Origin: Clostridiales bacterium
GTDB taxonomy: Bacteria; Bacillota; Clostridia; Oscillospirales; CAG-272
Length of the DNA: 64,000 nucleotides
Assembly: GCA_918290775.1 (NCBI GenBank)
Contig: CAKJZF010000012.1
Span: 11,226-75,225 of the forward strand
Direction: 5' to 3'
The position numbers and the translations under genes are program-made. Below the pieces are notes generated by a model. That model saw only the letters and a list, made by a program, of their open reading frames with translations. It was not told the origin of the DNA and ran no database searches. Numbering within the stretch: position 1 is the first letter of the stretch; each line of letters begins with the position of its first letter. Of this stretch, positions 1 to 64,000 are shown piece after piece.

Positions 1-31
1 GGACGAAAAGAGAAACCGAGGAAAAACGCCC

Positions 32-508
32 ATGGCAGAAAAGAAAAAAACGCAAAAAATCATCGCGCAGAACAAGAAAGCGTGGCATGATTATTTTGTT
101 GATGAAACATATGAAGCGGGCGTTGCGCTGACGGGAACCGAGATCAAGAGCGTTCGCGCAGGTGCGGTCAACCTGAAAGATTCCTATTGCTCATTTGAGG
201 GCGGAGAGATGTTTGCGGTCGGCGTTCACATCAGTCCGTATAAACAGGGAAACCGCTTCAACCATGAGCCGATGCGCGAAAAAAAACTGCTGATGCATCG
301 CAAGGAAATTTTGAAATTGCAGGGGCGCGTTCAGCAAAAAGGGTTCTCCGTGATCCCGCTGTCGCTGTATTTTGCGGGAAGCTATGTCAAAATGGAGATC
401 GGTCTGTGTCGAGGCAAGAAACTCTATGACAAGCGGGAGTCGGACGCGGAGCGACAGGCGGATCGAACGATGGAACGGCATCTGAAGGATCGGAATTTTG
501 AAGGATAA
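32..508 (+). CDS. smpB: SsrA-binding protein SmpB
   Basis: 158-aa ORF with ATG at 32. Sequence (IAQNKKAWHDY, GTEIKS, basic C-terminal tail) and size match SmpB. The tmRNA gene follows directly. Confidence 0.95.
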   Translation: MAEKKKTQKIIAQNKKAWHDYFVDETYEAGVALTGTEIKSVRAGAVNLKDSYCSFEGGEMFAVGVHISPYKQGNRFNHEPMREKKLLMHRKEILKLQGRVQQKGFSVIPLSLYFAGSYVKMEIGLCRGKKLYDKRESDAERQADRTMERHLKDRNFEG

Positions 509-562
509 ACGGAAAACCGTCAAATGGTTTGAAAAAAAGCGCCTTTTTGACAGAAAAAAGGC

Positions 563-591
563 TTGACAACGCACCGTAAAGATGATATGAT
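563..591 (+). promoter_or_regulatory. sigma-A type promoter of ssrA (TTGACA-17-TATGAT)
   Basis: TTGACA at 563-568, TATGAT at 586-591, 17-bp spacer, about 20 nt upstream of the tmRNA 5' end. Confidence 0.6.
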
Positions 592-612
592 ATGATTACA
601 TCGTTCCTTTAT

Positions 613-1001
613 GGGGGTGCAATGGTTTCGACGGGGATTCTGACACATGATAAGCGTGGCGAGCCGGGTAAACTCGATAACTGCCCAACTAAAAAATAAA
701 CGACAACAACACTGTTGCTCTGGCTGCCTGATTTTACGCCGTTGGCGTAAAATCGACAGTGCCGTGACCTAAGGGTCACCCGTTCCTCCGAGGAGTACCA
801 CGACCTCGGGCGGAGCGTCAAATGAGTGGTGAACCTGCATCGGCGGTTCGCTCTTGAACCGATCAGGCAAAAAAGGGCTACTTGACGAGGGAGCGTGTCT
901 GTTCGCGCCTTCAACGGGGAATTTCAAATAACAGACTGTCCACGAAGAAGGTCATGCCGAGGGGTTTTCGGACATGGGTTCGATTCCCATCATCTCCACC
1001 A
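613..1001 (+). ncRNA. ssrA: transfer-messenger RNA (tmRNA, SsrA)
   Basis: 5' GGGGGTGCAATGGTTTCGACGGGG and 3' GGGTTCGATTCCCATCATCTCCACCA are the tRNA-like ends. Internal tag frame AAC GAC AAC AAC ACT GTT GCT CTG GCT GCC TGA (699-731) encodes ...NDNNTVALAA stop. Lies directly after smpB. Exact 5' end is uncertain by 1 nt. Confidence 0.93.
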
Positions 1002-1010
1002 TGAAAGAGA

Positions 1011-1044
1011 CCTCTTTTGTCTACTTGACAAAAGGGGTTTTCTT
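1011..1044 (+). terminator. intrinsic terminator after ssrA
   Basis: CCTCTTTTGT / ACAAAAGGGG 10-bp stem (one G-U pair), 7-nt loop, followed by TTTTCTT. Confidence 0.75.
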
Positions 1045-1125
1045 CATTATAGAGATAAAAATTCACACTTTTCGTGTATAATAAGAGAAGAGATCGACAA
1101 ATCGGGATTTACAGAGGTGATCATA

Positions 1126-1437
1126 GTGAATGAATTTAATGAATATGTTCGTGAGGTTTTTTCCGCAGCGGGTGATATTGTCATAAAAGCCATGATGGGC
1201 GGATATCTTGTATACCTCAATGGTAAACTGATAGGTGACATTTGCGATAACGAACTGTTTTTGAAGAGAACGCCGACGTCGGACAGGTTGCTTGGAGATT
1301 CCGAGCTTCGGTATCCTTATGAAGGTTCAAAGACACTGATGCGTGTGTTTGACGGCTTTGATGATAAGGATCTAATTGTGGAGCTTCTGGACGGTATGTA
1401 TGCAGAGCTTCCGGAAAAAAACGTAAAAGCCAGATGA
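1126..1437 (+). CDS. TfoX N-terminal-domain family protein
   Basis: Only the last ~103 codons of ORF 895-1437 are plausible, because its 5' part overlaps ssrA. GTG at 1126 is preceded by AGAGG. AMMGGYLVYLNGKLIGDICDNELFLK resembles TfoX_N domain proteins. Confidence 0.6.
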   Translation: MNEFNEYVREVFSAAGDIVIKAMMGGYLVYLNGKLIGDICDNELFLKRTPTSDRLLGDSELRYPYEGSKTLMRVFDGFDDKDLIVELLDGMYAELPEKNVKAR

Positions 1438-1648
1438 GAAATACAAATTCTAGTTTGTAGAGGCAATAGATGTGTACCTTTTAGGTAGTTTTAGTTTGGA
1501 AACATACCTTTTTGATTTGTGGAGATGATGGGGGGATGAAGAACCCATTTCAGTGCGAAAATCCGCAACAGCAATTATTCTGAAATTAGGGACGCAGACG
1601 TGCGCGGATTATAGAATCTGCAATTAAGGAATCTTTTGGAGGCTGTAT

Positions 1649-2014
1649 ATGACGTTGAATGAGCGGCGCGAGCAAGTTCGATCTTTTCTCGGCAAGATTG
1701 TTGAGATTGAGATTGACCGCCCGATCGGATATGTGCACGAGAAGAACGGAAACCGATGGCAATACCCGATCAATTACGGTTATATTCCGAATGTGATCGG
1801 CGGGGACGGGGAGGAACTGGACGTCTATTTACTGGGTGTCGGGGAACCGGTGACCCGGTTTCGCTGTCGTGTGATCGGTGCTGTTTTGCGCGATGATGAC
1901 GATGAGGATAAACTCATCGCGGCGCCGGATGGGATGTTCTTCACCGCCTCCGAAATAGAGCAGTCCGTTCGTTTCCAAGAGCAATATCATGTGTCCCACA
2001 TCGTGACAATCTAA
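1649..2014 (+). CDS. inorganic pyrophosphatase-like protein (short form)
   Basis: 121 aa. YPINYGYIPNVIGGDGEELDVYLLG matches the YPxNYGxIP...DGDxxDV core of family I pyrophosphatases. GGAGG RBS upstream. Confidence 0.7.
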   Translation: MTLNERREQVRSFLGKIVEIEIDRPIGYVHEKNGNRWQYPINYGYIPNVIGGDGEELDVYLLGVGEPVTRFRCRVIGAVLRDDDDEDKLIAAPDGMFFTASEIEQSVRFQEQYHVSHIVTI

Positions 2015-2016
2015 AG

Positions 2017-2054
2017 GAAATTCCCCGAAAACACGGTACTTTTCGGGGAATTTT
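2017..2054. terminator. bidirectional intrinsic terminator between convergent genes
   Basis: GAAATTCCCCGAAAA / TTTTCGGGGAATTT stem of about 14 bp with 8-nt loop CACGGTAC. A T-rich tract follows on the + strand. Confidence 0.7.
2034..2043 (+). repeat. copy 1 of over-represented 10-mer CGGTACTTTT (extended form AAAACACGGTACTTTTC, 2028-2044)
   Basis: Read directly: cgAAAACACGGTACTTTTCgggg. Forms the loop and right arm of the terminator hairpin, 14 nt after the stop of the + strand gene. Confidence 0.85.
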
Positions 2055-2070
2055 CTTATTTGCTTCTTTT

Positions 2071-2787
2071 TCAGCGCATTTCTTCGATGTGGTAGATGTA
2101 ATCCAGTGTGCGAAGCGCCTCAATTATTTCGGCGTGCGTTTTGTATTTCTTCAGCTCTTCGCTGCTGATGGAAATGGAGATGGAGTAAACGCTCAAACCG
2201 GAGTTATGATAGGCAGGGTTGGATTCAATGTCGTCGATCCGAAGCCCCAGCTCGCGGATGGTGGAAACAAAATTCGGCAGGTGCGCGGCATTTTTCAGTT
2301 CCAGATGAACCTCGAAATGGTTGGAACGATTCTTGAGAAACCGCTCAAACTTCGGAAAGAAGGAGAGCGATACCAACAGCGCGGCGAACAGGATGATGGT
2401 GACGGTGTAAAGCCCGGCGCCGATTGCAGACCCCAAAACAGCGCACGCCCAAAGCCCGACCGAGGTGGTTAATCCTTTGATCTGATTGCGTGAGCTGTAA
2501 AGAATGGAATTGACCGTGATGATCGAGATACCGACCAGCGTTGCCGCTGATAACAGGGGAATGGTAACCGCTGTCCCGTTCATCAAATAGAGGTCGATCA
2601 TCATCGACGCGGTGGAGGCAAGCGAAACCACAATAAAGGTTCGCAAACCGGCGGCGTGACGTTTGCTGGAGCGTTCACAGCCGAGAATGGCGGAAAGAAC
2701 CAGCGAGAGAAGGATTCGGAAGATAATGCGACCGGCAGGGCTGATCCAGCCGCTTTCCATCAGTTGAGTTGCAATGGGGTCAATCAT
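2071..2787 (-). CDS. MgtC/SapB family membrane protein
   Basis: 238 aa. Hydrophobic N-terminal half with GCERSSKRHAAGLRT, typical of the MgtC family, plus a soluble C-terminal domain. Confidence 0.85.
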   Translation of the reverse strand: MIDPIATQLMESGWISPAGRIIFRILLSLVLSAILGCERSSKRHAAGLRTFIVVSLASTASMMIDLYLMNGTAVTIPLLSAATLVGISIITVNSILYSSRNQIKGLTTSVGLWACAVLGSAIGAGLYTVTIILFAALLVSLSFFPKFERFLKNRSNHFEVHLELKNAAHLPNFVSTIRELGLRIDDIESNPAYHNSGLSVYSISISISSEELKKYKTHAEIIEALRTLDYIYHIEEMR

Positions 2788-2817
2788 AGTTTTTGATTCC
2801 TTTCATCATGTAGTGAT

Positions 2818-4290
2818 TCAGCGTCGCTTGCGCCGATGCTGTTGACTGTGGATCATGGCTTCCAAATGTTCTTCCGCCGCTTCGGTAAAGGCTTTTTCGT
2901 TTTCGGCGGTTATGGTTGGCGGAGGGAGTGTTTGCTGAATGGCGTGGATCCGTTCAATCAAAAGCTCCACAGGGGCTTTTTGCGTCCCATCCGGCGTCTT
3001 TTCCTCCACTTGAACGAGATCTTCCAGTTTATCGGAATAAGAACCTGAAAGGTAAAGCGCGGCTTTCGCCGTGGAAGGACCGATCAATTCATGGAGGACG
3101 CTTGCCGCGAGAACGATTGCCAGCAGAGCATCCGCCATCATTTTTCCGCTTTCATTCGGAATCGACTCAAATGATCGTGCGCCGAGCGTTGCAAGTCCGA
3201 TGGCAACACTGGATTGCGGGATCAGCGCAAGACCGAGATAGTTTCGCACCTTCGGACTGCGTCGCGACGCGAGCGATCCGAGAAACGCGCCGATATACTT
3301 GCCGAAAACGCGGAATACCAAATAGAGAATTCCAATCACGACGATGGGCATTGCGCCGAAAGCGTCCACACGACCGAAAAGGATTTTCATATTCAGGCTT
3401 GCGCCGGAGCGGACAAAATAGAGCAGGAGAAGCGGGGGACTGAAATAGTTCAGTTGCTTAAAGAGCTTATCGTCATCGGTGATGTTGACGTAAACGGTTC
3501 CCATCGCCATGCAGCCCAACAGCGGAGAAACATTGATGATGGTGCAGATGCTGCAGAACGCAAAGAGGAGACCGACAGAAATGATAAGTCTGTTATCAGT
3601 GGAGCGTTTTTTCGGCATCATGGATTTCATCAGAACGCCGAACAGGCAACCGACTGCCATCACCGCCAAATTGATCAGAATCGGTTTTGCAATGTCCCAG
3701 GCGTTGAAACTGTTTGTACCGGTTACAACCGACATGGCAACCGAGATGGCAATGCCGTAGGCAAAGAGACTGAAGATGTTATCGAGCGCAACCACCTGCA
3801 AAAGATTGGTCACAAACTCGCCTTTTGCCCCGGTTTGACGGATGGTCATCATGGTGGATGTCAGGGAAGAAACCGATGCAAGCGACGCCAAAACGATGGA
3901 AAACGCGAAATTGAGATGCAGGATCGCCCTTGCCAAAATGAACACCAAGACCGATGCGAGGCTTGCTTCCATGAGCATGATGACGACCGTTTTCGCGCCG
4001 CTCTGCTTGAGAACGGAGAAACGGAAAAATTCGCCGGTACTGAACGCAATAAACGCCAGCGCAATGTCCGGGATAAACCCCATGCCGCCGATCACGGCTT
4101 CCGGGACAAGGTTTAGCACAAAAGGACCGATCAAAATTCCGGCAATGATATAGGCGGAGACATTCGGCAGACGAAGCAGTTTGCCGATTCGCGTCATCAG
4201 AAAGCCGGCGAAAACCATGATCGCGATGGTGATGATCGTGGAGCTGATTGTAGGCAGCCCGAATAGCTTTTCTTGGAGAACGGACAACAT
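2818..4290 (-). CDS. cation:proton antiporter (CPA/Kef-NhaP-like)
   Basis: 490 aa with about 12 hydrophobic segments, Na+/H+ exchanger-type sequence and a hydrophilic C-terminal tail. Confidence 0.8.
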   Translation of the reverse strand: MLSVLQEKLFGLPTISSTIITIAIMVFAGFLMTRIGKLLRLPNVSAYIIAGILIGPFVLNLVPEAVIGGMGFIPDIALAFIAFSTGEFFRFSVLKQSGAKTVVIMLMEASLASVLVFILARAILHLNFAFSIVLASLASVSSLTSTMMTIRQTGAKGEFVTNLLQVVALDNIFSLFAYGIAISVAMSVVTGTNSFNAWDIAKPILINLAVMAVGCLFGVLMKSMMPKKRSTDNRLIISVGLLFAFCSICTIINVSPLLGCMAMGTVYVNITDDDKLFKQLNYFSPPLLLLYFVRSGASLNMKILFGRVDAFGAMPIVVIGILYLVFRVFGKYIGAFLGSLASRRSPKVRNYLGLALIPQSSVAIGLATLGARSFESIPNESGKMMADALLAIVLAASVLHELIGPSTAKAALYLSGSYSDKLEDLVQVEEKTPDGTQKAPVELLIERIHAIQQTLPPPTITAENEKAFTEAAEEHLEAMIHSQQHRRKRR

Positions 4291-4427
4291 GGCAACTGAA
4301 AAATTCCTTTCAAAAAAATCGAAAAAGGACTTGAAAATACGTCTTATATATGATATACTATTTAAACAATAAAGTCAAGTTATAATATTTTTGGTATCTA
4401 TAAATAATCTTTATCGAGGTAATGATC

Positions 4428-5327
4428 ATGCTGGATGTGAAAATGGAAACGCTTCTTGCCGTTGCAGAAGAGAAAAGCTTTACCAAGGCGGCGGAGCGCC
4501 TTTCGCTCACGCAACCCGCCGTTAGCCATCATATCCGCTCCTTGGAGGAGGAATTGGGGGTAAAGCTGGTGATACGGGGGCAGCATGAAATCAAATTGAC
4601 GCCGCAGGGCGAGATTGCCCTGCATTATGCTCGTCGCTTTCAGGCGATGTATACCAAGATGTGCCTGCGGTTGACCGATGCCGCCAAGCATATTACGAAC
4701 CTGCGCATCGGCATTACGCACACCGCAGAGAACAACCTGATCACCGAGGTTCTGGCAAAATACAGCAACGCGGAAAAGGGAACCACCATAACAATCATTA
4801 CTGATACGATCAAAAATCTTTATGATAAACTGGAGAATTATGAGCTTGACCTTGCGATTGTGGAGGGGAAACCGTCGGGAAACGATCTCTTTTCTCTGAT
4901 GCTGGATACAGACTACTTGGTTTGTGTGGTCTCCAACAATCATCCGTTGGCAAAGCAATCGATGGTCACATTAAACGAGCTGAAAAAAGAGCGCATGATC
5001 ATGCGGCTTCCAACGTCCGCAACGCGTGTGCAGTTTGAGGCGACGCTCGAGAGCATCAATGACTCCATCGACCATTACAATGTCATTCTCGAGGTGGATA
5101 ACATCGCAACCATCAAAGACCTGATCCGAAAGGACCTCGGCGTTTCCATTCTCGCAAAGAGCGCTTGCATGGATGAGCTTCGAAAAGGCAAAATCACGGC
5201 GCTTCCAATCGAAAATTTGAGCATGATCCGCGAAACAAACATCGTCTATCACAAGGATTTTGCGGATATCGACATTCTCAAGGACATTTCAAAGCTCTAT
5301 CAGGAATCCAAAAAACATTATAATTGA
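4428..5327 (+). CDS. LysR family transcriptional regulator
   Basis: N-terminal wHTH EEKSFTKAAERLSLTQPAVSHHIRSLEEELG. ATG 4428 is better spaced from GAGG than ATG 4422. Divergent from the antiporter gene, which is the classic LysR arrangement. Confidence 0.9.
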   Translation: MLDVKMETLLAVAEEKSFTKAAERLSLTQPAVSHHIRSLEEELGVKLVIRGQHEIKLTPQGEIALHYARRFQAMYTKMCLRLTDAAKHITNLRIGITHTAENNLITEVLAKYSNAEKGTTITIITDTIKNLYDKLENYELDLAIVEGKPSGNDLFSLMLDTDYLVCVVSNNHPLAKQSMVTLNELKKERMIMRLPTSATRVQFEATLESINDSIDHYNVILEVDNIATIKDLIRKDLGVSILAKSACMDELRKGKITALPIENLSMIRETNIVYHKDFADIDILKDISKLYQESKKHYN

Positions 5328-5331
5328 GCAG

Positions 5332-5361
5332 AGAACCCGTCGGCATCAACCGACGGGTTCT
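5332..5361. terminator. GC-rich hairpin shared by the convergent LysR-type gene and mnmA
   Basis: AGAACCCGTCGG / CCGACGGGTTCT 12-bp stem, 6-nt loop, no clear U-tract. Overlaps the last codons of mnmA. Confidence 0.5.
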
Positions 5362-6434
5362 GTTGATTGGATGATCCCTCCGCCGTAGACGATGTCTCCG
5401 TCGTACAGGACAACCGATTGTCCTTTTGTGATCGCTCGCTGCGGTTCGTCAAATACCACGCAAAGGGTGTCCTTGTTCGGTTGGGAAACGGTTGCCCATT
5501 GCTCCTGTTGGCGGTATCGCACCTTTGCCTTGAGCCGAATTTTCCCCTCAATCTGCGGTACGGCGATGAGATTGATCTCTTTTGCGGTCAATTCGCGCGA
5601 AAACAGTGCGTTGGTTTTCCCGAGAACGACTTGGTTATTCTCCATGTCCAGCCGGCAGACGTAGAGAGGCTCAGGCAGGGCAAGTCCCAACCCACGCCGC
5701 TGACCGACGGTGTAGCGGATGATGCCGCGATGTTTGCCGATCTTTTTCCCGTCCTCGGTCAGAAAATCGCCTTCCGGGTAAGTTTTTCCGGTGTAGCGTT
5801 CAACAAAGCTTGCGTAGTCGCCGTCCGGAACAAAGCAGATGTCCTGGCTGTCATGCTTGTGGGCGTTGATCAGACCGTTTTGTTCGGCAATCGCTCTGGT
5901 TTCCTCTTTGGTGAGGTTCTCAAGCGGGAAAACAGTGTTGGCAAGCTGTTCTTGAGTCATTGACCAAAGAACGTAGCTTTGGTCTTTGGTCGGGTCGGCG
6001 GCTTTACGAAGCAAAAACCGACCGCTTTGCGGATCCAAGGTGATGCCGGCATAATGCCCGGTGACAATACGGTCACAACCGAGTTCCTGTGCCCGACGGA
6101 AGAGCGCGTCAAATTTGAGAAACCGGTTGCAGTCAATGCAGGGATTGGGAGTTTTGCCGGCTTCATAGGCTTGAATGAAGCGGCGGATGACGCACTCCTC
6201 AAACCGATCCGAAAAATTGAACACATAGTAGGGAATTCCCAACCGCATGGCAACGCTTCGTGCGTCCTCGACGTCGTCAAGTGAACAACAAGAATGTTCT
6301 TTTTTTAAGCCGATCTCCTCGTTTCCGAAGAGTTTCATGGTCACGCCGACGCAATCATATCCGCGTTCTTTCATCAGAAGTGCGGCAACGCTGGAGTCAA
6401 CACCGCCGCTCATCGCGATCAAAACCTTTTCCAA
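5346..6434 (-). CDS. mnmA: tRNA 2-thiouridine(34) synthase MnmA
   Basis: 362 aa. PP-loop SGGVDSS near the N-terminus and full-length MnmA-like sequence. TTG start 7 nt after AAAGGAGG. Confidence 0.95.
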   Translation of the reverse strand: MEKVLIAMSGGVDSSVAALLMKERGYDCVGVTMKLFGNEEIGLKKEHSCCSLDDVEDARSVAMRLGIPYYVFNFSDRFEECVIRRFIQAYEAGKTPNPCIDCNRFLKFDALFRRAQELGCDRIVTGHYAGITLDPQSGRFLLRKAADPTKDQSYVLWSMTQEQLANTVFPLENLTKEETRAIAEQNGLINAHKHDSQDICFVPDGDYASFVERYTGKTYPEGDFLTEDGKKIGKHRGIIRYTVGQRRGLGLALPEPLYVCRLDMENNQVVLGKTNALFSRELTAKEINLIAVPQIEGKIRLKAKVRYRQQEQWATVSQPNKDTLCVVFDEPQRAITKGQSVVLYDGDIVYGGGIIQSTEPVG

Positions 6435-6475
6435 TCCGCTGCCTCCTTTGCCTGATCTTTGTTGTATGCAGAAAT

Positions 6476-6504
6476 ATTATACCTGCTTTTCAAGGTTTTG
6501 TCAA
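6476..6504 (-). promoter_or_regulatory. sigma-A promoter of mnmA (TTGACA-17-TATAAT)
   Basis: On the minus strand, TTGACA (6499-6504) and TATAAT (6476-6481) with an exact 17-bp spacer. Confidence 0.65.
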
Positions 6505-6548
6505 GAGGGAAAAGAAACGGCAAATTTTTGCTTTTAACTTGTATTTTA

Positions 6549-6558
6549 CGGTACTTTT
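6549..6558 (+). repeat. copy 2 of 10-mer CGGTACTTTT (form TTTTACGGTACTTTT)
   Basis: Read directly: gtaTTTTACGGTACTTTTcgc, in the divergent mnmA/pdaA intergenic region, about 45 bp upstream of the mnmA -35. Confidence 0.85.
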
Positions 6559-6653
6559 CGCAAAAAACAGACAATTTTGCATCTTTTGATCTGTTTTTTT
6601 ACGTCAAAAAAGAAAATAATATAAGCGAATCGAAACAAGAAAGGAGACGTGTT

Positions 6654-7460
6654 ATGAAACAAAACCGTCAACCGATTCGTTTTATCGGCGCTTTTTTTCT
6701 TTCCTTGATTTGTTTGATATCCGTACCGTTTTCCGCTTGCGCAAAGGGCGCGGACTCCTTCAGCTGGTATTGCGTTCATGCCAAGGATCATCAGCGTCCG
6801 CAAAGTGATCCTCAATTTTCCTTTGTGGAGTCGCTCGGCGGCTTCTATCTGGATCCAAACAAGACAGAAGAGGACGAGGATCATGTTGTTTATCTGACCT
6901 TTGACGCGGGCTATGAAAACGGAAATATTGCAAAGGTTTTGGACGTTTTGCAGGCGGAAAATGTGCCCGGGGCGTTTTTCATTCTGGAAAACCTGATGGA
7001 AAAGAATCCAGAGATTGTCCAGCGGATGGTTCAGGAAGGGCATATTGTTGCCAACCATACCGCGCATCATCGAAATATGAGCAATGCCGACGATGAAACG
7101 CTTCTGAAGGAGCTTCATCTGTTGGAGGAGCAATTCCGGAATTTGACCGGCAAAGAGATGCCCTGCTACTACCGACCACCGGAAGGACGTTTCAGCCGTT
7201 CCAATTTGGAATGTCTGCACAAAAACGGGTATCGAACCATCTTTTGGAGTTTTGCTTACCCGGATTGGGATAACAACCGCCAAATGTCGTCGGAGAAGGC
7301 GAAGCAGATTATTCTCGATAATGTCCACAATGGAGAAGTGATGCTTCTGCATCCGACGTCGGCAACAAATGCTGCCATTCTTGGCGATGTGATTGGTGAA
7401 CTGAAGTCGCAGGGCTATCGCTTTGGAACACTCGATGAGCTGACTTCCGCAAACGCATGA
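6654..7460 (+). CDS. pdaA: PdaA-like polysaccharide deacetylase (delta-lactam-biosynthetic de-N-acetylase type)
   Basis: Signal peptide followed by a NodB domain. VYLTFDAGYENGN...GHIVANHTAHH resembles B. subtilis PdaA. ATG 6654 is preceded by AAAGGAG. The upstream extension to 6459 is unsupported. Confidence 0.8.
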   Translation: MKQNRQPIRFIGAFFLSLICLISVPFSACAKGADSFSWYCVHAKDHQRPQSDPQFSFVESLGGFYLDPNKTEEDEDHVVYLTFDAGYENGNIAKVLDVLQAENVPGAFFILENLMEKNPEIVQRMVQEGHIVANHTAHHRNMSNADDETLLKELHLLEEQFRNLTGKEMPCYYRPPEGRFSRSNLECLHKNGYRTIFWSFAYPDWDNNRQMSSEKAKQIILDNVHNGEVMLLHPTSATNAAILGDVIGELKSQGYRFGTLDELTSANA

Positions 7461-8146
7461 ACCAACGATTTTTACGGTATTTTACGGTATTTTTAGCTGT
7501 TTTGCTATTCTGTTCAGCCTTTCTCTCGCTTCCTGCCGCGGCGTTAGGCTATCGTTGGGTTCCAACCGAAACAAGCCGGATTGCACTGACGTTTGACGAC
7601 GGACCGCACCCGCGCCTGACATCCCGGATCCTCGACATTTTGGATCGTTATGGGGTTCGTGCAACATTCTTTATGATCGGGCAGAATGTTGAGTATTATT
7701 CCGACGCGGCGCGGGAGGTTGTCGCTCGCGGCCATGAGATTGGGAACCACACCGCCAATCACCGTGCCCTTCACGGACTCAGTGAAGGGCAAATGAAAGA
7801 GGAACTGAACAATTGCGCCGAAAAAATTGAAGAGATTTGCGGATGCCGTTCGCGGTTGTTCCGACCGCCCGAGGGCGTTGTTGATAAAACGGTTTTTCGC
7901 ATTGCATCTGAAGGGAATTATGAAGTAATCCTTTGGAGCATCGACACGCGTGATTGGGAGATCAAGGATGAAAAGGCGATTGTCAACCGCGTGATCAGCG
8001 CGGTGAAACCGGGCGACATTATTCTGATGCACGATTTTATCGGCAGAAACAGCAAAACGCCGGAAGCTTTGGAAATTCTGCTTCCAAAGCTTCTGGCGTT
8101 GGGATATGAGCCGGTTACGGTCAGCGAATTATTGGGGATCGGTTGA
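7457..8146 (+). CDS. polysaccharide deacetylase family protein (NodB domain)
   Basis: 229 aa. Signal/TM segment, then ALTFDDGPHP and GHEIGNHTANH NodB motifs. Start overlaps the pdaA stop by 4 nt. Confidence 0.85.
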   Translation: MNQRFLRYFTVFLAVLLFCSAFLSLPAAALGYRWVPTETSRIALTFDDGPHPRLTSRILDILDRYGVRATFFMIGQNVEYYSDAAREVVARGHEIGNHTANHRALHGLSEGQMKEELNNCAEKIEEICGCRSRLFRPPEGVVDKTVFRIASEGNYEVILWSIDTRDWEIKDEKAIVNRVISAVKPGDIILMHDFIGRNSKTPEALEILLPKLLALGYEPVTVSELLGIG

Positions 8147-9157
8147 GGACGTTTCGCCCGCGTCTGCTTCTGATCCCTTTTCGTTGTCCTTTTCCGTGGT
8201 TGAATCGTCGTCATCCTCGCTATCTGCTCGGTGATAGGGGGCAATCATATAGCGGTCGATGACAGGATATGCGGCATAGACGGTGATGAAGCCAGAAACC
8301 GCTGGGAAATGGAGAATCGGAAGGATCAATCCGAATCCCAGCCGTCCGCCGAAGGGCGCGACCATCAGAACAAATCCGGCATTGATGATGGTGAGCAGAA
8401 TCAAGCCGAGCGTTCCCATCAAGTTGCGTTTGATACCGAGTGTGGTAAAGATGAGAGCGTTTTTCAGGATCTTGCGGATCGAGAGATGGAATGTGATTTG
8501 CAGAAGATAGAGATAGAACCGCATAAAGAAATAGAGAATTGCGAGTGCGCAGGCGGCAAAGAACATCACGTCGTTTCCAAAGGAGCCGGTTCGGAAGTAG
8601 AAATAGAGAATGTCAAACCCAAGAAGAAAGAGAACGATAAAGTCGATCAGACCGAGGAAGAATCCTTGCTTCCAATTGCGTTTGATTGCATAGAAATAAT
8701 CGGGACCGAGAAAGACCGCGTCGCCGCGCACCATTCCTCGCAATAGATAGGTGGATCCGATATTCTGCCAACCAAATGTCAGCGCAAGGAAAGCCGCGCA
8801 GATTCCGATGGCGACGTAAGTGCCGGTTGCGTTATAACTCGGAACGAGGAATTGCGTTCCGAACAGATCCAGCAGAAAGGTGCTTTTCGGGGTGGATTCG
8901 ATCAGGTTTGCGCCGTAAAGCGGGGCAAAAAGTGCCGTTTGCTGCGTCGGCGTGGTCTGAATTCCCATATAGACCAGCACCGCGATCAGAATCGGCAGGA
9001 TCATGGGGAGCATCATCAGGTTGATCGAAAGCAATCGCCAGAATTTTCTGCCGAGTAAGCGGAAGAAATGGCGCAGGTTGGGCGTTGTGTCCTCCCATTT
9101 TGCGTCCGGTCGATCCTTACTTCCGTTGAAAAAATTATATAACAGATGTTTTCTCAA
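8129..9157 (-). CDS. polytopic membrane protein with YesL/DUF624-like N-terminus and acidic tail
   Basis: 342 aa with TTG start after AAAGGA. Multiple hydrophobic segments and a D/E/S-rich C-terminus. Family call is from memory of YesL-type N-termini only. Confidence 0.5.
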   Translation of the reverse strand: MRKHLLYNFFNGSKDRPDAKWEDTTPNLRHFFRLLGRKFWRLLSINLMMLPMILPILIAVLVYMGIQTTPTQQTALFAPLYGANLIESTPKSTFLLDLFGTQFLVPSYNATGTYVAIGICAAFLALTFGWQNIGSTYLLRGMVRGDAVFLGPDYFYAIKRNWKQGFFLGLIDFIVLFLLGFDILYFYFRTGSFGNDVMFFAACALAILYFFMRFYLYLLQITFHLSIRKILKNALIFTTLGIKRNLMGTLGLILLTIINAGFVLMVAPFGGRLGFGLILPILHFPAVSGFITVYAAYPVIDRYMIAPYHRADSEDDDDSTTEKDNEKGSEADAGETSSTDPQ

Positions 9158-9290
9158 AATGAGCGTCCTTTTCCTTTCCCATTTCGGTGAGACCGATTAC
9201 CTCTTTATTCTATCACATTCTGCCCGAAATGTCAACCGCCGCAAAAAATTTACAGTGCGGACAAAAACAGACATTCTCCACTAAAACCTA

Positions 9291-9319
9291 TTGACAAGTC
9301 AGGCGTTTTCCTGTATAAT
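9291..9319 (+). promoter_or_regulatory. sigma-A promoter of proBAC (TTGACA-17-TATAAT)
   Basis: TTGACA 9291-9296, TATAAT 9314-9319, perfect hexamers. About 55-nt leader with no T-box-like structure noticed. Confidence 0.7.
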
Positions 9320-9375
9320 GTATAATCATAATTATTTATATGGATTTTATACACTTTGAGAAGGGAAACATCTTC

Positions 9376-10152
9376 ATGAGATTGGTTATCAAAGTCGGAA
9401 CGTCGACGCTCACGCACGCCACCGGACGGCTGAACATCCGCCGGACGGAGCTTTTTTGCCGCGTTCTCGGTGACCTGAAAAATGCCGGGCATGAAATCAT
9501 CCTGGTTTCCTCCGGCGCCATCGGCATGGGCGTTGGGAAACTGGCGCTCAAGGAGCGCCCGCAGGACATTCCGACCAAGCAAGCGGCGGCTGCTGTTGGG
9601 CAGAGCGAGTTGATGTATACGTACGATCGCTTATTTTCGGAATACCACCACACGGTGGCACAGATCCTTCTGACAGGGGATGACTTCGGTCACGAGGATC
9701 GCTTTGCCAATTTCCGAAATACCATTTCCCGCCTGTTGGAGCTTGGGGCTCTACCGATCATCAATGAAAACGATACGATCGCAACCGACGAAATCAAGGT
9801 CGGGGACAATGACACGCTTTCGGCAATGGTTGCCGTTGGGGTGAACGCCGATCTGCTGGTTCTTCTTTCCGACATCGACGGCTTGTACTCCGCCGATCCG
9901 CGCAGATGTGAAAATGCCCGCTTGATCCCAGAAGTGCGGGAGCTGACCGATGAGATTCTTGCGCTCGGCGGAGAAAAAGGATCCGCGCTCGGAACCGGCG
10001 GGATGAAAACCAAGCTCTGCGCGGCAAAGCGTTGCATGGAAAACGGCGTGGACATGGTGATCATGAACGGAGCCAAACCCGAGAAGTTATATGACCTGAC
10101 CGACGGTATTCCAACGGGAACGCGGTTTTATGCAAAGGAGCAAAAACAATGA
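9376..10152 (+). CDS. proB: glutamate 5-kinase
   Basis: [13 protein letters not shown]..., amino-acid kinase fold without a PUA domain. ATG 9376 follows GAGAAGGGAAA. Overlaps proA by 4 nt. Confidence 0.93.
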
Positions 10153-11405
10153 CAACCAAAGAGGTTTTGGCGGAGGCAAAGGCGGTCAAACACCGGCTGG
10201 CGCTTTTGAAAACCGAAGAGAAAAACCGGGCGTTACTTGCTATGGCGGCGGCGCTCGAAGCGGAAACCGACGTGATCCTTGCCGCAAACCGCGCGGATCT
10301 TGACGCGGTCGGATCATCCATGAATGATGTCATGAAGGATCGGCTCCGGCTGTCAAAGGAACGGGTTTGCGCCATGGCGCAGGGAATCCGGGAGGTTGCG
10401 GCTTTGCCGGATCCCGTTGGAAAGGTGATCAGTCGGGTGACGCGCCCGAACGGCTTGATTCTCGAAAAGGTGCGTGTTCCCATGGGCGTTGTTGCAATTA
10501 TCTACGAGAGCCGACCGAATGTGACCTCAGACGCGGCGGCGCTTGCCCTGAAAAGCGGTAACGTTTGCGTTCTGCGCGGAGGGAAGGAAGCTTTTCGGTC
10601 ATCCTGCGCGATCCTCGCGGCAATGCGAAGAGGGCTTGCCTCGGTCGGTATGCCGGAGACTTTGATCAACATGGTTCCCGATACGACCCGCGCTGGAGCG
10701 ACCGAACTGATGACGGCAACCGACACGGTGGATTTGTTGATTCCTCGCGGCGGAGCAGGTCTGATCAGCGCCTGCGTGGAACAGGCAAAGGTTCCTTGTA
10801 TCCGGACTGGGACGGGAATTTGCCATGTCTATGTTGACGCCGCTGCCGATCTTGAAAAGGCGCTGAATATCGTTGAGAACGCAAAGGCGAGCCGTCCCTC
10901 GGTCTGCAACGCCGAGGAGGTTTGTTTGGTCAGCCGCGCGGTGGCAGAGCGTTTTTTGCCCATGCTTCGCCGGCGATTGACGGATGACCGGTTTGCCGCC
11001 GGCAAACCGCCTGTGGAATTGCGGTGCGATGCGGAGGCGTATGGAATCATCGGCGGCATCTTGGCGACGGAAGCGGATTTTGACACCGAGTTTCTCAACT
11101 ATATCCTCGCGGTAAAGGTGGTGGAGGATGTTTCTGAGGCAATCCGGCATATTGAACAGCATTCTACGCACCACAGCGACGCGATTATAACCGAAGATCC
11201 GCAGGCTGCCCAGCTGTTCACGGCGGCAATCGACAGCGCGGCGGTTTATGTCAACGCGTCAACGCGGTTTACAGACGGTGGAGAGTTCGGTCTCGGTTGT
11301 GAGATCGGCATTTCCACGCAGAAGCTCCATGCACGCGGACCAATGGGCTTGGAAGAGCTGACCGCGTATAAATATGTTATTCATGGCAACGGGCAGATCC
11401 GTTGA
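10149..11405 (+). CDS. proA: glutamate-5-semialdehyde dehydrogenase
   Basis: 418 aa. ALDH-type sequence with a VCNA(E) catalytic Cys region. Sits between proB and proC. Confidence 0.95.
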
Positions 11406-11437
11406 ATGAACCAGAGAACGGAAAGGAAGGTATCGGA

Positions 11438-12250
11438 ATGAATCGGTTTCAATTCGGATTTATCGGTTGCGGAAATATGGGCGGTGCGCTTGCCTCCGCG
11501 GCGGCGGAAACACTTCGCGCAGATGCGCTTGCCGTTTGCGACGCGGATCCCGCCAAAACGGCGCCGCTTGCCGACAGCGGACGCGCAACGGTTGCAACGC
11601 TTGAGGAGGTAGCAAGGAAGAGCGTTTATCTCTTTCTTGCCGTGAAGCCGCAGGGGCTGGTCGGGCTGTTTGAGACCGTTCGACCCATTCTTGCGGAACG
11701 GGATGACCGTTTTGTGCTGGTTAGCATGGCGGCGGGAACCTCAGTGGAGCGGATTCGTGCGCTTGCGGGAGGGAATTATCCTGTCATTCGCATCATGCCG
11801 AACACGCCCGTTCGCGTCGGGAGCGGCATGACGGTTTACACCGCGGAGGGAACCACGGAAGAAGAGGTCGACGCTTTCCTGCGTGGACTTTCCGCCGCGG
11901 GACGTTTTGATCGGATTTCGGAACGCCTGATCGACGCCGCGGGAGCACTTTCCGGGTGCGGTCCCGCGTTTGTCTATCTGTTTGCCGAGGCGTTGGCGGA
12001 CGGCGGGGTGGAATGCGGTCTGCCACGCGACGCGGCAATCCTTTACGCGGCGCAAACGCTGGAAGGGGCGGCTAAAATGCTTTTGGAGTCGGGCGCACAC
12101 CCAGCCAAGCTGAAGGACGCCGTCTGCAGTCCCGGAGGAACAACGATCGCGGGCGTTCACGCGCTCGAATCCGGCGCTTTCAGAGGGACGGTCATGGCGG
12201 CTGTACGGGCGGCTTTTGAGAAAACAGAAAAGCTGAAAGAAAGCAGATGA
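11438..12250 (+). CDS. proC: pyrroline-5-carboxylate reductase
   Basis: FGFIGCGNMGGALA Rossmann motif and P5CR C-terminal dimerisation region. ATG 11438 follows GAAAGGAAGG. Confidence 0.92.
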   Translation: MNRFQFGFIGCGNMGGALASAAAETLRADALAVCDADPAKTAPLADSGRATVATLEEVARKSVYLFLAVKPQGLVGLFETVRPILAERDDRFVLVSMAAGTSVERIRALAGGNYPVIRIMPNTPVRVGSGMTVYTAEGTTEEEVDAFLRGLSAAGRFDRISERLIDAAGALSGCGPAFVYLFAEALADGGVECGLPRDAAILYAAQTLEGAAKMLLESGAHPAKLKDAVCSPGGTTIAGVHALESGAFRGTVMAAVRAAFEKTEKLKESR

Positions 12251-13215
12251 AAACAAGAAAAATCGTTGTTTTAGACGCGGCTTCTCTTGGAGATGATCTG
12301 GATCTGACTTTGTTTGAAGCCTTCGGTGACCTGACGGTTTATCGCGAGACCGATTCCGCCAATGCCGCCGACCATTTGAGAGATGCGGACATAGCGATTC
12401 TGAATAAGGTTCGCCTGACAGCGGAAATCCTTGCCGCCGTGCCGTCGCTTCGCCTGATTTGCGAGGCGGCGACCGGCTATGATAACATTGATATTCCGTA
12501 TTGCCGTGCGCACGGAGTCGCGGTCTGCAATGTAGTGGGATATTCCACGCAATGTGTGGCGCAGTTGACGGTGAGTATGGCGCTTTCGCTGGTGACGCGG
12601 CTTCGGGAGTTCGGAGACTATGTGCGAAGCGGGGCTTACACCGCGTCAGGTATTCCGAACCGATTGACGCCTGTTTTTCACGAGATCGCGGGGAAAACAT
12701 GGGGAATCATCGGCTACGGAAACATCGGAAAGCAGGTTGCCAAGGTTGCCGACGCGCTTGGTTGCCGCGTCATTGTCAACCGAAGAAACCCGATGGCGTC
12801 GTCGGAGCGCGAATGTGTAACCTTGGATGATATTTGCCGTCGCTCGGACATCCTTTCCATCCATACGCCGCTCAATGAAAGCACGCGGAATCTTTTGGAT
12901 CGGGAACACATTGCCATGTTGAGAAAGGATGCGATTGTGATCAACGTTGCACGAGGAGCTGTGACCGACGAGCACGCACTTGCAGAAGCTCTGGAGCAGG
13001 GAAACCTCGGAGGGATCGGAGTTGACGTTTATACACAGGAACCGTTTTCGGTAGATCACCCGTTTAACCGCATCAAGAATTTTCCGAATGTGTTGCTGAC
13101 GCCGCATATGGCGTGGGGCGGTTATGAGACCCGTGTCCGGCTGATGTCGGAGATGGTTGAAAACATCAGATCGTTTCTCGGCAACATCCCGAGAAATCGT
13201 GTTGATTTGCTGTAA
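12247..13215 (+). CDS. D-isomer-specific 2-hydroxyacid dehydrogenase (glycerate dehydrogenase-like)
   Basis: 322 aa. NAD-binding GIIGYGNIGKQVA, plus INVARG, GVDV and TPHMAW catalytic-region motifs. Confidence 0.85.
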   Translation: MKTRKIVVLDAASLGDDLDLTLFEAFGDLTVYRETDSANAADHLRDADIAILNKVRLTAEILAAVPSLRLICEAATGYDNIDIPYCRAHGVAVCNVVGYSTQCVAQLTVSMALSLVTRLREFGDYVRSGAYTASGIPNRLTPVFHEIAGKTWGIIGYGNIGKQVAKVADALGCRVIVNRRNPMASSERECVTLDDICRRSDILSIHTPLNESTRNLLDREHIAMLRKDAIVINVARGAVTDEHALAEALEQGNLGGIGVDVYTQEPFSVDHPFNRIKNFPNVLLTPHMAWGGYETRVRLMSEMVENIRSFLGNIPRNRVDLL

Positions 13216-13219
13216 AACA

Positions 13220-13229
13220 CGGTACTTTT
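13220..13229 (+). repeat. copy 3 of 10-mer CGGTACTTTT (extended 25-mer AAAACACGGTACTTTTCATAAAAAG, 13214-13238)
   Basis: Read directly. The element begins inside the TAA stop of the dehydrogenase gene and fills the 27-nt gap to the convergent peptidase gene. Confidence 0.85.
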
Positions 13230-13242
13230 CATAAAAAGTGGA

Positions 13243-14166
13243 TTAAAAGAACGTTGGGAAGCTGAACAACGCCTCCCGCAGTCGCAGATAAATCGGGAAG
13301 AAATCAGAGATTGGCAAAGGGTTGGTTCCGCGTCCGCATTCCAGCGTTGCCGCGGGAATCTTGCAGGTTTCGATGCACCAATCGGTCAATCCGCCATAGG
13401 ACGCGAGGTCCTCTGCTTCGCAAAGCGGATAGCCGCAGAGAAGCGACAGTTTGCGAAATGCCGCTTCGCTACCGACAACCGTTTTCCCGTGGCTTTTCCA
13501 ATAGATTTCTTCACCTTGGGTGTGGAGCGTGAGGACAGCTTTGAGCGGGGCATGAAATCGGATGTAGTTGCAGAGCGCGTGAACTTCCGGCTCGGATTCG
13601 GGAGCGAGACCGCTAAATCTCGTTGGAGCGCCGCAGGGAATCTCGTTTTCTTTTTCTAATTTTTTATATTCGTCGAATCCGGCGTCATAGTTGTGATTGA
13701 GATCTACGCCGCGCGCATTTGCCTGCCATCTGCCGAAATCCTCCTTTCCGCCGTTCATGCTGATCACGCGGCTTCGGAGCGGGTTTTCGGGGTCAATACC
13801 GTGAATGGCGTAGTCAATGCCGTCCGGGTTGAGCATGGGAACGACGTGGATCGTATAACTTTGCCATAAATCGGTCAGGTTTTTACGGTAAACGGGGCGA
13901 CCCAAATCGTAAAATTCGCAAAACTCGTTGACAAACCGCAGGAGCAGATTGGCGGTGATCCATTCCATGCCGTGGTGCGCACCGACATAGAGAAGTTGCT
14001 TTTTCCCTTGTCCGAGGATCAGAACCGGAATTTCCTTTCCGAGAATGCTTTTTCCGATACCCGAAACGGTGAGAATCGGGTAGGTTTCCGCGAGCTGATT
14101 GACAGCGGATGAGAGTGCGGCGCTATCCATAGGATGTTCCATCGGTAGAATCCGAGATCTTTCCAT
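13243..14166 (-). CDS. M14 family zinc peptidase (gamma-D-glutamyl-meso-diaminopimelate peptidase-like)
   Basis: 307 aa from ATG 14166 (AAGGAG RBS). Motifs HHGMEW, NPDG, GVDLNHNY, LTLHTQG. The 356-aa extension lacks an RBS and reaches the divergent gene. Confidence 0.8.
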   Translation of the reverse strand: MERSRILPMEHPMDSAALSSAVNQLAETYPILTVSGIGKSILGKEIPVLILGQGKKQLLYVGAHHGMEWITANLLLRFVNEFCEFYDLGRPVYRKNLTDLWQSYTIHVVPMLNPDGIDYAIHGIDPENPLRSRVISMNGGKEDFGRWQANARGVDLNHNYDAGFDEYKKLEKENEIPCGAPTRFSGLAPESEPEVHALCNYIRFHAPLKAVLTLHTQGEEIYWKSHGKTVVGSEAAFRKLSLLCGYPLCEAEDLASYGGLTDWCIETCKIPAATLECGRGTNPLPISDFFPIYLRLREALFSFPTFF

Positions 14167-14239
14167 ATCCGCAAAATCTCCTTTTTTGATTTGTTTTCTA
14201 TATGATTCTATGCCAACGCAGAAAGGACGGTGAAATCCG

Positions 14240-14959
14240 ATGGCAAAACGCTTAACGCACCTCGGAGGTGTTTGCCTTTTGGGACTGTCGATCCTTTTTT
14301 TTGCGGTTTGCACACCGATTTCGATTTGGGCAAGCGGCGACGTGCTGATTGCGGAGTCAATTTTTCCAACGGTTTGGGATCTGTTTCAGAGTTTTGTGCA
14401 ATTTTTGGTTTATTGGGTTGTGACGGTTTTTTTGTCGCTTTTGATGATCCGAACCGCCTCGGTGCGTAGCTGTCTCCCGCTTTTGGGTTGGTATGCGGCG
14501 ACGGCGGTTTTGCGGATTGGGGGAAGCCTGATTCTCGGATCATTCATAACGGCGGACGGTTTTGGATCCGATGCGTTTTCGGACAATGTTTGGTATGCGC
14601 TGTTGGATCTTTTGTTGGATTTCATCCTTGTCGGCTTGGTGCTTTTGACTTTGTATTTGTTGATTTTCCGTAAAAGTACCGTAAAAAGCGATGATTTTCA
14701 TCTTCCGCCAAACAGTTTTTTCAAGCAGCCGACCCGCCTTCATGTTGCCGTTGCGGCGGCAGTTGCGATCCCGTCGGTAATTCGATTGATCGGGCGCATC
14801 CGATATGACATCGACTTCGGCGCACCGCAAAACACAGCGGATCTGCTCTGGATGGTCTTTTATTATCTTGCAGATCTGATTTCTGTTTTGATCGGTTATC
14901 TGACGGTTTTGTTGTTGCTGAAAAAGCTATCTAACCCGCGCGAAGGTGACGTTAAATGA
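14240..14959 (+). CDS. hypothetical integral membrane protein
   Basis: 239 aa with 5-6 hydrophobic segments. ATG preceded by GAAAGGACGG. No family recognised. Confidence 0.6.
   Translation: MAKRLTHLGGVCLLGLSILFFAVCTPISIWASGDVLIAESIFPTVWDLFQSFVQFLVYWVVTVFLSLLMIRTASVRSCLPLLGWYAATAVLRIGGSLILGSFITADGFGSDAFSDNVWYALLDLLLDFILVGLVLLTLYLLIFRKSTVKSDDFHLPPNSFFKQPTRLHVAVAAAVAIPSVIRLIGRIRYDIDFGAPQNTADLLWMVFYYLADLISVLIGYLTVLLLLKKLSNPREGDVK
14672..14681 (-). repeat. copy 4 of 10-mer CGGTACTTTT (minus strand reads TTTTTACGGTACTTTTACGG)
   Basis: Read directly, inside the CDS (codons F-R-K-S-T-V-K-S). CCGTAAAA is directly repeated 11 bp apart. Confidence 0.85.
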
Positions 14960-15020
14960 ATCGCTATCCCGGGAGAAAATCGTCTGCTTAAACGGGTCGA
15001 ACAAAACTTGATAACATGAA

Positions 15021-15062
15021 CAAAAGAAGCCGCACCTGATTTTGGTGGCGGCTTCTTTTGTT
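15021..15062. terminator. bidirectional intrinsic terminator
   Basis: CAAAAGAAGCCGC / GCGGCTTCTTTTG 13-bp stem, T-rich 3' flank, between convergent genes. Confidence 0.75.
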
Positions 15063-15070
15063 ATCATTCA

Positions 15071-15847
15071 TCAAACCCTGTTTTGCCGATACAGTTCAAA
15101 CGCAAGAACCGCGGCGGATGCGGATGCGGAAAGAGAGCCGCGAAACCCACCGCCGTAATCAATTCGCACGATTTTGTCTGCTTTTTGCAATAAATTACGG
15201 GAAATACCGCGTTTTTCGCCTCCGATGACCAGTAAAACAGGGAAACGGAATGTCCCGTCAAAGATGGAAACCGAATCCCGGATTCCTGCGGCGAGAATCT
15301 GATACCCGGCTTGGTGAAACGCGTCGGCAGTTTGATCGGCGTCGGAGGTGAAGAGCGGCATTCTCTCGGATGCGCCGGCTGAAGCCCGCGCAACGATCCC
15401 GGCGGCGCTCATCCAATTGCGTGCCGGGAGGATCACACCGTCCACACCGGCCGCATATAGGGATCGCAACGCGTTTCCGAAATTATACGGATCCTCCATG
15501 CCTTCCAAATAAACGTAAAAACCGTTCGGTCGGATTGTTTCCGCTGAAAGAACTGGAATGGTTCGATCTGTGCATTCCGCCAAAATTCCGCCATGGGTAC
15601 TGCCGGTGGCGAGTCGGTCAATGGTCTGTGCGTCGGTCATGACGATCTCAAAGCCGTTTTCATCGGATTTTGCTTTCAAAAACCGAATTTCCGAAGCTTT
15701 TTTGCTACTTTTAGCACGGTCAACCCATAAGCGGAGAATTTTTCTATCATTTACATCCGAGCTATTCAACAGCGCGGAGATGGAAGTCATTCCTTCCAAG
15801 AGAACGGAATCAGCTTTTGGTTCTTCTTTTTTCATTTCTTTGTCCAT
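15071..15847 (-). CDS. TrmH-family (SPOUT) RNA 2'-O-methyltransferase, RlmB-like
   Basis: 258 aa. Substrate-binding N-domain plus SpoU methylase region (LLVIGGEKRGIS, SLSASASAAV). Confidence 0.85.
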   Translation of the reverse strand: MDKEMKKEEPKADSVLLEGMTSISALLNSSDVNDRKILRLWVDRAKSSKKASEIRFLKAKSDENGFEIVMTDAQTIDRLATGSTHGGILAECTDRTIPVLSAETIRPNGFYVYLEGMEDPYNFGNALRSLYAAGVDGVILPARNWMSAAGIVARASAGASERMPLFTSDADQTADAFHQAGYQILAAGIRDSVSIFDGTFRFPVLLVIGGEKRGISRNLLQKADKIVRIDYGGGFRGSLSASASAAVLAFELYRQNRV

Positions 15848-15908
15848 CCTGATTCTATCGTGGTTGTCCGCCTCATATACTGTAGCAAAACCGTAAGGAG
15901 GTTGTTTG

Positions 15909-16187
15909 ATGATGGCGGGATCTGTTTGGAACGGGAGAGAAAGATGCGTAATTTTGGGAGAATATCTGATCGAGCACGGAGCAACCGTGCGATCCTGTGC
16001 GTCTGCTTACGGCGTCAGCAAGAGTACGGTACATAAGGATGTGACGCAAACGCTGAAAACGGTCAATAAAGGGCTTTTTGAAGAGGTACAGAAGGTTTTG
16101 CTGAAGAATAAGCAAGAACGTCATCTGCGCGGAGGGGAAGCGACTAAACAAAAATATTCGGGTCGGCACGCTTGCCGCGAGCATTGA
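15909..16187 (+). CDS. spoIIID: sporulation transcriptional regulator SpoIIID
   Basis: GVSKSTVHKDV HTH and ERHLRGGEATK closely resemble B. subtilis SpoIIID. AAGGAGG lies 7 nt before ATG 15909. Confidence 0.92.
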   Translation: MMAGSVWNGRERCVILGEYLIEHGATVRSCASAYGVSKSTVHKDVTQTLKTVNKGLFEEVQKVLLKNKQERHLRGGEATKQKYSGRHACREH

Positions 16188-16189
16188 TA

Positions 16190-16891
16190 TTACCTTCTGA
16201 AAATGCGTTTGCCGTAAAAGATTTCCTCGATCTCAAACGGATAAAAACGCTTTTCCGCTTCGGAGCGATCGCTTGCGAGGTCAAAACCGTACGCTTTCTC
16301 GATAGAGTTAACGCCGCTGCCGAGTAAAATCGGTGCGTGCCGCGCCAGCAATGTCCGGATGATTTCATCATGATCCGGATGGGAAAGGGACTGAAACGAG
16401 AACTGAAAGGCGATCTGCGGAAGCGTCGCAAGCCGCATCAGGACCTCTTTCGGATAGAAAACGCTCAACAGGTGCGCGTTTGTCAAGAGAATGCGGAATG
16501 GAGAATGACGCGAGAACCGAGCAACCTCGCTTTCCACCCAATCTTCCGGAACAAGCGGAACGGATATGGCGAGATAATCGGTTTTGGGGAGACAAAAACG
16601 ACGCAAATCATCCCATTCGGCAAGTTGCGGCTGGAGAGCGACAGACGCGGAAGCGGAAAGAACCGCAGGGAAACGCAAAAGGCTTTGCAAAGCCTTTAAT
16701 GCCGTGTCCAAGCGAATGCGAAAAAATGTTGCGGGGCAGAAAGAGGGATTCCATTCCGGGAGAAAAGAGAAGCGGGAAATCCCGGTGCGTTCGTGGAGAA
16801 GCTCCAATGCGGTTGCCGCATCTTCTGGGCGGCGGATCTGATCTGAAAACCCGGGTAAAAGACGACAATTCCAATCGGTGTATATTTTCAT
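16190..16891 (-). CDS. hypothetical protein, remote CpsB/YwqE (PHP-domain phosphatase)-like with degenerate metal ligands
   Basis: 233 aa. N-terminus IYTDWNCRLLPGFSD aligns by eye to MIDIHSHILPGxDDG, but the His residues are replaced. Later blocks (DYLAISVP, ILLTNAHLL, LLGSGVNS) sit where the PHP motifs lie. Confidence 0.4.
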   Translation of the reverse strand: MKIYTDWNCRLLPGFSDQIRRPEDAATALELLHERTGISRFSFLPEWNPSFCPATFFRIRLDTALKALQSLLRFPAVLSASASVALQPQLAEWDDLRRFCLPKTDYLAISVPLVPEDWVESEVARFSRHSPFRILLTNAHLLSVFYPKEVLMRLATLPQIAFQFSFQSLSHPDHDEIIRTLLARHAPILLGSGVNSIEKAYGFDLASDRSEAEKRFYPFEIEEIFYGKRIFRR

Positions 16892-16945
16892 CGTTTCAAA
16901 AATCCCTTTAACCGTTCGTTTTTCAACTTTTGATTCAAAAAATTG

Positions 16946-18283
16946 CTACCACCAAAGAACCCCTTTGAGCTTTCCGTTTCTTCCGATTACACTGTCCAAG
17001 CCATAGTATTTTGCAACATAAATATTGGGCCATTCCTGCGGGTTTTCCGTATCCAAATAGGTGATTCCGCTCAAACTGTTGTATTTCGTAAAAGCGGGTG
17101 GAATCGTCAATTCAACGGATGTATCTCGGTTCTTTGCCGCTTCCGTTAGGATGTGTTCGTTTCGGTTGAAAACAGTAAATGTATACAAATTATCAACGAA
17201 ACAAGCAATCAATGCGAGGCAAACAACAACCGTAATCAACTTTTGAACGAATACAGTCTTTCTTCCGAAATTTCGATTTTGAATGTTTCCATATAGCAAA
17301 GAGGTTGCAAAGATAAATAGGAACACGCACGCGACACTACAACGAAGCGGATAATGCTTTGCAATCAACAGAATAAAATTGGATGCAGCCGCGCCGATCG
17401 CCAAAATAATGGCTGCGTATCGGAGGCGTGGATCCGCTTCTTCTTTTTTTGTGCGCTTTATCAGAATAACAAACAAAACAATCAAAGGTGAAATGCTCAA
17501 GGAAACCAGCAGGGAGACTCCGATTGTCTCCAGCAGGTTTTTCGCCGAGAAATCTGCAAGTTTATTGACAGTTTCCGCGGGAGCAAAGACCATGATCGCC
17601 AGCCCCACAGCGGAACAGATAAGCGACGGCAGAAGTGCCCACGCCCGTCGATGGTGAAAGTGAAAAATGTCAACAATGGTCATTAAGCCCGCAGAGAGCA
17701 TCACGCCCACCGATAATGGTTCTAAATATCCTCCCAGGATGATGGAAACACACATATGCGGCAGAATCAACACAGGGTGTATCTGTTTATGTCTGATCAG
17801 TGATTGAAGAAACGGTAACAGAAACAGCAATCCGAAAAAGACCGCGAAAAGATAATTGCAGGAACCGTCAAGCCAAAGATTGATCTGACCGAAATTATGC
17901 TCGAAAAGGAAAACCGCTCCGAAAATTGCTAACAAAAAGAGATTGTTAGTGTCTTTTTGTCCATTTGAAAGTTTGTAAACCAAAAAAATAGTCGTAACAA
18001 ATACAAAAGAATTCAAAATGTCAAAAACAATATCCGGGAGCATTAAAAAAAGCTGTGTAAAGAAATGACCGAAATAACGCCCATTTACGCCTCGTCCATG
18101 TTCCAGCAATGATTCAAAAATATCTCCGAAACGCGTCAGTCGCTCATTGGTGGCGAAGCTAAAAGCGTACTGATAATCGTCCGCTAATTTTAACGTAAGA
18201 CGATTGAACAGAAACATAATCGCAAACATCGCCAAGAGGGTTAGCATTTGCATTTTTTTCGATGTCCTAAATTTTTGTAACAT
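16946..18283 (-). CDS. large polytopic membrane protein, possible GT-C-type glycosyltransferase
   Basis: 445 aa with more than 10 hydrophobic segments and an early ADDYQYAF acidic loop. Visibly more A/T-rich than its neighbours. Family is not confidently recognised. Confidence 0.5.
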   Translation of the reverse strand: MLQKFRTSKKMQMLTLLAMFAIMFLFNRLTLKLADDYQYAFSFATNERLTRFGDIFESLLEHGRGVNGRYFGHFFTQLFLMLPDIVFDILNSFVFVTTIFLVYKLSNGQKDTNNLFLLAIFGAVFLFEHNFGQINLWLDGSCNYLFAVFFGLLFLLPFLQSLIRHKQIHPVLILPHMCVSIILGGYLEPLSVGVMLSAGLMTIVDIFHFHHRRAWALLPSLICSAVGLAIMVFAPAETVNKLADFSAKNLLETIGVSLLVSLSISPLIVLFVILIKRTKKEEADPRLRYAAIILAIGAAASNFILLIAKHYPLRCSVACVFLFIFATSLLYGNIQNRNFGRKTVFVQKLITVVVCLALIACFVDNLYTFTVFNRNEHILTEAAKNRDTSVELTIPPAFTKYNSLSGITYLDTENPQEWPNIYVAKYYGLDSVIGRNGKLKGVLWW

Positions 18284-18347
18284 AACCCATCCTTACTCAT
18301 CATTTATGGTAAATTGATTCAAAATGTTCCTTTTTACCTCTCTCAAT

Positions 18348-18371
18348 TATACAAAATTTGCATTTTGTATA
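18348..18371. promoter_or_regulatory. 10-bp perfect inverted repeat TATACAAAAT-ttgc-ATTTTGTATA (operator candidate)
   Basis: Read directly. On the minus strand it overlaps the TGTATAAT -10-like element upstream of the membrane protein gene. Confidence 0.5.
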
Positions 18372-18556
18372 ATTTATAATATAGAGAGGAACCGGGGGGC
18401 AGTTCTCTTTTGCGGTACACCGACGCGATGTTTGAAATGTCAGGTCCTTTTTTTCTCTCCCTGCCGCCATTTTGACGGGCTTTTCCCCATTATTTCACGG
18501 ATTTGCCGAATTTTGTGGAAAAATTTACGAAAGATTCACCTTTTTTCTGAAAAATG

Positions 18557-18565
18557 TGCTATAAT
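18557..18565 (+). promoter_or_regulatory. extended -10 promoter element (TGcTATAAT) for the 18637 gene
   Basis: TGCTATAAT at 18557-18565. No good -35 hexamer. About 70 nt upstream of the start codon. Confidence 0.45.
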
Positions 18566-18636
18566 AGACTCGATCGGTTTTCAATGATACTGAACCGTGA
18601 AAATTCCAAAAATGATTTTACAACGGAGGAAGCCCC

Positions 18637-19059
18637 ATGGCTATCAAAATGAGAATTCTCTGCGCCAGCAAAAAGAAGCTGCAAAACCTTGCCAATGACA
18701 TTAAAGTCAAATACGATCTCGCCTTCAACGCTGTTGATGTGATCCCGCCCGCATATCCCTGCGACAAGGAACGGATTGTCATTCTTGCTGTCTCCGCGAA
18801 AGGAACAAACGGTCTTTCCGATTCCGTTCGCCGTTTCTGCGGCGAGCTGACCAAGGCACGCGCTCAAAATGTTGCGCTTGTCATCGACGGTGATGAGGCT
18901 GCCGCAAACGCTGTCAAAGCAATTCTGACCGAAGCCGGAACCAACGTCATTGACGAAGTGCTTTACATGAAAGCGGGACTTTTCGGCGGCAAGCCGAACG
19001 CGCAGGAGCTTGAGACCGCTTATGCTTGGGTTGATCGCGTGATCGCCAATCTCAAATAA
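18637..19059 (+). CDS. hypothetical protein (flavodoxin-like alpha/beta pattern)
   Basis: 140 aa with GGAGGAAG RBS and alternating hydrophobic strand/helix pattern. No motif recognised. Confidence 0.6.
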   Translation: MAIKMRILCASKKKLQNLANDIKVKYDLAFNAVDVIPPAYPCDKERIVILAVSAKGTNGLSDSVRRFCGELTKARAQNVALVIDGDEAAANAVKAILTEAGTNVIDEVLYMKAGLFGGKPNAQELETAYAWVDRVIANLK

Positions 19060-19074
19060 TTGATTTCATTTTCG

Positions 19075-19114
19075 GCTCCGCCGTTCCCTTTTCGGAACGG
19101 CGGAGCTTTTTTTT
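19075..19114 (+). terminator. intrinsic terminator
   Basis: GCTCCGCCGTTCC / GGAACGGCGGAGC 13-bp stem, 6-nt loop, T8 tract. Confidence 0.9.
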
Positions 19115-19117
19115 GTT

Positions 19118-22100
19118 TCAAAAACGCATGGTGAGCTGATCGGTTTCGTTGATGTTGTCGAGTACACCACCGGATCGCAGAATATCAATGACAGATTTGG
19201 AGAGCTTTGCTCGCGTCTGCAAATCTTCAATTGAGAAAAACGGTTCTTCCTCGCGTGCCTGAATGATGTTTTCCGCGGCATTTTCTCCGAGTCCCGGAAG
19301 CGATGAGAACGGCATCCGCACCGCTCCGTTTTCGGGAAGAAACGCATAGGAATGCGATTTGGCAAGATCCACGGGGAGAAATTTCACGCCGCGTGCCATC
19401 GCTTCGTTCATCAACTGCAATGTGGAGATGCTGGCGATTTCCTTCGGAGAGGCTTCCTTACCGCGCTGGCGGATATCTTTCATCAGATTGACTACGTACT
19501 GTTTTCCAGCCCGCGCGACAGTCGCGTCAAATCCGTTTGGCGCAACGGTGAACATGGTGCAGTAAAACTCCACGGGTTTATGGACTTTATACCACGCCAG
19601 CCGGATCGCCGAGATGACATACGCGGCGGCGTGCGCTTTGGGAAACAGGTATTTGATCTTTTTGCAGGAGGTGATATACCATTCGGGAACGCCATGCTCC
19701 CGCATTTCCGCCTCCCATTCGGGCGTCAGCCCCTTCCCCTTTCGAACCGCTTCCATGATCTTGAAGGCGTGTGAATTCTCCAGCCCGTAGCGAATCAGGT
19801 CGATCATGATACCATCACGGGTTCCGATTACGCGGGAAATATCGCAGGTTCCCTCTTTGATCAGATCCTGCGCGTTGCCCAGCCAGACGTTTGTCCCATG
19901 GGTCAACCCGGAGATCTGAAGCAGGTCGGCAAAGTTATGCGGCTTTGCGTCGAGGAGCACTTGCTGAACGAAATTGGTCCCAAGCTCCGGCAACCCGAAG
20001 GTCCCGATCTCACAGTCAATGTCCGCCGGTTCCACGCCGAGCGGACGTGTGGATTCGAGCAATTCATAAACCGAGCTATCGTTCATAGCGACGTCGAGAA
20101 CCGATGTGTTTGTGAATGTCTCGAGCCATTTGTATTTGGTTGGCATATCATGCCCAAGCTCGTCGAGCTTCAGGATGGTGTCATGCAGATAGGAGAACGC
20201 AAAGTGGGTTGTGATGATGTCCGAATTGGGATCGTCAGCCGGGTGTTGGATGGGGGTGAAATCATAAACGTCGTACTTCTGCGGAACAACGATGATGCCG
20301 CCCGGATGCTGCCCCGTGGTCTTTTTGACACCGACGCAGTTCATGACCAAACGATTCATCTCCGCGCGAGGCAGACTGACGCCCATTTGCTCAACATACT
20401 TCGCAACATAACCGTAAGCGGTCTTGTCCGCCAACGTGCCAAGCGTCCCTGCGCGGAACACGTGTCCTTCCCCGAACAGTTCCTCTGTGTACTTATGGAC
20501 GCGTCCCTGCACGTCTCCCGAAAAGTTCAGGTCAATATCGGGCGATTTATCTCCGTAAAACCCGAGGAAGGTTTCAAACATGATGTCATGCCCGTCCGCG
20601 CGGTATTTGGTTCCGCATTTCGGGCAGTTCCGATCCGGCAGGTCAAAGCCGGATCCGACTTCCCCCTTTGTGAAAAACTCGCTGTGCTTACATTGCGGAT
20701 TGGGGCAATAGTAATGTGGCGGGAGCGGGTTGACCTCGGAGATTCCCGCCATGGTTGCGACAAACGAGGAGCCGACAGACCCTCGCGATCCGACCAAATA
20801 CCCCTGCTCTTCGCTGAAACGCACCAACCGCTGGGCAATCAGATACAGGACGGCAAACCCATTGTTGATGATGGAGGTCAGTTCCTTCTCCAACCGCTTG
20901 GAAACGATTTCGGGAAGCGGATCTCCGTACATATCCTTGGCGCGTTTCCAGCACATCTCCTGCAGTTCCTGCTCCGCTCCCTCCATCTCCGGGGTGTAGG
21001 ATCCCTTGGGGATCGGGCGGATCGGTTCAATCATGTCCGCAATCCGATTGGTGTTTGTGACCACAACCTCATAAGCCTTCTCTTTGCCGAGGTAAGAAAA
21101 CTCCTCCAGCATCTCGTCTGTGGTGCGGAAGTAGAGCTCCACATCCTTGTTGTAGTCCTTGAATTTCATACCGGCAAGGAGAATTTTGCGGTAAAGTTCG
21201 TCCTCACGGTTGAGAAAATGCGCGTCGCAGGTGGCGCAGACGGGCTTATGATACCGTTCTCCAAGCTCCACGATACGCCGATTGAGATCCCGAAGCCCTT
21301 CCTCATCGGCAACGCGCCCGTCCGTAATCAGAAAGCGGTTGTTGCAAATCGGTTGAATTTCAAGGTAATCATAGAAATTCACAATTTCCTCGATCTCGCT
21401 TTCGGGACGGTTTTCAAGGATGGCACGCATCAATTCGCCGGCTTCGCAGGCGGAACCGATGATCAGACCGTCGCGGTATTTTTCCAAAACGGTTTTCGGA
21501 ATCCGGGGTATGCGGTGAAAATAGTTCAGATAGCTCATAGAAATGAGCTTGTAGAGGTTTTTCAAGCCGGTTTGGTTTTTTACCAGCAGAATCTGATGAT
21601 AACTGTTGAGCTTGAGCGGATCGGATTTTTCGGTCATTTCCCGCTTGAGCGCGTCCAGATTCCGCAGCTCCATTTTCTGCATCTTATCGAGCATACAGAA
21701 ATAGATGTTTGCAAGCATTTCCGCGTCGTCGCAGGCGCGGTGATGGTTGAACTCGCCGAGCTGATAATATTCGGCAACCACATCCAACTTATGCGATTTC
21801 AATTCGGGATTGATGTATTTGGAGAGTCCGACTGTGTCGAGATAGGGATTCTCAAACGAAAGTCCGGACCGCTCGGCATAATAGCGGATAAAGCCGATGT
21901 CAAAATTTGCGTTGTGCGCGATCAGGAGCGGGTATGGCTTCCCTTCCGCAACCTTGTGATTCCCGATAAACGCAAAAAACGCGCGGAGTGCGTCGGCGAC
22001 CTTGGGCGCGCCTTTCACCATCTCGTCCGTGATGCCTGTGAGCTTCTCAATCTCTTCCGGAATCGGGCGCTCTGGGTCAACGAACGTGTTGAACCGCTCC

Positions 22101-23593
22101 GAAACCTTTCCGTTGCAAATCTTCACCGCGCCGATTTCCGTGATGGCGCAGTTCTGCACCGAGAGGCCTGTTGTTTCAATGTCAAACACAACGCATTCGG
22201 CGTCAAACGAAGGGGCAAACCGCCCGGAAATCGCGCTTGCCGTATCGTTGACAAAATAGCTTTCGATTCCGTAGATGACCTTAAACGGAAGATCAGGGTT
22301 GTCCTTTTGCAGTTTTTCCAGCGTAAGCATTGCATCCGGAAACGCCTGAACGTTTCCATGGTCGGTGATGGCGACAGCCGGATGTCCCCATTTAACTGCG
22401 GTTTTGACAGCCACATCGGGAGGAATCAGCGCGTCCATGGTGGACATGGTTGTGTGCAGGTGCAGCTCCACGCGCTTTTTCTCGGCGCGATCCACGCGCC
22501 GTTGCTTGGAGATTTTGGCAATATCCTTGAACATGAAGGTCAGATCCGGATCATCCGGGCGGTTTTTGCGCTTGATTCGCTTGGTATAACCGCGCATCGC
22601 AACAACCGCCCCGCCGCCCAGAATCGCTTTCAGCTCTTTTGCGTCCTCGGGTTCTATGCCGAAGGTATGATGCTCGATGGAAGCATGGCCGTCAAAAATA
22701 TCGAAAGTGACGTCAAATTTGTCGCCGCCGCGGCTTTCCTCTTCCGTATAGTTAAATACTTCTCCCAAAATGACCGCGTTTGTCTGCGCGTCCTTGAGCT
22801 GCGCGATGGGAACGGGTCTGATTTCAAACGGAGACCCGTAAACGAATTCCGGTCCCGAAATGTCAAATACAGAAAATCCGATGCGGCAGGTTCCGTCCTC
22901 TCCCATCACAGGCGTTGGATCTGTGTCATAAATCGAAGGGACGCGCGGGAGCATAGTGGTTTCCTTGCTCTCCGATGGCGTTGAATGGGGATAGACGCTG
23001 TTGGGCTGCGGCAGATTCGCAACATATTCCTTCCCCGCTTTTGCGGCTTCCCGCTCCATCTCATCCATCCGACCGCGGAAGGAACGATAGTAATCCTCCT
23101 GGTCAAAATCATCGATCTGACGGACGGTCACGCGGATTTCGACTCCAAACTCGGAGCGAATGATGTCCTCCAGCACCTTCGGGGTCTTGGCGTCATGGAT
23201 CAATTCAATGCCGCTTTGAACAAAGGGGATCTCTAAAAAAAGTTCGTCCCCCTCCAGCCGGTACGTCGCACGCTCAAAAAAGCCTTTTGCGACAACGCCC
23301 CTGCGGTTCAATTCCAAAAGCAGGTCGGGGATGACCTGTTCGGAAAAACACTCGCTTGGGTAAGTTGGCAACAGGCGAACAAGAGACAGATCGTAGGCGC
23401 GGCGAATTTCTTCCTCGGCTGTGTATAAAAGGCGCTTGGCGATGTACTGCGGGAATGCTTCCGAAATCTCCAACGCACGCATTTGCTGATCCGCTCGGAT
23501 GCGAATGGAATCCGGGTCGGCTGTCTGCAAAAGGGCGGCGATCTCCTCTGTCGGTTTATACTTATTCAGAATCTCAAGCAACGGTCTGCTCAT
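19118..23593 (-). CDS. polC: DNA polymerase III alpha subunit, PolC type
   Basis: 1491 aa with an internal DEDDh exonuclease block (VVFDIETTGL), PHP and polIIIa core motifs. This is the Gram-positive PolC architecture. Confidence 0.97.
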   Translation of the reverse strand: MSRPLLEILNKYKPTEEIAALLQTADPDSIRIRADQQMRALEISEAFPQYIAKRLLYTAEEEIRRAYDLSLVRLLPTYPSECFSEQVIPDLLLELNRRGVVAKGFFERATYRLEGDELFLEIPFVQSGIELIHDAKTPKVLEDIIRSEFGVEIRVTVRQIDDFDQEDYYRSFRGRMDEMEREAAKAGKEYVANLPQPNSVYPHSTPSESKETTMLPRVPSIYDTDPTPVMGEDGTCRIGFSVFDISGPEFVYGSPFEIRPVPIAQLKDAQTNAVILGEVFNYTEEESRGGDKFDVTFDIFDGHASIEHHTFGIEPEDAKELKAILGGGAVVAMRGYTKRIKRKNRPDDPDLTFMFKDIAKISKQRRVDRAEKKRVELHLHTTMSTMDALIPPDVAVKTAVKWGHPAVAITDHGNVQAFPDAMLTLEKLQKDNPDLPFKVIYGIESYFVNDTASAISGRFAPSFDAECVVFDIETTGLSVQNCAITEIGAVKICNGKVSERFNTFVDPERPIPEEIEKLTGITDEMVKGAPKVADALRAFFAFIGNHKVAEGKPYPLLIAHNANFDIGFIRYYAERSGLSFENPYLDTVGLSKYINPELKSHKLDVVAEYYQLGEFNHHRACDDAEMLANIYFCMLDKMQKMELRNLDALKREMTEKSDPLKLNSYHQILLVKNQTGLKNLYKLISMSYLNYFHRIPRIPKTVLEKYRDGLIIGSACEAGELMRAILENRPESEIEEIVNFYDYLEIQPICNNRFLITDGRVADEEGLRDLNRRIVELGERYHKPVCATCDAHFLNREDELYRKILLAGMKFKDYNKDVELYFRTTDEMLEEFSYLGKEKAYEVVVTNTNRIADMIEPIRPIPKGSYTPEMEGAEQELQEMCWKRAKDMYGDPLPEIVSKRLEKELTSIINNGFAVLYLIAQRLVRFSEEQGYLVGSRGSVGSSFVATMAGISEVNPLPPHYYCPNPQCKHSEFFTKGEVGSGFDLPDRNCPKCGTKYRADGHDIMFETFLGFYGDKSPDIDLNFSGDVQGRVHKYTEELFGEGHVFRAGTLGTLADKTAYGYVAKYVEQMGVSLPRAEMNRLVMNCVGVKKTTGQHPGGIIVVPQKYDVYDFTPIQHPADDPNSDIITTHFAFSYLHDTILKLDELGHDMPTKYKWLETFTNTSVLDVAMNDSSVYELLESTRPLGVEPADIDCEIGTFGLPELGTNFVQQVLLDAKPHNFADLLQISGLTHGTNVWLGNAQDLIKEGTCDISRVIGTRDGIMIDLIRYGLENSHAFKIMEAVRKGKGLTPEWEAEMREHGVPEWYITSCKKIKYLFPKAHAAAYVISAIRLAWYKVHKPVEFYCTMFTVAPNGFDATVARAGKQYVVNLMKDIRQRGKEASPKEIASISTLQLMNEAMARGVKFLPVDLAKSHSYAFLPENGAVRMPFSSLPGLGENAAENIIQAREEEPFFSIEDLQTRAKLSKSVIDILRSGGVLDNINETDQLTMRF

Positions 23594-24687
23594 GTCAGAT
23601 TCCTTTCGTCGGCAATGAGACGGATTTCGGCAATCAGCCGAGCTATGATCTCGTCTTCTCGAATCTTTTCAATGATTTCTCCGCGGCGGATTAAAACCGC
23701 CTCGTGTGCCCCTCCGGCAATGCCGACATCGGCTTCCCTTGCCTCTCCGGGACCGTTGACAACGCATCCCATGAGCGCAACCCGAAGGGGAAGGTTGTCC
23801 AATCCCTCTGCTTTGACAACCTCCTCAAAACGGCGAACCAGGGGGATCAGGTCGATTTTGGTACGCGCACAGGTCGGGCAACTGACGATGTCCATTCCAC
23901 GCTGTCCCCGTGCCCCGACAGCACGCAGAATCTGCCTTGCCGCGTCCACTTCCTTGATCGGATCATCGGTCAAGGAAACGCGCACTGTATCTCCGATGCC
24001 GTCACAGAGCAACGAGCCGATTCCGATCGCGCTTTTGATCAGTCCCCGGTTCCCGCCGCCCGCCTCAGTGACGCCGAGATGGAGCGGATAGGAGCAGGCA
24101 TCCGCCAGCAGACGGTTGGCGCGGATCATATCCGGGACGGTTGACGCCTTGATGGAGACCGCAATATCGGTGAAATCAAAGCGCTCCAACAGGGCAATGT
24201 GATAGAGTGCGCTCTCGCAGAGCGCCTCGGGTGTGGGCGAACCGTGTTTTGCGAGGATATGCTTTTCGAGCGAACCGCTGTTGACACCGATTCGGATCGG
24301 AATATTCCTTTCGCGGCAGGCTGCAACCACCGTGCGCACGTGGTCGTCATCGCCGATGTTTCCGGGATTGATGCGGATCTTATCAAATCCCAACTCGGCG
24401 CAGCGCAGCGCGATTCGGTAGTCAAAATGAATATCCGCCACAATCGGAACGCGAATGCCCGCTTTGCGGATCGGAACAATCGTTTCCGCCGCGTCAAGGG
24501 ATGGGACGGAGACGCGAACGATGTCGCATCCGGCGGCTTCCAGCGTGCGGATCTGCGCGACGGTTGCCGCCGCGTCGCACGTGTCGGTATTGGTCATAGA
24601 TTGGATCGCGATCGGGTAATCGCCTCCGATTTTGCAATTTCCTACGGAGATCACTTCTGCGATTCGTTGTGTTTTTTGTTCATTCAT
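23590..24687 (-). CDS. ispG: 4-hydroxy-3-methylbut-2-en-1-yl diphosphate synthase
   Basis: 365 aa. GcpE family sequence with C-terminal Cys ligands (SCPTCAR, GCVVNGPGE). Overlaps polC by 4 nt. Confidence 0.95.
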   Translation of the reverse strand: MNEQKTQRIAEVISVGNCKIGGDYPIAIQSMTNTDTCDAAATVAQIRTLEAAGCDIVRVSVPSLDAAETIVPIRKAGIRVPIVADIHFDYRIALRCAELGFDKIRINPGNIGDDDHVRTVVAACRERNIPIRIGVNSGSLEKHILAKHGSPTPEALCESALYHIALLERFDFTDIAVSIKASTVPDMIRANRLLADACSYPLHLGVTEAGGGNRGLIKSAIGIGSLLCDGIGDTVRVSLTDDPIKEVDAARQILRAVGARGQRGMDIVSCPTCARTKIDLIPLVRRFEEVVKAEGLDNLPLRVALMGCVVNGPGEAREADVGIAGGAHEAVLIRRGEIIEKIREDEIIARLIAEIRLIADERNLT

Positions 24688-26105
24688 AGCGATATAACGT
24701 CCTTTACGGCAATAACAACGGCGAGCAAGAGGATTATCACAAGCCCGACGAAGTTGATGATTCCTTCCACCTCAGGCCTGATCGGCTTGCGCCGGACGGC
24801 TTCCACCAAATAGAGGAGAAGATGCCCGCCGTCAAGCGCCGGCAAGGGCAACAGATTCATGATGCCGAGGTTGATGGAGATGATGATGACAAGATGGAGC
24901 AAATTGCGGCCCTGACCGCTTTTCGCGACATCCGAAATGGTTTTGGTGATACCGATGGGACCCGAAACGGCTTCAAAGCCATAGCGGCGCGTGAGAAGCC
25001 CTCTGATGGAATCATAGACCATTTTCACGGTGGAAAGCGAGCGATACCATGTGTGTTTGAGGATGGTTCCGAAATGGACGTGTGTTTCTCTCCAGATGAG
25101 AAAATCGGTTCTTCCGAACGCGATGTTCTGCTCCACAAAGGTCGGAAATCTGACATCGGAAATCAAAACCTTTTCCCCGTTTCGCAGAAGCGTGAGCGTG
25201 ACGGGCTGATACCCTTGGTTCATAATTTCATAGGATAATTCGTCATAGATGTGAACCGAGGTGTTGTTGACCTTCAGAATAACGTCGCCTGCCTGCAATC
25301 CCTTTTTCTCATCTGTTCCGGCGCTCAACGAGGTTTGAAAATAACGATCAATCAAATCATCGTTGAAATATGCCGTAATTTGCGGCGCAGGCTCAATCAG
25401 GTCCGTTCCGTCTTCGTTTTCCCGCATGACCGAAAACGTCACGATCCCGTTTTCACTTTCATGCACAGCGTTCCGAAACTGATCCAGCGTCAGAATCCGA
25501 ATCGGAGCGGAATCACCCTCGGGAATCAGGTAGTACAGGTAGTCGTCGTTTTGCAGACCTTCGTAGGATTCTTCCGACGTGTAGACCACGTGAAATCCGG
25601 CAACTTTTGTGGTTGCGAGGTTATCGGCTCCGCTCGCGATGACAAAGACCAACATCAGCAGAAATCCGAGCAGAAGGTTCATCATCGGACCTGCCAAGGA
25701 AATCAGAATCCGCACCCATACGCTTTTGTTGCAGTACGCTTGCTTGGCAAGTTCAGGGTCAATCGGTTCCTTTTTCTCGGTATTTTCCGCGTTTTTTTCA
25801 TTCAGATCGTTCAAAAAGATTGGCTCTTGAGCGCTTTGCCTTGGCATTTCGGGTTGCGCACCCTGAACCGGTTCCATTCCGCTCTCTCCGAACATACTCA
25901 CGTATCCGCCGATCGGAAAGATGCGCAACGAATAAATTGTTCCGCTTTTTTTCGAAGTTTTGGAAAACAGTTTCGGTCCCATTCCGATGGAAAATTCGAG
26001 AATTTTCACTCCGAATGCACGCGCGACCAAAAAGTGCCCGAGTTCATGAATGAAAATCAGGACACCGAAGATCAAAAGAGCGAGCAAGACCGAGAGAACA
26101 TTCAT
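24684..26105 (-). CDS. rseP: RIP metalloprotease RseP (M50 family)
   Basis: HELGHF zinc motif in the first TM region, a central PDZ-like segment and a C-terminal LPxxxLDGG motif. Confidence 0.9.
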   Translation of the reverse strand: MNVLSVLLALLIFGVLIFIHELGHFLVARAFGVKILEFSIGMGPKLFSKTSKKSGTIYSLRIFPIGGYVSMFGESGMEPVQGAQPEMPRQSAQEPIFLNDLNEKNAENTEKKEPIDPELAKQAYCNKSVWVRILISLAGPMMNLLLGFLLMLVFVIASGADNLATTKVAGFHVVYTSEESYEGLQNDDYLYYLIPEGDSAPIRILTLDQFRNAVHESENGIVTFSVMRENEDGTDLIEPAPQITAYFNDDLIDRYFQTSLSAGTDEKKGLQAGDVILKVNNTSVHIYDELSYEIMNQGYQPVTLTLLRNGEKVLISDVRFPTFVEQNIAFGRTDFLIWRETHVHFGTILKHTWYRSLSTVKMVYDSIRGLLTRRYGFEAVSGPIGITKTISDVAKSGQGRNLLHLVIIISINLGIMNLLPLPALDGGHLLLYLVEAVRRKPIRPEVEGIINFVGLVIILLLAVVIAVKDVISL

Positions 26106-26127
26106 AGTTCATACTCCTGTGAAATGA

Positions 26128-27306
26128 TTAAAAATGGCGGGAAATTCTTTCCTCCGCACGAATCCGGGCGAGTTTGTCAACCTCAAAAATGCCTTCGATC
26201 GTGCTTTGCGAACGCGCTTGCGGCGTCAGTTGCCCGACCGTGTTCTCTACAATGTCAAAAATCTCCGTAAAACCGATCCGATGGTTCAGAAATGCCGCAA
26301 CGGCGACCTCATTCGCCGCGTTGACGGCGGCTGGAACCGCTCCTCCCGCACGGATGGCGTCGGTTGCAACCCGCAACAACGGAAACGTTTCCAAATCCGG
26401 CTTCGCAAAGGTCAGTGAACCGACGCGGAAAAGATCCAACTCCGAAATGACCGCGGTTGCCCTTGCTGGGTGCGTGAGCGCGTATTGGACGCAAAGCCGC
26501 ATATCGGGAACCGACAGTTGCGCGATTACGCTGTTATCAGTATATTCGACAGCCGAGTGCATTATGCTCTCGCGGTGTACCGTTACCTCGACCTGATCGG
26601 GCGAAACGCCGAACAGATGCACCGCCTCGATCACCTCAAATCCCTTGTTCATCAAGGTTGCGCTGTCGACCGTGATTTTCGCTCCCATTTTCCAGGTCGG
26701 GTGCGCGAGGGCGCATTCGACCGTAATATTCCGAAGCTGTTCGGCGGAATATCCGTAAAACGGACCGCCGGAAGCGGTCAACAGGATCTTTTTGATCTGT
26801 TTCGGTTCTCCCGCCCGCAGGCATTGGAAAATGGCGCTGTGCTCGCTGTCAACCGGCAGGATGGTGATTCCCTTTTCTCGCGCCAGCTTCATCACGATTT
26901 CACCAGCGCAGACAAGCGATTCCTTGTTTGCCAAAGCAAGGCGTTTCCCCGCCTGAAGCGTTGACAATGTGGGTTTCAGCCCCGCTTCGCCGATGATGGA
27001 ATTAAGAACAATCTCATCGGTTCCGTGTTCCTCAGCGATCATTTCGCAGATGCCCTGTTCACCGGCATAAACCCGGACGGCTGTGTCGGCAAGCCGGATT
27101 TTCAGTTCTTTTGCGGCGGTTTCATCCGCCATCGCGCAGGATTTGATGCCAAACGCACGCGCCTGTTCTTCCACGCGTTTTGCGTTGCGGTTTGCAGACA
27201 GCGCGTTGATGCGTGTGCCGGTCTGCATCGCCACGTCGATTGCCTGTTCGCCGACGGATCCGGTTGAACCGAGTACCGTGATGGAAGGTTCATGCTCCGT
27301 CGTCAT
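26128..27306 (-). CDS. dxr: 1-deoxy-D-xylulose 5-phosphate reductoisomerase
   Basis: 392 aa. GSTGSVG NADPH motif, LANKESLV and DSEHSAIFQC motifs. Confidence 0.96.
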   Translation of the reverse strand: MTTEHEPSITVLGSTGSVGEQAIDVAMQTGTRINALSANRNAKRVEEQARAFGIKSCAMADETAAKELKIRLADTAVRVYAGEQGICEMIAEEHGTDEIVLNSIIGEAGLKPTLSTLQAGKRLALANKESLVCAGEIVMKLAREKGITILPVDSEHSAIFQCLRAGEPKQIKKILLTASGGPFYGYSAEQLRNITVECALAHPTWKMGAKITVDSATLMNKGFEVIEAVHLFGVSPDQVEVTVHRESIMHSAVEYTDNSVIAQLSVPDMRLCVQYALTHPARATAVISELDLFRVGSLTFAKPDLETFPLLRVATDAIRAGGAVPAAVNAANEVAVAAFLNHRIGFTEIFDIVENTVGQLTPQARSQSTIEGIFEVDKLARIRAEERISRHF

Positions 27307-27307
27307 G

Positions 27308-28159
27308 TCAAATCACCTCAAGTAAATCGAAGAAGGACGTGAATACAGCCAAAACGACCGAAACGGCGATCACCGAATCAAACCGATCCAGCACGCCGCC
27401 GTGCCCCGGAAAGATGAAGCCGTAGTCTTTGATGCCGTAATGCCGCTTGATGACCGACATGGCAAGATCTCCGATCTGCGCCACGATGGAAATCACAAGC
27501 CCCCCGACTGCGAGAAGCAGGTAATTCGCGTGAAACGCGGCATCCGCTTTTTCCACAATCCATCCGAACAGGATCATGGCGAGAACACAGAACACGATTC
27601 CGCCGATGCTCCCCTCAACCGTCTTTTTCGGGCTGACCTCTGGGATCAATTTGTGCTTGCCGCCCCGCCCGAAAAGCATTCCGCAAAAATACGCGAAGGT
27701 ATCGGTCACCCAAGCGCCGATAAACGCGATGAGATAGATGTACTTGCCGCCCGCCACACGGTCATGTACGAAGAGGATCGCGCAAAGACCGACCAACGCG
27801 TAGAAAATGCACATAAGTGCCGCGGAAATGTCCGTAACTTTGTATTTTCCCTTTGAAAAGATCAGAACGCCGAAGAGATAGAGTACTGTCAGCAATACGG
27901 CGGAACCCGCGATCTGCTCCAAGGTTATTTTTCCGTCTTGCGGCAGATAGCGAATCAGAAACGGAAATGCCACGGCGCAGAGATAAAATGGAGCGGAAAC
28001 TGCAACCGAACGGCGCAACCCCGTGCATCCAAGCATTTCGTAGGTTGCAAGCACCGTGCAGAACGCCAGCCCGATCGGAAGCACCGCTGTATCGGCAAAG
28101 ATCAGAATCGGGACGAACACGCAGAGCGCAACGATTGCCGTAATGATTCTTGTTTTCAT
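27308..28159 (-). CDS. cdsA: phosphatidate cytidylyltransferase
   Basis: CTP_transf_1 signature region (SxxKRxxxxKDxxxxxPGHGGxxDRxD). ATG 28159 chosen (AAAGGA RBS), leaving a 23-nt gap to uppS. Confidence 0.9.
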   Translation of the reverse strand: MKTRIITAIVALCVFVPILIFADTAVLPIGLAFCTVLATYEMLGCTGLRRSVAVSAPFYLCAVAFPFLIRYLPQDGKITLEQIAGSAVLLTVLYLFGVLIFSKGKYKVTDISAALMCIFYALVGLCAILFVHDRVAGGKYIYLIAFIGAWVTDTFAYFCGMLFGRGGKHKLIPEVSPKKTVEGSIGGIVFCVLAMILFGWIVEKADAAFHANYLLLAVGGLVISIVAQIGDLAMSVIKRHYGIKDYGFIFPGHGGVLDRFDSVIAVSVVLAVFTSFFDLLEVI

Positions 28160-28182
28160 GGAGAATCCTTTCCGATGCCCGT

Positions 28183-28920
28183 TCAAACACCGCCGTAACG
28201 GCGTTTTCTGCCGTAAAATGCGGCAATGGCATCATCCACATCCAGCGGCGAAAAATCCGGCCATAGGATGTCTGTAAAATAATATTCGCTGTAGGCGGAC
28301 TGCCAAAGCAGAAAATTGGAGGAGCGGAATTCTCCCCCTGTTCGCACGATCAGATCCGGCGGCGGGCAATCCAATGTGTAAAGATGACTTGAAATGTCCG
28401 CTTCGGTGATCACCTGCTTCCCTTCGCGGATCAGCTCGTTGCAAGCGTTGGTGATTTCCTCTCTGCCGCCATAGTTGACTGCAATGTTCAGGATGAACGG
28501 CTTATGAGCGGTTTCGCGGTCAATTTTTGCCATCTTTTCCTGCAGATCATCCGGGAAGATGGCAAGGTTTCCGATGAAGCGAAAATGAACGTTGTCCTCT
28601 TCCATCTCCAAAAAGCACTCTTCGATATAGTCATCGAAGATTTTCATAATGGTGTCAACCTCTTTTTGCGGGCGCTTCCAATTTTCGGTGGAAAACGCGT
28701 AAACGGTCATATATTGCAGTCCGATTTTTTCGCAGTAGCGCCCGATCTTTTTAAAGGTTGCGGCACCGTGGCTGTGACCGAATTCACGCGGCATTCCGCG
28801 CCGACGCGCCCATCTTCCGTTTCCGTCCATGATGAATGCGATGTGCTTTAACCGTTCGTCGACGCGCTCCCCGCGATCCGCCATGGTCTGTCGCTTTTTT
28901 TGTTTCTTTTTCCAAAACAT
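28183..28920 (-). CDS. uppS: isoprenyl transferase (undecaprenyl diphosphate synthase)
   Basis: HIAFIMDGNGRWA and ERRYGG-type C-terminus. GGAGA RBS. Confidence 0.95.
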   Translation of the reverse strand: MFWKKKQKKRQTMADRGERVDERLKHIAFIMDGNGRWARRRGMPREFGHSHGAATFKKIGRYCEKIGLQYMTVYAFSTENWKRPQKEVDTIMKIFDDYIEECFLEMEEDNVHFRFIGNLAIFPDDLQEKMAKIDRETAHKPFILNIAVNYGGREEITNACNELIREGKQVITEADISSHLYTLDCPPPDLIVRTGGEFRSSNFLLWQSAYSEYYFTDILWPDFSPLDVDDAIAAFYGRKRRYGGV

Positions 28921-28944
28921 TTCGGTTCTCCGTTCTGTTGATGT

Positions 28945-28975
28945 TGACCCGACGAGTCATGAACCCGTCGGGTCA
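28945..28975 (-). other. GC-rich hairpin between frr and uppS (no U-tract)
   Basis: TGACCCGACG / CGTCGGGTCA 10-bp stem, 11-nt loop, about 20 nt upstream of the uppS RBS. Confidence 0.45.
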
Positions 28976-28990
28976 GGAGAATGAATATCA

Positions 28991-29545
28991 TCAGATCTGC
29001 ATGATCTCTTTTTCTTTTTTAGCAGTGATGGCGTCAATCTGCTTGATGTAGGAATCGGTGAGATCCTGAACGGATTTTTCGCTCGACTTTTGCTCGTCCT
29101 CGGTCATATCCCCATCCTTTTTCGCCTTCTTGATTTCATCGTTGGCTTCGCGGCGGATATTGCGGATGGCAACGCGTGCTTCTTCCGCCATTTTCTGAAT
29201 CTGCTTGGCGAGCGTTTTGCGGTGTTCCTCGGTCAGCTGCGGGAAGATCAGGCGAATCACCATGCCGTCATCAGTCGGCGTGATGCCGATGTCAGAGGTC
29301 AGGATCGCTTTGACCATGTCCTTGAGCGTGGAGCGGTCGTAGGGCTGGATGGTGAGCGTTTTTGCATCGGTTACGGTAACCGACGCCATATCCACGATCC
29401 GGGTGGGCGTTCCGTAATACTCAAAGGTGACTTTGGAAACGACCGCGGCGTTTGCCTGGCTTGCGCGAATGGCGGAAAGGTTGCTTTCATACGCGGCAAC
29501 GCTCTTTTGCATTTTTTCTTCCGACGGTTTGGTATTGAATTTCAT
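28991..29545 (-). CDS. frr: ribosome recycling factor
   Basis: 184 aa. Typical RRF sequence and position between pyrH and uppS. Confidence 0.96.
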   Translation of the reverse strand: MKFNTKPSEEKMQKSVAAYESNLSAIRASQANAAVVSKVTFEYYGTPTRIVDMASVTVTDAKTLTIQPYDRSTLKDMVKAILTSDIGITPTDDGMVIRLIFPQLTEEHRKTLAKQIQKMAEEARVAIRNIRREANDEIKKAKKDGDMTEDEQKSSEKSVQDLTDSYIKQIDAITAKKEKEIMQI

Positions 29546-29579
29546 GACGATAGATCCTTTCTGTTGTTTGTTTCTGATT

Positions 29580-30290
29580 TCAATTATGAATTTCGGTTCC
29601 GACCGATTCTCCCATGATCACGCGGTAAATGTTTTCCGGGTCGGAAAGACCGAAGGCATACCCGCGGATGTTGTTGTCCATACAGAAGATGGTTGCTGTC
29701 ATGTCAAGCGCCCGCAGTCCTTCATCCACGATGCGGCGATATGTCAGATCGCTGTAACGGACGGCGTTCGGATTCGTTTTGGGATCATCGCTGTAGATTG
29801 CGTCGATGTTTTTCGCCATCAGGATGCAGTCCGCTCCGATCTCGGCGGCGCGAACGACGGCGGCGGTGTCTGTTGAGAAGTACGGCGATCCGAGCCCTGC
29901 TCCGAAGATGACAACCTTTCCGGCTTTGAGCGCCTCATCCGCGCCCCTTGCGGTGTATGTGTCGGCGAACGTCTGCATGGGGACTGCCGAAAGGACAACG
30001 GCGTCCATTCCTTCCGCAATGAAACTGTCCTGCAATGCGATGGAGTTGATGACGGTTGCGAGCATTCCCATGTGATCTGCCCGGCTGCGATTCATCTCTC
30101 CGCCCTGTCTGCCGCGCCAAATGTTACCCGCCCCGACAATCACGGCGATCTCAACGCCGGCGTCGGTGCATTTTTTAATGACCTTTGCAACCTTTGCGAC
30201 AAAGTCAAAATCAAGGATCCCGTTTTCCTTTGGCGCAAGCGCCTCCCCGGAGAGTTTGAGAAGCACGCGGTGATATTTTGGATGACTCAT
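29580..30290 (-). CDS. pyrH: UMP kinase
   Basis: 236 aa. YHRVLLKLSGEAL and GAGNIWRG motifs. Confidence 0.96.
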   Translation of the reverse strand: MSHPKYHRVLLKLSGEALAPKENGILDFDFVAKVAKVIKKCTDAGVEIAVIVGAGNIWRGRQGGEMNRSRADHMGMLATVINSIALQDSFIAEGMDAVVLSAVPMQTFADTYTARGADEALKAGKVVIFGAGLGSPYFSTDTAAVVRAAEIGADCILMAKNIDAIYSDDPKTNPNAVRYSDLTYRRIVDEGLRALDMTATIFCMDNNIRGYAFGLSDPENIYRVIMGESVGTEIHN

Positions 30291-30328
30291 GAAGCGAAAG
30301 CTCCTTCCGTTCGTTTTCTTACTCTTTT

Positions 30329-30357
30329 ATTTTACTACAAAAATCTGTTTTTGTAAA
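30329..30357 (-). promoter_or_regulatory. sigma-A promoter of pyrH (TTTACA-17-TAAAAT)
   Basis: On the minus strand, TTTACA (30352-30357) and TAAAAT (30329-30334) with a 17-bp spacer. Confidence 0.5.
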
Positions 30358-30376
30358 CACCTTTTTATAAATAATT

Positions 30377-30423
30377 GGAAAAAAATAAGAAAAGCAGAGC
30401 ACGCAAAAGCGCGTGCTCTGCTT
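30377..30423 (-). terminator. intrinsic terminator of tsf
   Basis: AAGCAGAGCACGC / GCGTGCTCTGCTT 13-bp stem followed on the minus strand by TTTTCTTATTTTTTT. Confidence 0.85.
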
Positions 30424-30438
30424 CCCGGAACCGGGAGA

Positions 30439-31362
30439 TTATTTGCCGGCGGTCATCTTTGCGATTTCCTCTGCAAAGTTTTCCTCTCTCTTTTGGATTC
30501 CTTCGCCCTTCTCAAAGCGATAGAATTCCACGATGGCGATCTCGCCGCCAAGCTCCTTCGCAGTGTTCTTGACATACTGACCGACCTTCAGATCTTCATC
30601 CTTAACATAGGTCATATCCAACAGGCAGTTGTTGTCATAGAACTTGGAGATGCGACCGAGAACCATTTTCTCTTTGATCGCGTCGGGCTTCTTTGCGTTT
30701 GCGGGATCATTCGCGATCTGCGCGAGAAGAATCTTCTTTTCTTCTTCAAGAACGCTTGCGGGAACCTGCTCGCGGCAGAGATACGGCGTCGGATACGCGC
30801 CGATCTGAAGCGCGATGTTCTTTGCGAAAGCCGCAAACTCGGGCTTGTCGGCAACGTTGGTTTCAAACTTCGCAACAACGCCGATCGAGCCGTTTCCGTG
30901 AATATAGGTGCTGGTGATGCCCTCAACAACGGCGAACCGGCGAACGGTCAGCTTTTCACCGATCTTAAAGATCATCTCCTTGACCTTTCCGTCAACCGTC
31001 ATTTCATCGTCATATTTGCAAGCCATCAGCGCGTCCACATCGGCGGGAGACTCCTTGATGATGATGCCGAGCAGGTCGCCGACGAACGCCTTGAAGGTTT
31101 CATTCTTTGCAACGAAGTCGGTCTCGGAGTTGACCTCGATGATCGCGGTTTTGTTGCCTTCTTTGCGGATTTCAACGATACCGTCGGCAGCGATTCTCGT
31201 TGCCATTTTGGATTCCGCTTTCAGTTCGCCCTTCTCACGAAGGATTTTGATTGCGGCGTCCACATCGCCGTCAGCTTCAACGAGCGCCTTTTTGCATTCC
31301 ATCATGCCGATCCCGGTCTTTGCGCGGAGAGCGGCAACGTCCTTTGCGGTAATAGCAGCCAT
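30439..31362 (-). CDS. tsf: translation elongation factor Ts
   Basis: 307 aa. N-terminal UBA-like VAALRAKTGIGMMECKKAL. Confidence 0.97.
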   Translation of the reverse strand: MAAITAKDVAALRAKTGIGMMECKKALVEADGDVDAAIKILREKGELKAESKMATRIAADGIVEIRKEGNKTAIIEVNSETDFVAKNETFKAFVGDLLGIIIKESPADVDALMACKYDDEMTVDGKVKEMIFKIGEKLTVRRFAVVEGITSTYIHGNGSIGVVAKFETNVADKPEFAAFAKNIALQIGAYPTPYLCREQVPASVLEEEKKILLAQIANDPANAKKPDAIKEKMVLGRISKFYDNNCLLDMTYVKDEDLKVGQYVKNTAKELGGEIAIVEFYRFEKGEGIQKREENFAEEIAKMTAGK

Positions 31363-31380
31363 TGTCTGTTCTCCTTTCGG

Positions 31381-32124
31381 TTATTCGGCGTCGGTCGCTT
31401 CGGCTTCGGTTGCTTCAGCGGTCTCGGTCTCTTCGGTTGTTTCGCCCTGCTTTCCTTCGATCACGGCGTCAGCCAGTGCGGAGGAAATCAACTTGATGGC
31501 ACGGATTGCGTCGTCGTTACCGGGGATGATATAGTCGGCGTCATCAGGATCGCAGTTGGTGTCAACGATGGCGATCACGGGGATACCAAGCTTTTTCGCT
31601 TCCAAAACAGCGTTTCTTTCTTTCTTGGGGTCAACGATAAAGACCGCGTCGGGTAGCTGCTCCATGGTCTTAATGCCGCCGTAGCTCTTTTCCAAATCAA
31701 AGATCTCTTTCTGCATAGAGGCAACTTCCTTCTTCGGGAGCAGATCGAAAGTGCCGTCCTCCTGCATCTTGTAGAGGCTGTTGAGACGGTTGATGGACTT
31801 CTTGATGGTCTTGAAGTTGGTCATCATTCCGCCGGGCCAACGGACGTTCACATAGTACATTCCGCAGCGGGTAGCCTCTTCTTTGATGGCTTCCGCCGCC
31901 TGCTTTTTGGTACCCACAAACAGGAGCGTGCCGTTGTTTTCGGAAAGCTCGCGAACGAACGCATAAGCCTCGTCGAACTTTTTCACGGTTTTCTGAAGAT
32001 CAATGATATAGATCCCGTTGCGCTCCGTGAAAATGTACTCCTGCATTTTGGGGTTCCATCTTCTGGTGTGGTGTCCGAAATGAACACCTGCTTCAAGCAA
32101 CTGCTTGATTGAAATAACAGACAT
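31381..32124 (-). CDS. rpsB: 30S ribosomal protein S2
   Basis: [18 protein letters not shown] start at ATG 32124 with AAGGAGGA RBS. The longer ORF start at 32193 is unsupported. Confidence 0.96.
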
Positions 32125-32258
32125 TTTCCATGTCCTCCTTCGGTTTTTCCACCATCGCGGGAACCTTGCACTGACCGCCCTCCCGAGCGGCACCGACGCA
32201 TTCTTTGCCGCGATGTGTGTAGTATTTTCTTGCGCAAATTTCCATTCTTGCGCAATTA
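32125..32258 (-). promoter_or_regulatory. structured rpsB 5' leader with two TTGCGCAA palindromes
   Basis: TTCTTGCGCAA at 32227-32237 and 32245-32255. An 8-bp long-range pairing (32153-32160 with 32208-32215) encloses a GCCGC/GCGGU hairpin and an SD-like GGGAGGG. Confidence 0.45.
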
Positions 32259-32264
32259 CATTGA

Positions 32265-32293
32265 ATTATACCATATCTTCAAGGTAAATGCAA
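32265..32293 (-). promoter_or_regulatory. sigma-A promoter of rpsB (TTGCAT-17-TATAAT)
   Basis: On the minus strand, TTGCAT (32288-32293) and TATAAT (32265-32270) with a 17-bp spacer. Confidence 0.6.
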
Positions 32294-32327
32294 GCCTGCG
32301 TCCATTATTTTACAAATTGTTCACAAT

Positions 32328-32627
32328 TCAACGGATTTTTTTCTTTGGCGGCTTGCTCGGGCATACACACGCCGCAAAGTCGTTCGGATTCATCCGAACC
32401 AAAATGGTGTCCTCTCCGATGCACTCGATCATTTTCCACGGTATGATGAGATCATCCTGCTTCCCGATTCCGAAAAAGCCGGAGCTTCCGCCGATAACCA
32501 GCGCAAGAAGTCTCCCGCAGTCATGATCCGCCTCAAATTCGAAGTCGCTGGCATAGCCGAGACAGCTTCCGTCACAGAGATTGACGATTTGCAGCTTCCG
32601 CAAATCGGCGGTGTTATATCGTCTCAT
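32328..32627 (-). CDS. YlmC/YmxH family sporulation protein (PRC-barrel)
   Basis: 99 aa from ATG 32627 (GGAAGGAG RBS). LQIVNLCDGSCLGYASDFEFE and IIPWKMIECIGEDTILV match the family. Confidence 0.8.
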   Translation of the reverse strand: MRRYNTADLRKLQIVNLCDGSCLGYASDFEFEADHDCGRLLALVIGGSSGFFGIGKQDDLIIPWKMIECIGEDTILVRMNPNDFAACVCPSKPPKKKIR

Positions 32628-32694
32628 GAAATCAACTCCTTCCCATAACAGATGATATGCGAAGAGGAGCGATTTTAGCAGAAAATACGGAAAA

Positions 32695-32736
32695 ATACCG
32701 AGAAAAACGCCCGAACGGATGAACGGTTCGGGCGTT
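32695..32736 (-). terminator. intrinsic terminator of the clpC-like gene
   Basis: AACGCCCGAAC / GTTCGGGCGTT 11-bp stem. On the minus strand it is followed by TTTTTCTCGGTATTTTT. Confidence 0.8.
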
Positions 32737-32743
32737 GTATTTT

Positions 32744-35053
32744 TCAGAGGCAAAGGATCTTCAGGGCTTCCCCGTCGGAGTCGATTTTTGCCTGCGTATA
32801 GGTGTGGGCATAGTCCGCGATGATCAACTCTGCGAGTCGATCTTCCACCTCTCTTTGAATGTAGCGCCGCATATTGCGTGCGCCGTATCGCCGCGAGAAG
32901 GAATGCTTGGCAATGAAGGCTTTTGCGCTGTCCGTCACCGTAAGGCTGATATTTTTCTCCTTCAGAGTCTCCGCCAGTTCGCCGAGCAGAATCCCCGCGA
33001 TCTTCTCAAAATCCTGTTCGTCCAGCGAACGGAAAGTGATGATCTCGTCAACTCGATTGAGAAATTCGGGACGCAAAAAGCTCGAGAGTGCCTTTTCGGT
33101 CCGGTCGTTTGCCGAGGCGGTTTCGTTTGCCGAAAAGCCTGCCAGCGCCGCGCTGTGATCCGACCCCGCGTTGGTGGTCATGACAATGACGGTATTTTCA
33201 AAATTGACGGTTTTGCCGTGTGCGTCGGTCACGCGTCCGTCATCCAGAATCTGCAAGAGAATGTTCAGTACATCGGGATGCGCTTTTTCGATTTCATCAA
33301 ACAGAATCACCGAGTACGGTCTGCGGCGGATCTTCTCGGTCAATTGCCCCGCTTCGTCATATCCGACATATCCGGGAGGCGCTCCGATGATGCGCGAGAC
33401 CGAATGCTTCTCCATGAATTCGGACATATCCAACCGAATCAGCGTTTCGGGAGAATGGAAGAGGTCGTTTGCCAGCGTTTTGACAAGCTCTGTTTTTCCA
33501 ACCCCGGTGGGTCCTGCGAAGATGAAGGAAACCGGCTTTCTTTTATACGCGATACCCGCCCGGTTTCGCTTAATTGCTTTCGCAACTGCCGCGACCGCGT
33601 CATCCTGACCGATAATCCGTGCTTTGAGCCGCGATTCCAAACGGTCGATCTGCTCAAATTCATTTTCGGTGATAGAGGTTGCCGGAACACCTGTCCAAAG
33701 CTCGATCACGTTTGCAAGTTCATCCTCGTCCATCTCCACTGCTTTGGTTGACGGTTCCAGCTCGTTGAGCCTTGCCGAGAGTTTCAATTCCTCCGCGCGG
33801 ATCTTGGTAATTTCTTCATAGCGATGCTGTTCCACCTGATCGTTTCCGGCAATCTCACCCTCCAACGCTTCCCGACGGCTTTTGAGCGAGAGCAAATCAT
33901 CCCGGATCTGATAGGTCTCATTGAGCGCCGATGAGGACAACGACAGATGGGAAGCCGCCTCGTCCAACAGGTCGATTGCCTTGTCGGGGAGATAACGGTC
34001 GGTGATATACCGTTCGGAGAGAACAACCGCACGGCGGAGCATGGCGTCAGGGATGATGACGTTATGAAACTCCTCGTAGTAATGCTTAATCCCCCGCAAC
34101 ATTTCCACAGTCTCTTCCACGCCGGGTTCATTGACGGTTACAGGCTGAAAGCGACGCTCGAGTGCGGTGTCCTTTTCGATATACTTGCGGTATTCGTTGA
34201 GCGTGGTGGCGCCGATGATCTGCACCTCGCCTCGCGAGAGCGCGGGCTTGAGAATGTTTGCCGCGTTTACGCTCCCCTCCGCTTCCCCGGTTCCGACGAT
34301 GTTATGCACCTCGTCGATCACAAGGATCGCGTTGCCGACGTCGTGTACCTCGCCGAGCAAGCCGAGAATGCGGGATTCAAACTGCCCGCGAAACTGCGTT
34401 CCGGCAACCAGCGCCGTCATATCCACAAGATAGATTTCTTTTCCCCGGAGCTTATACGGGACGTTTCCGGCGGCGATGCGGATGGCAAGTGCTTCGGCAA
34501 TTGCCGTTTTTCCGACGCCCGGTTCCCCGATCAGGCAGGGATTGTTTTTTTGACGGCGGCAGAGAATTTGAATGATGCGCGCCAACTCCCTGTCGCGACC
34601 GATGATGTTATCCAGTTTTCCATCGCGTGCGAATTGGGTCAGGTTGCGGCAATATGTTGTGAGGAAGCGGAGCTTTTTCTCCTCTTTTTTCTGCTTACCG
34701 TTTTTGTCTCCTGCTGTATTTTGTCCCCCTTCGGGCGGTGGGGTCGGCTGTGCCAACCCGGCTTCCCGAAAGAGTTTTGGTAGGTCAATGGCGGGCGCTC
34801 CGCCGTCCTCATTGTCGTCGGCGTCCGATGGGGTCTCCCCTTGCAGAAACGCCCCGAGATCCTTCTCGGCGTTTTCCAACTGCTCCGGGGAGATGCCGAG
34901 CTGATTGATAACGTTGCCGACGATGTTGTCAATCGGCACGCCGAGTTCTTTGGCGCATTTCATGCAAAGCCCTTGGGTGGTCTTTTCCCCGTTTTCCATT
35001 TTGGTTACAAATATCACAGCCACGCGTTTGTGGCATTGAGAGCACATTACCAT
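32744..35053 (-). CDS. ClpC/ClpB-type AAA+ ATPase with N-terminal zinc-ribbon in place of the Clp_N repeats
   Basis: 769 aa with two AAA+ modules (GEPGVGKT and GPTGVGKT Walker A). N-terminus is CSQCHKR...CMKCAKE followed by a low-complexity linker. No Clp_N repeat recognised. Confidence 0.85.
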
Positions 35054-35080
35054 TTGAGGTTTGGAATCCTTTCTGTTGTC

Positions 35081-35785
35081 TTATCGGGTAAACGCTTTGG
35101 AAAGCAGGCTGTTGAGATCCAAAAACGAGAAGAATTTTGTGACGGGCGTTTCGGCGAGAAATTTGACGATATGCGACTGCGTGTAGAACGCCGCGTCCGC
35201 AAAGAAAAAACTGAGCGTTGTGGAGAGGATGGTGAGCGTGATCCATGCTTCCGCAACACCGAGAACCGCGCCGAGAACATGATCCGTGGTGCCGAGGATG
35301 GCAAGCCGCTTCATGATCGCGCCGATGATGGCACTGACGATTACCATCACGATCAGCGCGGCGAAGAACACCAAAACATATCCCGCCACAGCTGAAACAA
35401 TTTTGGTCAATGCGCCGGAGAGCGAATCGGTTGCCGAGAGGACAAGCGCTTCTCCCGTTTCATCCATGGAGCTGATCTGCTCGCGCATGGATTCCGGGAG
35501 AAGAAATTTCGGGAACGCGGAGAGGATCTTTTGCGCGTCGAAGGACTCCGCCGCCTTTTGATACATGGACTCAATTTTGTTATAAACGACGTTGTAGATG
35601 CGCGTTGCAAAGAACCGTTCGGCAAGAACATCCGCGACCTTTCCCCCGAAAAAATATGCCGCCACCGCCGCGATCAGAATGCGCAGGAAGCGCATCAGCG
35701 CTTTGAATAAACCGCGAACCGCACATCGGATGACGATCACGAGAACGATCACGCCGAAAATAATATCCAAAATATACTGTGTCAT
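35081..35785 (-). CDS. CvpA family membrane protein
   Basis: 234 aa from ATG 35785 (AAAGGAG RBS). ILDIIFGVIVLVIVIRCAVRGLFKAL is a typical CvpA N-terminus. Confidence 0.75.
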   Translation of the reverse strand: MTQYILDIIFGVIVLVIVIRCAVRGLFKALMRFLRILIAAVAAYFFGGKVADVLAERFFATRIYNVVYNKIESMYQKAAESFDAQKILSAFPKFLLPESMREQISSMDETGEALVLSATDSLSGALTKIVSAVAGYVLVFFAALIVMVIVSAIIGAIMKRLAILGTTDHVLGAVLGVAEAWITLTILSTTLSFFFADAAFYTQSHIVKFLAETPVTKFFSFLDLNSLLSKAFTR

Positions 35786-35844
35786 TGTGGTTCTCCTTTC
35801 AGGTTCCATCCGAACCCGATCGTTTGCTTCATGCTTATATTGTA

Positions 35845-36651
35845 TCACGGAATCGACGGCTTGTCAAACGATTGTCTGTTAATTTTTTGTGACGAATAAA
35901 AGACCCGATTCAAATAGAGCCCGCAGGCGGGCGCCGTCAGACCCGCCCGTTCACGGTTGCGGCTTTTTGTGATCTCCGGGATTTCCGACGGATCCAATCT
36001 TCCAAGCGCAACCTCTACCAGTGTCCCGACGATGATCCGAACCATATGGTAGAGGAATCCATCCGCGGCGATGCGATAAAGAATCAAATCCCCTTCTTTT
36101 GTCAGTTCCGACCGCGTAACTGTTCTGACAGGATCGACAATTTTGGATCCCTGCGCCATATAGGATGTGAAATCCTGCGTTCCGAGAAACTGTTTTGCGG
36201 CGCTCCGCATCCGTTCGACATCCGCTTCGTTCAGTTCTTTCGGCAAATACCATGCCCGATTGACCTCGAACGGACTCATCACGCGCCGGTTATAGATCCG
36301 ATAAAGATATTCTTTTTCAATCACGTCATATCGCGCGTGAAAATTTGCGGGAACCCACTGTGCGTCATAGACGCAAATATCCGGCGGCAGATGCGCCGAA
36401 AGCGCCTGCGGAACGCGCTCGACGGGAATTTCTGTTACAAGCGCATCCGTCCCGCGTTGGGCGACCGTTGCGCAGAAGCTGTTCGCGTGAACGCCGCTGT
36501 CCGTGCGGCTGCAACCGACGATGTCGCAAGGGTACCCGAACAGTTGCTCGGTTGCCCGGTTGAGCATTTGCTGGATGCTGACGCCGTTCGGCTGAACCTG
36601 ATAACCGCAGTAGGCGGTTCCCAGATAGGCGATCCGAATCAGAAGTTTCAT
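35845..36651 (-). CDS. truA: tRNA pseudouridine(38-40) synthase TruA
   Basis: IAYLGTAYCGYQ and SRTDSGVHA catalytic-Asp motif. The start could instead be 36666. Confidence 0.92.
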   Translation of the reverse strand: MKLLIRIAYLGTAYCGYQVQPNGVSIQQMLNRATEQLFGYPCDIVGCSRTDSGVHANSFCATVAQRGTDALVTEIPVERVPQALSAHLPPDICVYDAQWVPANFHARYDVIEKEYLYRIYNRRVMSPFEVNRAWYLPKELNEADVERMRSAAKQFLGTQDFTSYMAQGSKIVDPVRTVTRSELTKEGDLILYRIAADGFLYHMVRIIVGTLVEVALGRLDPSEIPEITKSRNRERAGLTAPACGLYLNRVFYSSQKINRQSFDKPSIP

Positions 36652-36667
36652 GTCAGTTCGTCTCATT

Positions 36668-37522
36668 TCATCCTTTCATCGTGTAGCCGATGCCGAGGCG
36701 ATTCAGAAAGAAAATTCCTGTGCCGAAGGCGATCAGCAGAAGCACGGCAAACACATCCGAAAATCGAAGGCGAAGCACCTTGAGGCGGGTTCTTCCCTCG
36801 CCCCCGTGATAGCAACGGCATTCCATTGCCGCCGCAAGTTCATACGCGCGGTTGAAGGCGGACACCAGCAACGGGATGAGCACGGGCAGAAGCGCCTTGG
36901 CGCGACGGATCAGACCGCCGCTGGTAAAATCGGCTCCGCGCGCTTTCTGCGCGTTCATAATCCGCTGGGTTTCCTCCATGAGCGTTGGGATGAAACGGAG
37001 CGCGATGGTGGTCATCATGGCGATGTCGTGCACCGGGACTTTGATCTTCTTGAGCGGGGCAAACAACCGCTCAAGCGCGTCGGTCAGGGCGATCGGCGTT
37101 GTGGTATAGGAGAGCAAAACCGATGTTCCGACGAGTAGGACAACGATCCTCAGAATCATAAAAAGTGCCGTCCAAAGCCCCTCTTCAAAGATCCGAATGC
37201 GCCAAACGTGGGTCCCCCAAAGCGGGATCTCCCAGGACGGCGTGAGCAGATGCTCGCCTTTGGTCATGAAGATGTTGATCAGAGATGTGAACGTGAGAAT
37301 CATGATCAGCGGTCGGATGGAACGCAGGATCATTCGGAGCGGAACGTGGCTGACCGCCGTCAGAAGGATCGCCGAGAGAACCAGCGCCGCAAAGCAAAGC
37401 GCGTTGCGGCAAAGAAAGGTGCAAACGATATATAAAACCGTCAGAATCACCTTTGCACGCGGATCCATCCGATGTATGGGCGAGTTTGCGGGATAGTATT
37501 GCCCGAAAGCGATGCTTTTCAT
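36668..37522 (-). CDS. ecfT: energy-coupling factor transporter transmembrane subunit EcfT
   Basis: 284 aa. CbiQ-family membrane protein directly downstream of two ECF ATPase genes. Confidence 0.92.
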   Translation of the reverse strand: MKSIAFGQYYPANSPIHRMDPRAKVILTVLYIVCTFLCRNALCFAALVLSAILLTAVSHVPLRMILRSIRPLIMILTFTSLINIFMTKGEHLLTPSWEIPLWGTHVWRIRIFEEGLWTALFMILRIVVLLVGTSVLLSYTTTPIALTDALERLFAPLKKIKVPVHDIAMMTTIALRFIPTLMEETQRIMNAQKARGADFTSGGLIRRAKALLPVLIPLLVSAFNRAYELAAAMECRCYHGGEGRTRLKVLRLRFSDVFAVLLLIAFGTGIFFLNRLGIGYTMKG

Positions 37523-38478
37523 GTAAGATTTCCTTTTTGAGACTGATAATACCGTTTCAGAATTTCAACGGCACGGTCAACCGTGTAAACGTTCTCGGGA
37601 ATGTCGATTCCCATCTTGCGCAAGCGGCGCATGAGTTGCGTGATCTGCGGAATATCCAGCCCGACCTCATCCAGCATGGAAACTTTGGAAAAAACCTCCT
37701 CGCAAGTACCCGCGGCAATCACCTTGGATTGCGACAGCACCACCATGTCGTCGCAATATTCCGCCATATCCTCCATACTGTGGCTGACAATGATGACAGA
37801 AGATGCGGTTGAGCGCTGATAGCGACGGATCTCCTCAAAAATCTGTTCTCTCCCGATCGGATCCAGCCCGGCGGCGGGTTCGTCGAGAACCAACACCTCC
37901 GGCTTCATGGCGATGACTCCGGCAATGGCAACCCGCCGCTTCTGCCCGCCTGAAAGATCAAACGGTGATTTTTCCAGTAAGCTCTCATCCAAACCGCTGA
38001 ATCTTGCCGCTTCGAGAACGCGCTCTCGAATTTCCTCGTCGGAAAGCCCCATGTTCTTCGGTCCATAGGCAATATCTTTGAAAACCGTCTCTTCAAAAAG
38101 CTGATATTCCGGATATTGCATGACAAGACCGACGCGGAAACAGAGACGGCGTTTTCTCGCCTCAACCTCTTTCCGAATCGCCTTTTTCGCGGTACTTTTG
38201 CGCAAATTCCGGTATTCCGGAAGCGTTAACCATGTTTTATAAAGTTCTTTTGCCGTGCTGTTGACGTCATATCCGTCCAAGAACACGTTTCCGCTTGTCG
38301 GCTTGGAAAGCCCGTTGAGGAGCATCATCATGGTGGACTTCCCGGATCCGGTATGTCCGATGACGCCCGTGATCCGACTCGCGCCGATATGAACGGTCAC
38401 ATCGTCAAGCGCCTGATGCTCAAAAGGAGTTCCCGCACTGTAGGTAAAGCTGACATGATCCAAATGGATTTTATCCAT
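37519..38478 (-). CDS. ecfA2: energy-coupling factor transporter ATPase (EcfA2)
   Basis: ABC ATPase with Walker A GHTGSGKST, signature LSGGQKRR and Walker B VLVLDEP. Carries a K/R-rich segment between Walker A and the Q-loop. Confidence 0.92.
   Translation of the reverse strand: MDKIHLDHVSFTYSAGTPFEHQALDDVTVHIGASRITGVIGHTGSGKSTMMMLLNGLSKPTSGNVFLDGYDVNSTAKELYKTWLTLPEYRNLRKSTAKKAIRKEVEARKRRLCFRVGLVMQYPEYQLFEETVFKDIAYGPKNMGLSDEEIRERVLEAARFSGLDESLLEKSPFDLSGGQKRRVAIAGVIAMKPEVLVLDEPAAGLDPIGREQIFEEIRRYQRSTASSVIIVSHSMEDMAEYCDDMVVLSQSKVIAAGTCEEVFSKVSMLDEVGLDIPQITQLMRRLRKMGIDIPENVYTVDRAVEILKRYYQSQKGNLT
38190..38199 (+). repeat. copy 5 of 10-mer CGGTACTTTT (TTTTTCGCGGTACTTTTGCGCAA)
   Basis: Read directly, antisense to ecfA2 codons R-K-S-T-A-K-K. 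Immediately followed by a TTGCGCAA palindrome (38197-38204). Confidence 0.85.
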
Positions 38479-39355
38479 GGGCGGGTTCCCCCCCTCTCAA
38501 TGTCGCAGCGAGCAACTCGGCACAACTTTCCACATGGGAAATCGCCGTTCCTTCGATCGGGATTCCCGCCTCGCGAAGCCGATGGATCAGCTCTGCGCAC
38601 TGCGGCACCTCCAGCCCAACCTCGCGTAGTCGGTCGCGCTGTGCAAAGACCTCATCCGGCGTTCCGTCCATCAGAACGGTTCCGTCGTTGATGACGATCA
38701 CTCGGTCTGCCAACGCCGCCTCGTTCATATAGTGCGTGATATTGATCACGGTGATTCCGTTTTCCCGGTTGAGCATTCGGATGGTGTCAAGCACCTCCCG
38801 CCGCCCGAGCGGGTCGAGCATCGCCGTGGATTCATCGAAAACGATGCACTCCGGGCGCATGGCAATGATTCCTGCAATGGCAACGCGCTGTTTTTGCCCG
38901 CCGGAGAGATGGTGCGGTTCCCGGTCGGCATATTCGCTCATTCCGACCGACGCGAGCGCTCCGTCAACACGGTGGCGCAACTCGGGCATCGGAACGCCGA
39001 TATTTTCCGGACCGAACGCGACGTCATCCTCAACGATCGTTGCAACGAGCTGATTGTCGGGGTTCTGAAAGACCATTCCGACGCGACGGCGAAGCGCAAT
39101 CAATTCCTCGTCGGAGAGATCGCCCGACGAAAGATCGGTACCGCCGACGATCAGTGTTCCCGCCGTCGGCTCCAAAATCAGATTCAGAAGCTTTGCAAAG
39201 GTGGATTTTCCAGACCCGTTGTGACCGAGGATCGCGACATATTCCCCTTTGGAAATATCAAGCGTGATATTTTTGAGTGCGGGCACGTCGTCTCCGCCGT
39301 TGGATCCTTGATAGGAGAATGACAGATTCTCCGCATGAATGAATGTTTCAGCCAA
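38471..39355 (-). CDS. ecfA1: energy-coupling factor transporter ATPase (EcfA1)
   Basis: Walker A GHNGSGKST, LSGGQKQR, IVFDEST. TTG start at 39355 lies 9 nt after GAGAGG and gives a 295-aa protein. The 386-aa ORF extension overlaps the upstream gene and looks non-coding. Confidence 0.88.
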   Translation of the reverse strand: MAETFIHAENLSFSYQGSNGGDDVPALKNITLDISKGEYVAILGHNGSGKSTFAKLLNLILEPTAGTLIVGGTDLSSGDLSDEELIALRRRVGMVFQNPDNQLVATIVEDDVAFGPENIGVPMPELRHRVDGALASVGMSEYADREPHHLSGGQKQRVAIAGIIAMRPECIVFDESTAMLDPLGRREVLDTIRMLNRENGITVINITHYMNEAALADRVIVINDGTVLMDGTPDEVFAQRDRLREVGLEVPQCAELIHRLREAGIPIEGTAISHVESCAELLAATLRGGEPAHG

Positions 39356-39381
39356 TTTCAGGTTCCTCTCTGACAGAACAT

Positions 39382-40245
39382 TTAAACGCGAAACCACCGC
39401 GTGGAGGCTCCGCAAGGCAGATAAGCGCCGGTCTGCGCCACGCGAAGGGCAAGCTCTTCCGATTCGATCCTGCCTCCGAAACGGGAGCGGACGTTCAGCT
39501 CGAGCAGATACCGCATGGTCAGCGGCGAAAGACCGGTTGTATAGGAGTTGATCAGGAAAAACAGCGGATTGTCCGAAAGGACGCTTGCCGCGAGCGCAAT
39601 CAGCCCGTTGATATTTTCTTCCAGCTTCCAAATCTCCCCCGAGGGTCCTCTGCCGTAGGACGGCGGATCCATGATGATTCCGTCATAGCGGTTTCCGCGG
39701 CGGATCTCGCGTTCCACAAATTTTTTACAATCGTCCACAATATAGCGGATCGGGGCTTCCGACAAGCCGGACAGCGACGCGTTTTCCTTCGCCTGCGCCA
39801 CCATTCCTTTTGCGGCGTCCACATGGACGACCGAAGCGCCCGCCGCCGCGGCGGCAACCGTTGCACCGCCCGTATAGGCAAAAAGATTGAGAACCTTCAC
39901 CGGGCGGTTTGCGCGGCGAATCAAATCTGAAAACCAATCCCAGTTTGCCGCCTGCTCCGGGAAAAGCCCGGTGTGCTTGAACCCCATCGGACGAAGGACA
40001 AACCGCAATTTCCCGTAAGAGATGTTCCAGGATTCCGGCAGGTTGTTTTTTACCCATCTGCCGCCGCCCGTTTCGGAGCGGCGATAGATCCCGTCCGCGC
40101 GTTTCCAAGCCGGGTGACAGGCAACATTGCGCCAGATGATCTGCGGATCGGGGCGAATGAGAATATAGCGTCCCCATCGCTCCAGCCGCTCGCCGTCTGA
40201 TGTATCGAGCAATTCATAGTCTTTCCAGTTTTCTGTTGTAAACAT
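39382..40245 (-). CDS. class I SAM-dependent methyltransferase (COG1092 / RlmI-like)
   Basis: 287 aa from ATG 40245 (ACGGAGAA RBS). VLNLFAYTGGATVAAA SAM-binding motif and IIMDPPSYG. Confidence 0.8.
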   Translation of the reverse strand: MFTTENWKDYELLDTSDGERLERWGRYILIRPDPQIIWRNVACHPAWKRADGIYRRSETGGGRWVKNNLPESWNISYGKLRFVLRPMGFKHTGLFPEQAANWDWFSDLIRRANRPVKVLNLFAYTGGATVAAAAAGASVVHVDAAKGMVAQAKENASLSGLSEAPIRYIVDDCKKFVEREIRRGNRYDGIIMDPPSYGRGPSGEIWKLEENINGLIALAASVLSDNPLFFLINSYTTGLSPLTMRYLLELNVRSRFGGRIESEELALRVAQTGAYLPCGASTRWFRV

Positions 40246-40270
40246 CCTGTTTTCTCCGTTTGCTTGGTCG

Positions 40271-40774
40271 TCAAAGACGTTTGTTGAAATAGGGCGCGAG
40301 GCGCGAGGCACCGCTGTGTGCATGGCAGATGGCAATGGCAAGCGCGTCCGCGGTGTCATCCGGCTTCGGAGGATCCTTCAGCCCGAGTAAGGATGTGACC
40401 ATGGCGATCACCTGTTTTTTGTCCGCCCGTCCGTAACCGACAACAGCCTGCTTGACCTGCATAGGTGTGTATTCCTGCAACGGAATGTTCGCCTGTTTCG
40501 CCGCGAGAAGAGAGATTCCACGCGCTTCCGCAACGCGGATGCCGGTTGTGATATTGTTTGTGAAAAATAGTTCCTCGATCGACATTTCATCCGGGTGATA
40601 GCGAGCGATCAATTGGCTCATGCCCTCATAGATCATGGCAAGACGGTCCTCGGTCGGGATTCCCTGCGGCGTTCGGATCGCGCCGTATGCAATCGGTCGA
40701 ATGTTCGCTTTTTCGCTGTCAATGACACCCCAGCCAACAATCGCCAGACCGGGGTCGATCCCCAGGATTCTCAT
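40271..40774 (-). CDS. ruvC: crossover junction endodeoxyribonuclease RuvC
   Basis: 167 aa. MRILGIDPGLAIVGWGVI start and acidic catalytic residues in RuvC positions. Confidence 0.95.
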   Translation of the reverse strand: MRILGIDPGLAIVGWGVIDSEKANIRPIAYGAIRTPQGIPTEDRLAMIYEGMSQLIARYHPDEMSIEELFFTNNITTGIRVAEARGISLLAAKQANIPLQEYTPMQVKQAVVGYGRADKKQVIAMVTSLLGLKDPPKPDDTADALAIAICHAHSGASRLAPYFNKRL

Positions 40775-40816
40775 GTGAACCGCCGCCCCTTTCGCTTTTA
40801 TAATATTCCAAATTAC

Positions 40817-40845
40817 ATTATATCACAAACTGCCCTGTAAGTCAA
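40817..40845 (-). promoter_or_regulatory. sigma-A promoter of ruvC (TTGACT-17-TATAAT, TGa extended -10)
   Basis: On the minus strand, TTGACT (40840-40845) and TGTGATATAAT ending at 40817. Confidence 0.65.
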
Positions 40846-40895
40846 ACAATTCTTTTCATTTTTGCAAAAATCCTAAAAAAATAACAATTTTATGG

Positions 40896-40924
40896 TTTAC
40901 AGATCGCGTTTTTTGTGATATAAT
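40896..40924 (+). promoter_or_regulatory. sigma-A promoter of the DUF951-yfhO-ruvAB unit (TTTACA-17-TATAAT, extended -10)
   Basis: TTTACA 40896-40901 and TGTGATATAAT ending at 40924. Same TTTGTGATATAAT core as the divergent ruvC promoter. Confidence 0.65.
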
Positions 40925-40962
40925 TTAAGATGGTTTTTTATATACCGAGAAAGGTGAATGTC

Positions 40963-41163
40963 ATGGAAATCATTCCGATCCGCCCTGATGATCGCTTGCA
41001 GATGAAAAAACGCCATCCTTGCGGCGGGGATTGCTTCCGCGTTCTGCGCGTCGGCGCTTCGGTTCGCGTTGTCTGCGAAACCTGCGGACGAGATATGACG
41101 ATCGACCGCTTGAAGCTGGAAAAATTTGTTCGGAAAGTCCTTCCGAAAGGAGAGTCGCTATGA
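40963..41163 (+). CDS. DUF951 family small protein
   Basis: 66 aa. KKRHPCGGDCFRVLRVGASVRVVCETCGR is a Cys-rich pattern typical of DUF951. GAGAAAGG RBS. Confidence 0.75.
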   Translation: MEIIPIRPDDRLQMKKRHPCGGDCFRVLRVGASVRVVCETCGRDMTIDRLKLEKFVRKVLPKGESL

Positions 41164-44100
41164 ACGATATAACGCGGCGGGATCGCAAACGGGGATTTCT
41201 TTCCTTTTTGCGCGGAAACGGTTATCTGCTGTTGTGTATGGTGATTCCCGTTCTTCTCGTCTATCTGATCTATCTCGCACGTGGGATTCATCCGTGCGGG
41301 GACGGTTGCGTGCTTGTGCTGGATCTGACCGGGCAATACGTTTGGTTCTTTGAAGCGCTTCGCAATTTTGTCCGTGGGGACGGAAGTTTGCTTTATTCGT
41401 TTGAGCGTGCGCTCGGCGGTGAATTTCTCGGGATCTATGCCTATTACCTTGCAAGCCCATTTTCCTATTTGGTCTGCCTGTTTCCGAAAACCAAAATGCT
41501 GGAGGCTCTGCTTGCGCTTTTCCTGCTGAAAACGGCAATCTGCGGCGGCACGTTCGGCTTCTACATGAAAAAGACCGCACTGACGAGAAGCCGCGTTGCC
41601 GCGGTCATATTCTCGGTCTGCTATGCGGTTTCCAGTTATGCGATCGTGCAGCAGCACAACACCATGTGGATCGACGCGATGATGTGGCTCCCGCTGATTA
41701 CCCTCGGTATAGAAGAACTGATTCGCCACGGCAAATTCAAACTTTATACGTTTTTGCTTGCGGTCACGCTCTTCAGCAACTTCTATATTGGATATATGGT
41801 CTGCTTTTGGTGCGGGATCTACTTTCTCCTGTTCTACCTTGCGCACGGCGGCAAGGACGGCGACAACAACCCGCTCGGCGAACGGCTGCATTTTCTGAAA
41901 TCGCTTTTGCGGATGGTGTTTTTCTCGCTTCTCGCAGTCGGTATGGCGGCAATGATCCTGCTTGGCGCGTATTACTCGCTCAATTTCGGAAAAACAACCT
42001 TCTCCACCGCAAAATGGGAATGGTTTACCAACTTCGACTTTTTGGATCTCTTCTATAAATTCCTTCCCGGTTCCTACGACACCGTTCGCCCGGACGGATA
42101 CCCCTTCGTTTATTGCGGTGTTCTGACGCTTCTTCTCGTTCCCGCTTATTTCTACTCGAAAAAATACACGATGCGGCGCAAGATCTGCTCGGCGGTATTG
42201 GTGCTGTTCTTCGTTGTGAGCTTCTCTCTCTCGGTTTTCGATTTGATCTGGCACGGCTTCCAACTTCCCAACTGGCTGAACCACCGCTACAGCTTTATGC
42301 TCTGCTTTTACCTTTGCGTTTTGGCTTGCAGGGCGCTGGAGGAATTGGAGACCTTCTCGCTCAAGCTCGTGCTCGGCGTCGGCGGTTTGATTGCAATTTT
42401 TACGGTACTTTTGCAGAAATTTACCGATATTGCCCACACCGATCCGAAGGATTTTTCCTGTATTTGGTTCACGCTTGCCTGTTTGATCGTGTATCTTTCG
42501 ATTCTCGGAATCTCGCGTTCCGGCGTTCGGAAAAAGCAGGTTGCGAGCATTGCCCTGTTGGTTGCCGTTTGCGTTGAGACCTTTGTGAACGGGTTGCTCA
42601 ACATGAACGCGTTGGACGAGGATGTTGCCTACACCAAATACAGCTACTACAACAATTTTCTTGCCAAAACCCGCCCGCTTGTGGAAGAGGTTCAGGCAGA
42701 GGACGCCTCTTTTTACCGCATGGAAAAGACCTACTTTCGTAAGGTGAACGACAACATGGGCTTGGAGATGCGCGGACTTTCCGGTTCAACTTCCACACTG
42801 AATCAGGAAACCATTCTGTTTTTGGACAAGATGGGCTATGCCTCCCGGTCGCATTGGTCAAAATATGTCGGCGGCACGCCGGTCAATGATTCTCTGCTCG
42901 GACTGAAATATATTCTTTCCGATAATTCCATTTACGGAAACTATTATGAAGTGTTCAAGACCGACGAGGTAAACGGCTACACTGCCTATCGCAACCCCTA
43001 TGCGCTCTCGATTGCCTATGGCGTTGACGACGCGCTTTTGGAATTTCCGCTTGGCTATTCCGCGAGCGATGAGGAAGCCGCCGATGACAAAAAAACAAGC
43101 CCGATTGCCAATGCCGTCAGCGCGGTCAAAGCGACGCTCAACAAATGGTTTGATATTGACGAAACGGTTCGCGGGGACAACTATGTGGATGCGTATGACA
43201 GCCCGTTTGAACGCCTCAACGCCATGGTAACGGCGATGCTCGGCGAGGAGGAGACCGTACAGGTGTTTGTTCCGATTCCGCTTTCCGGTCGCGTCACCAC
43301 AAGCAATCTGGAACGCCCATGGTCAGGCGAGGGACATTCCTGCTATGACAAGACCGACAGTTCGCTTTCTTCCTCCGTGACAGCAACCATTGAAATGCCT
43401 GTGAGCGGAGAACTGTATTTCTACCAGCCAACGCGCTTCCCGCGCGAAATTTCGCTCGAGCTGACCGACAAGACCGATGATATCAGCAAAAAATATGACC
43501 GTTTCGGCGGAAGCGAAACAACCCGCATCATCTCGCTCGGCAATCAGACGGAAGGTCACAAACTCTCGCTCAAAATGACACTGGAGGCTTCTAACCTCTA
43601 TTACCTGAAGGATGCCGACTGGTTCTATTACATTGATTGGGATGTGTTTGAAGACGTCATGACGCGCCTTGCCTCCGATCAATTCCAAATCGAAAAATTC
43701 ACCGAGGATTCCTTTACCGGAAGCCTGACAACATCCCAAAGCGACGAACTGATCCTGACGACGCTTGCATTTGACAAGGGCTGGAAGATCACGGTGGACG
43801 GTCAGCGAGCGGAGCCTGTGAAAGCGCTTGGATCCCTTGTTGCGTTCCGCGTTTCGGGAGAAGCCGGAACGCATACGGTCAAGATGGTCTATCGCCCCAA
43901 TACCTTTGTTGCGGGGTCAATTATATCCTGTATCTCGGTATTGCTGTTCGTTGTTTTGGCGTCGTTGTCCCCGCTGTTGCGCAAGGTCCCGGTTTTGCGC
44001 AGTTTGGTTTCGGTACCGATTCGGGAGAGAAAGCCGAAGCCATCCGAGAGCAAAGCGCCGGTGCCGCAGGAAGTCAAGGACCCGTCTCCTCCGGCATCTT

Positions 44101-44231
44101 CATTAACAACCTCGCAAACATCCGAAAAAAGCGCTCTACCGATTTTGATCGGCGGTGTTTCGGCATTGGGAGCCGCCGCGATCACAGCGCTTGCCTTTTG
44201 GATCGGTCAGAAGAAAAACAAAAAGGAGTAA
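41160..44231 (+). CDS. YfhO family membrane protein (putative glycosyltransferase)
   Basis: 1023 aa from ATG 41160 (ATGA overlap with DUF951). Many TM segments followed by a large extracytoplasmic region and a C-terminal TM anchor. The N-terminal YfhO-like block includes GDGCVLVLDLTGQY. Confidence 0.8.
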   Translation: MNDITRRDRKRGFLSFLRGNGYLLLCMVIPVLLVYLIYLARGIHPCGDGCVLVLDLTGQYVWFFEALRNFVRGDGSLLYSFERALGGEFLGIYAYYLASPFSYLVCLFPKTKMLEALLALFLLKTAICGGTFGFYMKKTALTRSRVAAVIFSVCYAVSSYAIVQQHNTMWIDAMMWLPLITLGIEELIRHGKFKLYTFLLAVTLFSNFYIGYMVCFWCGIYFLLFYLAHGGKDGDNNPLGERLHFLKSLLRMVFFSLLAVGMAAMILLGAYYSLNFGKTTFSTAKWEWFTNFDFLDLFYKFLPGSYDTVRPDGYPFVYCGVLTLLLVPAYFYSKKYTMRRKICSAVLVLFFVVSFSLSVFDLIWHGFQLPNWLNHRYSFMLCFYLCVLACRALEELETFSLKLVLGVGGLIAIFTVLLQKFTDIAHTDPKDFSCIWFTLACLIVYLSILGISRSGVRKKQVASIALLVAVCVETFVNGLLNMNALDEDVAYTKYSYYNNFLAKTRPLVEEVQAEDASFYRMEKTYFRKVNDNMGLEMRGLSGSTSTLNQETILFLDKMGYASRSHWSKYVGGTPVNDSLLGLKYILSDNSIYGNYYEVFKTDEVNGYTAYRNPYALSIAYGVDDALLEFPLGYSASDEEAADDKKTSPIANAVSAVKATLNKWFDIDETVRGDNYVDAYDSPFERLNAMVTAMLGEEETVQVFVPIPLSGRVTTSNLERPWSGEGHSCYDKTDSSLSSSVTATIEMPVSGELYFYQPTRFPREISLELTDKTDDISKKYDRFGGSETTRIISLGNQTEGHKLSLKMTLEASNLYYLKDADWFYYIDWDVFEDVMTRLASDQFQIEKFTEDSFTGSLTTSQSDELILTTLAFDKGWKITVDGQRAEPVKALGSLVAFRVSGEAGTHTVKMVYRPNTFVAGSIISCISVLLFVVLASLSPLLRKVPVLRSLVSVPIRERKPKPSESKAPVPQEVKDPSPPASSLTTSQTSEKSALPILIGGVSALGAAAITALAFWIGQKKNKKE
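42403..42412 (+). repeat. copy 6 of 10-mer CGGTACTTTT (TTTTTACGGTACTTTTG)
   Basis: Read directly, inside yfhO (codons F-T-V-L-L-Q). Confidence 0.85.
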
Positions 44232-44236
44232 GACCC

Positions 44237-44860
44237 ATGTTTTATTACCTCTGCGGAAAACTCACTCATTTGGAACCCGGAGTCGCCGTGATCGACTGCG
44301 GCGGAGTCGGCTATAAGCTCTCCATCAGCGGAACGACTTATGATGCCATGCCGCCGAATCGCTCCGTTTCCGAGCCGCCGATCGTCAAACTCTACACACA
44401 TCTTTCCGTTCGCGAGGATGACATTGAACTGTTTGGATTCATGAAGCAGACCGAGCTGGCAACCTTTAAGCTCCTTCTGACCGTTTCCGGGGTCGGACCC
44501 AAGGCGGCGCTCTCGATTCTGAGCTCCATGACTCCTGAAAAATTTGCGATCGCGGTTTGTACCGATGACAAAAAGACCATCGCGAAAGCGAATGGAATCG
44601 GACCCAAAACGGCGGCGCGTGTGATTTTGGAGCTGAAGGACAAACTGATGAAGGAATCCGACGGCAAGCTTGAGATGACCGCTTCCCCGTCTACGCCTGC
44701 AACTGGTGAGCGGAGCGCGTTGAGCGAGGCGATCGACGCGCTGATCGTTTTGGGCTATTCCCGTGCCGAAGCCATGACAGCCTTGAAAGACATTGACGTT
44801 TCCAAAACCGAGCTGCAGGAGATGATCCGCCTTGCGCTCAAAAAGCTGATGCGCCCTTGA
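44237..44860 (+). CDS. ruvA: Holliday junction branch migration complex subunit RuvA
   Basis: 207 aa from ATG 44237 (AAAAGGAG RBS). MFYYLCGKL... followed by HhH motifs GVGPKAAL and GIGPKTA. Confidence 0.94.
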   Translation: MFYYLCGKLTHLEPGVAVIDCGGVGYKLSISGTTYDAMPPNRSVSEPPIVKLYTHLSVREDDIELFGFMKQTELATFKLLLTVSGVGPKAALSILSSMTPEKFAIAVCTDDKKTIAKANGIGPKTAARVILELKDKLMKESDGKLEMTASPSTPATGERSALSEAIDALIVLGYSRAEAMTALKDIDVSKTELQEMIRLALKKLMRP

Positions 44861-44884
44861 ATCCATCGGAAAGGATAAGCGAAT

Positions 44885-45982
44885 ATGGACATGGAAACCA
44901 CTGAATTTGACTTTGAAAACCGAATTGTCAGTACGGGTTATAAGCCCGAGGACGCGGATCCCGAACTGTCCCTGCGCCCGAAACGTCTCGATGATTATAT
45001 CGGGCAGACCAAGGTCAAGGAGAATCTGAAAATCTACATTGAAGCCGCGAAAAAGCGCGGAGATCCGTTGGATCATGTTCTGCTCTACGGTCCTCCCGGA
45101 CTCGGCAAAACCACGCTTTCCAACATCATTGCCGCCGAAATGGGGGTCAACATCCGCGTCACGTCCGGTCCAGCCATTGAAAAGCAGGGGGATCTTGCCG
45201 CGATTTTGACCAATCTCAACGAAGGTGACGTCCTTTTCATTGACGAAATTCACCGTCTCTCCCGCTCGGTGGAAGAGATCCTTTACCCAGCCATGGAGGA
45301 TTACGCGTTGGACATCATCATCGGGCAAGGTCCCGCGGCGCGGAGTATCCGCATTGACCTGCCGCGTTTCACGCTCATCGGAGCCACAACCCGCGCGGGT
45401 CAGATGACGACGCCCCTTCGCGATCGCTTCGGCGTGGTTCTCAAACTTGAACTTTATACGCCGGATGAGCTTGCGGAGATTGTCCGCAGGAGCGCGAGAA
45501 TCCTCGGAGTTGAAATTTCGGACGACGGCGCAATCGAACTTGCCCGTCGGTCGCGAGGAACGCCGCGCATCGCCAACCGCCTGCTCAAGCGCGTTCGCGA
45601 TTTTGCGCAGGTGGAAGGAGACGGCGCCATTCATTCGGAGATTGCCAACTTTGCGCTCAACCGCCTTGAGATCGACGCGCTGGGATTGGATAATATCGAT
45701 CGCCGGATGCTGGAAACGATCATAAGGTTTTATGACGGCGGTCCCGTTGGGTTGGAAACGCTTGCCGCAACCGTCGGTGAAGAAGCCGTGACCTTGGAAG
45801 ATGTCTATGAACCGTACCTGATGCAGATCGGCTTTTTGAACCGCACGCCCCGCGGTCGGTGCGTTACCCGCTTGGCATATGAGCATCTCGGAATTCCGTT
45901 CCGATCCGCCAAAACGTCCTCCGATCAATTGAATTTATTCGAGGAAGCTGACGCTTCTTCTCCCAAAAAGAAAAATAGTTGA
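44885..45982 (+). CDS. ruvB: Holliday junction branch migration DNA helicase RuvB
   Basis: Walker [10 protein letters not shown], Walker [21 protein letters not shown]. Confidence 0.96.
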
Positions 45983-46038
45983 TACCGAGAAAACGACCGT
46001 TGCAAACAGTTTGCAACGGTCGTTTTCTCGGTACTTTT
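45983..46038. terminator. 23-bp perfect hairpin between ruvB and the convergent gene, ending in the CGGTACTTTT word
   Basis: TACCGAGAAAACGACCGTTGCAA (45983-46005), loop ACAGT, TTGCAACGGTCGTTTTCTCGGTA (46011-46033), then CTTTT. Confidence 0.8.
46029..46038 (+). repeat. copy 7 of 10-mer CGGTACTTTT (TTTTCTCGGTACTTTT, 46023-46038)
   Basis: Read directly. Spans the end of the right hairpin arm and the T-tract after ruvB. Confidence 0.85.
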
Positions 46039-46046
46039 GAGGAAAA

Positions 46047-47153
46047 TCAGCTCTTTTTGCCGAAAATATCATGCATCAATTCCTTTGCGCTTTCGTTAAA
46101 AAGCGCTGTTAATGTTCGGGAGAGAATCTTCCCTACGGTGGGATCCAACTGCATCCCGCGAATCAGCCAACGATTCTTCAGAGAGGCGAGATCGGTCAAT
46201 GTCAGCGCGTTGTCGGATGAGAGAACACGATAAAGCGCCTCGGTGAATTGCTCCCGCTGTCCGGGTGTCATCTCCCGGATCCATGTGTTCATCGTGCGGT
46301 CGGTTCGTTTGCTGTCCGCTCCAACGTCGCGCAGATGCACAAATTTTCCGCCGAGTACATTCCAAGAAAGCGCGTCATGCTGCAAAACGCCCACCTGACG
46401 GCTGCTGACAACCGTGTAGTCCTCCTCATGCTCCAGCAGCATTCCGACCACAGCCGATTTCGGAACGATGGTATGAATGCGCGGTTTGAGATCGAGATAC
46501 AACGGATCTGTCAGCATTCCTCCGCCGAACCCGGGGCCGTCGTTGTTCCAAACCCCCACGATCCGACTCTTCAGGGCTTCGTTGCAATGCACACCCGCGT
46601 AGACCGCGAGATTTCCGCCTTTGCTATGCCCGGTTACATAGAGCTTTCCGCTCGAACTTTTTGCCGCATCGTTCAGGTATTCCGCCGCGCGAATCTGTGC
46701 GGGAACGCACGGAAGAAAGCTCATGTTAAAGTTTTCTTTCCATCCGACAATGGTGTCATCGGTTCCGCGGTAGGCAACAACGGTTCCGACTTTTCCCAAG
46801 AGAAACGTCACCGCGGAAAACTGCATTTCCCGTTGGAGATCAATTTCATTCACATAGGCACGCAGTCCAACGCCCCGGAACCGCCGGGTGTCCTTGATCG
46901 CTTTGAAGAGTTTAATGATGTCCTTCGGAATGATCAGACCGATGGTGGCTTTCCGCAGGTCGGGATGGCTCGCAAAATAGGCATTTGCGGCGGATTGTAA
47001 CGAAACCGGCGCGTCGGAATGTCCTGCCGGAACAACGTCTTTCAGTTCAATATAGGAGATGAGGGAAAAGATCAGACTATCCACCTCATTGGGCGGAACT
47101 TGCTCAAAGCTGAGGTCGCCGCGCCAATGAACATAATCAAATACAGTTCCCAT
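46047..47153 (-). CDS. DUF2974 / Mbeg1-like alpha/beta hydrolase (lipase-like)
   Basis: 368 aa. Nucleophile elbow GHSKGG and VAYRGTDDTIVGWKENF, typical of the family. Confidence 0.75.
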   Translation of the reverse strand: MGTVFDYVHWRGDLSFEQVPPNEVDSLIFSLISYIELKDVVPAGHSDAPVSLQSAANAYFASHPDLRKATIGLIIPKDIIKLFKAIKDTRRFRGVGLRAYVNEIDLQREMQFSAVTFLLGKVGTVVAYRGTDDTIVGWKENFNMSFLPCVPAQIRAAEYLNDAAKSSSGKLYVTGHSKGGNLAVYAGVHCNEALKSRIVGVWNNDGPGFGGGMLTDPLYLDLKPRIHTIVPKSAVVGMLLEHEEDYTVVSSRQVGVLQHDALSWNVLGGKFVHLRDVGADSKRTDRTMNTWIREMTPGQREQFTEALYRVLSSDNALTLTDLASLKNRWLIRGMQLDPTVGKILSRTLTALFNESAKELMHDIFGKKS

Positions 47154-47195
47154 TTTCTCCTCCGTTCCGATCGGTCAACCTTTTGGGATAATCGG

Positions 47196-48689
47196 TCAGC
47201 ACCCGTGGAAGAGCCGTTTGCTCTCATAGGTGGGTTCGCACGTCAGGTTGATACCGAGCTTTTTGAGAGTATGTACGTCGTTTTCGGAAAGAATGACCGA
47301 AGAATGCATTTCACAGTGGCGAAGTTTCGGAAGCTGTTCCATTGCTTTTGCGGCGACCGGATCGGTTACCGCACAGATGGAGAGTGCGATCAGAACCTCG
47401 TTTGGATGCAAGCGCGGATTGTTGCTTCCGAGAATGCCGACTTTGAGGTTGGTGATCGGTTCCAAGATTTCCGGTGAAATCAGGTTGACGCGGTCGTCGA
47501 TGTCCGCCAGCACCTTGAGTGCGTTGAGCAACGCCGCAGACGCCGCACCGAGCAGACGGGATGTTTTCCCGGTCACCATCGAACCGTCCGGCAACTCAAT
47601 TGCAGCGGCGGGTTTCCCGGTTGCCTGCGCTTTTTCATTTGCCGCCACGCTGACTTTTCGATCGGTGACGTCCAGTCCTGCCGTTTTCATGATTAGTTCG
47701 AGTTTTTCTACATCGTGGCTGTCGCCGATGCCGCCCTCTTTCCGCCGGTTGCAGACAGCGGTGAAATAGCGGCGGATGATTTCCATGTTTGCCGCTTCGG
47801 AAACCGCGGCGTCGTCAAAGATGCAATTCCCCGCCATATTCACACCCATATCCGTTGGCGAACGGTAGGGGGACGAGCCGCTGATCTTTTCGAACATCGC
47901 GTTCAGAACGGGAAAGATCTCAATGTCGCGGTTATAGTTGACGGTGGTTTTTCCGTATGCCTCCAGGTGGAAAGGATCAATCATATTCACGTCGTTGAGA
48001 TCTGCGGTTGCTGCTTCATACGCAATATTGACCGGGTGCTTGAGCGGCAGATTCCAAATCGGGAAGGTTTCAAATTTCGCATAACCGGATTGAATTCCCT
48101 TCTTGTGGTCATGGTAAAGCTGGCTCAGGCAGGTTGCCATTTTGCCGCTTCCGGGACCCGGCGCGGTGACAACGACCAGCGACCGCGTGGTTTCAATGTA
48201 ATCGTTTTTGCCGTACCCCTCGTCGCTCACGATGCGGGCAATGTCCGAGGGATAGCCGGGGATGGAATAATGTTGATAAACCTTCACGCCGAGGGATTCG
48301 AGGCGCTTGCGGAATTTGATGGCGGCGGGCTGATCCTGCCAGCGCGTCAGCACCACGCTGCCGACATATAGCCCGAAGCTGCGGAATGCGTCGATCAGGC
48401 GCAGAACGTCCAAATCATAGGTGATTCCGAGATCGCCGCGAACCTTGTTCTTTTCAATATCGTTTGCGTTGATGGCAATGACGATTTCCGCCTGATCCTT
48501 GAGCTGAATCAGCATCCGGATCTTACTGTCGGGGGCGAAGCCCGGAAGAACGCGTGCGGCATGGTAATCGTCGAAGAGTTTTCCGCCGAATTCCAGATAG
48601 AGTTTCCCGCCGAACTGCGCGATGCGTTCGCGGATGTGTTCGGACTGCATTTTGATATAAAGGTCGTTATCGAATCCCTGCTTATACAT
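47196..48689 (-). CDS. DUF1846 (UPF0371) family protein
   Basis: 497 aa. N-terminus [19 protein letters not shown]...[22 protein letters not shown] is characteristic of the family. Confidence 0.8.
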
Positions 48690-48718
48690 GGTATACCTCT
48701 TTTCTGTTTCTCATTCGT

Positions 48719-50035
48719 TCAGAATATCAGACGGATTTCCCCGTCACGTTCGCTTCGGAGACCTGTTTCGTAAAATTGCTTCATTGCACCGACGAGATAA
48801 CCGATGTCGGCACATCCCGCGGTCTCAAATGCCGAATGCATGGAGAGCTGTGCCATGCCGATGTCAACGGTCATGAGCGGAACCTTGGTGTTTGAGATGC
48901 TTCCCAGCGTGGAACCTCCGCGCATATCGCTTCGATTCGCAAAATGCTGAACGGGAATGTTTGCCCGCCCGCAGATCTCCTCAAAAATCGCTTCCGACAC
49001 GCCGTCGGTCGTGTAGCGCTGTGCGGCGTTGGATTTGATCACGACGCCGCCGTTCAGATGCGGACTGTTTAAGGGGTCGCAAAGCTCGGGATGGTTTGGG
49101 TGCCGCGCGTGCCCGTTATCGGCGGAGACCATGAAGCCTGAAGCAAACAGTTGCCTTGCGTCGATTCCGAGTTGTTCGCAGATCCGATCTGTCACATCCC
49201 GCAGAAACGCGGAACCGGCTCCCTGTTTGGTGTCGCTTCCGGTCTCTTCGTTGTCGGCGCTGAAATAGAGATCCAACGAATCGCTTCGCGGAGCGGATTT
49301 CAAAAAGCCCTGCAAGGTTCCGTAGGCGCACATCAAATTGTCGATGCGGGGAGATGAGAAAAATTCATCCTGCGCACCCCAAATACATCCGTTCATCCGG
49401 TTGTAAACAAACAGATCGCCTCCGGCAATCTCCTCCGGCTGACATCCGACCGATTCCGCAAGCAGTTGCTTCAACGCGCCCTTCGCCCCGGATCCGCCGA
49501 AAAGCGGCATGAGATCCACCGCGGGGTTGAAGGTATATCCGCTGTTTGCCTCGCGGTTCATGTGAATCGCAACGCTCGGAATCAGAACCAAATCACGGTC
49601 GATTTTTATCGTTTTGACCCAGAAAATACCGTCTTTTTTGAGGATAACGCGCCCGCCGACTGAAAGCGGACGGTCGAGCCATGTGGAGAGAATCGTTCCT
49701 CCGTAAACCTCGGTATCAAGCTTGAGATACCGATCGAAGGCGACCGATTCATAATTGCTTTTCAATTTGAACATGGGAGAATCGGTGTGGCTTGCCGAGA
49801 TCAGAATCTGACGGGCTTTTTTCTGCGGAATCCGAAAAGCGATAACCGAGGAAAGATTTCTCGTCAGATAGTAGCATCCGCCCGGTTTGAGCGTCCAATT
49901 CCCAGCTTCTTCCAACCGTTCAAATTCGTTTTTTTCCAAAATGCCGCCGATGTTTTCGACGGCGTGAAACGCCGTCGGACTTTTTCTGATGAAATCAATC
50001 AGTTTTTCGGTTTGTTTTTTTGATTCCGATGTCAT
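48719..50035 (-). CDS. M18 family aminopeptidase
   Basis: 438 aa. FIRKSPTAFHAV N-terminus, DNEETGS and HSAFE metal-site regions. Confidence 0.85.
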   Translation of the reverse strand: MTSESKKQTEKLIDFIRKSPTAFHAVENIGGILEKNEFERLEEAGNWTLKPGGCYYLTRNLSSVIAFRIPQKKARQILISASHTDSPMFKLKSNYESVAFDRYLKLDTEVYGGTILSTWLDRPLSVGGRVILKKDGIFWVKTIKIDRDLVLIPSVAIHMNREANSGYTFNPAVDLMPLFGGSGAKGALKQLLAESVGCQPEEIAGGDLFVYNRMNGCIWGAQDEFFSSPRIDNLMCAYGTLQGFLKSAPRSDSLDLYFSADNEETGSDTKQGAGSAFLRDVTDRICEQLGIDARQLFASGFMVSADNGHARHPNHPELCDPLNSPHLNGGVVIKSNAAQRYTTDGVSEAIFEEICGRANIPVQHFANRSDMRGGSTLGSISNTKVPLMTVDIGMAQLSMHSAFETAGCADIGYLVGAMKQFYETGLRSERDGEIRLIF

Positions 50036-50211
50036 CGTCCGATTTCCTTTCCGTTCAAGTCCTTAAAATAATTATAACACAAATGCTTCCAAAACACAAT
50101 CTTTTTTTTGATTTTTTTCGCGAAAAAATGCGCTCTCCAAACGGTTCTTCCAAAATGGGGGGATGTTTCAGAATTTGCGGTGGTAATTTTCTGTTTTTTT
50201 AGGTATTCCTC

Positions 50212-50240
50212 TTGCAATTTGGTGCCGTTTCCTTTATAAT
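50212..50240 (+). promoter_or_regulatory. sigma-A promoter of rhaA (TTGCAA-17-TATAAT)
   Basis: TTGCAA 50212-50217, TATAAT 50235-50240, 17-bp spacer. Confidence 0.6.
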
Positions 50241-50284
50241 AGATATAGAATCCCCTCTTCAGAGAGGAAAAACAGGAGGACGAT

Positions 50285-51538
50285 ATGAATCAGAAACAAC
50301 GCTATGAAGCGGCAAAGGAGCGTTACGCCGCGCTCGGAATCGACACAGAAGCAGCCATCCAAAAGCTCTCCGCGGTTTCGATCTCCATGCACTGCTGGCA
50401 AGGCGACGATGTTCACGGTTTTGAGAACAGCGGATCCCTGACAGGCGGTATTCAGACCACCGGTAATTATCCCGGCGTTGCCCGCAATCCCGAGGAGCTT
50501 CTGCGGGATCTCGACGAGGCATTCTCTCTCATTCCCGGCAAGCATCGCGTCAATGTTCATGCCTGCTACGGAGTTTATGAAAACGGAAAAGCCGTTGAGC
50601 GCGATCAGATCAAGCCGGAGCATTTCCGCCGCTGGGTTGACTATGCCAAGCAGCGCGGCTTGGGTTTGGATTTTAACCCTACCTTTTTCTCCCATCCCCT
50701 CTCCGAAAACGGAACGCTGACCAACCCGGATGAGCAGATCCGCGCTTTTTGGATCCGCCATGGGATTGCCTGCATTCGCATTTCCGAGTATTTTGCAGAG
50801 CAAACGGGAACGCCCTGCCTGATGAACATTTGGATCCCGGACGGATTTAAGGATATTCCCGCCGACCGTCTCGGTCCCCGTCAGCGTTACATGGATTCGC
50901 TGGATCAGATCCTCGGATGCGGCTATGACAAGAACAAGGTGCTTGTGACGCTGGAATCCAAGGTGTTTGGAATCGGTGTGGAGTCCTATACGGCAGGTTC
51001 CGGCGAGTTTGCGCTTTGCTATGCTATGACGCGTGGCATCGTTCCACTGATGGATAACGGTCATTATCACCCGACTGAAGTGGTTTCGGACAAGATTCCC
51101 GCGCTTCTCTGCTTTGCGCCGAAGATTGCTCTGCACGTGACGCGCGGCGTTCGTTGGGATTCCGACCACGTTGTGCGCTATGACGATGAGACGCAGGAGA
51201 TGATGAAAGAGATTGTCCGTTGCGATGCGCTCGACCGCGTGATTCTCGCAACCGACTATTTCGACGCTTCCATCAACCGCATCGCCGCATGGGTCATCGG
51301 AATGCGTTCGGTTCAGAAGGCGCTTCTCTCCGCGCTGCTTCTGCCGAGCAAAGATCTGAAAGCGCTGCAGGACAGCGCACGGTACACCGAGTTGATGGCA
51401 CGTCAGGAAGAATTCAAACTGATGCCGATGGGCGATGTTTGGGAGGAATTCTGCCGCCGCAACGGCGTTGACGGGACGATTGGCTGGTTTGAATCGGTCA
51501 AACAATACGAAAAAGAGGTTCTTTCCGGCAGAGCATAA
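50285..51538 (+). CDS. rhaA: L-rhamnose isomerase
   Basis: 417 aa. YAALGIDTEAAIQKL..SISMHCWQGDDV N-terminus and overall length match RhaA. Confidence 0.9.
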   Translation: MNQKQRYEAAKERYAALGIDTEAAIQKLSAVSISMHCWQGDDVHGFENSGSLTGGIQTTGNYPGVARNPEELLRDLDEAFSLIPGKHRVNVHACYGVYENGKAVERDQIKPEHFRRWVDYAKQRGLGLDFNPTFFSHPLSENGTLTNPDEQIRAFWIRHGIACIRISEYFAEQTGTPCLMNIWIPDGFKDIPADRLGPRQRYMDSLDQILGCGYDKNKVLVTLESKVFGIGVESYTAGSGEFALCYAMTRGIVPLMDNGHYHPTEVVSDKIPALLCFAPKIALHVTRGVRWDSDHVVRYDDETQEMMKEIVRCDALDRVILATDYFDASINRIAAWVIGMRSVQKALLSALLLPSKDLKALQDSARYTELMARQEEFKLMPMGDVWEEFCRRNGVDGTIGWFESVKQYEKEVLSGRA

Positions 51539-51551
51539 AATGCTAAACAGA

Positions 51552-51605
51552 CCAAAAGCGTCCGCCACACAGTTTGTGCGGCGGACGCTTTTGGGTTTTG
51601 CTTTT
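51552..51605. terminator. intrinsic terminator after rhaA (shared with convergent topB)
   Basis: CCAAAAGCGTCCGCCACAC / GTGCGGCGGACGCTTTTGG 19-bp stem with one mismatch, followed by GTTTTGCTTTTT. Confidence 0.85.
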
Positions 51606-51609
51606 TACG

Positions 51610-51619
51610 AAAAGTACCG
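51610..51619 (-). repeat. copy 8 of 10-mer CGGTACTTTT (minus strand 25-mer AAAACACGGTACTTTTCGTAAAAAG, 51601-51625)
   Basis: Read directly. Starts 9 nt after the topB stop, in the topB sense orientation. Confidence 0.85.
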
Positions 51620-51633
51620 TGTTTTTCTCTCTT

Positions 51634-53838
51634 TTAATATCCTTCCGGAGGTTCCGGCAACGGGGGTTCCTCTCCTTCCGGAATGACGGTTGCCCGAGAC
51701 ACAGAAGTTTCGCGGGGCGGAAAATCAAAGACAGCTTTTCCGTTTTCCAGTTTGAAAGCCGCGCGAAACGGTTTCCCGGATTTTGCGGAAACAAATCCAT
51801 CCATGAAATCGGTTTTTCCTTCTCCAATCAGCTTTTTGACTTGGGAAACCGGGATTGCCCTGCCGCAGATCACAGTGTTGATCGAGAACCGACACCCCGT
51901 TTCCTGATACCCGGTACATCCGTAGAAGTTGCGAAACCGTTTGATTTCATGTCCGCAAACCGGGCATTTTCCGATCACATCGCCGAAGAAGCCGGTGTCA
52001 TGATCTTCCTTCTTTTGCATCTCGTCGGACTGATTGGAAAAAACTGCCGCAATCTCTGCTTCCGCAAGCTTTACGCTGTCCCGGACGCTCAAAGTTCCGT
52101 GATAGACCTTTTTGAGCGCCTGTCCCAACTCGGAAGTTTTGTATTTATCCATATTGATTCGCATCTGAACCAAGGATTCGATCAAAAATTCCCCGCCCGG
52201 AAGGATGCTGTAAACATCCTTTTTCAGGTCAATATAACCGCTCTTTCGGGCATTATCAATGATGCCGGTTCGGGTTGCTTCGGTTCCAAGTTCCAGTCCC
52301 TCAAAAATGGCGCGATAATCGGCGGCGTCATCCTCTCCCATATTTCCGTCGCCCTCTTTGGCGGCGTTTTTCTCTTCTTTGAATGGGTTTTTGAGATAGT
52401 TATTGAGCGTTTCAATGGTGTAATGACGCGGCGGGGTGGTCTCTTTTTGAACCGGTTCAAAACGGATGTTGACCGCGTCTCCCTTTTTCAGCGCCGGGAG
52501 AATCTTATCCTTCTGCGTGAAGTCGTCATATTTTGTCCAGCCTTTTTCCAAAACGGTCATGCCTTTGAGCGTGAACGTTTCGAGATTGCCCACGTCTATG
52601 GTGATCTCCGTGCGCGATACAACGCAATCTTCGGCGCAGAACACGGCGACAAACCGTCGGAAAACGGTTGAATAAACCTGCATTTCCTTTTCGGTGAGTT
52701 GATTTTTTTGCGGAATCTTATAGGTTGGCGTCAGCGCGGAATGCGATTCGATCTTGCTGTCGTCAAAGATATACTTGCTGTCCTTGAAGCGAACCGGATA
52801 ACCGATTTTCTGACATCCCGCGAGAATCTGCCGGATTTTGTCCTTTTCGGCGGTTGCGAGATACTCGGAGTTGGTTCTCGGATAGGTCAGATACCCTTTT
52901 TCGTAGAGACCCTGAACGATAGCAAGGCTCTCCTGCATAGACATTTTGTATTTTTTTCCGAGCACGTTCTGCAGTTTGGAGAGCGAATAGAGTTTTCCTG
53001 CAAAGAGCGTTTCCTGCTTGTTTTTAACGGCGGTAACAACCGCGCCCACGGCGTTATAACGTACGCAAAGTGCATCCGCGTCGGCTTTTTGCTGTTTATC
53101 AAATTTGTTTTTGGAGATCAGTTCTACCACTTCTCCGTTGGTTTTTTCTCGGCTGACCACTGCAAAATAGACATCCGGCACAAACTTACGGATGGAAAAA
53201 TCACGGTCGTAAATTGCCTTGACAATCGGGATAATGACCCGACCAACGCGCAAAAGCGTTCCGGTTTTGAGGGTTGCATAGCGGGTCAGATTGACACCGT
53301 AAAGCCAATCAATATAGGTTCTTGCAAAGCCTTCGGCGGCAAGAAGATCGTATTCATTTTCATCCTTCATATCGCGCAGTGCGGCGGCAACGGTTTGCGG
53401 TGTTTGATCGGGCAACCAAAGTCTTTTTTGCGGCTTGGGTTCCTTCAGCGCGTTCTGAATGCAGAGACGAACAATGATTTCCCCTTCGCGGTCGGCGTCA
53501 CCCGCGTTGACGATGGTTTCCACGTCCGGGCGGTTGCAAAGCGAACGAATGATGTTGAACTGCTTGATGACGCCGCTATCCGGTTTCTTATCGATGCCGC
53601 GGCGCAATTCAAACCGAAATTCCTGCGGAAAACAGGGGAGATTTTGCATGGTCCAGCGCGTGGATCCGTCCGGCTGTGGGTTGTAGGTTTCGATGTCACA
53701 GAGCGAAAACAGATGCCCGAACGCCCATGTGACGAGGTACCCTTGTCCCTCAAGGTATCCGTCGCGCCGCTGCAACTGCCCGATTCCGGCGGCAATGTTG
53801 CGTGCAAGGCTTGGCTTTTCTGCGATAATCAAAATCAT
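51634..53838 (-). CDS. topB: DNA topoisomerase III
   Basis: 734 aa. TOPRIM start MILIIAEKPS, type IA core, C-terminal zinc-ribbon CPVCGHEI...GCTGYQETGC. Confidence 0.92.
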   Translation of the reverse strand: MILIIAEKPSLARNIAAGIGQLQRRDGYLEGQGYLVTWAFGHLFSLCDIETYNPQPDGSTRWTMQNLPCFPQEFRFELRRGIDKKPDSGVIKQFNIIRSLCNRPDVETIVNAGDADREGEIIVRLCIQNALKEPKPQKRLWLPDQTPQTVAAALRDMKDENEYDLLAAEGFARTYIDWLYGVNLTRYATLKTGTLLRVGRVIIPIVKAIYDRDFSIRKFVPDVYFAVVSREKTNGEVVELISKNKFDKQQKADADALCVRYNAVGAVVTAVKNKQETLFAGKLYSLSKLQNVLGKKYKMSMQESLAIVQGLYEKGYLTYPRTNSEYLATAEKDKIRQILAGCQKIGYPVRFKDSKYIFDDSKIESHSALTPTYKIPQKNQLTEKEMQVYSTVFRRFVAVFCAEDCVVSRTEITIDVGNLETFTLKGMTVLEKGWTKYDDFTQKDKILPALKKGDAVNIRFEPVQKETTPPRHYTIETLNNYLKNPFKEEKNAAKEGDGNMGEDDAADYRAIFEGLELGTEATRTGIIDNARKSGYIDLKKDVYSILPGGEFLIESLVQMRINMDKYKTSELGQALKKVYHGTLSVRDSVKLAEAEIAAVFSNQSDEMQKKEDHDTGFFGDVIGKCPVCGHEIKRFRNFYGCTGYQETGCRFSINTVICGRAIPVSQVKKLIGEGKTDFMDGFVSAKSGKPFRAAFKLENGKAVFDFPPRETSVSRATVIPEGEEPPLPEPPEGY

Positions 53839-53880
53839 GACAATTCCCCCCTTTCCTGTTTATTTTGCGGTATTTTCCGT

Positions 53881-53930
53881 AAAAAAAACCGCAGTTCTGC
53901 TCGATTGTTTTCGCAGAACTGCGGTTTTTT
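53881..53930. terminator. bidirectional intrinsic terminator
   Basis: CCGCAGTTCTGC / GCAGAACTGCGG 12-bp stem flanked by A8 and T6 tracts. Confidence 0.85.
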
Positions 53931-53945
53931 ACCGATTCTTCCAAA

Positions 53946-54353
53946 TCAGAGAAGCGCTTTTACAGAAGCGGGAATTTCTTCCTCGGGCATGGATACCGAC
54001 ATAGTCAGATTGATGCCCGCCTTGCTCGCAAGCGTTGCAAGCTCCTGCGTAAGCTTCTCAAAGACGGCTACATCTCCATTGCAGATTTTAAGCGTTCCGT
54101 CGATGAACAGATCGGTCACATCATGGTTGCTGGCAACGATGCCTGCAACAAACCCATAGAGCGACTGCCCGTCAGCGATCATATATTCATCCGCGTCAAT
54201 CAACCGTGCGGACGGTTTGATGTCATATCTCAGCTTGGTTCCCTTTTCGATGCAGACAACGTCACCTTTTGTGACCTCAAGAGCACCGTTGACGAGATTG
54301 ATAAGCGTTTTTGTTTTTCCCGTACCCTTAACGCCGACGATCAATTTTAACAT
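53946..54353 (-). CDS. small P-loop NTPase-like hypothetical protein
   Basis: 135 aa from ATG 54353 (GGAGGT RBS). Walker A-like GVKGTGKTK at residues 7-15. No other motif recognised. Confidence 0.6.
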   Translation of the reverse strand: MLKLIVGVKGTGKTKTLINLVNGALEVTKGDVVCIEKGTKLRYDIKPSARLIDADEYMIADGQSLYGFVAGIVASNHDVTDLFIDGTLKICNGDVAVFEKLTQELATLASKAGINLTMSVSMPEEEIPASVKALL

Positions 54354-54405
54354 TTGCGTTACCTCCAACAAGTCAGTGGGATCGGAGGATCCCTTCTGTA
54401 CTTTC

Positions 54406-54434
54406 ATTATACCAAATCCTGCTTGAAAAGTCAA
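54406..54434 (-). promoter_or_regulatory. sigma-A promoter (TTGACT-17-TATAAT) of the P-loop gene
   Basis: On the minus strand, TTGACT (54429-54434) and TATAAT (54406-54411) with a 17-bp spacer. Confidence 0.65.
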
Positions 54435-54461
54435 CCCTTTTTACGGGATTTCACGCTTTTT

Positions 54462-55805
54462 TCATGAAAAATTCAATCGTTTTGTCAATTCTTCGCGCAT
54501 CGACTCATATCCGGGCTTGCCGAGAAGCGCAAACATATTCTTTTTGTAGGATTCCACGCCCGGCTGGTCAAAGGGATTAACCGACAGGATATAGCCCGAG
54601 ATTGCGCAAGCAAGCTCAAAGAAATAAATCAACTCGCCCAGCGCAAACTCGCTTCTCTCGCTCACTTCCAGCACAACGTTCGGTACTCCGCCGTCAACGT
54701 GCGCGAGGATCGTGCCGAGCATCGCCGTCCTTTTCACATCGTCAAGCTGCATTCCCGAGAGGAAATTCAGCCCGTCGATGTTATCCGGGTCATTGGGGAT
54801 GGCAAAGGACTGTTTGGTGTCCGCAATGTCAACCACCGTTTCAAACAGGATGCGGTTGCCGTCCTGAACAAACTGTCCGAGCGAATGCAGATCGGTTGAG
54901 AAGATAACCGACGCGGGATAAATTCCCTTTCCGTCCTTCCCCTCGCTCTCGCCGTAGAGTTGCTTCCACCATTCATTGAACATTGCCGAGAACGGTTCAT
55001 AACTCGCGAGAATTTCCACGGTTTTGCCCTTGCGGTAGAGCAGGTTGCGGATCGCGGCGTAACGGTAGCAGTCGTTCTTTTCGAGATCTGCGGATGTATA
55101 CGCATGGCTTGCCGCGGCGGCGCCTTCCATCAGCTTGCAAATGTCGATTCCGGCGGCGGCGATCGGAAGAAGCCCGACCGCGGAGAGAACCGAGAAACGC
55201 CCGCCAACGTCATCGGGGACAACAAAGGTTTCGTACCCCGCATCGGTCGAGAACTGTTTTAAAGTCCCGCGGGCACGGTCGGTGGTCACGAAAATGCGTT
55301 CTCTTGCGCCCTCTTTGCCGTATTTCTTCTCCAAAAGATTGCGGAACACGCGGAAAGCAACTGCGGGTTCTGTTGTGGTTCCTGATTTGGAAATGACGTT
55401 GACGCAGACATCCTTCCCATCGCAGAGCGAGATGACCTCATTCAGCGCGTCGGCGCTGATGCAGTTTCCTGTGAAATAGATGTTCGGCGTATCTTTGGCA
55501 AGCAGGTTATAATTCGGCGAACGAAGATATTCGATCACCGCACGCGCTCCGAGATAGGAGCCACCGATGCCGATGACTACCAAAACATCGCAGGTTTTGC
55601 GAATTTTTTCCGCGCAGGCTTGGATGCGTGTAAATTCCTCCTTGTCGTAGTCATCCGGGAGATTGACCCAGCCGAGAAAATCCTTTCCGGCGCCGGTTTT
55701 TTTGCGGAGCATTTCATCCGCCATGCGGATTTCGGGCGCGATGCGTTCATATTCATGCGGGCGAATGAAGGAATCGAGATAATGGGTGTTGAGTTTGATC
55801 GACAT
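54462..55805 (-). CDS. pgi: glucose-6-phosphate isomerase
   Basis: 447 aa from ATG 55805. [14 protein letters not shown] and SKSGTTTEP motifs of the Firmicute-type PGI. Confidence 0.93.
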
Positions 55806-55923
55806 TTTGGGATTGAAACCGTCCTTTTTTGATTTTACAGCTTTCATTATACACCCATAAACGCTAAAATGCAACTCATTTCGAAAAGTTTTTTCAGAAA
55901 AAATATGATTATAACAATCTTTT

Positions 55924-57138
55924 TCAGACCAGCAAGAAGGAAGCCGCCATTCTTCTTAAAATTTCGAAGAAATCAATCTTCGGAATCTCAACGGTTGCCG
56001 TGATGGGCACGCGTCCCAGCTCCTCTTCTCCAACACGATAGATCACAACGCCGACCTCGCTTCCCTGCGCGATCGGCGCGGCAAGGCTTTCCGGATAGCT
56101 TTCCTCTTTTGTAACTCCGTTCAGCTTTTCTCTCGGAAGAACGCAGGAAAATGCCTTATATCCGAGCGGGCAGCTGTTCTCTTTGCCGCCCGTAACCTTC
56201 AAGGGACCGCACTCACCCGCGGGCGCCGTATATAGTCCGAAATTGGCGAATCCCCAATCCAGTAAGGACGCCGCCGCCGCGTTTCGGATGTCTCTGGATT
56301 CGGCTCCCATAATCACGCAGATCAGTGAAAGCCCGTCGCGCTCGGCGGTCACGCTGATGCAAAAGCCAGCCTTGGATGTGGATCCGGTTTTCAATCCCGT
56401 ACATCCCGGGTAAAAGCGCACAAGGCGATTGGTGTTGGTCAGCCCGAACGCGCCGTCCCGAATGGTGTCCATCCAGATCGAGCTGTAGTTCAGAATAGTT
56501 GGATGGGAGATCAATGCGCGGGACATCAGCGCAATATCCCGTGCGCTGGTCAAGTGATGCTCCGCGGTGTCATCCAGCCCCGTAACATTTTCAAACGTTG
56601 TTCCCGTCATGCCGAGTTGTTCCGCCCGTTCGTTCATGCGAGTCACAAAAGAGGTTACGCTTCCGTACAGATATTCGGCGAGTGCAACGGCGGCGTCGTT
56701 TGCCGACGCGATGACAACGCTTTTGAGCAGATCTTCCAACCGCATCTGTTCGCCTTCCTTCAGATAAACCTGCGATCCGCCCATGGAAGCGGCGTTTGCC
56801 GACACGGTCACAAGATCGTCCAATTTGATCGTTCCCGAGTCGATCGCCTCCATGATCAGCAACAGCGTCATGACCTTTGTGACAGACGCCGGCGGGAGAG
56901 ATTCCTCGGCATTTTGGGCATAGAGAACGGTCCCCGTTGTCGCTTCCATCAGGATCGCGCTTTTGCAGTTCAGGTTCAGAGAACCGTCCGCGACTCCGAG
57001 TTGGGACGACGCGGAAAGCTCAATGGCACCGGATGTGGTCGTCATCGTCTCCTCCCCATCCTCCGCCGCTACGGACAGCGGGCATAACAACAGGATACAA
57101 GCCATTATCAAGCATAAAAAGTTCCGTTTTCGTTCCAT
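55924..57138 (-). CDS. D-alanyl-D-alanine carboxypeptidase (S11 family PBP)
   Basis: Signal peptide followed by SVTK (SxxK) and KTGST motifs. AAGGAG RBS with tandem ATGs at 57141 and 57138. Confidence 0.88.
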
Positions 57139-57213
57139 CATAATTCTCCTTTTTTGTGGATTGGATTGCATTATGATATATGAAAACGGAACAGATATTA
57201 TAACCACAAAAGG

Positions 57214-57250
57214 AAAAAGATCCTGTTCATTTGCAACAGGATCTTTTTTT
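57214..57250. terminator. bidirectional intrinsic terminator downstream of tRNA-Val
   Basis: AAAAAGATCCTGTT / AACAGGATCTTTTT stem with a 7-nt loop, flanked by A- and T-tracts. Confidence 0.8.
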
Positions 57251-57277
57251 GACATCGGAGCATAATCCGACATCTGA

Positions 57278-57354
57278 TGGTGGAGACAATTGGAGTTGAA
57301 CCAATGACCTCATGCATGTCAAGCATGCGCTCTAACCAACTGAGCTATGCCTCC
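57278..57354 (-). tRNA. tRNA-Val (anticodon GAC)
   Basis: Minus strand reads GGAGGCA TA GCTC AGTTGGTTA GAGC G CATGC TTGACAT GCATG AGGTC ATTGG TTCAACT CCAAT TGTCTCC A CCA. This is a 77-nt cloverleaf with encoded CCA. Confidence 0.95.
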
Positions 57355-57371
57355 GTTTGCGCAACGGATAC

Positions 57372-57400
57372 ATTATAGCATACTCTTTTGGAAATTGCAA
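57372..57400 (-). promoter_or_regulatory. sigma-A promoter of tRNA-Val (TTGCAA-17-TATAAT)
   Basis: On the minus strand, TTGCAA (57395-57400) and TATAAT (57372-57377) with a 17-bp spacer, about 18 nt upstream of the tRNA. Confidence 0.65.
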
Positions 57401-57419
57401 GCCCTTTTTTCAAATTTTT

Positions 57420-58478
57420 TTAATTTTTTTGCGGTTGCGTTTTGTCTGTTTCGCTTGTAGTCTCGCGCGGGAGCTTCCCTGAAATCGGTTTGTGGGCGGC
57501 AAGCGGATTCTGCGACATCGCGTTCTCCATATTGCGGTTGTCCACATGGGTGTAGATCTGCGTGGTGTTCAGTTGCTCATGCCCGAGAATCTCTTTCAAC
57601 ACGCGGACGTCCACATTCCCGGATTGGTACATCAACGTTGCGGCGGTATGGCGCAGCTTATGAACGGAATAGTGTTTTGCTTCCAAACCGGCGCGTTCCA
57701 AATACTTATAAACCATCGCCTGCACGGTCTTGACGCTCATCCGCTGTTCCAATCGGCTCAAAAACAGGGCGCGGTCGTGTACTGACGCGTATTTCGGTCC
57801 CCGTCTCTCCGCCAAATACGCCGCAAGCGCCTGAGCGCAGGCGTCGTTGAGATAAACGATCCGTTCTTTGCTTCCCTTGCCTGTAACGCGAAGAGAACGC
57901 AGCTCGGAATCCAGATCCGATAGGTTGATTCCAACCAGTTCGGAAACCCGCATTCCGCAGTTAAGAAAGAGCGTCAGAATCGCGAAATCACGCACGCGGT
58001 ACGGCGACTCGCGGTCATCTTCAACCGCCTGCAGAAGCCGCAGGGATTCCTCAAGCGTCAAAACCTTCGGAAGCGTTTTCTTCGGCTTCGGCGAATCAAT
58101 GTCGGCGGCTGGATTATGATCGAGATAGCGGCGACGGACAACCAGATATTTATAGAGCGAACGGATTGCCGACAGCTTGCGCGACCGCGCCGCCCATTGG
58201 TTGCCCCGCTCCTGATTGGTGTAAAAAAGAAAATCGTAAATGTCCTCCGCTGTAATGTCGCGGATTTCGTTCAACCCGAACGAGCGAATATTGATTTTGG
58301 TGAACGCATCGCTCTGCGGGTCAATGTCCCGCTTCCGGGCGATCAGAAAGCGAAAAAAGGTGCGCAGATCGAGCAGGTATTCCTCAACCGTTTTTTTGGA
58401 GCATCCCTGAATCGAGAGCTTATAGGAGGCATATTCCTGAATGAGCGCTGAAAATTCACTGACAGAAATTTCCGACAT
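57420..58478 (-). CDS. tyrosine recombinase, XerC/XerD family
   Basis: 352 aa. N-terminal SAM-like core-binding domain. Catalytic region has R...HKLRHTAAT...LGHEQLNTTQIYTHV (R-H-R-H/W-Y pattern). Confidence 0.88.
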   Translation of the reverse strand: MSEISVSEFSALIQEYASYKLSIQGCSKKTVEEYLLDLRTFFRFLIARKRDIDPQSDAFTKINIRSFGLNEIRDITAEDIYDFLFYTNQERGNQWAARSRKLSAIRSLYKYLVVRRRYLDHNPAADIDSPKPKKTLPKVLTLEESLRLLQAVEDDRESPYRVRDFAILTLFLNCGMRVSELVGINLSDLDSELRSLRVTGKGSKERIVYLNDACAQALAAYLAERRGPKYASVHDRALFLSRLEQRMSVKTVQAMVYKYLERAGLEAKHYSVHKLRHTAATLMYQSGNVDVRVLKEILGHEQLNTTQIYTHVDNRNMENAMSQNPLAAHKPISGKLPRETTSETDKTQPQKN

Positions 58479-58509
58479 TTCAAAAGTCCCCCTTCATTCG
58501 TTTTATCTT

Positions 58510-58531
58510 TATTTTACATCTATTTTACATC
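58510..58531. repeat. perfect tandem duplication of the 11-mer TATTTTACATC
   Basis: Read directly: TATTTTACATC TATTTTACATC, followed by ATTTTTTT. Lies 32-53 bp upstream of the recombinase start codon. Confidence 0.8.
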
Positions 58532-58579
58532 ATTTTTTTGCGTTTTGGTTGCGAATTTGTAAACTTTTGCGGCAGATGG

Positions 58580-58607
58580 TTGCTTTTTCGCTTTTTTTCG
58601 ATATAAT
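58580..58607 (+). promoter_or_regulatory. sigma-A promoter (TTGCTT-16-TATAAT)
   Basis: TTGCTT 58580-58585, TATAAT 58602-58607. Confidence 0.5.
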
Positions 58608-58638
58608 AGAGACAGATTGATCATCGGAGGTTTGGGAC

Positions 58639-59241
58639 ATGAAGTCATTTTTGAAGGAACGGTCCTATGACGCCGTGAAAATGTTTCTCAATCAGTTTGC
58701 TACCGCTATCTTCGGGTTTGTTCTCGCGCTCGCGGCAGGCAAAGCGCAAAATCCGGCTTTACGAAACATCACGAGCGCGTTTGCCGTTTTATTCTATCTC
58801 TTCCTGCTTTATACGATGACATGGGAGATCGGGTTTAAAGATAAGATCCCGATCGAGAAAGGCAGAAAGCCAAATCGTCCGTTTACAGGACTTTGGATCT
58901 CCCTTCTCGCAAACAGCCTGAATTTCATTCTTGCGATCTTCATCATGATAGCGTCGCTTGCCGATGTTCCGTTCTTCAGCAAAGTCGGCGGTTTTTGCGC
59001 GAGTGCAGCCGTTATCCTTGAAGGGATGTTTACAGGTCTTTTGGCAAATCGCGTGGGTGATGTTCCGCTCAATTCACATTGGTGGATGTTCTTCCTGATC
59101 ACGATCCCATCCATGATTGTTTGCACGGTTGCCTATTTCTTCGGAACCAAGGATATCAAATTTACTGGGCTGTTCAAATTTCAATACCCGAACAGCGACC
59201 GCGAACCGAAGCAGAAAAGAGACAATCGGGATGATGAATAA
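58639..59241 (+). CDS. hypothetical integral membrane protein
   Basis: 200 aa with 5 hydrophobic segments and a GGAGG RBS. No family recognised. Confidence 0.6.
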   Translation: MKSFLKERSYDAVKMFLNQFATAIFGFVLALAAGKAQNPALRNITSAFAVLFYLFLLYTMTWEIGFKDKIPIEKGRKPNRPFTGLWISLLANSLNFILAIFIMIASLADVPFFSKVGGFCASAAVILEGMFTGLLANRVGDVPLNSHWWMFFLITIPSMIVCTVAYFFGTKDIKFTGLFKFQYPNSDREPKQKRDNRDDE

Positions 59242-59245
59242 ACAG

Positions 59246-59273
59246 AAAATCCGAGGGTTTCCTCGGATTTTTT
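59246..59273 (+). terminator. intrinsic terminator
   Basis: AAAATCCGAGG / CCTCGGATTTT stem, 4-nt loop, T-tract. Confidence 0.85.
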
Positions 59274-59284
59274 GATGGAAGATA

Positions 59285-59313
59285 TAGACAAACAGGTTTT
59301 GTTGTGATATAAT
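59285..59313 (+). promoter_or_regulatory. sigma-A promoter of gltX-glnS (TAGACA-17-TATAAT, extended -10 TGa)
   Basis: TAGACA 59285-59290 and TGTGATATAAT ending at 59313. Confidence 0.55.
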
Positions 59314-59328
59314 AAGGAAACACAACGC

Positions 59329-61032
59329 ATGGAAGGACGGCTTTCTATGAATTTCGAACAGCTTGCAGAACTTCTTTTCCCGAATGTAACCGCGACTCCG
59401 GCGGACATGGAGGCGAAATACCCTCCCCGGACGCTGCCCGAGGGCGCCAAGGTCACGCGGTTTGCGCCAAGCCCAACCGGGTTTGTTCATTTCGGCGGTC
59501 TTTTCCCCGCCACCATCGCCGAGCGGCTGGCGCATCAGTCGGGCGGCGTCTTTTACCTGCGCGTTGAGGATACGGATGCGAAGCGTGAGGTGGAAGGCGC
59601 TGCGGAAGGACTGATTCGCACGCTGGCGCGTTACGGCGTTCACTTTGACGAAGGCGCTGTGATCGGAGCCGACGGAAAAATCACCGATCGCGGGGCATAT
59701 GGTCCCTACTGTCAGAGCCGCCGCGCGGAAATTTACCATGTTTACGCGAAGCAATTGGTGCGCGAGGGTAAAGCGTATCCCGTTTTCACAACGCGCGAAG
59801 AGCTTGACGCGTTGAACGCCGTTGATAAAAAAGCGGAGATCAAAACCCGCGATTGGGAGAGCGAACAGGACGCTCGCCGCGAGGAACAGTTCCGGCAGCG
59901 GCAAATTACCCTTGACGAAGTACAAGCTCATCTTGCCGCGGGAGATCCTTTCGTTCTTCGGCTACTCTCCGACGGGGATCCCGATAAAAAAATTCCCTTC
60001 ACCGATCTGGTGCGCGGAAAACTGGAGATTCCCGAAAACGATGAGGATTTCGTTCTTTTGAAAAGCGACGGAATCCCGACGTATCATTTTGCCCATGCCG
60101 TTGACGACCATCTGATGGGAACCACCCATGTTGTTCGCGGCGAGGAATGGCTGCCGAGCGTTGCAAAGCACATCATGCTCTTCCGCTATCTCGGCTTCCG
60201 CCTGCCGAAATATATGCATATTTCGCAGATCATGCGGTTGGATGAAAACGGCAACAAGAAAAAGCTCTCCAAGCGTGATATGGGCGCGAATCTCGATGAT
60301 TACAGCCGCATGGGCTATGCGCCCGACTGCGTTTGCGAATATATCATGACGCTTCTCAACTCCAACTATGAAGAATGGCACGCGCAAAACTCCGAAAAGC
60401 CCTATACCGACTTCCCTTTCAACATCAAGAAAATGAGCATTTCGGGTTGTCTGTTCGATTTTGACAAACTGAATGACGTCAGTAAGAACGTCATCTCGCG
60501 GATGTCCGCCGAAGCGGTTCGGGAACAGGTGACCGCGTGGGCGCTGGCAAACGATCCCGATTTTGGGGCGTTGCTTTCACGCGACGCAGATTATGCGAGG
60601 TCAATCTTCGCCATCGGTCGAGGCGGTAAAAAACCGCGCAAGGATCTTGCGACATGGGCGGATGCGAAAGGCTATATGGGCTTCTTCTACGACGAGCTGT
60701 TTTGTATGGAGGACGCCTATGACGATCGCTTCCCCAAAGAGGATATTCGCCGTGCGCTGACCGATTTTCTCGCGACATATGATCCATCCGACGAAATGAA
60801 CGTTTGGTTTGATAAAATCAAGGCGGTGACAGACCGCCTCGGTTATGCATCGGATATGAAAGCGTATAAAGCCGATCCTACGGCGTTCCGCGGCAATGTT
60901 GCGGATGTGAGTATGTTTTTGCGAGTCGCCGTAACGGGAAAGCTCAACTCCCCCGATATGTATGCCGTGATGCAGATTCTTGGCGCAGATCGCGTCAAAT
61001 TCCGCGTCAGAACCATGATCGGGACACTCTGA
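59329..61032 (+). CDS. gltX: glutamate--tRNA ligase (long form)
   Basis: Class I motifs PSPTGFVHFGG (HIGH-type) and KLSKR (KMSKS-type). The start may instead be ATG 59347. Confidence 0.88.
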   Translation: MEGRLSMNFEQLAELLFPNVTATPADMEAKYPPRTLPEGAKVTRFAPSPTGFVHFGGLFPATIAERLAHQSGGVFYLRVEDTDAKREVEGAAEGLIRTLARYGVHFDEGAVIGADGKITDRGAYGPYCQSRRAEIYHVYAKQLVREGKAYPVFTTREELDALNAVDKKAEIKTRDWESEQDARREEQFRQRQITLDEVQAHLAAGDPFVLRLLSDGDPDKKIPFTDLVRGKLEIPENDEDFVLLKSDGIPTYHFAHAVDDHLMGTTHVVRGEEWLPSVAKHIMLFRYLGFRLPKYMHISQIMRLDENGNKKKLSKRDMGANLDDYSRMGYAPDCVCEYIMTLLNSNYEEWHAQNSEKPYTDFPFNIKKMSISGCLFDFDKLNDVSKNVISRMSAEAVREQVTAWALANDPDFGALLSRDADYARSIFAIGRGGKKPRKDLATWADAKGYMGFFYDELFCMEDAYDDRFPKEDIRRALTDFLATYDPSDEMNVWFDKIKAVTDRLGYASDMKAYKADPTAFRGNVADVSMFLRVAVTGKLNSPDMYAVMQILGADRVKFRVRTMIGTL

Positions 61033-61047
61033 AAAAGGAGAAATACC

Positions 61048-62712
61048 ATGGCTGAAACAATGGAAAACAATTTTATTTGGGATTTTATCGAAGAGGATCT
61101 GCGCGAAAATCCGAACATGAAGGTTCACACCCGATTCCCGCCAGAGCCGAACGGCTATCTTCACATCGGGCATTGCAAAGCGCTCTGCGTGGATTTCGGA
61201 ACCGCGCGTCGGTTCGGCGGCGTTTGCAATCTCCGAATGGATGACACCAACCCCGCCAAAGAAGATACCGAATATGTAGACGCCATTATGGAGGACATCC
61301 GCTGGCTGGGGTTTGACTGGGACGATCGTTTTTTTTACGGTTCCGATTACTTTGAAAAGGACTATGAGCTTGCCGTCGGACTGATTAAAAAGGGACTTGC
61401 CTATGTCTGCGAGCTTTCCGCGGAGGAATTCCGTGACCCGAAATATTGCGGCGACCTGACGCATCCCGCTGTCTCCCCTTGGCGCGACCGTCCTGTGGCG
61501 GAGTCACTCGATTTGTTTGCCCGCATGAAAAACGGAGAATTCCCCGAGGGAAAATATACCTTGCGTGCAAAGATTGACCTTGCCTCCGGCAACTTCTGTA
61601 TGCGCGACCCCGTGATCTATCGCATCAAATATGTGGAGCATCACCGGCAAGGGACCAAATGGTGCATTTTCCCCATGTATGACTTTGCGCACCCGATTCA
61701 GGACGCATTGGAAGGAATCACGCATTCCCTTTGCTCCCTGGAATATGAGATTCATCGCCCGCTCTACAACTGGGTACGCGACAATGTGGATCTGCCGAAA
61801 GCGGCGGTCGGATTTCCCCGCCAGATCGAGTTTGCCCGCCTGAACATCACTTACACCGTTTTGTCCAAGCGGTTCCTGCGCGGATTGGTGGAAAGCGGCG
61901 TTGTGGACGGTTGGGACGACCCGAGAATGCCTACGCTCTGCGGTCTGCGCCGCCGGGGTTACACGGCGTCCTCAATTCTCGATTTCATCGGGCGCACGGG
62001 CGTTGCAAAATCGGACAGTTTAGTGGACATTCGTCAGCTCGAGGCTTGCCTGCGCGACGAATTGAACGCAAAAGCACCGCGGCGCATTGCCGTTCTTCAC
62101 CCAATCAAGGCGGTTGTGACCAATTACCCCGCCGATCGAACCGAATTCTTTGAGATTCCAAACAATCCGCAGGACGCTGAAGCAGGAACACGCAAGGTCG
62201 CCTTCACGCGGGAGCTTTGGATCGACGCGGATGACTTTGCCGAAGTTCCGCCGCCCAAGTTCTTCCGCATGAAGCCGGATGGCGAAGTTCGTCTGATGGG
62301 CGCATACATCGTCCGTTGCGACGAGGTTGTGAAAAATGAGGACGGAAGCATCCGCGAGATCCGCTGTACAGCAGACTTGGAGACCGGTAACGGGATGCCT
62401 GCCGACGGCAGAAAGATCAAAGGGACGATTCATTGGCTCTCCGCCGCAAACTGCGCCGACGCAACCGTTCATCTCTACAACAACCTGACCACGCTCGAGA
62501 ATCCTTCTGCCAAGCCCGCCGACAAGGATTACACCGATTTCATCAATCCCGAATCTCTGATCATCGTTGAGCACGCGAAGGTGGAACCCGCGTTGGAGGA
62601 GGCAAAGGCAGGCGAACAGTATCAGTTCGTTCGCACCGGCTATTTCTGCAAGGATTCTAAAAATCCCCATGTATTCAACCGCGTGGTAACGCTGAAGGAT
62701 AGCTTCAAATAA
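61048..62712 (+). CDS. glnS: glutamine--tRNA ligase
   Basis: 554 aa. TRFPPEPNGYLHIGH, VLSKR and the C-terminal anticodon-binding beta-barrel region are typical of GlnRS. Confidence 0.93.
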   Translation: MAETMENNFIWDFIEEDLRENPNMKVHTRFPPEPNGYLHIGHCKALCVDFGTARRFGGVCNLRMDDTNPAKEDTEYVDAIMEDIRWLGFDWDDRFFYGSDYFEKDYELAVGLIKKGLAYVCELSAEEFRDPKYCGDLTHPAVSPWRDRPVAESLDLFARMKNGEFPEGKYTLRAKIDLASGNFCMRDPVIYRIKYVEHHRQGTKWCIFPMYDFAHPIQDALEGITHSLCSLEYEIHRPLYNWVRDNVDLPKAAVGFPRQIEFARLNITYTVLSKRFLRGLVESGVVDGWDDPRMPTLCGLRRRGYTASSILDFIGRTGVAKSDSLVDIRQLEACLRDELNAKAPRRIAVLHPIKAVVTNYPADRTEFFEIPNNPQDAEAGTRKVAFTRELWIDADDFAEVPPPKFFRMKPDGEVRLMGAYIVRCDEVVKNEDGSIREIRCTADLETGNGMPADGRKIKGTIHWLSAANCADATVHLYNNLTTLENPSAKPADKDYTDFINPESLIIVEHAKVEPALEEAKAGEQYQFVRTGYFCKDSKNPHVFNRVVTLKDSFK

Positions 62713-62751
62713 AAAGATCTCCGAACCGCAATGCGGTTCGGAGATCTTTTT
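62712..62751. terminator. bidirectional intrinsic terminator (39-nt perfect palindrome)
   Basis: AAAAGATCTCCGAACCGCA a TGCGGTTCGGAGATCTTTT, between convergent glnS and the lipoprotein gene. Confidence 0.9.
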
Positions 62752-62757
62752 ATTTAT

Positions 62758-63237
62758 TTAATCAGGGGAGATCAGCTCACCAAAGTTTTTGCCGTCCGTA
62801 TCGCTGACAACTTCCAAACTTGAAGCATCCGTTTCCGATTCGGTAGTGGTTTCCGCGGGCTTCTCGGTGGTATCAACTGACGGTTTCTCGGTGGTGTCAT
62901 CTTCGTCGGTCAGCTGATTTGCATCCGTTTGCGGTTCGGCAGTGATTTCAGTGAGCTTCGCGGTTACTTCGGATTCGGACTCTGCAGGTGTAGAATCCGA
63001 GACAGGCTCCGCTGTGGATGTATCATCCGAGGAGGGTGACGAAGGCTCCTGCTCTTTTTCGGAGGTGGAACCGTCAGCGGATGGCTCGGTTTCATCCGAT
63101 TCGGAAGCGGTTGTAGGATTGCTCTCGTTTGTTACGGGATCATTGGTGGAATTGTTTCCGCAGGCGACCACCGTCAGAAGCAACACGGAAAGAAGAACCA
63201 TGGCAATCAATCGTTTTTTCATATCAGATACCGTCAT
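62758..63237 (-). CDS. acidic low-complexity lipoprotein
   Basis: Lipobox LLTVVAC after a hydrophobic signal. The mature part is dominated by S/T/E/D/P. The start may be ATG 63222 (MKKRLIAM...). Confidence 0.7.
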   Translation of the reverse strand: MTVSDMKKRLIAMVLLSVLLLTVVACGNNSTNDPVTNESNPTTASESDETEPSADGSTSEKEQEPSSPSSDDTSTAEPVSDSTPAESESEVTAKLTEITAEPQTDANQLTDEDDTTEKPSVDTTEKPAETTTESETDASSLEVVSDTDGKNFGELISPD

Positions 63238-63277
63238 TTATGAATTTGGAAGTATCAAAACCGTTTCTTTGTCTAAA

Positions 63278-63306
63278 ATTATATCATTCTAAAAAACAAT
63301 TGTCAA
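63278..63306 (-). promoter_or_regulatory. sigma-A promoter of the lipoprotein gene (TTGACA-17-TATAAT)
   Basis: On the minus strand, TTGACA (63301-63306) and TATAAT (63278-63283), both perfect hexamers. Confidence 0.7.
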
Positions 63307-63346
63307 TATTTTTTCGGAATCTTCATCCATTTTTGTGAAAGATTAC

Positions 63347-63391
63347 AAAAAAATTCACTGCGCTTTTCATGCACGCAGTGAATTTTTTTTT
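63347..63391. terminator. bidirectional intrinsic terminator after fba
   Basis: AAATTCACTGCG / CGCAGTGAATTT 12-bp stem flanked by A7 and T9 tracts. Confidence 0.85.
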
Positions 63392-63400
63392 GGCGACCGA

Positions 63401-64000
63401 TCAGGCTTTTCCCACCGATCCGAAGAGTTCCATCTTCTCCTTGACGGTTGCTTTGATGGCTTCCACGCCGGGAGCGAGCAATTTTCTCGGGTCAAATCCC
63501 TTGCCCTGAAGGTCTTTGCCGGCTTCAATATATTTGCGGGTCGCCTCGGCAAACGCGAGCTGGCATTCGGTGTTCACGTTGATTTTGGAAACGCCGAGCG
63601 AGATCGCCTTGCGGATCTGATCTGCGGGAATACCCGTTCCACCGTGAAGCACGAGCGGCATCGCGCCGACCTTTTCGGAAATAGCGGCGAGCGTCTCAAA
63701 GGAAAGACCGGGCCAATTTGCAGGATACTTACCGTGGATATTGCCGATTCCAGCCGCCAACATGGTTACGCCGAGGTCGGCAATCTGCTTGCATTCGTTG
63801 GGATCCGCGCATTCACCCATGCCGATCACGCCGTCCTCTTCGCCGCCGATGGCGCCGACCTCCGCCTCAAGGGACAGTCCCTTCTCGGCGCAGACTTTGA
63901 CAAGCTCCTTCGTCTTTTCGACATTCTCTTCAATCGGATAATGAGAACCGTCAAACATGATGGACGAGAATCCCGCCTCGATGCAACGGTAGCACCCCTC
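63401..64000 (-). CDS. fba: class II fructose-bisphosphate aldolase (C-terminal part; gene continues beyond the window)
   Basis: IMFDGSHYP, EAEVGAIGGEEDG, GNIHGKY, LVLHGGTGIP motifs. The frame stays open to the window edge. Confidence 0.9.
   Translation of the reverse strand, partial: EGCYRCIEAGFSSIMFDGSHYPIEENVEKTKELVKVCAEKGLSLEAEVGAIGGEEDGVIGMGECADPNECKQIADLGVTMLAAGIGNIHGKYPANWPGLSFETLAAISEKVGAMPLVLHGGTGIPADQIRKAISLGVSKINVNTECQLAFAEATRKYIEAGKDLQGKGFDPRKLLAPGVEAIKATVKEKMELFGSVGKA

Follow-up and report, generated by a model that had tools for sequence, protein, structure and literature searches.

Results

The window analyzed here is a 64-kb stretch of DNA whose host is an uncultured member of the Clostridia from the gut or rumen. 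Converging and diverging housekeeping and membrane-protein genes, a tmRNA and one tRNA lie within it, as do eight exact copies of the 10-base word CGGTACTTTT, six on the plus strand and two on the minus strand, each at the position and on the strand given by a first-pass annotation. Five of the eight are intergenic, as that annotation had held and the gene map bears out, and intergenic DNA makes up 7% of the window (binomial p ~1e-4, our own arithmetic from the mapped copy positions), corresponding to a roughly 21-fold intergenic enrichment. Convergent gene junctions are favored: four of the eight in the window, which together total 474 nt, carry the word (p 5e-4). One intergenic copy of the five is found in a promoter region.

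Each of the four convergent junctions places the word differently. Between a pyrophosphatase-like ORF (+) and MgtC (-), an A-type copy (2034..2043, +; AAAACA CGGTAC TTTT) takes part in an 18-bp hairpin (-24.6 kcal/mol, z -6.7), with CACGGTAC forming the loop and TTTT falling in the 3' arm of the stem; this junction does not exist in the sister locus L288. Another A-type copy (13220..13229, +) fills most of the 27-nt junction of a 2-hydroxyacid dehydrogenase gene (+) and an M14 peptidase gene (-), where folding gave no significant hairpin (z -0.75 and +0.42). It is kept in L285 and L288 as TAAAAC(A/G)CGGTACTTTTC(A/G)TAAAAAG, making this a hairpin-free site present in three lineages. Between ruvB (+) and an Mbeg1-like gene (-), a T-type copy (46029..46038, +) supplies CGGTA as the base of a long terminator stem (-43.8 kcal/mol) whose partner arm, TACCG, lies at 45983-45987. 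The word is retained there in L239 and L240 despite a different hairpin sequence, is absent from this junction in L248, L249 and L251, and is replaced in L250 by a palindrome made of two CGGTATTTT copies. Finally, an A-type copy (51610..51619, -) between a RhaA-like gene (+) and a topoisomerase gene (-) lies 15 nt downstream of the stop codon of the topoisomerase gene, with a bidirectional terminator 13 nt away; it is absent in L239 and L240, whose junction is much shorter.

The fifth intergenic copy (6549..6558, +; T-type) occupies the divergent region between mnmA and a gene for a polysaccharide deacetylase; a consensus mnmA promoter lies there, and the copy is 44 nt beyond its -35 hexamer. 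In L285 the site is kept as CGGTACTTTTCGCAAAAA; apart from the promoter, no identical block in the intergenic alignment is longer. Its spacing from the -35 hexamer differs from that in the window by 10 bp, or one helical turn; L288 has a C6T variant.

Within genes, a T-type copy at 14672..14681 (-) lies in a multi-pass membrane-protein gene (14240-14959, +), where the sense strand reads CGT AAA AGT ACC GTA (R-K-S-T-V) in a loop following a hydrophobic segment; the site is kept in the orthologous gene of L285-L287. A second T-type copy (38190..38199, +) lies in an EcfA2-like ABC ATPase gene (37519-38478, -) and reads CGC AAA AGT ACC GCG (R-K-S-T-A) on the sense strand. L239, L240 and L248 have the identical word there, with synonymous changes in adjoining codons, and the surrounding segment is variable in L249, a more distant relative. 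The third (42403..42412, +; T-type) encodes F-T-V-L-L in a membrane segment of yfhO. Sisters have TTT ACG GTA TTT TTG there (C6T, Leu to Phe), and the window copy is probably recent or due to chance. The first-pass annotation placed the three coding copies in different frames and orientations, which is partly wrong: the membrane-protein and ATPase copies share AAA AGT ACC (K-S-T) on the sense strand. The word also occurs inside MatE and P-type ATPase genes in the relatives' loci, and in five of six coding copies, one near-variant included, the mRNA sense strand shows AAAAGUACCG.

Two inexact copies lie beside terminators. At 53868..53877 (+), between the terminator of an upstream 135-aa gene and the topoisomerase RBS, is CGGTATTTTC, a decayed copy with two mismatches whose position holds the exact word in L239, L248 and L284. 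At 32691..32700 (-), CGGTATTTTT, with one mismatch, directly follows a terminator-like hairpin and T-run, and is itself followed by CCGTATTTTC. At tandem junctions the word comes after the upstream gene's terminator and is antisense in terms of the motif.

The word is over-represented by any of the models we applied at window scale, in agreement with the first-pass annotation. Dinucleotide shuffles predict 0.03 copies and Markov models of order 1-5 predict 0.07-0.41, so that even the order-5 model expects just 0.41 against the eight observed. No other 10-mer of the window is as frequent, and none comes close in probability (Poisson p 7e-10, ~4e-4 corrected for all 10-mers); other 10-mers reach up to 6-7 copies, and the next independent one falls short of its significance by four orders of magnitude. 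Its density is ~1 per 8-17 kb, and ~17 kb outside the window ends contain one exact and two one-mismatch copies. Every GTACTTTT in the window has CG directly 5' of it. There are nine one-mismatch copies, compared with eight exact ones and ~3 one-mismatch copies expected by chance. A class of C-to-T variants had been reported with six members; it numbers eight CGGTATTTT copies, starting at 7475, 7485, 21474, 25778, 32692(-), 33190, 49623(-) and 53868, several of which are ordinary T-rich codons of membrane segments. The flanks of the eight exact copies are unrelated, so the copies are not pieces of one duplicated segment, an origin that the first-pass annotation had named as fatal to its proposal.

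Around the word we found a larger conserved unit of ~25 bp, W4-5 N2 CGGTAC TTTT SNN(N) AAAA(A), whose flank architecture is common to 18 copies from the window and the loci of six relatives, some of them mutually orthologous. The previously noted upstream homopolymer run is present in all eight window copies, as T in five (6549, 14672, 38190, 42403, 46029) and as A in three (2034, 13220, 51610), and its type is inherited locus by locus between the window and relatives. A downstream N3-4 + AAA(A) tract, missed earlier, is present in seven of the eight. Searches around the copies found no second palindromic half-site, the second half being an A-tract only, and no group of doubly degenerate sites. 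The word occurs in both orientations, 7 to 4 relative to the window once sites found only in sisters are counted, and the order of orientations is + + + - on the left of the change in GC skew and again + + + - on its right, with no flip.

We then compared the window with relatives, the sampled DNA amounting to ~90 kb of a single chromosomal neighborhood. In a sister contig the word is exact at five of seven assessable sites (6549, 13220, 14672, 38190, 46029), and the intergenic flanks have diverged: a flanking dehydrogenase retains 72% protein identity and intergenic DNA is barely alignable. Coding DNA identity, measured in another sister, is 78-85%. The word recurs in every sister lineage, at new positions too, with 1-4 copies per ~21-kb locus, and more distant relatives have 0-1 per ~21 kb. 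Some sister copies are missing from the window, one of them just past its right end. The gains and losses observed are single point mutations. L270 carries tandem copies with a 21-nt period, and the window copy at 51610 matches an unrelated coding site in L251 over 27 of 28 nt. Exact orthologous intergenic copies amid diverging flanks support the earlier proposal that constraint acts on the nucleic-acid word and not on a peptide, and because the word is exactly conserved in diverged intergenic DNA, composition is rejected as its source.

Folding revealed no RNA structure common to the copies. The word lies in a hairpin loop, at the base of a stem, 13 nt upstream of a hairpin or after a U-tract, or the hairpin is absent; it is found on either side of terminators, and folds at 13220 and 6549 are no better than those of shuffled sequences. 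No Rfam 15 family overlaps a copy at the gathering score, the window's only matches being the tmRNA and the tRNA. Ordinary terminators are found at the convergent junctions that lack the word, and three of the four that carry it also have a terminator.

We conclude that CGGTACTTTT is a real DNA signal without a match to any known element. The first-pass annotation knew of no described operator, Chi, dif, parS, SRS/KOPS or REP element with this core, and each family we tested (USS/DUS, REP/BIME, Chi/KOPS/Ter, operators and terminators) differs from it in at least one defining feature. An intrinsic terminator with the word at a fixed place was rejected on the inconsistent or absent hairpin; Chi, KOPS/SRS and Ter on the lack of a strand bias that flips at the GC-skew change near 18 kb; and a transcription-factor operator on the lack of a second half-site or a doubly degenerate class and on the single promoter-region copy among five intergenic ones. 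IHF sites (WATCAANNNNTTR with an upstream A-tract) resemble the element in their asymmetric core, A/T tracts at fixed spacing and intergenic location, including beside terminators, and the occurrence of the window tract as either A or T suggests shape readout. However, IHF-type sites are degenerate, whereas the window 10-mer is exact in most copies, and IHF is atypical of Bacillota. In L154 (Acidovorax), AAAAGTACCGT-like units with a 10-12-bp period lie beside a P4-like integrase that bears an Arm-DNA-binding domain. As arm-type sites of that integrase, they indicate that a protein domain can read the word. The window copies, in contrast, are single, dispersed over >50 kb and set in conserved housekeeping synteny, and no integrase with an arm-binding domain adjoins them.

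Discussion

What we observe directly is an over-represented word with an extended shape, a location bias, conservation, no polarity and no RNA structure. We tentatively favor the reading that it is the recognition site of a putative sequence-specific DNA-binding protein, aided by A-tracts and marking the ends of transcription units. A ~25-bp double-stranded element with the word as its core would be recognized by a protein of a narrow Clostridia clade, to which CGGTAC would offer base-specific contacts. The three A/T tracts would act through DNA shape, namely a narrow minor groove and bendability, because runs of A or of T both serve. Selection would keep sites mainly at transcription-unit ends, above all where genes converge, and would tolerate coding copies only in loops able to read R-K-S-T. 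The bound protein could then form a boundary, either blocking read-through transcription or serving as a topological or organizational marker. We infer both the binding and its effect. Of the three hypotheses in the first-pass annotation, a protein on bent DNA fits best, given the sharp asymmetric word, interchangeable A/T tracts, absence of polarity and absence of a consistent RNA fold, but for a nucleoid protein or a regulator the copies form an uncommonly sharp spectrum.

Some of these features would also suit an uptake signal, in which the clade's uptake or recombination machinery would prefer CGGTACTTTT with its A/T tracts, and biased uptake and homologous recombination would spread and maintain the word as they do Neisseria DUS and Pasteurellaceae USS. 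Like those signals of 9-12 nt, it is short, exact and asymmetric with a GC-containing core, occupies both strands without polarity, has A/T-tract flanks as in USS, is tolerated in genes in certain frames, and forms terminator stems from inverted pairs (45983/46029 and L250). Exact and one-off copies are about equal in number, copies are altered by single point mutations, the narrow, dialect-like distribution (1-4 per ~21-kb locus in sisters, 0-1 in distant relatives) is in keeping, and there is a weak TfoX_N-domain ORF at ~1100-1437. However, DUS and USS occur at ~1 per kb and are only ~2-fold enriched outside genes, whereas our word is about ten times sparser, ~21-fold enriched in intergenic DNA and present at half of the convergent junctions. 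The host belongs to the Bacillota, for which a literature search found no described uptake specificity, and ~150 kb of clade DNA showed no receptor or competence genes. We consider this origin unlikely. Quite unlikely, in our estimate, is a miniature repeat of the REP/BIME type, spread by a dedicated enzyme to new positions between genes and placed wherever insertion is tolerated. E. coli BIMEs have a similar density and lineage specificity, a preference for 3' ends and convergent genes, and occasional tandem or inverted copies, all of which recall our word at one per 8-17 kb, in either orientation, with its L270 tandem and the 27/28-nt match between 51610 and L251; by analogy it could bind gyrase- or IHF-like proteins or affect termination. 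Yet the unit spans just ~25 bp, does not form a GC-rich imperfect palindrome or a stable hairpin of its own and lacks a GTAG head, three of the eight copies are intragenic, the changes seen are point mutations and not clean insertions or deletions, and the window genes scanned include no RAYT or other transposase gene.

The strong tie to gene 3' ends and terminators, with the AAAAGUACCG bias of coding mRNAs, could instead reflect a 3' UTR RNA element, bound near terminators by an RNA-binding protein or nuclease that alters 3'-end formation or stability. For this proposal of the first-pass annotation the location speaks, at four of eight convergent junctions, but the relation to hairpins and terminators is inconsistent and sometimes there is no hairpin; at tandem junctions the word is antisense and beyond the upstream gene's terminator, conservation extends to copies in divergent promoter regions, Rfam offers no match, and the upstream tract is A or T, which makes no difference in a DNA duplex but does in RNA. 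We regard it as rather unlikely. A very unlikely source of the density is a terminus-specific structuring or arrest site (Ter-like or matS-like) in a window that may span the replication terminus. Near 18 kb the GC skew does turn from positive to slightly negative; in L288 the genes that lie left of the window run rightward, most genes between 19 and 58 kb run leftward, and the whole data set comes from one neighborhood. However, the skew is uneven on its two sides, being weak on the right, a search found no dif-like site, L270 and L251, the latter with different synteny, also carry the word, and because orientation does not flip at the skew change a polar fork trap is ruled out. A by-product of chance or composition, in a genome where CGG/CCG beside A/T runs and T-rich membrane-protein codons both abound, is highly improbable: CCGCAAAA and CCGTTTTC are very common, other 10-mers do reach 6-7 copies, and several C6T variants, like the yfhO copy, lie in membrane-segment codons, but the excess over the order-5 expectation, the gap to the next 10-mer, the recurrence of a pre-specified word in every sister lineage and its exact conservation in diverged intergenic DNA all speak against it, and the sister-genome data have effectively refuted it already.

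For the protein-site reading, there is no evident need for a roadblock, because terminators are found at word-free junctions and at three of the four that bear the word. The function may be specific to this chromosomal region. There is some chance, if a modest one, that the word represents a new class of genome punctuation in Bacillota, being either the first Gram-positive uptake or self-recognition sequence or the site of a dedicated boundary protein. If the latter is true, such a protein would occupy about half of all convergent junctions and would limit read-through or the spread of supercoils.

An over-represented 10-mer in an asymmetric unit

Eight exact copies of the 10-mer CGGTACTTTT (hereafter the word) occur in the window, six on the plus strand and two on the minus strand, all at the positions and on the strands recorded in the first-pass annotation (sites 2034, 6549, 13220, 14672, 38190, 42403, 46029, and 51610). 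Dinucleotide shuffles predict 0.03 copies, and Markov models of order 1 to 5 trained on the window predict 0.07–0.41, with the higher-order expectations already raised by the copies themselves; the copy number thus exceeds what composition predicts, as had been claimed. Against the fourth-order model the Poisson p is 7e-10, compared with 4e-6 for the best non-overlapping rival word. Other 10-mers in the window reach raw counts of up to 6–7, and we rejected the frequent ATGAAATCAA and GAAAACGGAA as ordinary coding words. CG precedes every window occurrence of GTACTTTT, and among CGG-NNN-TTTT words in the window TAC stands out clearly at NNN. Past about 25 nt the copies have no sequence in common, which rules out a duplicated segment as their source.

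Our alignment comprises 18 copies, some of them orthologous to each other, taken from the window plus loci of six relatives. The aligned unit spans about 25 bp and reads W4-5 N2 CGGTAC TTTT S-N-N(N) AAAA(A)(G), one 25-mer form being TAAAACACGGTACTTTTCGTAAAAAGT. Throughout this alignment the upstream tract is an all-A or an all-T run, never mixed, and in sister species its type is inherited locus by locus, which argues for a role of DNA shape and not of base identity. When we searched for dyads in which CGGTACTTTT is followed after 1–6 nt by the opposite-orientation half AAAAGTACCG, the right half proved to be an A-tract and little more, and sites with two imperfect halves were almost absent; we therefore rejected a palindromic operator of the form CGGTACTTTT-N3-4-AAAAGTACCG. 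Nine copies carry one mismatch (chance would give about 3), much the same number as the 8 exact ones, and the changes tolerated are mainly C6T and T10C. These similar counts, together with the missing second half-site, indicate a signal that is sharp and asymmetric.

The C6T variant CGGTATTTT, of which six had been listed, has eight copies in the window, part of them plain T-rich membrane-segment codons. The second polysaccharide deacetylase gene has at its start a tandem TTTTTACGGTATTTTACGGTATTTTT (7475–7494) that encodes F-L-R-Y-F-T-V-F-L, a signal or membrane segment; we regard it as coding sequence that mimics the motif, not as a clear member. The sequence TACCGAGAAA (TTTCTCGGTA) has five copies (25773, 32696, 40943, 45983, and 46024) against 0.3 expected and overlaps the word family, with a T-run and CT followed by CGGTA; two of these copies form the two arms of the ruvB terminator palindrome.

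Copies concentrate at the ends of transcription units

On a gene map drawn from ORFs, Pfam matches, and sister-contig gene calls, and partly made by hand, intergenic DNA is 7% of the window and holds five of the eight copies, which bears out the earlier remark that most copies are intergenic although such DNA is scarce. Four of them (2034, 13220, 46029, and 51610) fall within convergent junctions, of which there are eight, totaling 474 nt (p = 5e-4 relative to intergenic length, a statistic resting on n = 8 junctions). In a divergent promoter region, the remaining intergenic copy (6549) is situated upstream of a consensus mnmA promoter. The three coding copies had been said to differ in frame and orientation; this is true only in part, as two share one frame and orientation (AAA AGT ACC, read as K-S-T).

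The word lies close to terminators, yet its position relative to their hairpins is variable. At 2034 it makes up the hairpin loop together with some of the 3' stem, and at 46029, the ruvB junction, the base of a long stem; at 51610 the hairpin is 13 nt away, and at 6549 and 13220 (a junction of 27 nt) no fold is better than shuffles. This variability, and the lack of a hairpin at 13220 and 6549, led us to reject the word as a terminator by itself. In three sisters a copy in the topoisomerase upstream region comes after the U-tract of the terminator before it and is on the opposite strand. Rfam models matched only the tmRNA and one tRNA in the window, and nothing at the word.

The tmRNA gene (613–1001) comes after smpB and is followed by a weak TfoX_N-domain ORF (about 1100–1437) and a pyrophosphatase-like ORF (1649–2014). 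Both ORFs are missing in the sister locus L288 (12251–12871), where MgtC abuts the tmRNA gene; the pair looks like an insertion beside ssrA, with copy 2034 at its edge. A RhaA-like isomerase gene (50285–51538, plus strand) between the M18 peptidase and topoisomerase genes is also found in the sister locus L239 and is absent from L248 and L284-type lineages. Copy 51610 lies in the convergent junction that this gene produces.

Sites are conserved within a narrow clade

The window is part of an 87-kb NCBI contig. Its host encodes PolC, which places it in the Bacillota, and the nearest database entries are MAGs labelled Clostridia bacterium, Ruminococcaceae, and uncultured Ruminococcus from rumen and gut samples. 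We read sister lineages around five anchor proteins, and all clade sequence represents one chromosomal neighbourhood of about 90 kb. Coding DNA of the sister L284 is 78–85% identical to the window, and the dehydrogenase beside site 13220 has 72% protein identity to its sister. The sister contig k141_170284 (L240 and L285) carries 7 copies of the word in 42 kb. Five of the seven assessable sites (6549, 13220, 14672, 38190, and 46029) are exact at the orthologous position there, 42403 is a C6T variant that changes Leu to Phe, and 51610 is absent; for 2034, the junction is missing in L288, the one sister locus covering it.

In the mnmA/deacetylase intergenic alignment, CGGTACTTTTCGCAAAAA is the longest identical run besides the promoter hexamers, and the spacing from the word to the mnmA -35 hexamer differs by 10 bp (one helical turn) between species. 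The junction at 13220 is kept whole, all 27 nt, in three lineages, and at the sister ruvB junction the hairpin is swapped for an unrelated one with AAAAGTACCG retained. Sisters also have copies of their own: before the topoisomerase gene, at a position whose window version carries two mutations; in the DUF951/ruvC region; and inside a MatE gene about 1 kb past the window's right end, a copy kept in three species that reads R-K-S-T-V, as does a coding copy elsewhere. The ~17 kb beyond both window ends hold one exact and two one-mismatch copies with proper flanks. Exact copies number 0, 0, 1, and 0 in 13–22 kb of more distant relatives, so the enrichment belongs to a narrow clade. We conclude that it reaches beyond the window and that conservation of sites goes along with their slow turnover through point mutation.

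The divergent DUF951/ruvC region (window 40775–40937; L239:17818–18020; also L248 and L249) contains two promoter-like blocks conserved in four species, TTGACT...TATAAT for ruvC and, on the other strand, GGTTTACAG...TGTGATATAAT for DUF951. In L239 the word comes directly after the DUF951-side -10 box.

Wider scans and the replication terminus

A scan of GTDB species genomes with WWWWNACGGTACTTTTNNNRAAAW gave, among the matches listed, chance ones from AT-rich phyla; two other matches, L157 and L175, are clade members by later evidence. A viral scan with a more specific pattern returned 7 matches, near a rough chance estimate, and no sign of phage enrichment. A metagenome scan returned 22 stretches, mostly unrelated AT-rich contexts, and only L270 looks like the clade. 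At L270:1160–1240 (GC 0.53), two units, CGGTACTTTTCCGAAAAAACG and CGGTACTTTTCGCAAAAAG, come in tandem after a terminator hairpin at a 21-nt period, the first unit's A-tract doubling as the second's upstream tract. A full-text literature search for the word returned primers only.

Five metagenome stretches (L253, L260, L264, L266, and L272) carry a palindrome, GCGAAAGGTACC-N6-CGGTACTTTTCGC, that we set aside as unrelated to the window, including in its viral-contig form (GGTACC...CGGTAC); at least L266 is a viral contig. As GCGAAAGGTACC-ATATTT-CGGTACTTTTCGC the palindrome lies between two same-strand genes on environmental and viral contigs (L253:2385–2440), and L266 (identical to viral L292; 1440–1520) has two tandem copies at a 49-nt period. 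A phage family may use it as an operator or a terminator. The Acidovorax contig L154 has (A)AAAGTACCGT arrays with a 10–12-bp period at 1320–1350 and 7640–7710, 6.3 kb apart, one adjoining a P4-like integrase that carries an Arm-DNA-binding domain. The arrays probably serve a genomic island as arm-type att sites. We discarded these tandem AAAAGTACCGT arrays, from a betaproteobacterial island, as unrelated to the word.

In the window, GC skew ranges from +0.03 to +0.18 as far as about 18 kb and then drops to about -0.02, with the change near 16–19 kb. Genes run rightwards left of the window (in sister L288) and mostly leftwards between 19 and 58 kb. Together, skew and gene orientation suggest that the window may span the replication terminus; we found no dif-like site in it. 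Word orientation is 7 to 4 when sister-only sites are included and does not flip across the skew change near 18 kb, which excludes Chi, KOPS/SRS, and polar Ter. A 352-aa tyrosine recombinase (57420–58478), longer than typical XerC/D, is encoded in all sister loci. The region upstream of it (58479–58638) contains AATTTGTAAACTTTT, kept in L284 and loosely like a XerD arm, and the recombinase flanks hold no convincing dif site.

Discussion

The word is a genuine element, robust statistically and conserved in evolution, and it fits no described family. Compared by eye, none of the candidate signals (Sigma-54, ECF, ComX-box, CodY, cre, FapR, SlmA, parS/NBS, UP-element, and XerS/difSL) appears to fit the conserved positions, and location, sharpness, and the missing second half-site speak against an ordinary operator. 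We tentatively propose a duplex-DNA boundary site that would be recognised by a putative sequence-specific protein which, once bound, would act as a boundary at the ends of transcription units. The exact asymmetric core, the A or T tracts, the lack of strand dependence, conservation in intergenic DNA of the convergent as well as the divergent kind, the absence of a common RNA fold, and a distance to the mnmA -35 hexamer that differs by one turn (10 bp) between species point to a protein site, and the concentration at transcription-unit ends suggests the boundary role; from these features we infer both the protein and its effect.

Uptake sequences (USS/DUS) resemble the word in form, and an uptake-signal-like molecular drive could maintain it. 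However, the word is about ten times sparser than USS/DUS and far more intergenic, and our literature searches found no uptake sequence in Gram-positives; we consider such a drive unlikely. A 3'-UTR RNA element is somewhat less probable again, since folds as well as hairpin positions vary and 13220 and 6549 fold no better than shuffled sequence. In placement and density the word is similar to enterobacterial BIMEs, and in placement to REP/BIME elements at large, but it has no REP-type palindrome and occurs within genes, which makes a REP-like mobile mini-repeat improbable. That the word structures the terminus region is more doubtful still, and composition or chance is scarcely credible. The remaining probability goes to something we have not thought of.

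Short, exact, lineage-specific words have led to machinery before: Chi to RecBCD, KOPS to FtsK, DUS to ComP, and REP to gyrase, IHF, and RAYT. We know of none described for the Oscillospirales-like Clostridia of rumen and gut, a large and mostly uncultured group. In practice the word can also serve as a diagnostic signature when this clade is binned and tracked in metagenomes, and it is worth following up, with first steps that are purely computational. Being conserved over 25 bp and present at half of the convergent junctions, it would offer a handle on its putative reader protein. It would also make it possible to ask whether protein-bound DNA marks transcription-unit ends in non-enterobacterial bacteria, or whether sequence-specific DNA uptake exists in Gram-positives.

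What the first reader, a model, noticed from the sequence alone, without database searches (positions are those of the whole stretch)
13214..13238. Extended element AAAACACGGTACTTTTC(R)TAAAAAG at three convergent gene junctions, each in the sense orientation of the nearest upstream gene
The 17-mer AAAACACGGTACTTTTC is identical at 2028-2044(+), 13214-13230(+) and 51609-51625(-). Two copies extend to a 25-mer with a single A/G difference: 13214-13238 AAAACACGGTACTTTTCATAAAAAG and the minus strand of 51601-51625, AAAACACGGTACTTTTCGTAAAAAG. All three lie between convergent genes, and each starts 0-14 nt after a stop codon of the gene whose sense strand carries the word. One is inside the TAA of the 2-hydroxyacid dehydrogenase gene, one is 14 nt after the pyrophosphatase-like gene, and one is 9 nt after topB. 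Only the first copy is embedded in a strong hairpin, CCCCGAAAA-CACGGTAC-TTTTCGGGG. The other two can form only weak A/U stems. So the sequence is conserved and the secondary structure is not. At 13214-13238 no canonical terminator exists, and this element is essentially the whole intergenic spacer.
Basis: partly seen in the sequence, partly recalled or inferred. Interest (0 to 1): 0.6.

Follow-up and report, generated by a model that had tools for sequence, protein, structure and literature searches.

The report
Clade-specific dispersed DNA word at gene ends
The repeated 17-mer is real. It is the strongest form of a roughly 25-bp DNA word (core CGGTACTTTT) that a small group of uncultured rumen and gut Clostridia keep at the same genomic spots, mostly between converging genes, and it seems to be read as DNA by an unknown protein rather than as an RNA structure.

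Summary
AAAACACGGTACTTTTC occurs exactly at 2028(+), 13214(+) and 51609(-), where none is expected by chance. All three copies lie in spacers between convergent genes.

The 17-mer is not a stand-alone 3' element. It belongs to a family with the invariant core CGGTACTTTT and the consensus W5-YR-CGGTAC-TTTT-CGNN-AAAA. The core occurs 8 times in the window. In 150 kb from related genomes it occurs 26 times against 0.3 expected. It is almost absent from sister lineages.

Copies 1 and 2 sit at orthologous positions in 3 and 5 lineages whose coding DNA is only about 60-72% identical. Copy 3 is absent from the closest relatives.

One family member lies inside a poorly conserved membrane-protein gene, antisense to its mRNA. 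It is invariant there even at synonymous sites, so selection acts on the DNA.

Only copy 1 is a true terminator: its outer stem covaries and its loop is conserved.

Best reading: a recognition word for an unidentified sequence-specific DNA-binding protein, concentrated at the ends of transcription units. A DNA-uptake-signal-like role is the most novel reading that the evidence does not exclude.

The parts
2028..2044 (+). Copy 1 of the 17-mer (A-flanked form). It forms the inner stem and the loop of the terminator hairpin at 2014-2057.
   Evidence: Orthologues at L136:1331 and L139:364 keep AAAACGCGGTACTTTTC, while the outer stem covaries (CCCCG/CGGGG versus CTCCG/CGGAG).
2014..2057 (+). Intrinsic terminator hairpin between the pyrophosphatase-like gene (1649-2014, +) and MgtC (2071-2787, -). 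Its loop is CACGGTAC.
   Evidence: -24.7 kcal/mol, z = -6.2. Listed. The hairpin is kept in L136 (z = -6.6) and L139 (z = -4.0).
13214..13238 (+). Copy 2, the 25-mer AAAACACGGTACTTTTCATAAAAAG. It fills the 27-nt spacer between the convergent stop codons of the 2-hydroxyacid dehydrogenase gene (12247-13215, +) and the M14 peptidase gene (13243-14313, -).
   Evidence: It is conserved at the orthologous spot in L010, L034/L136, L139/L140 and L141/L142. No significant fold is predicted in any lineage.
51601..51625 (-). Copy 3, the 25-mer AAAACACGGTACTTTTCGTAAAAAG. It lies 8 nt after the topB stop codon and directly next to the terminator hairpin.
   Evidence: The 25-mer is identical to L139 copy 2. 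It is absent at the same junction in L132/L133 and L134/L135.
51552..51594 (.). Strong bidirectional terminator hairpin between rhaA and topB, next to copy 3.
   Evidence: -46.6 and -41.6 kcal/mol on the two strands, z = -6.9 and -6.0. Coordinates.
6541..6568 (+). T-flanked family member GTATTTTACGGTACTTTTCGCAAAAAAC in the divergent spacer between mnmA and a polysaccharide deacetylase gene. It lies about 40 nt upstream of a perfect TTGACA-17-TATAAT promoter for mnmA.
   Evidence: 35.7 bits. It is the only well-conserved block of that spacer in the alignment with L136. Orthologues are at L139:4867 (tandem pair) and L141:6540.
7467..7504 (+). Two overlapping CGGTAT variants 10 bp apart, in the N-terminal (signal-peptide) codons of the second deacetylase gene.
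   Evidence: Orthologues are at L136:8143, L139:5809 and L141:7523. Conservation here may be partly driven by the protein sequence.
14662..14689 (-). T-flanked member inside a membrane-protein gene (14240-14959, +), antisense to its mRNA.
   Evidence: Codon alignment: the protein is weakly conserved, yet T4-N4-AAAAGTACCG-N2-A5 is invariant in 4 lineages, including at synonymous sites. In L141 the site is a perfect 24-bp palindrome.
46021..46048 (+). Member forming the 3' arm and T-tract of the ruvB terminator, at the convergent junction between ruvB and an Mbeg1-like gene.
   Evidence: 23.9 bits. An orthologous member is at L132:16468.
53860..53887 (+). CGGTAT variant lying between the terminator of the upstream gene and the topB start codon.
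   Evidence: 19.5 bits. The orthologous spot in L132 (about 9950) carries a tandem CGGTAT + CGGTAC pair 21 bp apart.
38182..38209 (+). Perfect-core member inside an ABC-ATPase gene (37519-38478, -). Conservation in relatives was not tested.
   Evidence: 28.7 bits.
42395..42422 (+). Perfect-core member inside the YfhO-like gene (41019-44231, +). No core was found in the orthologous gene of L132.
   Evidence: 31.1 bits.

Best explanation
The 17-mer is the A-flanked version of a clade-specific dispersed DNA word about 25 bp long. Its consensus is W5 (all A or all T)-Y-R-CGGTAC-TTTT-C-G-N-N-AAAA. The word is kept by selection on the double-stranded DNA sequence itself.

The most likely reader is an as yet unidentified sequence-specific DNA-binding protein. 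That protein would recognise the asymmetric CGGTAC core together with the narrow-groove A/T tracts beside it.

The word is concentrated at the ends of transcription units, in spacers between convergent genes and in or next to terminators. At those places I infer that the bound protein marks or insulates the junction. It would act as an architectural site or a transcription roadblock that supplements or replaces a hairpin terminator. Where an A4 run lies upstream, the word also pairs with its own T4 run and can be built into a real terminator hairpin, as in copy 1.

What is shown and what is inferred:
- Shown: the family exists, it is over-represented, it is conserved at orthologous positions, and selection acts at the DNA level.
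- Inferred: a protein reads it.
- Speculative: what the bound protein does at the junction.
For: 1. **Family and over-representation.** CGGTACTTTT occurs 8 times in the window. In 150 kb of clade DNA it occurs 26 times against 0.3 expected. In 72 kb of sister-lineage DNA it occurs once.
2. **Independent recovery.** A weight matrix trained only on relatives recovers 16 window sites above 12 bits, against about 0.5 in shuffles.
3. **Conservation at orthologous positions** while coding DNA is only about 60-72% identical:
   - Copy 2 is kept in 5 lineages.
   - Copy 1 is kept in 3 lineages, with a conserved loop and a compensatory change in the outer stem.
   - The mnmA/deacetylase spacer site is the only well-conserved block of its spacer.
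4. **Selection on DNA.** The intragenic member is antisense to its mRNA. It is invariant at synonymous sites and across an Arg-to-Ser replacement, in a protein that is otherwise poorly conserved.
5. **Orientation.** Family members are mixed in orientation relative to transcription.
6. **Placement.** Four of the 8 perfect cores lie in the 474 nt of convergent spacers (binomial P = 2e-7). Four of the 9 convergent junctions carry the word.
7. **Signs of a protein reader.**
   - The left flank is an A-run or a T-run and never mixed, which fits shape readout.
   - Tandem copies are spaced 10, 19, 20 and 21 bp apart, that is, on one face of the helix.
   - One site is a perfect 24-bp palindrome.
8. 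**No RNA explanation for copy 2.** No RNA structure is predicted in any lineage, and no Rfam family matches.
Against: - No candidate binding protein was identified. The neighbouring genes have unrelated functions.
- The motif carries about 25.6 bits in total. About 14 of those bits come from the 9 positions used to collect the sites, so they are partly circular; the flanks contribute 11.6 bits. At roughly one site per 5 kb, only about 13 bits would be needed to specify the sites.
- Perfect cores (26) outnumber the excess of one-mismatch cores (about 13). Both features are unusual for an ordinary regulator and are typical of words spread by copying or by biased uptake.
- A roadblock role fits badly with conserved sites inside genes in both orientations.
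- Enrichment at convergent rather than promoter-bearing spacers is not what a transcription factor shows.
- Copy 3 and the YfhO site are absent from close relatives, so not every copy is indispensable.
- The genome-wide distribution could not be examined.
Confidence: 0.45

Rival explanations
1. Uptake-signal-like word (DUS/USS type). The competence machinery of this clade would prefer DNA carrying CGGTACTTTT plus its A/T tracts. Biased uptake followed by recombination would then drive the word to high copy number in tolerant places: convergent spacers, terminators and poorly conserved coding stretches.
For: - The core is strict and asymmetric with phased A/T tracts.
- The core is about 87-fold over-represented, and perfect cores outnumber mismatched ones.
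- The information content exceeds what is needed to specify the sites.
- Identical 25-mers occur at non-homologous loci in different genomes: window copy 3 equals L139 copy 2.
- Both orientations occur, in spacers and in a weakly conserved coding stretch.
- Members lie in or next to terminators. Inverted pairs form hairpins at L025:1780-1815 and L141:14683-14706.
- The word is a clade-specific 'dialect', absent from sister lineages.
- A sister lineage of L025 has only a 3-mismatch version at the same spot.
- Published DUS/USS behave in this way: about half lie in terminators, and they accumulate in permissive regions (bioRxiv 10.1101/2025.10.24.684340).
Against: - Sequence-specific uptake is known only in Neisseriaceae and Pasteurellaceae. 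From my own knowledge, the studied Gram-positive systems take up DNA without sequence preference.
- The density, about 1 per 5 kb, is several-fold lower than for classical DUS/USS.
- Tandem copies at helical spacing are not predicted by this model.
- Neither competence genes nor the genome-wide distribution could be checked.
Confidence: 0.2
2. RNA 3'-UTR element. The transcribed word AAAACACGGUACUUUUC, just after the stop codon, would be bound by a protein or small RNA, or would act as a non-canonical terminator, processing site or stabiliser.
For: - All A-flanked copies lie 0-24 nt after a stop codon, on the sense strand of that gene, in front of or inside a terminator. These are the 3' ends of the pyrophosphatase-like gene, the 2-hydroxyacid dehydrogenase gene, topB and the L025 gene.
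- Copy 1 is part of a real terminator that shows covariation.
Against: - The same core with the same right flank occurs in both orientations relative to transcription. It is under DNA-level selection where it lies antisense inside a gene.
- An A-run and a U-run upstream would be very different in RNA, yet both are used.
- Copy 2 has no significant fold in any of 5 lineages.
- At convergent junctions the 'sense' assignment is ambiguous.
- There are only 4 independent loci, so the chance of uniform orientation is about 0.06.
- No Rfam family matches.
Confidence: 0.1
3. Polar replication-fork trap (Ter-like) or another terminus-specific site. The window spans the replication terminus, and the exact copies are oriented + + on the left and - on the right.
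For: - GC skew is positive in all 18 one-kb bins up to 18 kb and about zero or negative after that.
- Gene strand bias flips near 13.2 kb: 10 plus and 4 minus genes to the left, 9 plus and 36 minus to the right (Fisher P = 7e-4).
- The three 17-mers have the orientation expected of a trap.
Against: - Orientations in the wider family are mixed on the right side of the window.
- Copy 3 is absent from the closest relatives.
- Family members also occur in L025, in a different gene context, so the word is probably not confined to this region.
- None of the roughly 26 window proteins scanned, including all neighbours of the three copies, matched an RTP or Tus family. The window was not scanned exhaustively.
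- The skew is asymmetric (+0.08 against -0.02), and 64 kb is too short to place a terminus.
Confidence: 0.05
4. Relic or active small repeat of the REP/MITE type. The word would have spread by a transposase-like activity into spacers at gene ends.
For: - Members are enriched at convergent junctions.
- Copies are gained and lost between close relatives.
- In the outgroup L137 the same two genes converge with only a 6-nt spacer, so the copy 2 element looks like an insertion.
Against: - The word is not a palindrome.
- The unit is only about 25 bp long, and no similarity extends into the flanks.
- Members inside coding sequence are conserved.
- Orthologous copies persist across lineages whose coding DNA is only about 60-72% identical, which requires selection.
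- Viral contigs show only chance-level hits.
Confidence: 0.07

Closest known systems
DNA uptake sequences (Neisseriaceae DUS, Pasteurellaceae USS)
   Same: - A short, strict, asymmetric core with flanking A/T tracts.
- Strong over-representation, with perfect cores dominating.
- Both orientations are used.
- Placement in terminators, spacers and weakly conserved coding stretches.
- Conservation at orthologous positions.
- Lineage-specific 'dialects'.
   Different: - The phylum is different: a Gram-positive type Clostridia clade.
- The density is several-fold lower.
- Single copies sit in loops or beside hairpins, rather than inverted pairs forming the stem.
- There is no evidence of competence or biased uptake.
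REP/BIME elements of Enterobacteria, with their IHF and gyrase binding
   Same: - A dispersed extragenic word concentrated at 3' ends and convergent junctions.
- A similar density, about 1 per 5-8 kb.
- Proposed protein binding and effects on the 3' ends of transcripts.
   Different: - REPs are imperfect GC-rich palindromes of 20-40 nt and are strictly extragenic.
- This word is asymmetric and AT-flanked, occurs inside genes, and is conserved at orthologous positions across lineages.
Rho-independent (intrinsic) terminators
   Same: Copy 1 and the ruvB copy are parts of genuine hairpin-plus-T-tract terminators. Copy 3 abuts one.
   Different: - The conserved part is a loop or flank sequence, not the stem.
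- Copy 2 has no hairpin in any lineage.
- The word also occurs at 5' ends and inside genes.
Polar replication terminators (Tus-Ter, RTP-Ter)
   Same: - An asymmetric site of about 20-25 bp in spacers at gene ends.
- The exact copies are in opposed orientation around a point where GC skew and gene strand bias switch.
   Different: - The wider family shows no consistent polarity.
- One copy is not conserved.
- No cognate protein gene was found nearby.
- The sequence is unrelated to known Ter sites.
Operators of global regulators or nucleoid proteins (e.g. CodY box AATTTTCWGAAAATT, IHF sites)
   Same: - A T4-N3/4-A4 segment, tandem sites at helical spacing, and the occasional palindrome.
- About 10 of 15 positions match the CodY box when aligned by eye.
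   Different: - The invariant CGGTAC part is not explained by any known box.
- The sites avoid promoters.
- The information content is far higher than for typical operators.

Membership tests
Intrinsic terminator | A stable GC-containing hairpin directly followed by a T/U tract. | tested here: inconclusive
   - Copy 1: met (z = -6.2; covariation).
- Copy 2: not met in any of 5 lineages.
- Copy 3: the element itself is unstructured, but the adjacent hairpin at 51552-51594 qualifies.
DUS/USS uptake sequences | Strong genomic over-representation of a strict short core, with perfect copies dominating over mismatched ones. | tested here: met
   In 150 kb there are 26 perfect cores against 0.3 expected, and 22 one-mismatch cores against 8.7 expected. 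This covers sampled loci only, not a whole genome.
DUS/USS uptake sequences | Hundreds to thousands of copies spread over the whole chromosome. | not testable with these tools
   The source genome could not be retrieved. Only L025 samples an unlinked region.
DUS/USS uptake sequences | Both orientations; located in terminators, spacers and permissive coding regions; a dialect shared within a clade. | tested here: met
   The word is absent in L134, L137, L138, L006 and L143.
DUS/USS uptake sequences | Preferential uptake by competent cells, with a cognate receptor. | not testable with these tools
   This needs uptake or transformation assays. Competence genes were not surveyed.
REP/BIME | An imperfect palindrome able to form a stem-loop, strictly extragenic. 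| tested here: not met
   The word is asymmetric, and copies 2 and 3 have no significant fold. Conserved members lie inside genes.
Tus/RTP-type Ter sites | Two opposed groups of polar sites flanking the terminus, with a cognate terminator protein. | tested here: inconclusive
   The three exact copies are + + / - around a skew and strand-bias switch. However, the family's orientation is mixed, copy 3 is not conserved, and no RTP or Tus domain was found among the proteins scanned.
Any Rfam RNA family | A score at or above the family's gathering threshold. | tested here: not met
   Only tmRNA and tRNA-Val pass in the window. Scans of the three copies by E-value give only generic hairpin hits far below threshold.
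Transcription-factor operator | Sites lie mainly upstream of regulated genes, and the motif is degenerate with information roughly matched to the number of sites. | tested here: not met
   Only 2 of about 10 window sites are in 5' spacers. Four of the 8 perfect cores are in convergent spacers. The motif carries about 25.6 bits against about 13 bits needed (14 of those bits are partly circular because the core was the search pattern).

The most novel reading that the evidence does not exclude
The word is a DNA-uptake (self-recognition) signal of a Gram-positive clade of uncultured rumen and gut Oscillospiraceae-like Clostridia. That would make it the first DUS/USS-type system outside Neisseriaceae and Pasteurellaceae. 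The three 17-mers would be copies lodged in terminator loops and convergent spacers.
Probability: 0.18. Interest if true: 0.85.

Novelty: new variant of a known kind. Interest (0 to 1): 0.55.

Why it matters
Short genome-wide DNA words such as DUS/USS, REP, Chi and KOPS each revealed a piece of machinery that reads the chromosome. None has been described for this abundant but uncultured group of gut and rumen Clostridia.

This word is about 25 bp long. It survives at the same positions while the surrounding genes have diverged to about 60-72% identity. It fills spacers between convergent genes that have no terminator, and it overrides codon choice inside a gene. All of this implies an unknown sequence-specific reader.

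It could be a competence receptor, an architectural or insulator protein, or a termination helper. The answer would bear on how these organisms end transcription at hairpin-less junctions, or on whether they discriminate self DNA. The word is also a simple lineage marker for binning metagenomes.

Tried and rejected
**Searches that gave nothing useful**
- Genome-collection scan for the 17-mer: 48 single hits. Most were chance or coding matches, for example EKYRVF codons in L006, L024, L040 and L048. Only L010, L034 and L025 were informative.
- Metagenome scan: 83 hits, none related to the window.
- Viral scan: 6 hits, at chance level.
- The source contig could not be fetched.
- Literature search for the words returned only primers.
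- Rfam at gathering and at E-value thresholds returned no family.

**Readings considered by eye against consensus sequences recalled from memory, and dropped**
- A sigma-70 promoter. The word falls in the spacer region or has no -10 box. The real mnmA promoter lies elsewhere.
- Sigma-54: the GG/GC spacing is wrong.
- ECF, SigI and SigD promoters.
- The CcpA cre site, parS, ComK and ComA boxes, and the FapR and AraR boxes. These share only GTAC with the word.
- The CodY box: about 10 of 15 positions match, and only in the right half.
- IHF sites.

**Other ideas dropped**
- A short ORF. AAA ACA CGG TAC TTT TC[A/G] TAA reads KTRYFS* in copies 2 and 3, but the frame is not kept in L034 or in copy 1.
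- An RTP-like gene next to copy 1. The 121-aa ORF is pyrophosphatase-like.
- A dif site. The best candidate, 18362-18389, matches B. subtilis dif at only 19 of 28 positions.
- The weak CGGTAT hit at 15209. It is explained by the conserved SpoU peptide GGEKRGIS and is not counted as a member.
Full report
**1. Observation**

The 17-mer AAAACACGGTACTTTTC occurs exactly at 2028-2044(+), 13214-13230(+) and 51609-51625(-). No other hit appears with up to two mismatches, and no match appeared in 100 dinucleotide-preserving shuffles. Copies 2 and 3 extend to 25-mers that differ by one A/G.

Pfam and ORF calls place each copy between convergent genes:
- Copy 1: a pyrophosphatase-like gene (+) and MgtC (-).
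- Copy 2: a 2-hydroxyacid dehydrogenase gene (+), the last gene of a proBAC-type operon, and an M14 peptidase gene (-).
- Copy 3: rhaA (+) and topB (-).

The stop codons lie 13, 0 and 8 nt before the copies.

Folding results:
- Copy 1 is the inner stem and loop of a strong terminator (-24.7 kcal/mol, z = -6.2).
- Copy 2 has no significant fold on either strand.
- Copy 3 is unstructured but abuts a strong bidirectional terminator.

**2. The 17-mer is part of a larger family**

K-mer counting showed that the commonest 10-mer of the window is CGGTACTTTT, with 8 copies at 2034+, 6549+, 13220+, 14681-, 38190+, 42403+, 46029+ and 51619-. CGGTAT variants occur at 7475/7485, 32700 and 53868.

Thirty instances from the window and related loci give this consensus:
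- a run of five A or five T, never mixed;
- Y, R, then CGGTAC and TTTT;
- C, G, N, N, then AAAA, K, Y;
- a further A/T tract about 11 bp downstream.

The three 17-mers are the form with an A-run on the left.

A weight matrix trained only on sequences from relatives finds 16 window sites above 12 bits, against about 0.5 in shuffled windows. The matrix holds 25.6 bits. About 14 of those come from the 9 positions used as the search pattern and are therefore partly circular; the flanks contribute 11.6 bits.

**3. Relatives**

The organism is an uncultured Clostridia lineage. Neighbouring records are named Ruminococcaceae or Oscillospiraceae, Ruminococcus sp. RUG14066 and Clostridia bacterium RGIG8357 from buffalo rumen.

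A scan of one genome per species returned 48 single hits to the 17-mer, most of them chance or coding matches. L010 and L034 were different: they are syntenic with window 7.3-14.1 kb at about 72% nucleotide identity and keep the exact 17-mer at the orthologous spot.

Look-ups around ProB and TopB homologues gave further syntenic loci. The results for each site:
- **Copy 2** is present in five lineages: the window, L010, L136 (the L034 genome), L139/L140 and L141/L142. It reads T[AG]A-AAAC[AG]CGGTACTTTTC[AG][TC]AA[AT]AAGT and fills the whole spacer between the two stop codons.
- **L139's copy 2** is identical over 25 nt to the window's copy 3.
- **In the outgroup L137** the same two genes converge with a 6-nt spacer and no element.
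- **Copy 1** is present in L136 and L139 with one A-to-G change. The outer stem changes in a compensatory way (CCCCG/CGGGG to CTCCG/CGGAG), and the hairpin stays strong.
- **Copy 3** is absent at the topB junction in L132/L133 (85% TopB identity) and in L134/L135.
- **Other family members** are also kept at orthologous positions. These are the mnmA/deacetylase spacer site, the site at the start of the second deacetylase gene, the site in the membrane-protein gene, the ruvB 3' site and the topB 5' site.
- **Sister lineages** L134, L137, L138, L006 and L143 have essentially no copies: 1 in 72 kb, plus none in the 20.7 kb of L143.
- **In the clade** there are 26 perfect cores in 150 kb against 0.3 expected. 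One-mismatch cores number 22 against 8.7 expected.

**4. DNA or RNA?**

The decisive case is the member at 14662-14689. It lies inside a membrane-protein gene and is antisense to its mRNA.

The codon alignment of four lineages shows a weakly conserved protein. Even so, T4-N4-AAAAGTACCG-N2-A5 is invariant, including the third positions of the Lys, Ser and Thr codons, and it survives an Arg-to-Ser replacement. In L141 the site has become a perfect 24-bp palindrome, CGGTACTTTTGCGCAAAAGTACCG.

Three further points argue for the DNA duplex as the thing being read:
- Orientation relative to transcription is mixed across the family.
- An A-run and a T-run are interchangeable on the left flank.
- Copy 2 has no fold in any lineage.

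No Rfam family matches.

The RNA reading keeps some support for the A-flanked copies. All four independent loci have the word just after a stop codon, on the sense strand. However, four loci and ambiguous convergent junctions make this weak.

**5. Placement**

Four of the 8 perfect cores of the window fall in the 474 nt of convergent spacers (binomial P = 2e-7). Four of the 9 convergent junctions carry the word. Divergent and co-directional spacers carry one each.

Several members are in or directly beside terminator hairpins: copy 1, copy 3, the ruvB site, the L025 copy, the topB 5' site and the site at 32700. This pattern is not that of an ordinary transcription factor. It resembles REP/BIME elements and DNA uptake sequences. 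For the latter, about half of all copies lie in predicted terminators and the rest accumulate in permissive regions (bioRxiv 10.1101/2025.10.24.684340).

**6. Mechanism**

I rank the explanations as follows.

a. **A recognition word for an unidentified sequence-specific DNA-binding protein, placed mainly at the ends of transcription units (0.45).**
   - For: shape-like flanks, tandem copies at 10, 19, 20 and 21 bp, and the occasional palindrome.
   - Against: no candidate protein, excess information content, dominance of perfect cores, and conserved sites inside genes.

b. **An uptake-signal-like word (0.18-0.2).**
   - It fits nearly all the pattern features, including identical 25-mers at unrelated loci, clade-specific presence, and a degenerate version at the same spot in a sister lineage of L025.
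   - Its prior is low, because such signals are known only in two Gram-negative families.

c. **An RNA 3'-UTR element (0.1).**

d. **A REP/MITE-type repeat (0.07).**

e. **A Ter-like fork trap (0.05).**
   - The window does show a terminus-like switch. GC skew is positive in all 18 one-kb bins up to 18 kb. Gene strand bias is 10 plus and 4 minus to the left of 13.2 kb, against 9 plus and 36 minus to the right (Fisher P = 7e-4).
   - The exact copies are oriented + + / -.
   - However, the family's orientation is mixed, and copy 3 is not conserved.

Chance is excluded.

**7. Novelty and verdict**

The word matches no described motif in the literature search or in Rfam. It behaves like the known classes of short dispersed genomic words but differs from each:
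- It is asymmetric, unlike REP.
- It comes from a Gram-positive type clade and is sparser than DUS/USS.
- It lies at positions that ordinary operators do not occupy.

I classify it as a new variant of a known kind, of moderate to good interest.

Noticed in passing
window 1-64000, switch near 13.2-18.3 kb: The window has a terminus-like signature. GC skew is positive in every 1-kb bin from 1 to 18 kb and about zero or negative afterwards. Gene strand bias flips from 10 plus and 4 minus to 9 plus and 36 minus at about 13.2 kb (Fisher P = 7e-4). Loci that extend past the left end (L141, L137) have only plus-strand genes there. polC is at 19118-23593(-).
   Followed up: partly
window 18333-18389: An AT-rich spacer holds the inverted repeat ATTATACAAAAT-TTGC-ATTTTGTATAAT flanked by CTCTC/GAGAG. 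One arm matches B. subtilis dif at 19 of 28 positions and sits exactly at the skew maximum. It could be a weak dif candidate or an operator.
   Followed up: partly
L141 14683-14706: The intragenic family member has become a perfect 24-bp palindrome, CGGTACTTTTGCGCAAAAGTACCG, inside the membrane-protein gene. It folds at -16.3 kcal/mol (z = -3.0).
   Followed up: partly
L137 18153-18160: In an outgroup genome the M14 peptidase and 2-hydroxyacid dehydrogenase genes still converge, but with only a 6-nt spacer. The 27-nt element of copy 2 therefore looks like a gain in the motif-bearing clade.
   Followed up: partly
L143 10726-10790; L025 1780-1832: The L025 copy is followed by a terminator whose stem is an inverted pair of CGGTATTTT. 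In the sister lineage L143 the terminator is kept, but the upstream copy reads AAAACACAGTGCTTTTT (3 mismatches).
   Followed up: partly
window 13214-13234 and 51605-51625(-): In one frame, copies 2 and 3 both read AAA ACA CGG TAC TTT TC[A/G] TAA = KTRYFS-stop, and the A/G difference is synonymous. The frame is not preserved in copy 1 or in L034, so this is probably coincidence.
   Followed up: partly
window 25772, 32696, 40943, 45983, 46024: A second repeated word, (A)TACCGAGAAA(A), occurs 4-5 times. One copy lies just upstream of a start codon (40943) and two form the arms of the ruvB terminator. Its relation to the CGGTAC family is unclear.
   Followed up: no
window 613-1001 and 57278-58478: A tmRNA gene (tag DNNTVALAA) lies next to smpB. 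A tRNA-Val gene lies directly beside a tyrosine recombinase gene (57420-58478, -), which is also present in L132. This may be a Xer-type recombinase or an integration module.
   Followed up: no
window 6476-6504(-): A perfect TTGACA-17-TATAAT promoter for mnmA. The family member at 6541-6568 lies about 40 nt upstream of its -35 box.
   Followed up: no
window 15209(-): A weak A-flanked match, GAAAAACGCGGTATTTCC, inside the SpoU methylase gene. It encodes the conserved peptide GGEKRGIS and varies at synonymous sites in L139, so it is driven by the protein sequence and is not a family member.
   Followed up: yes
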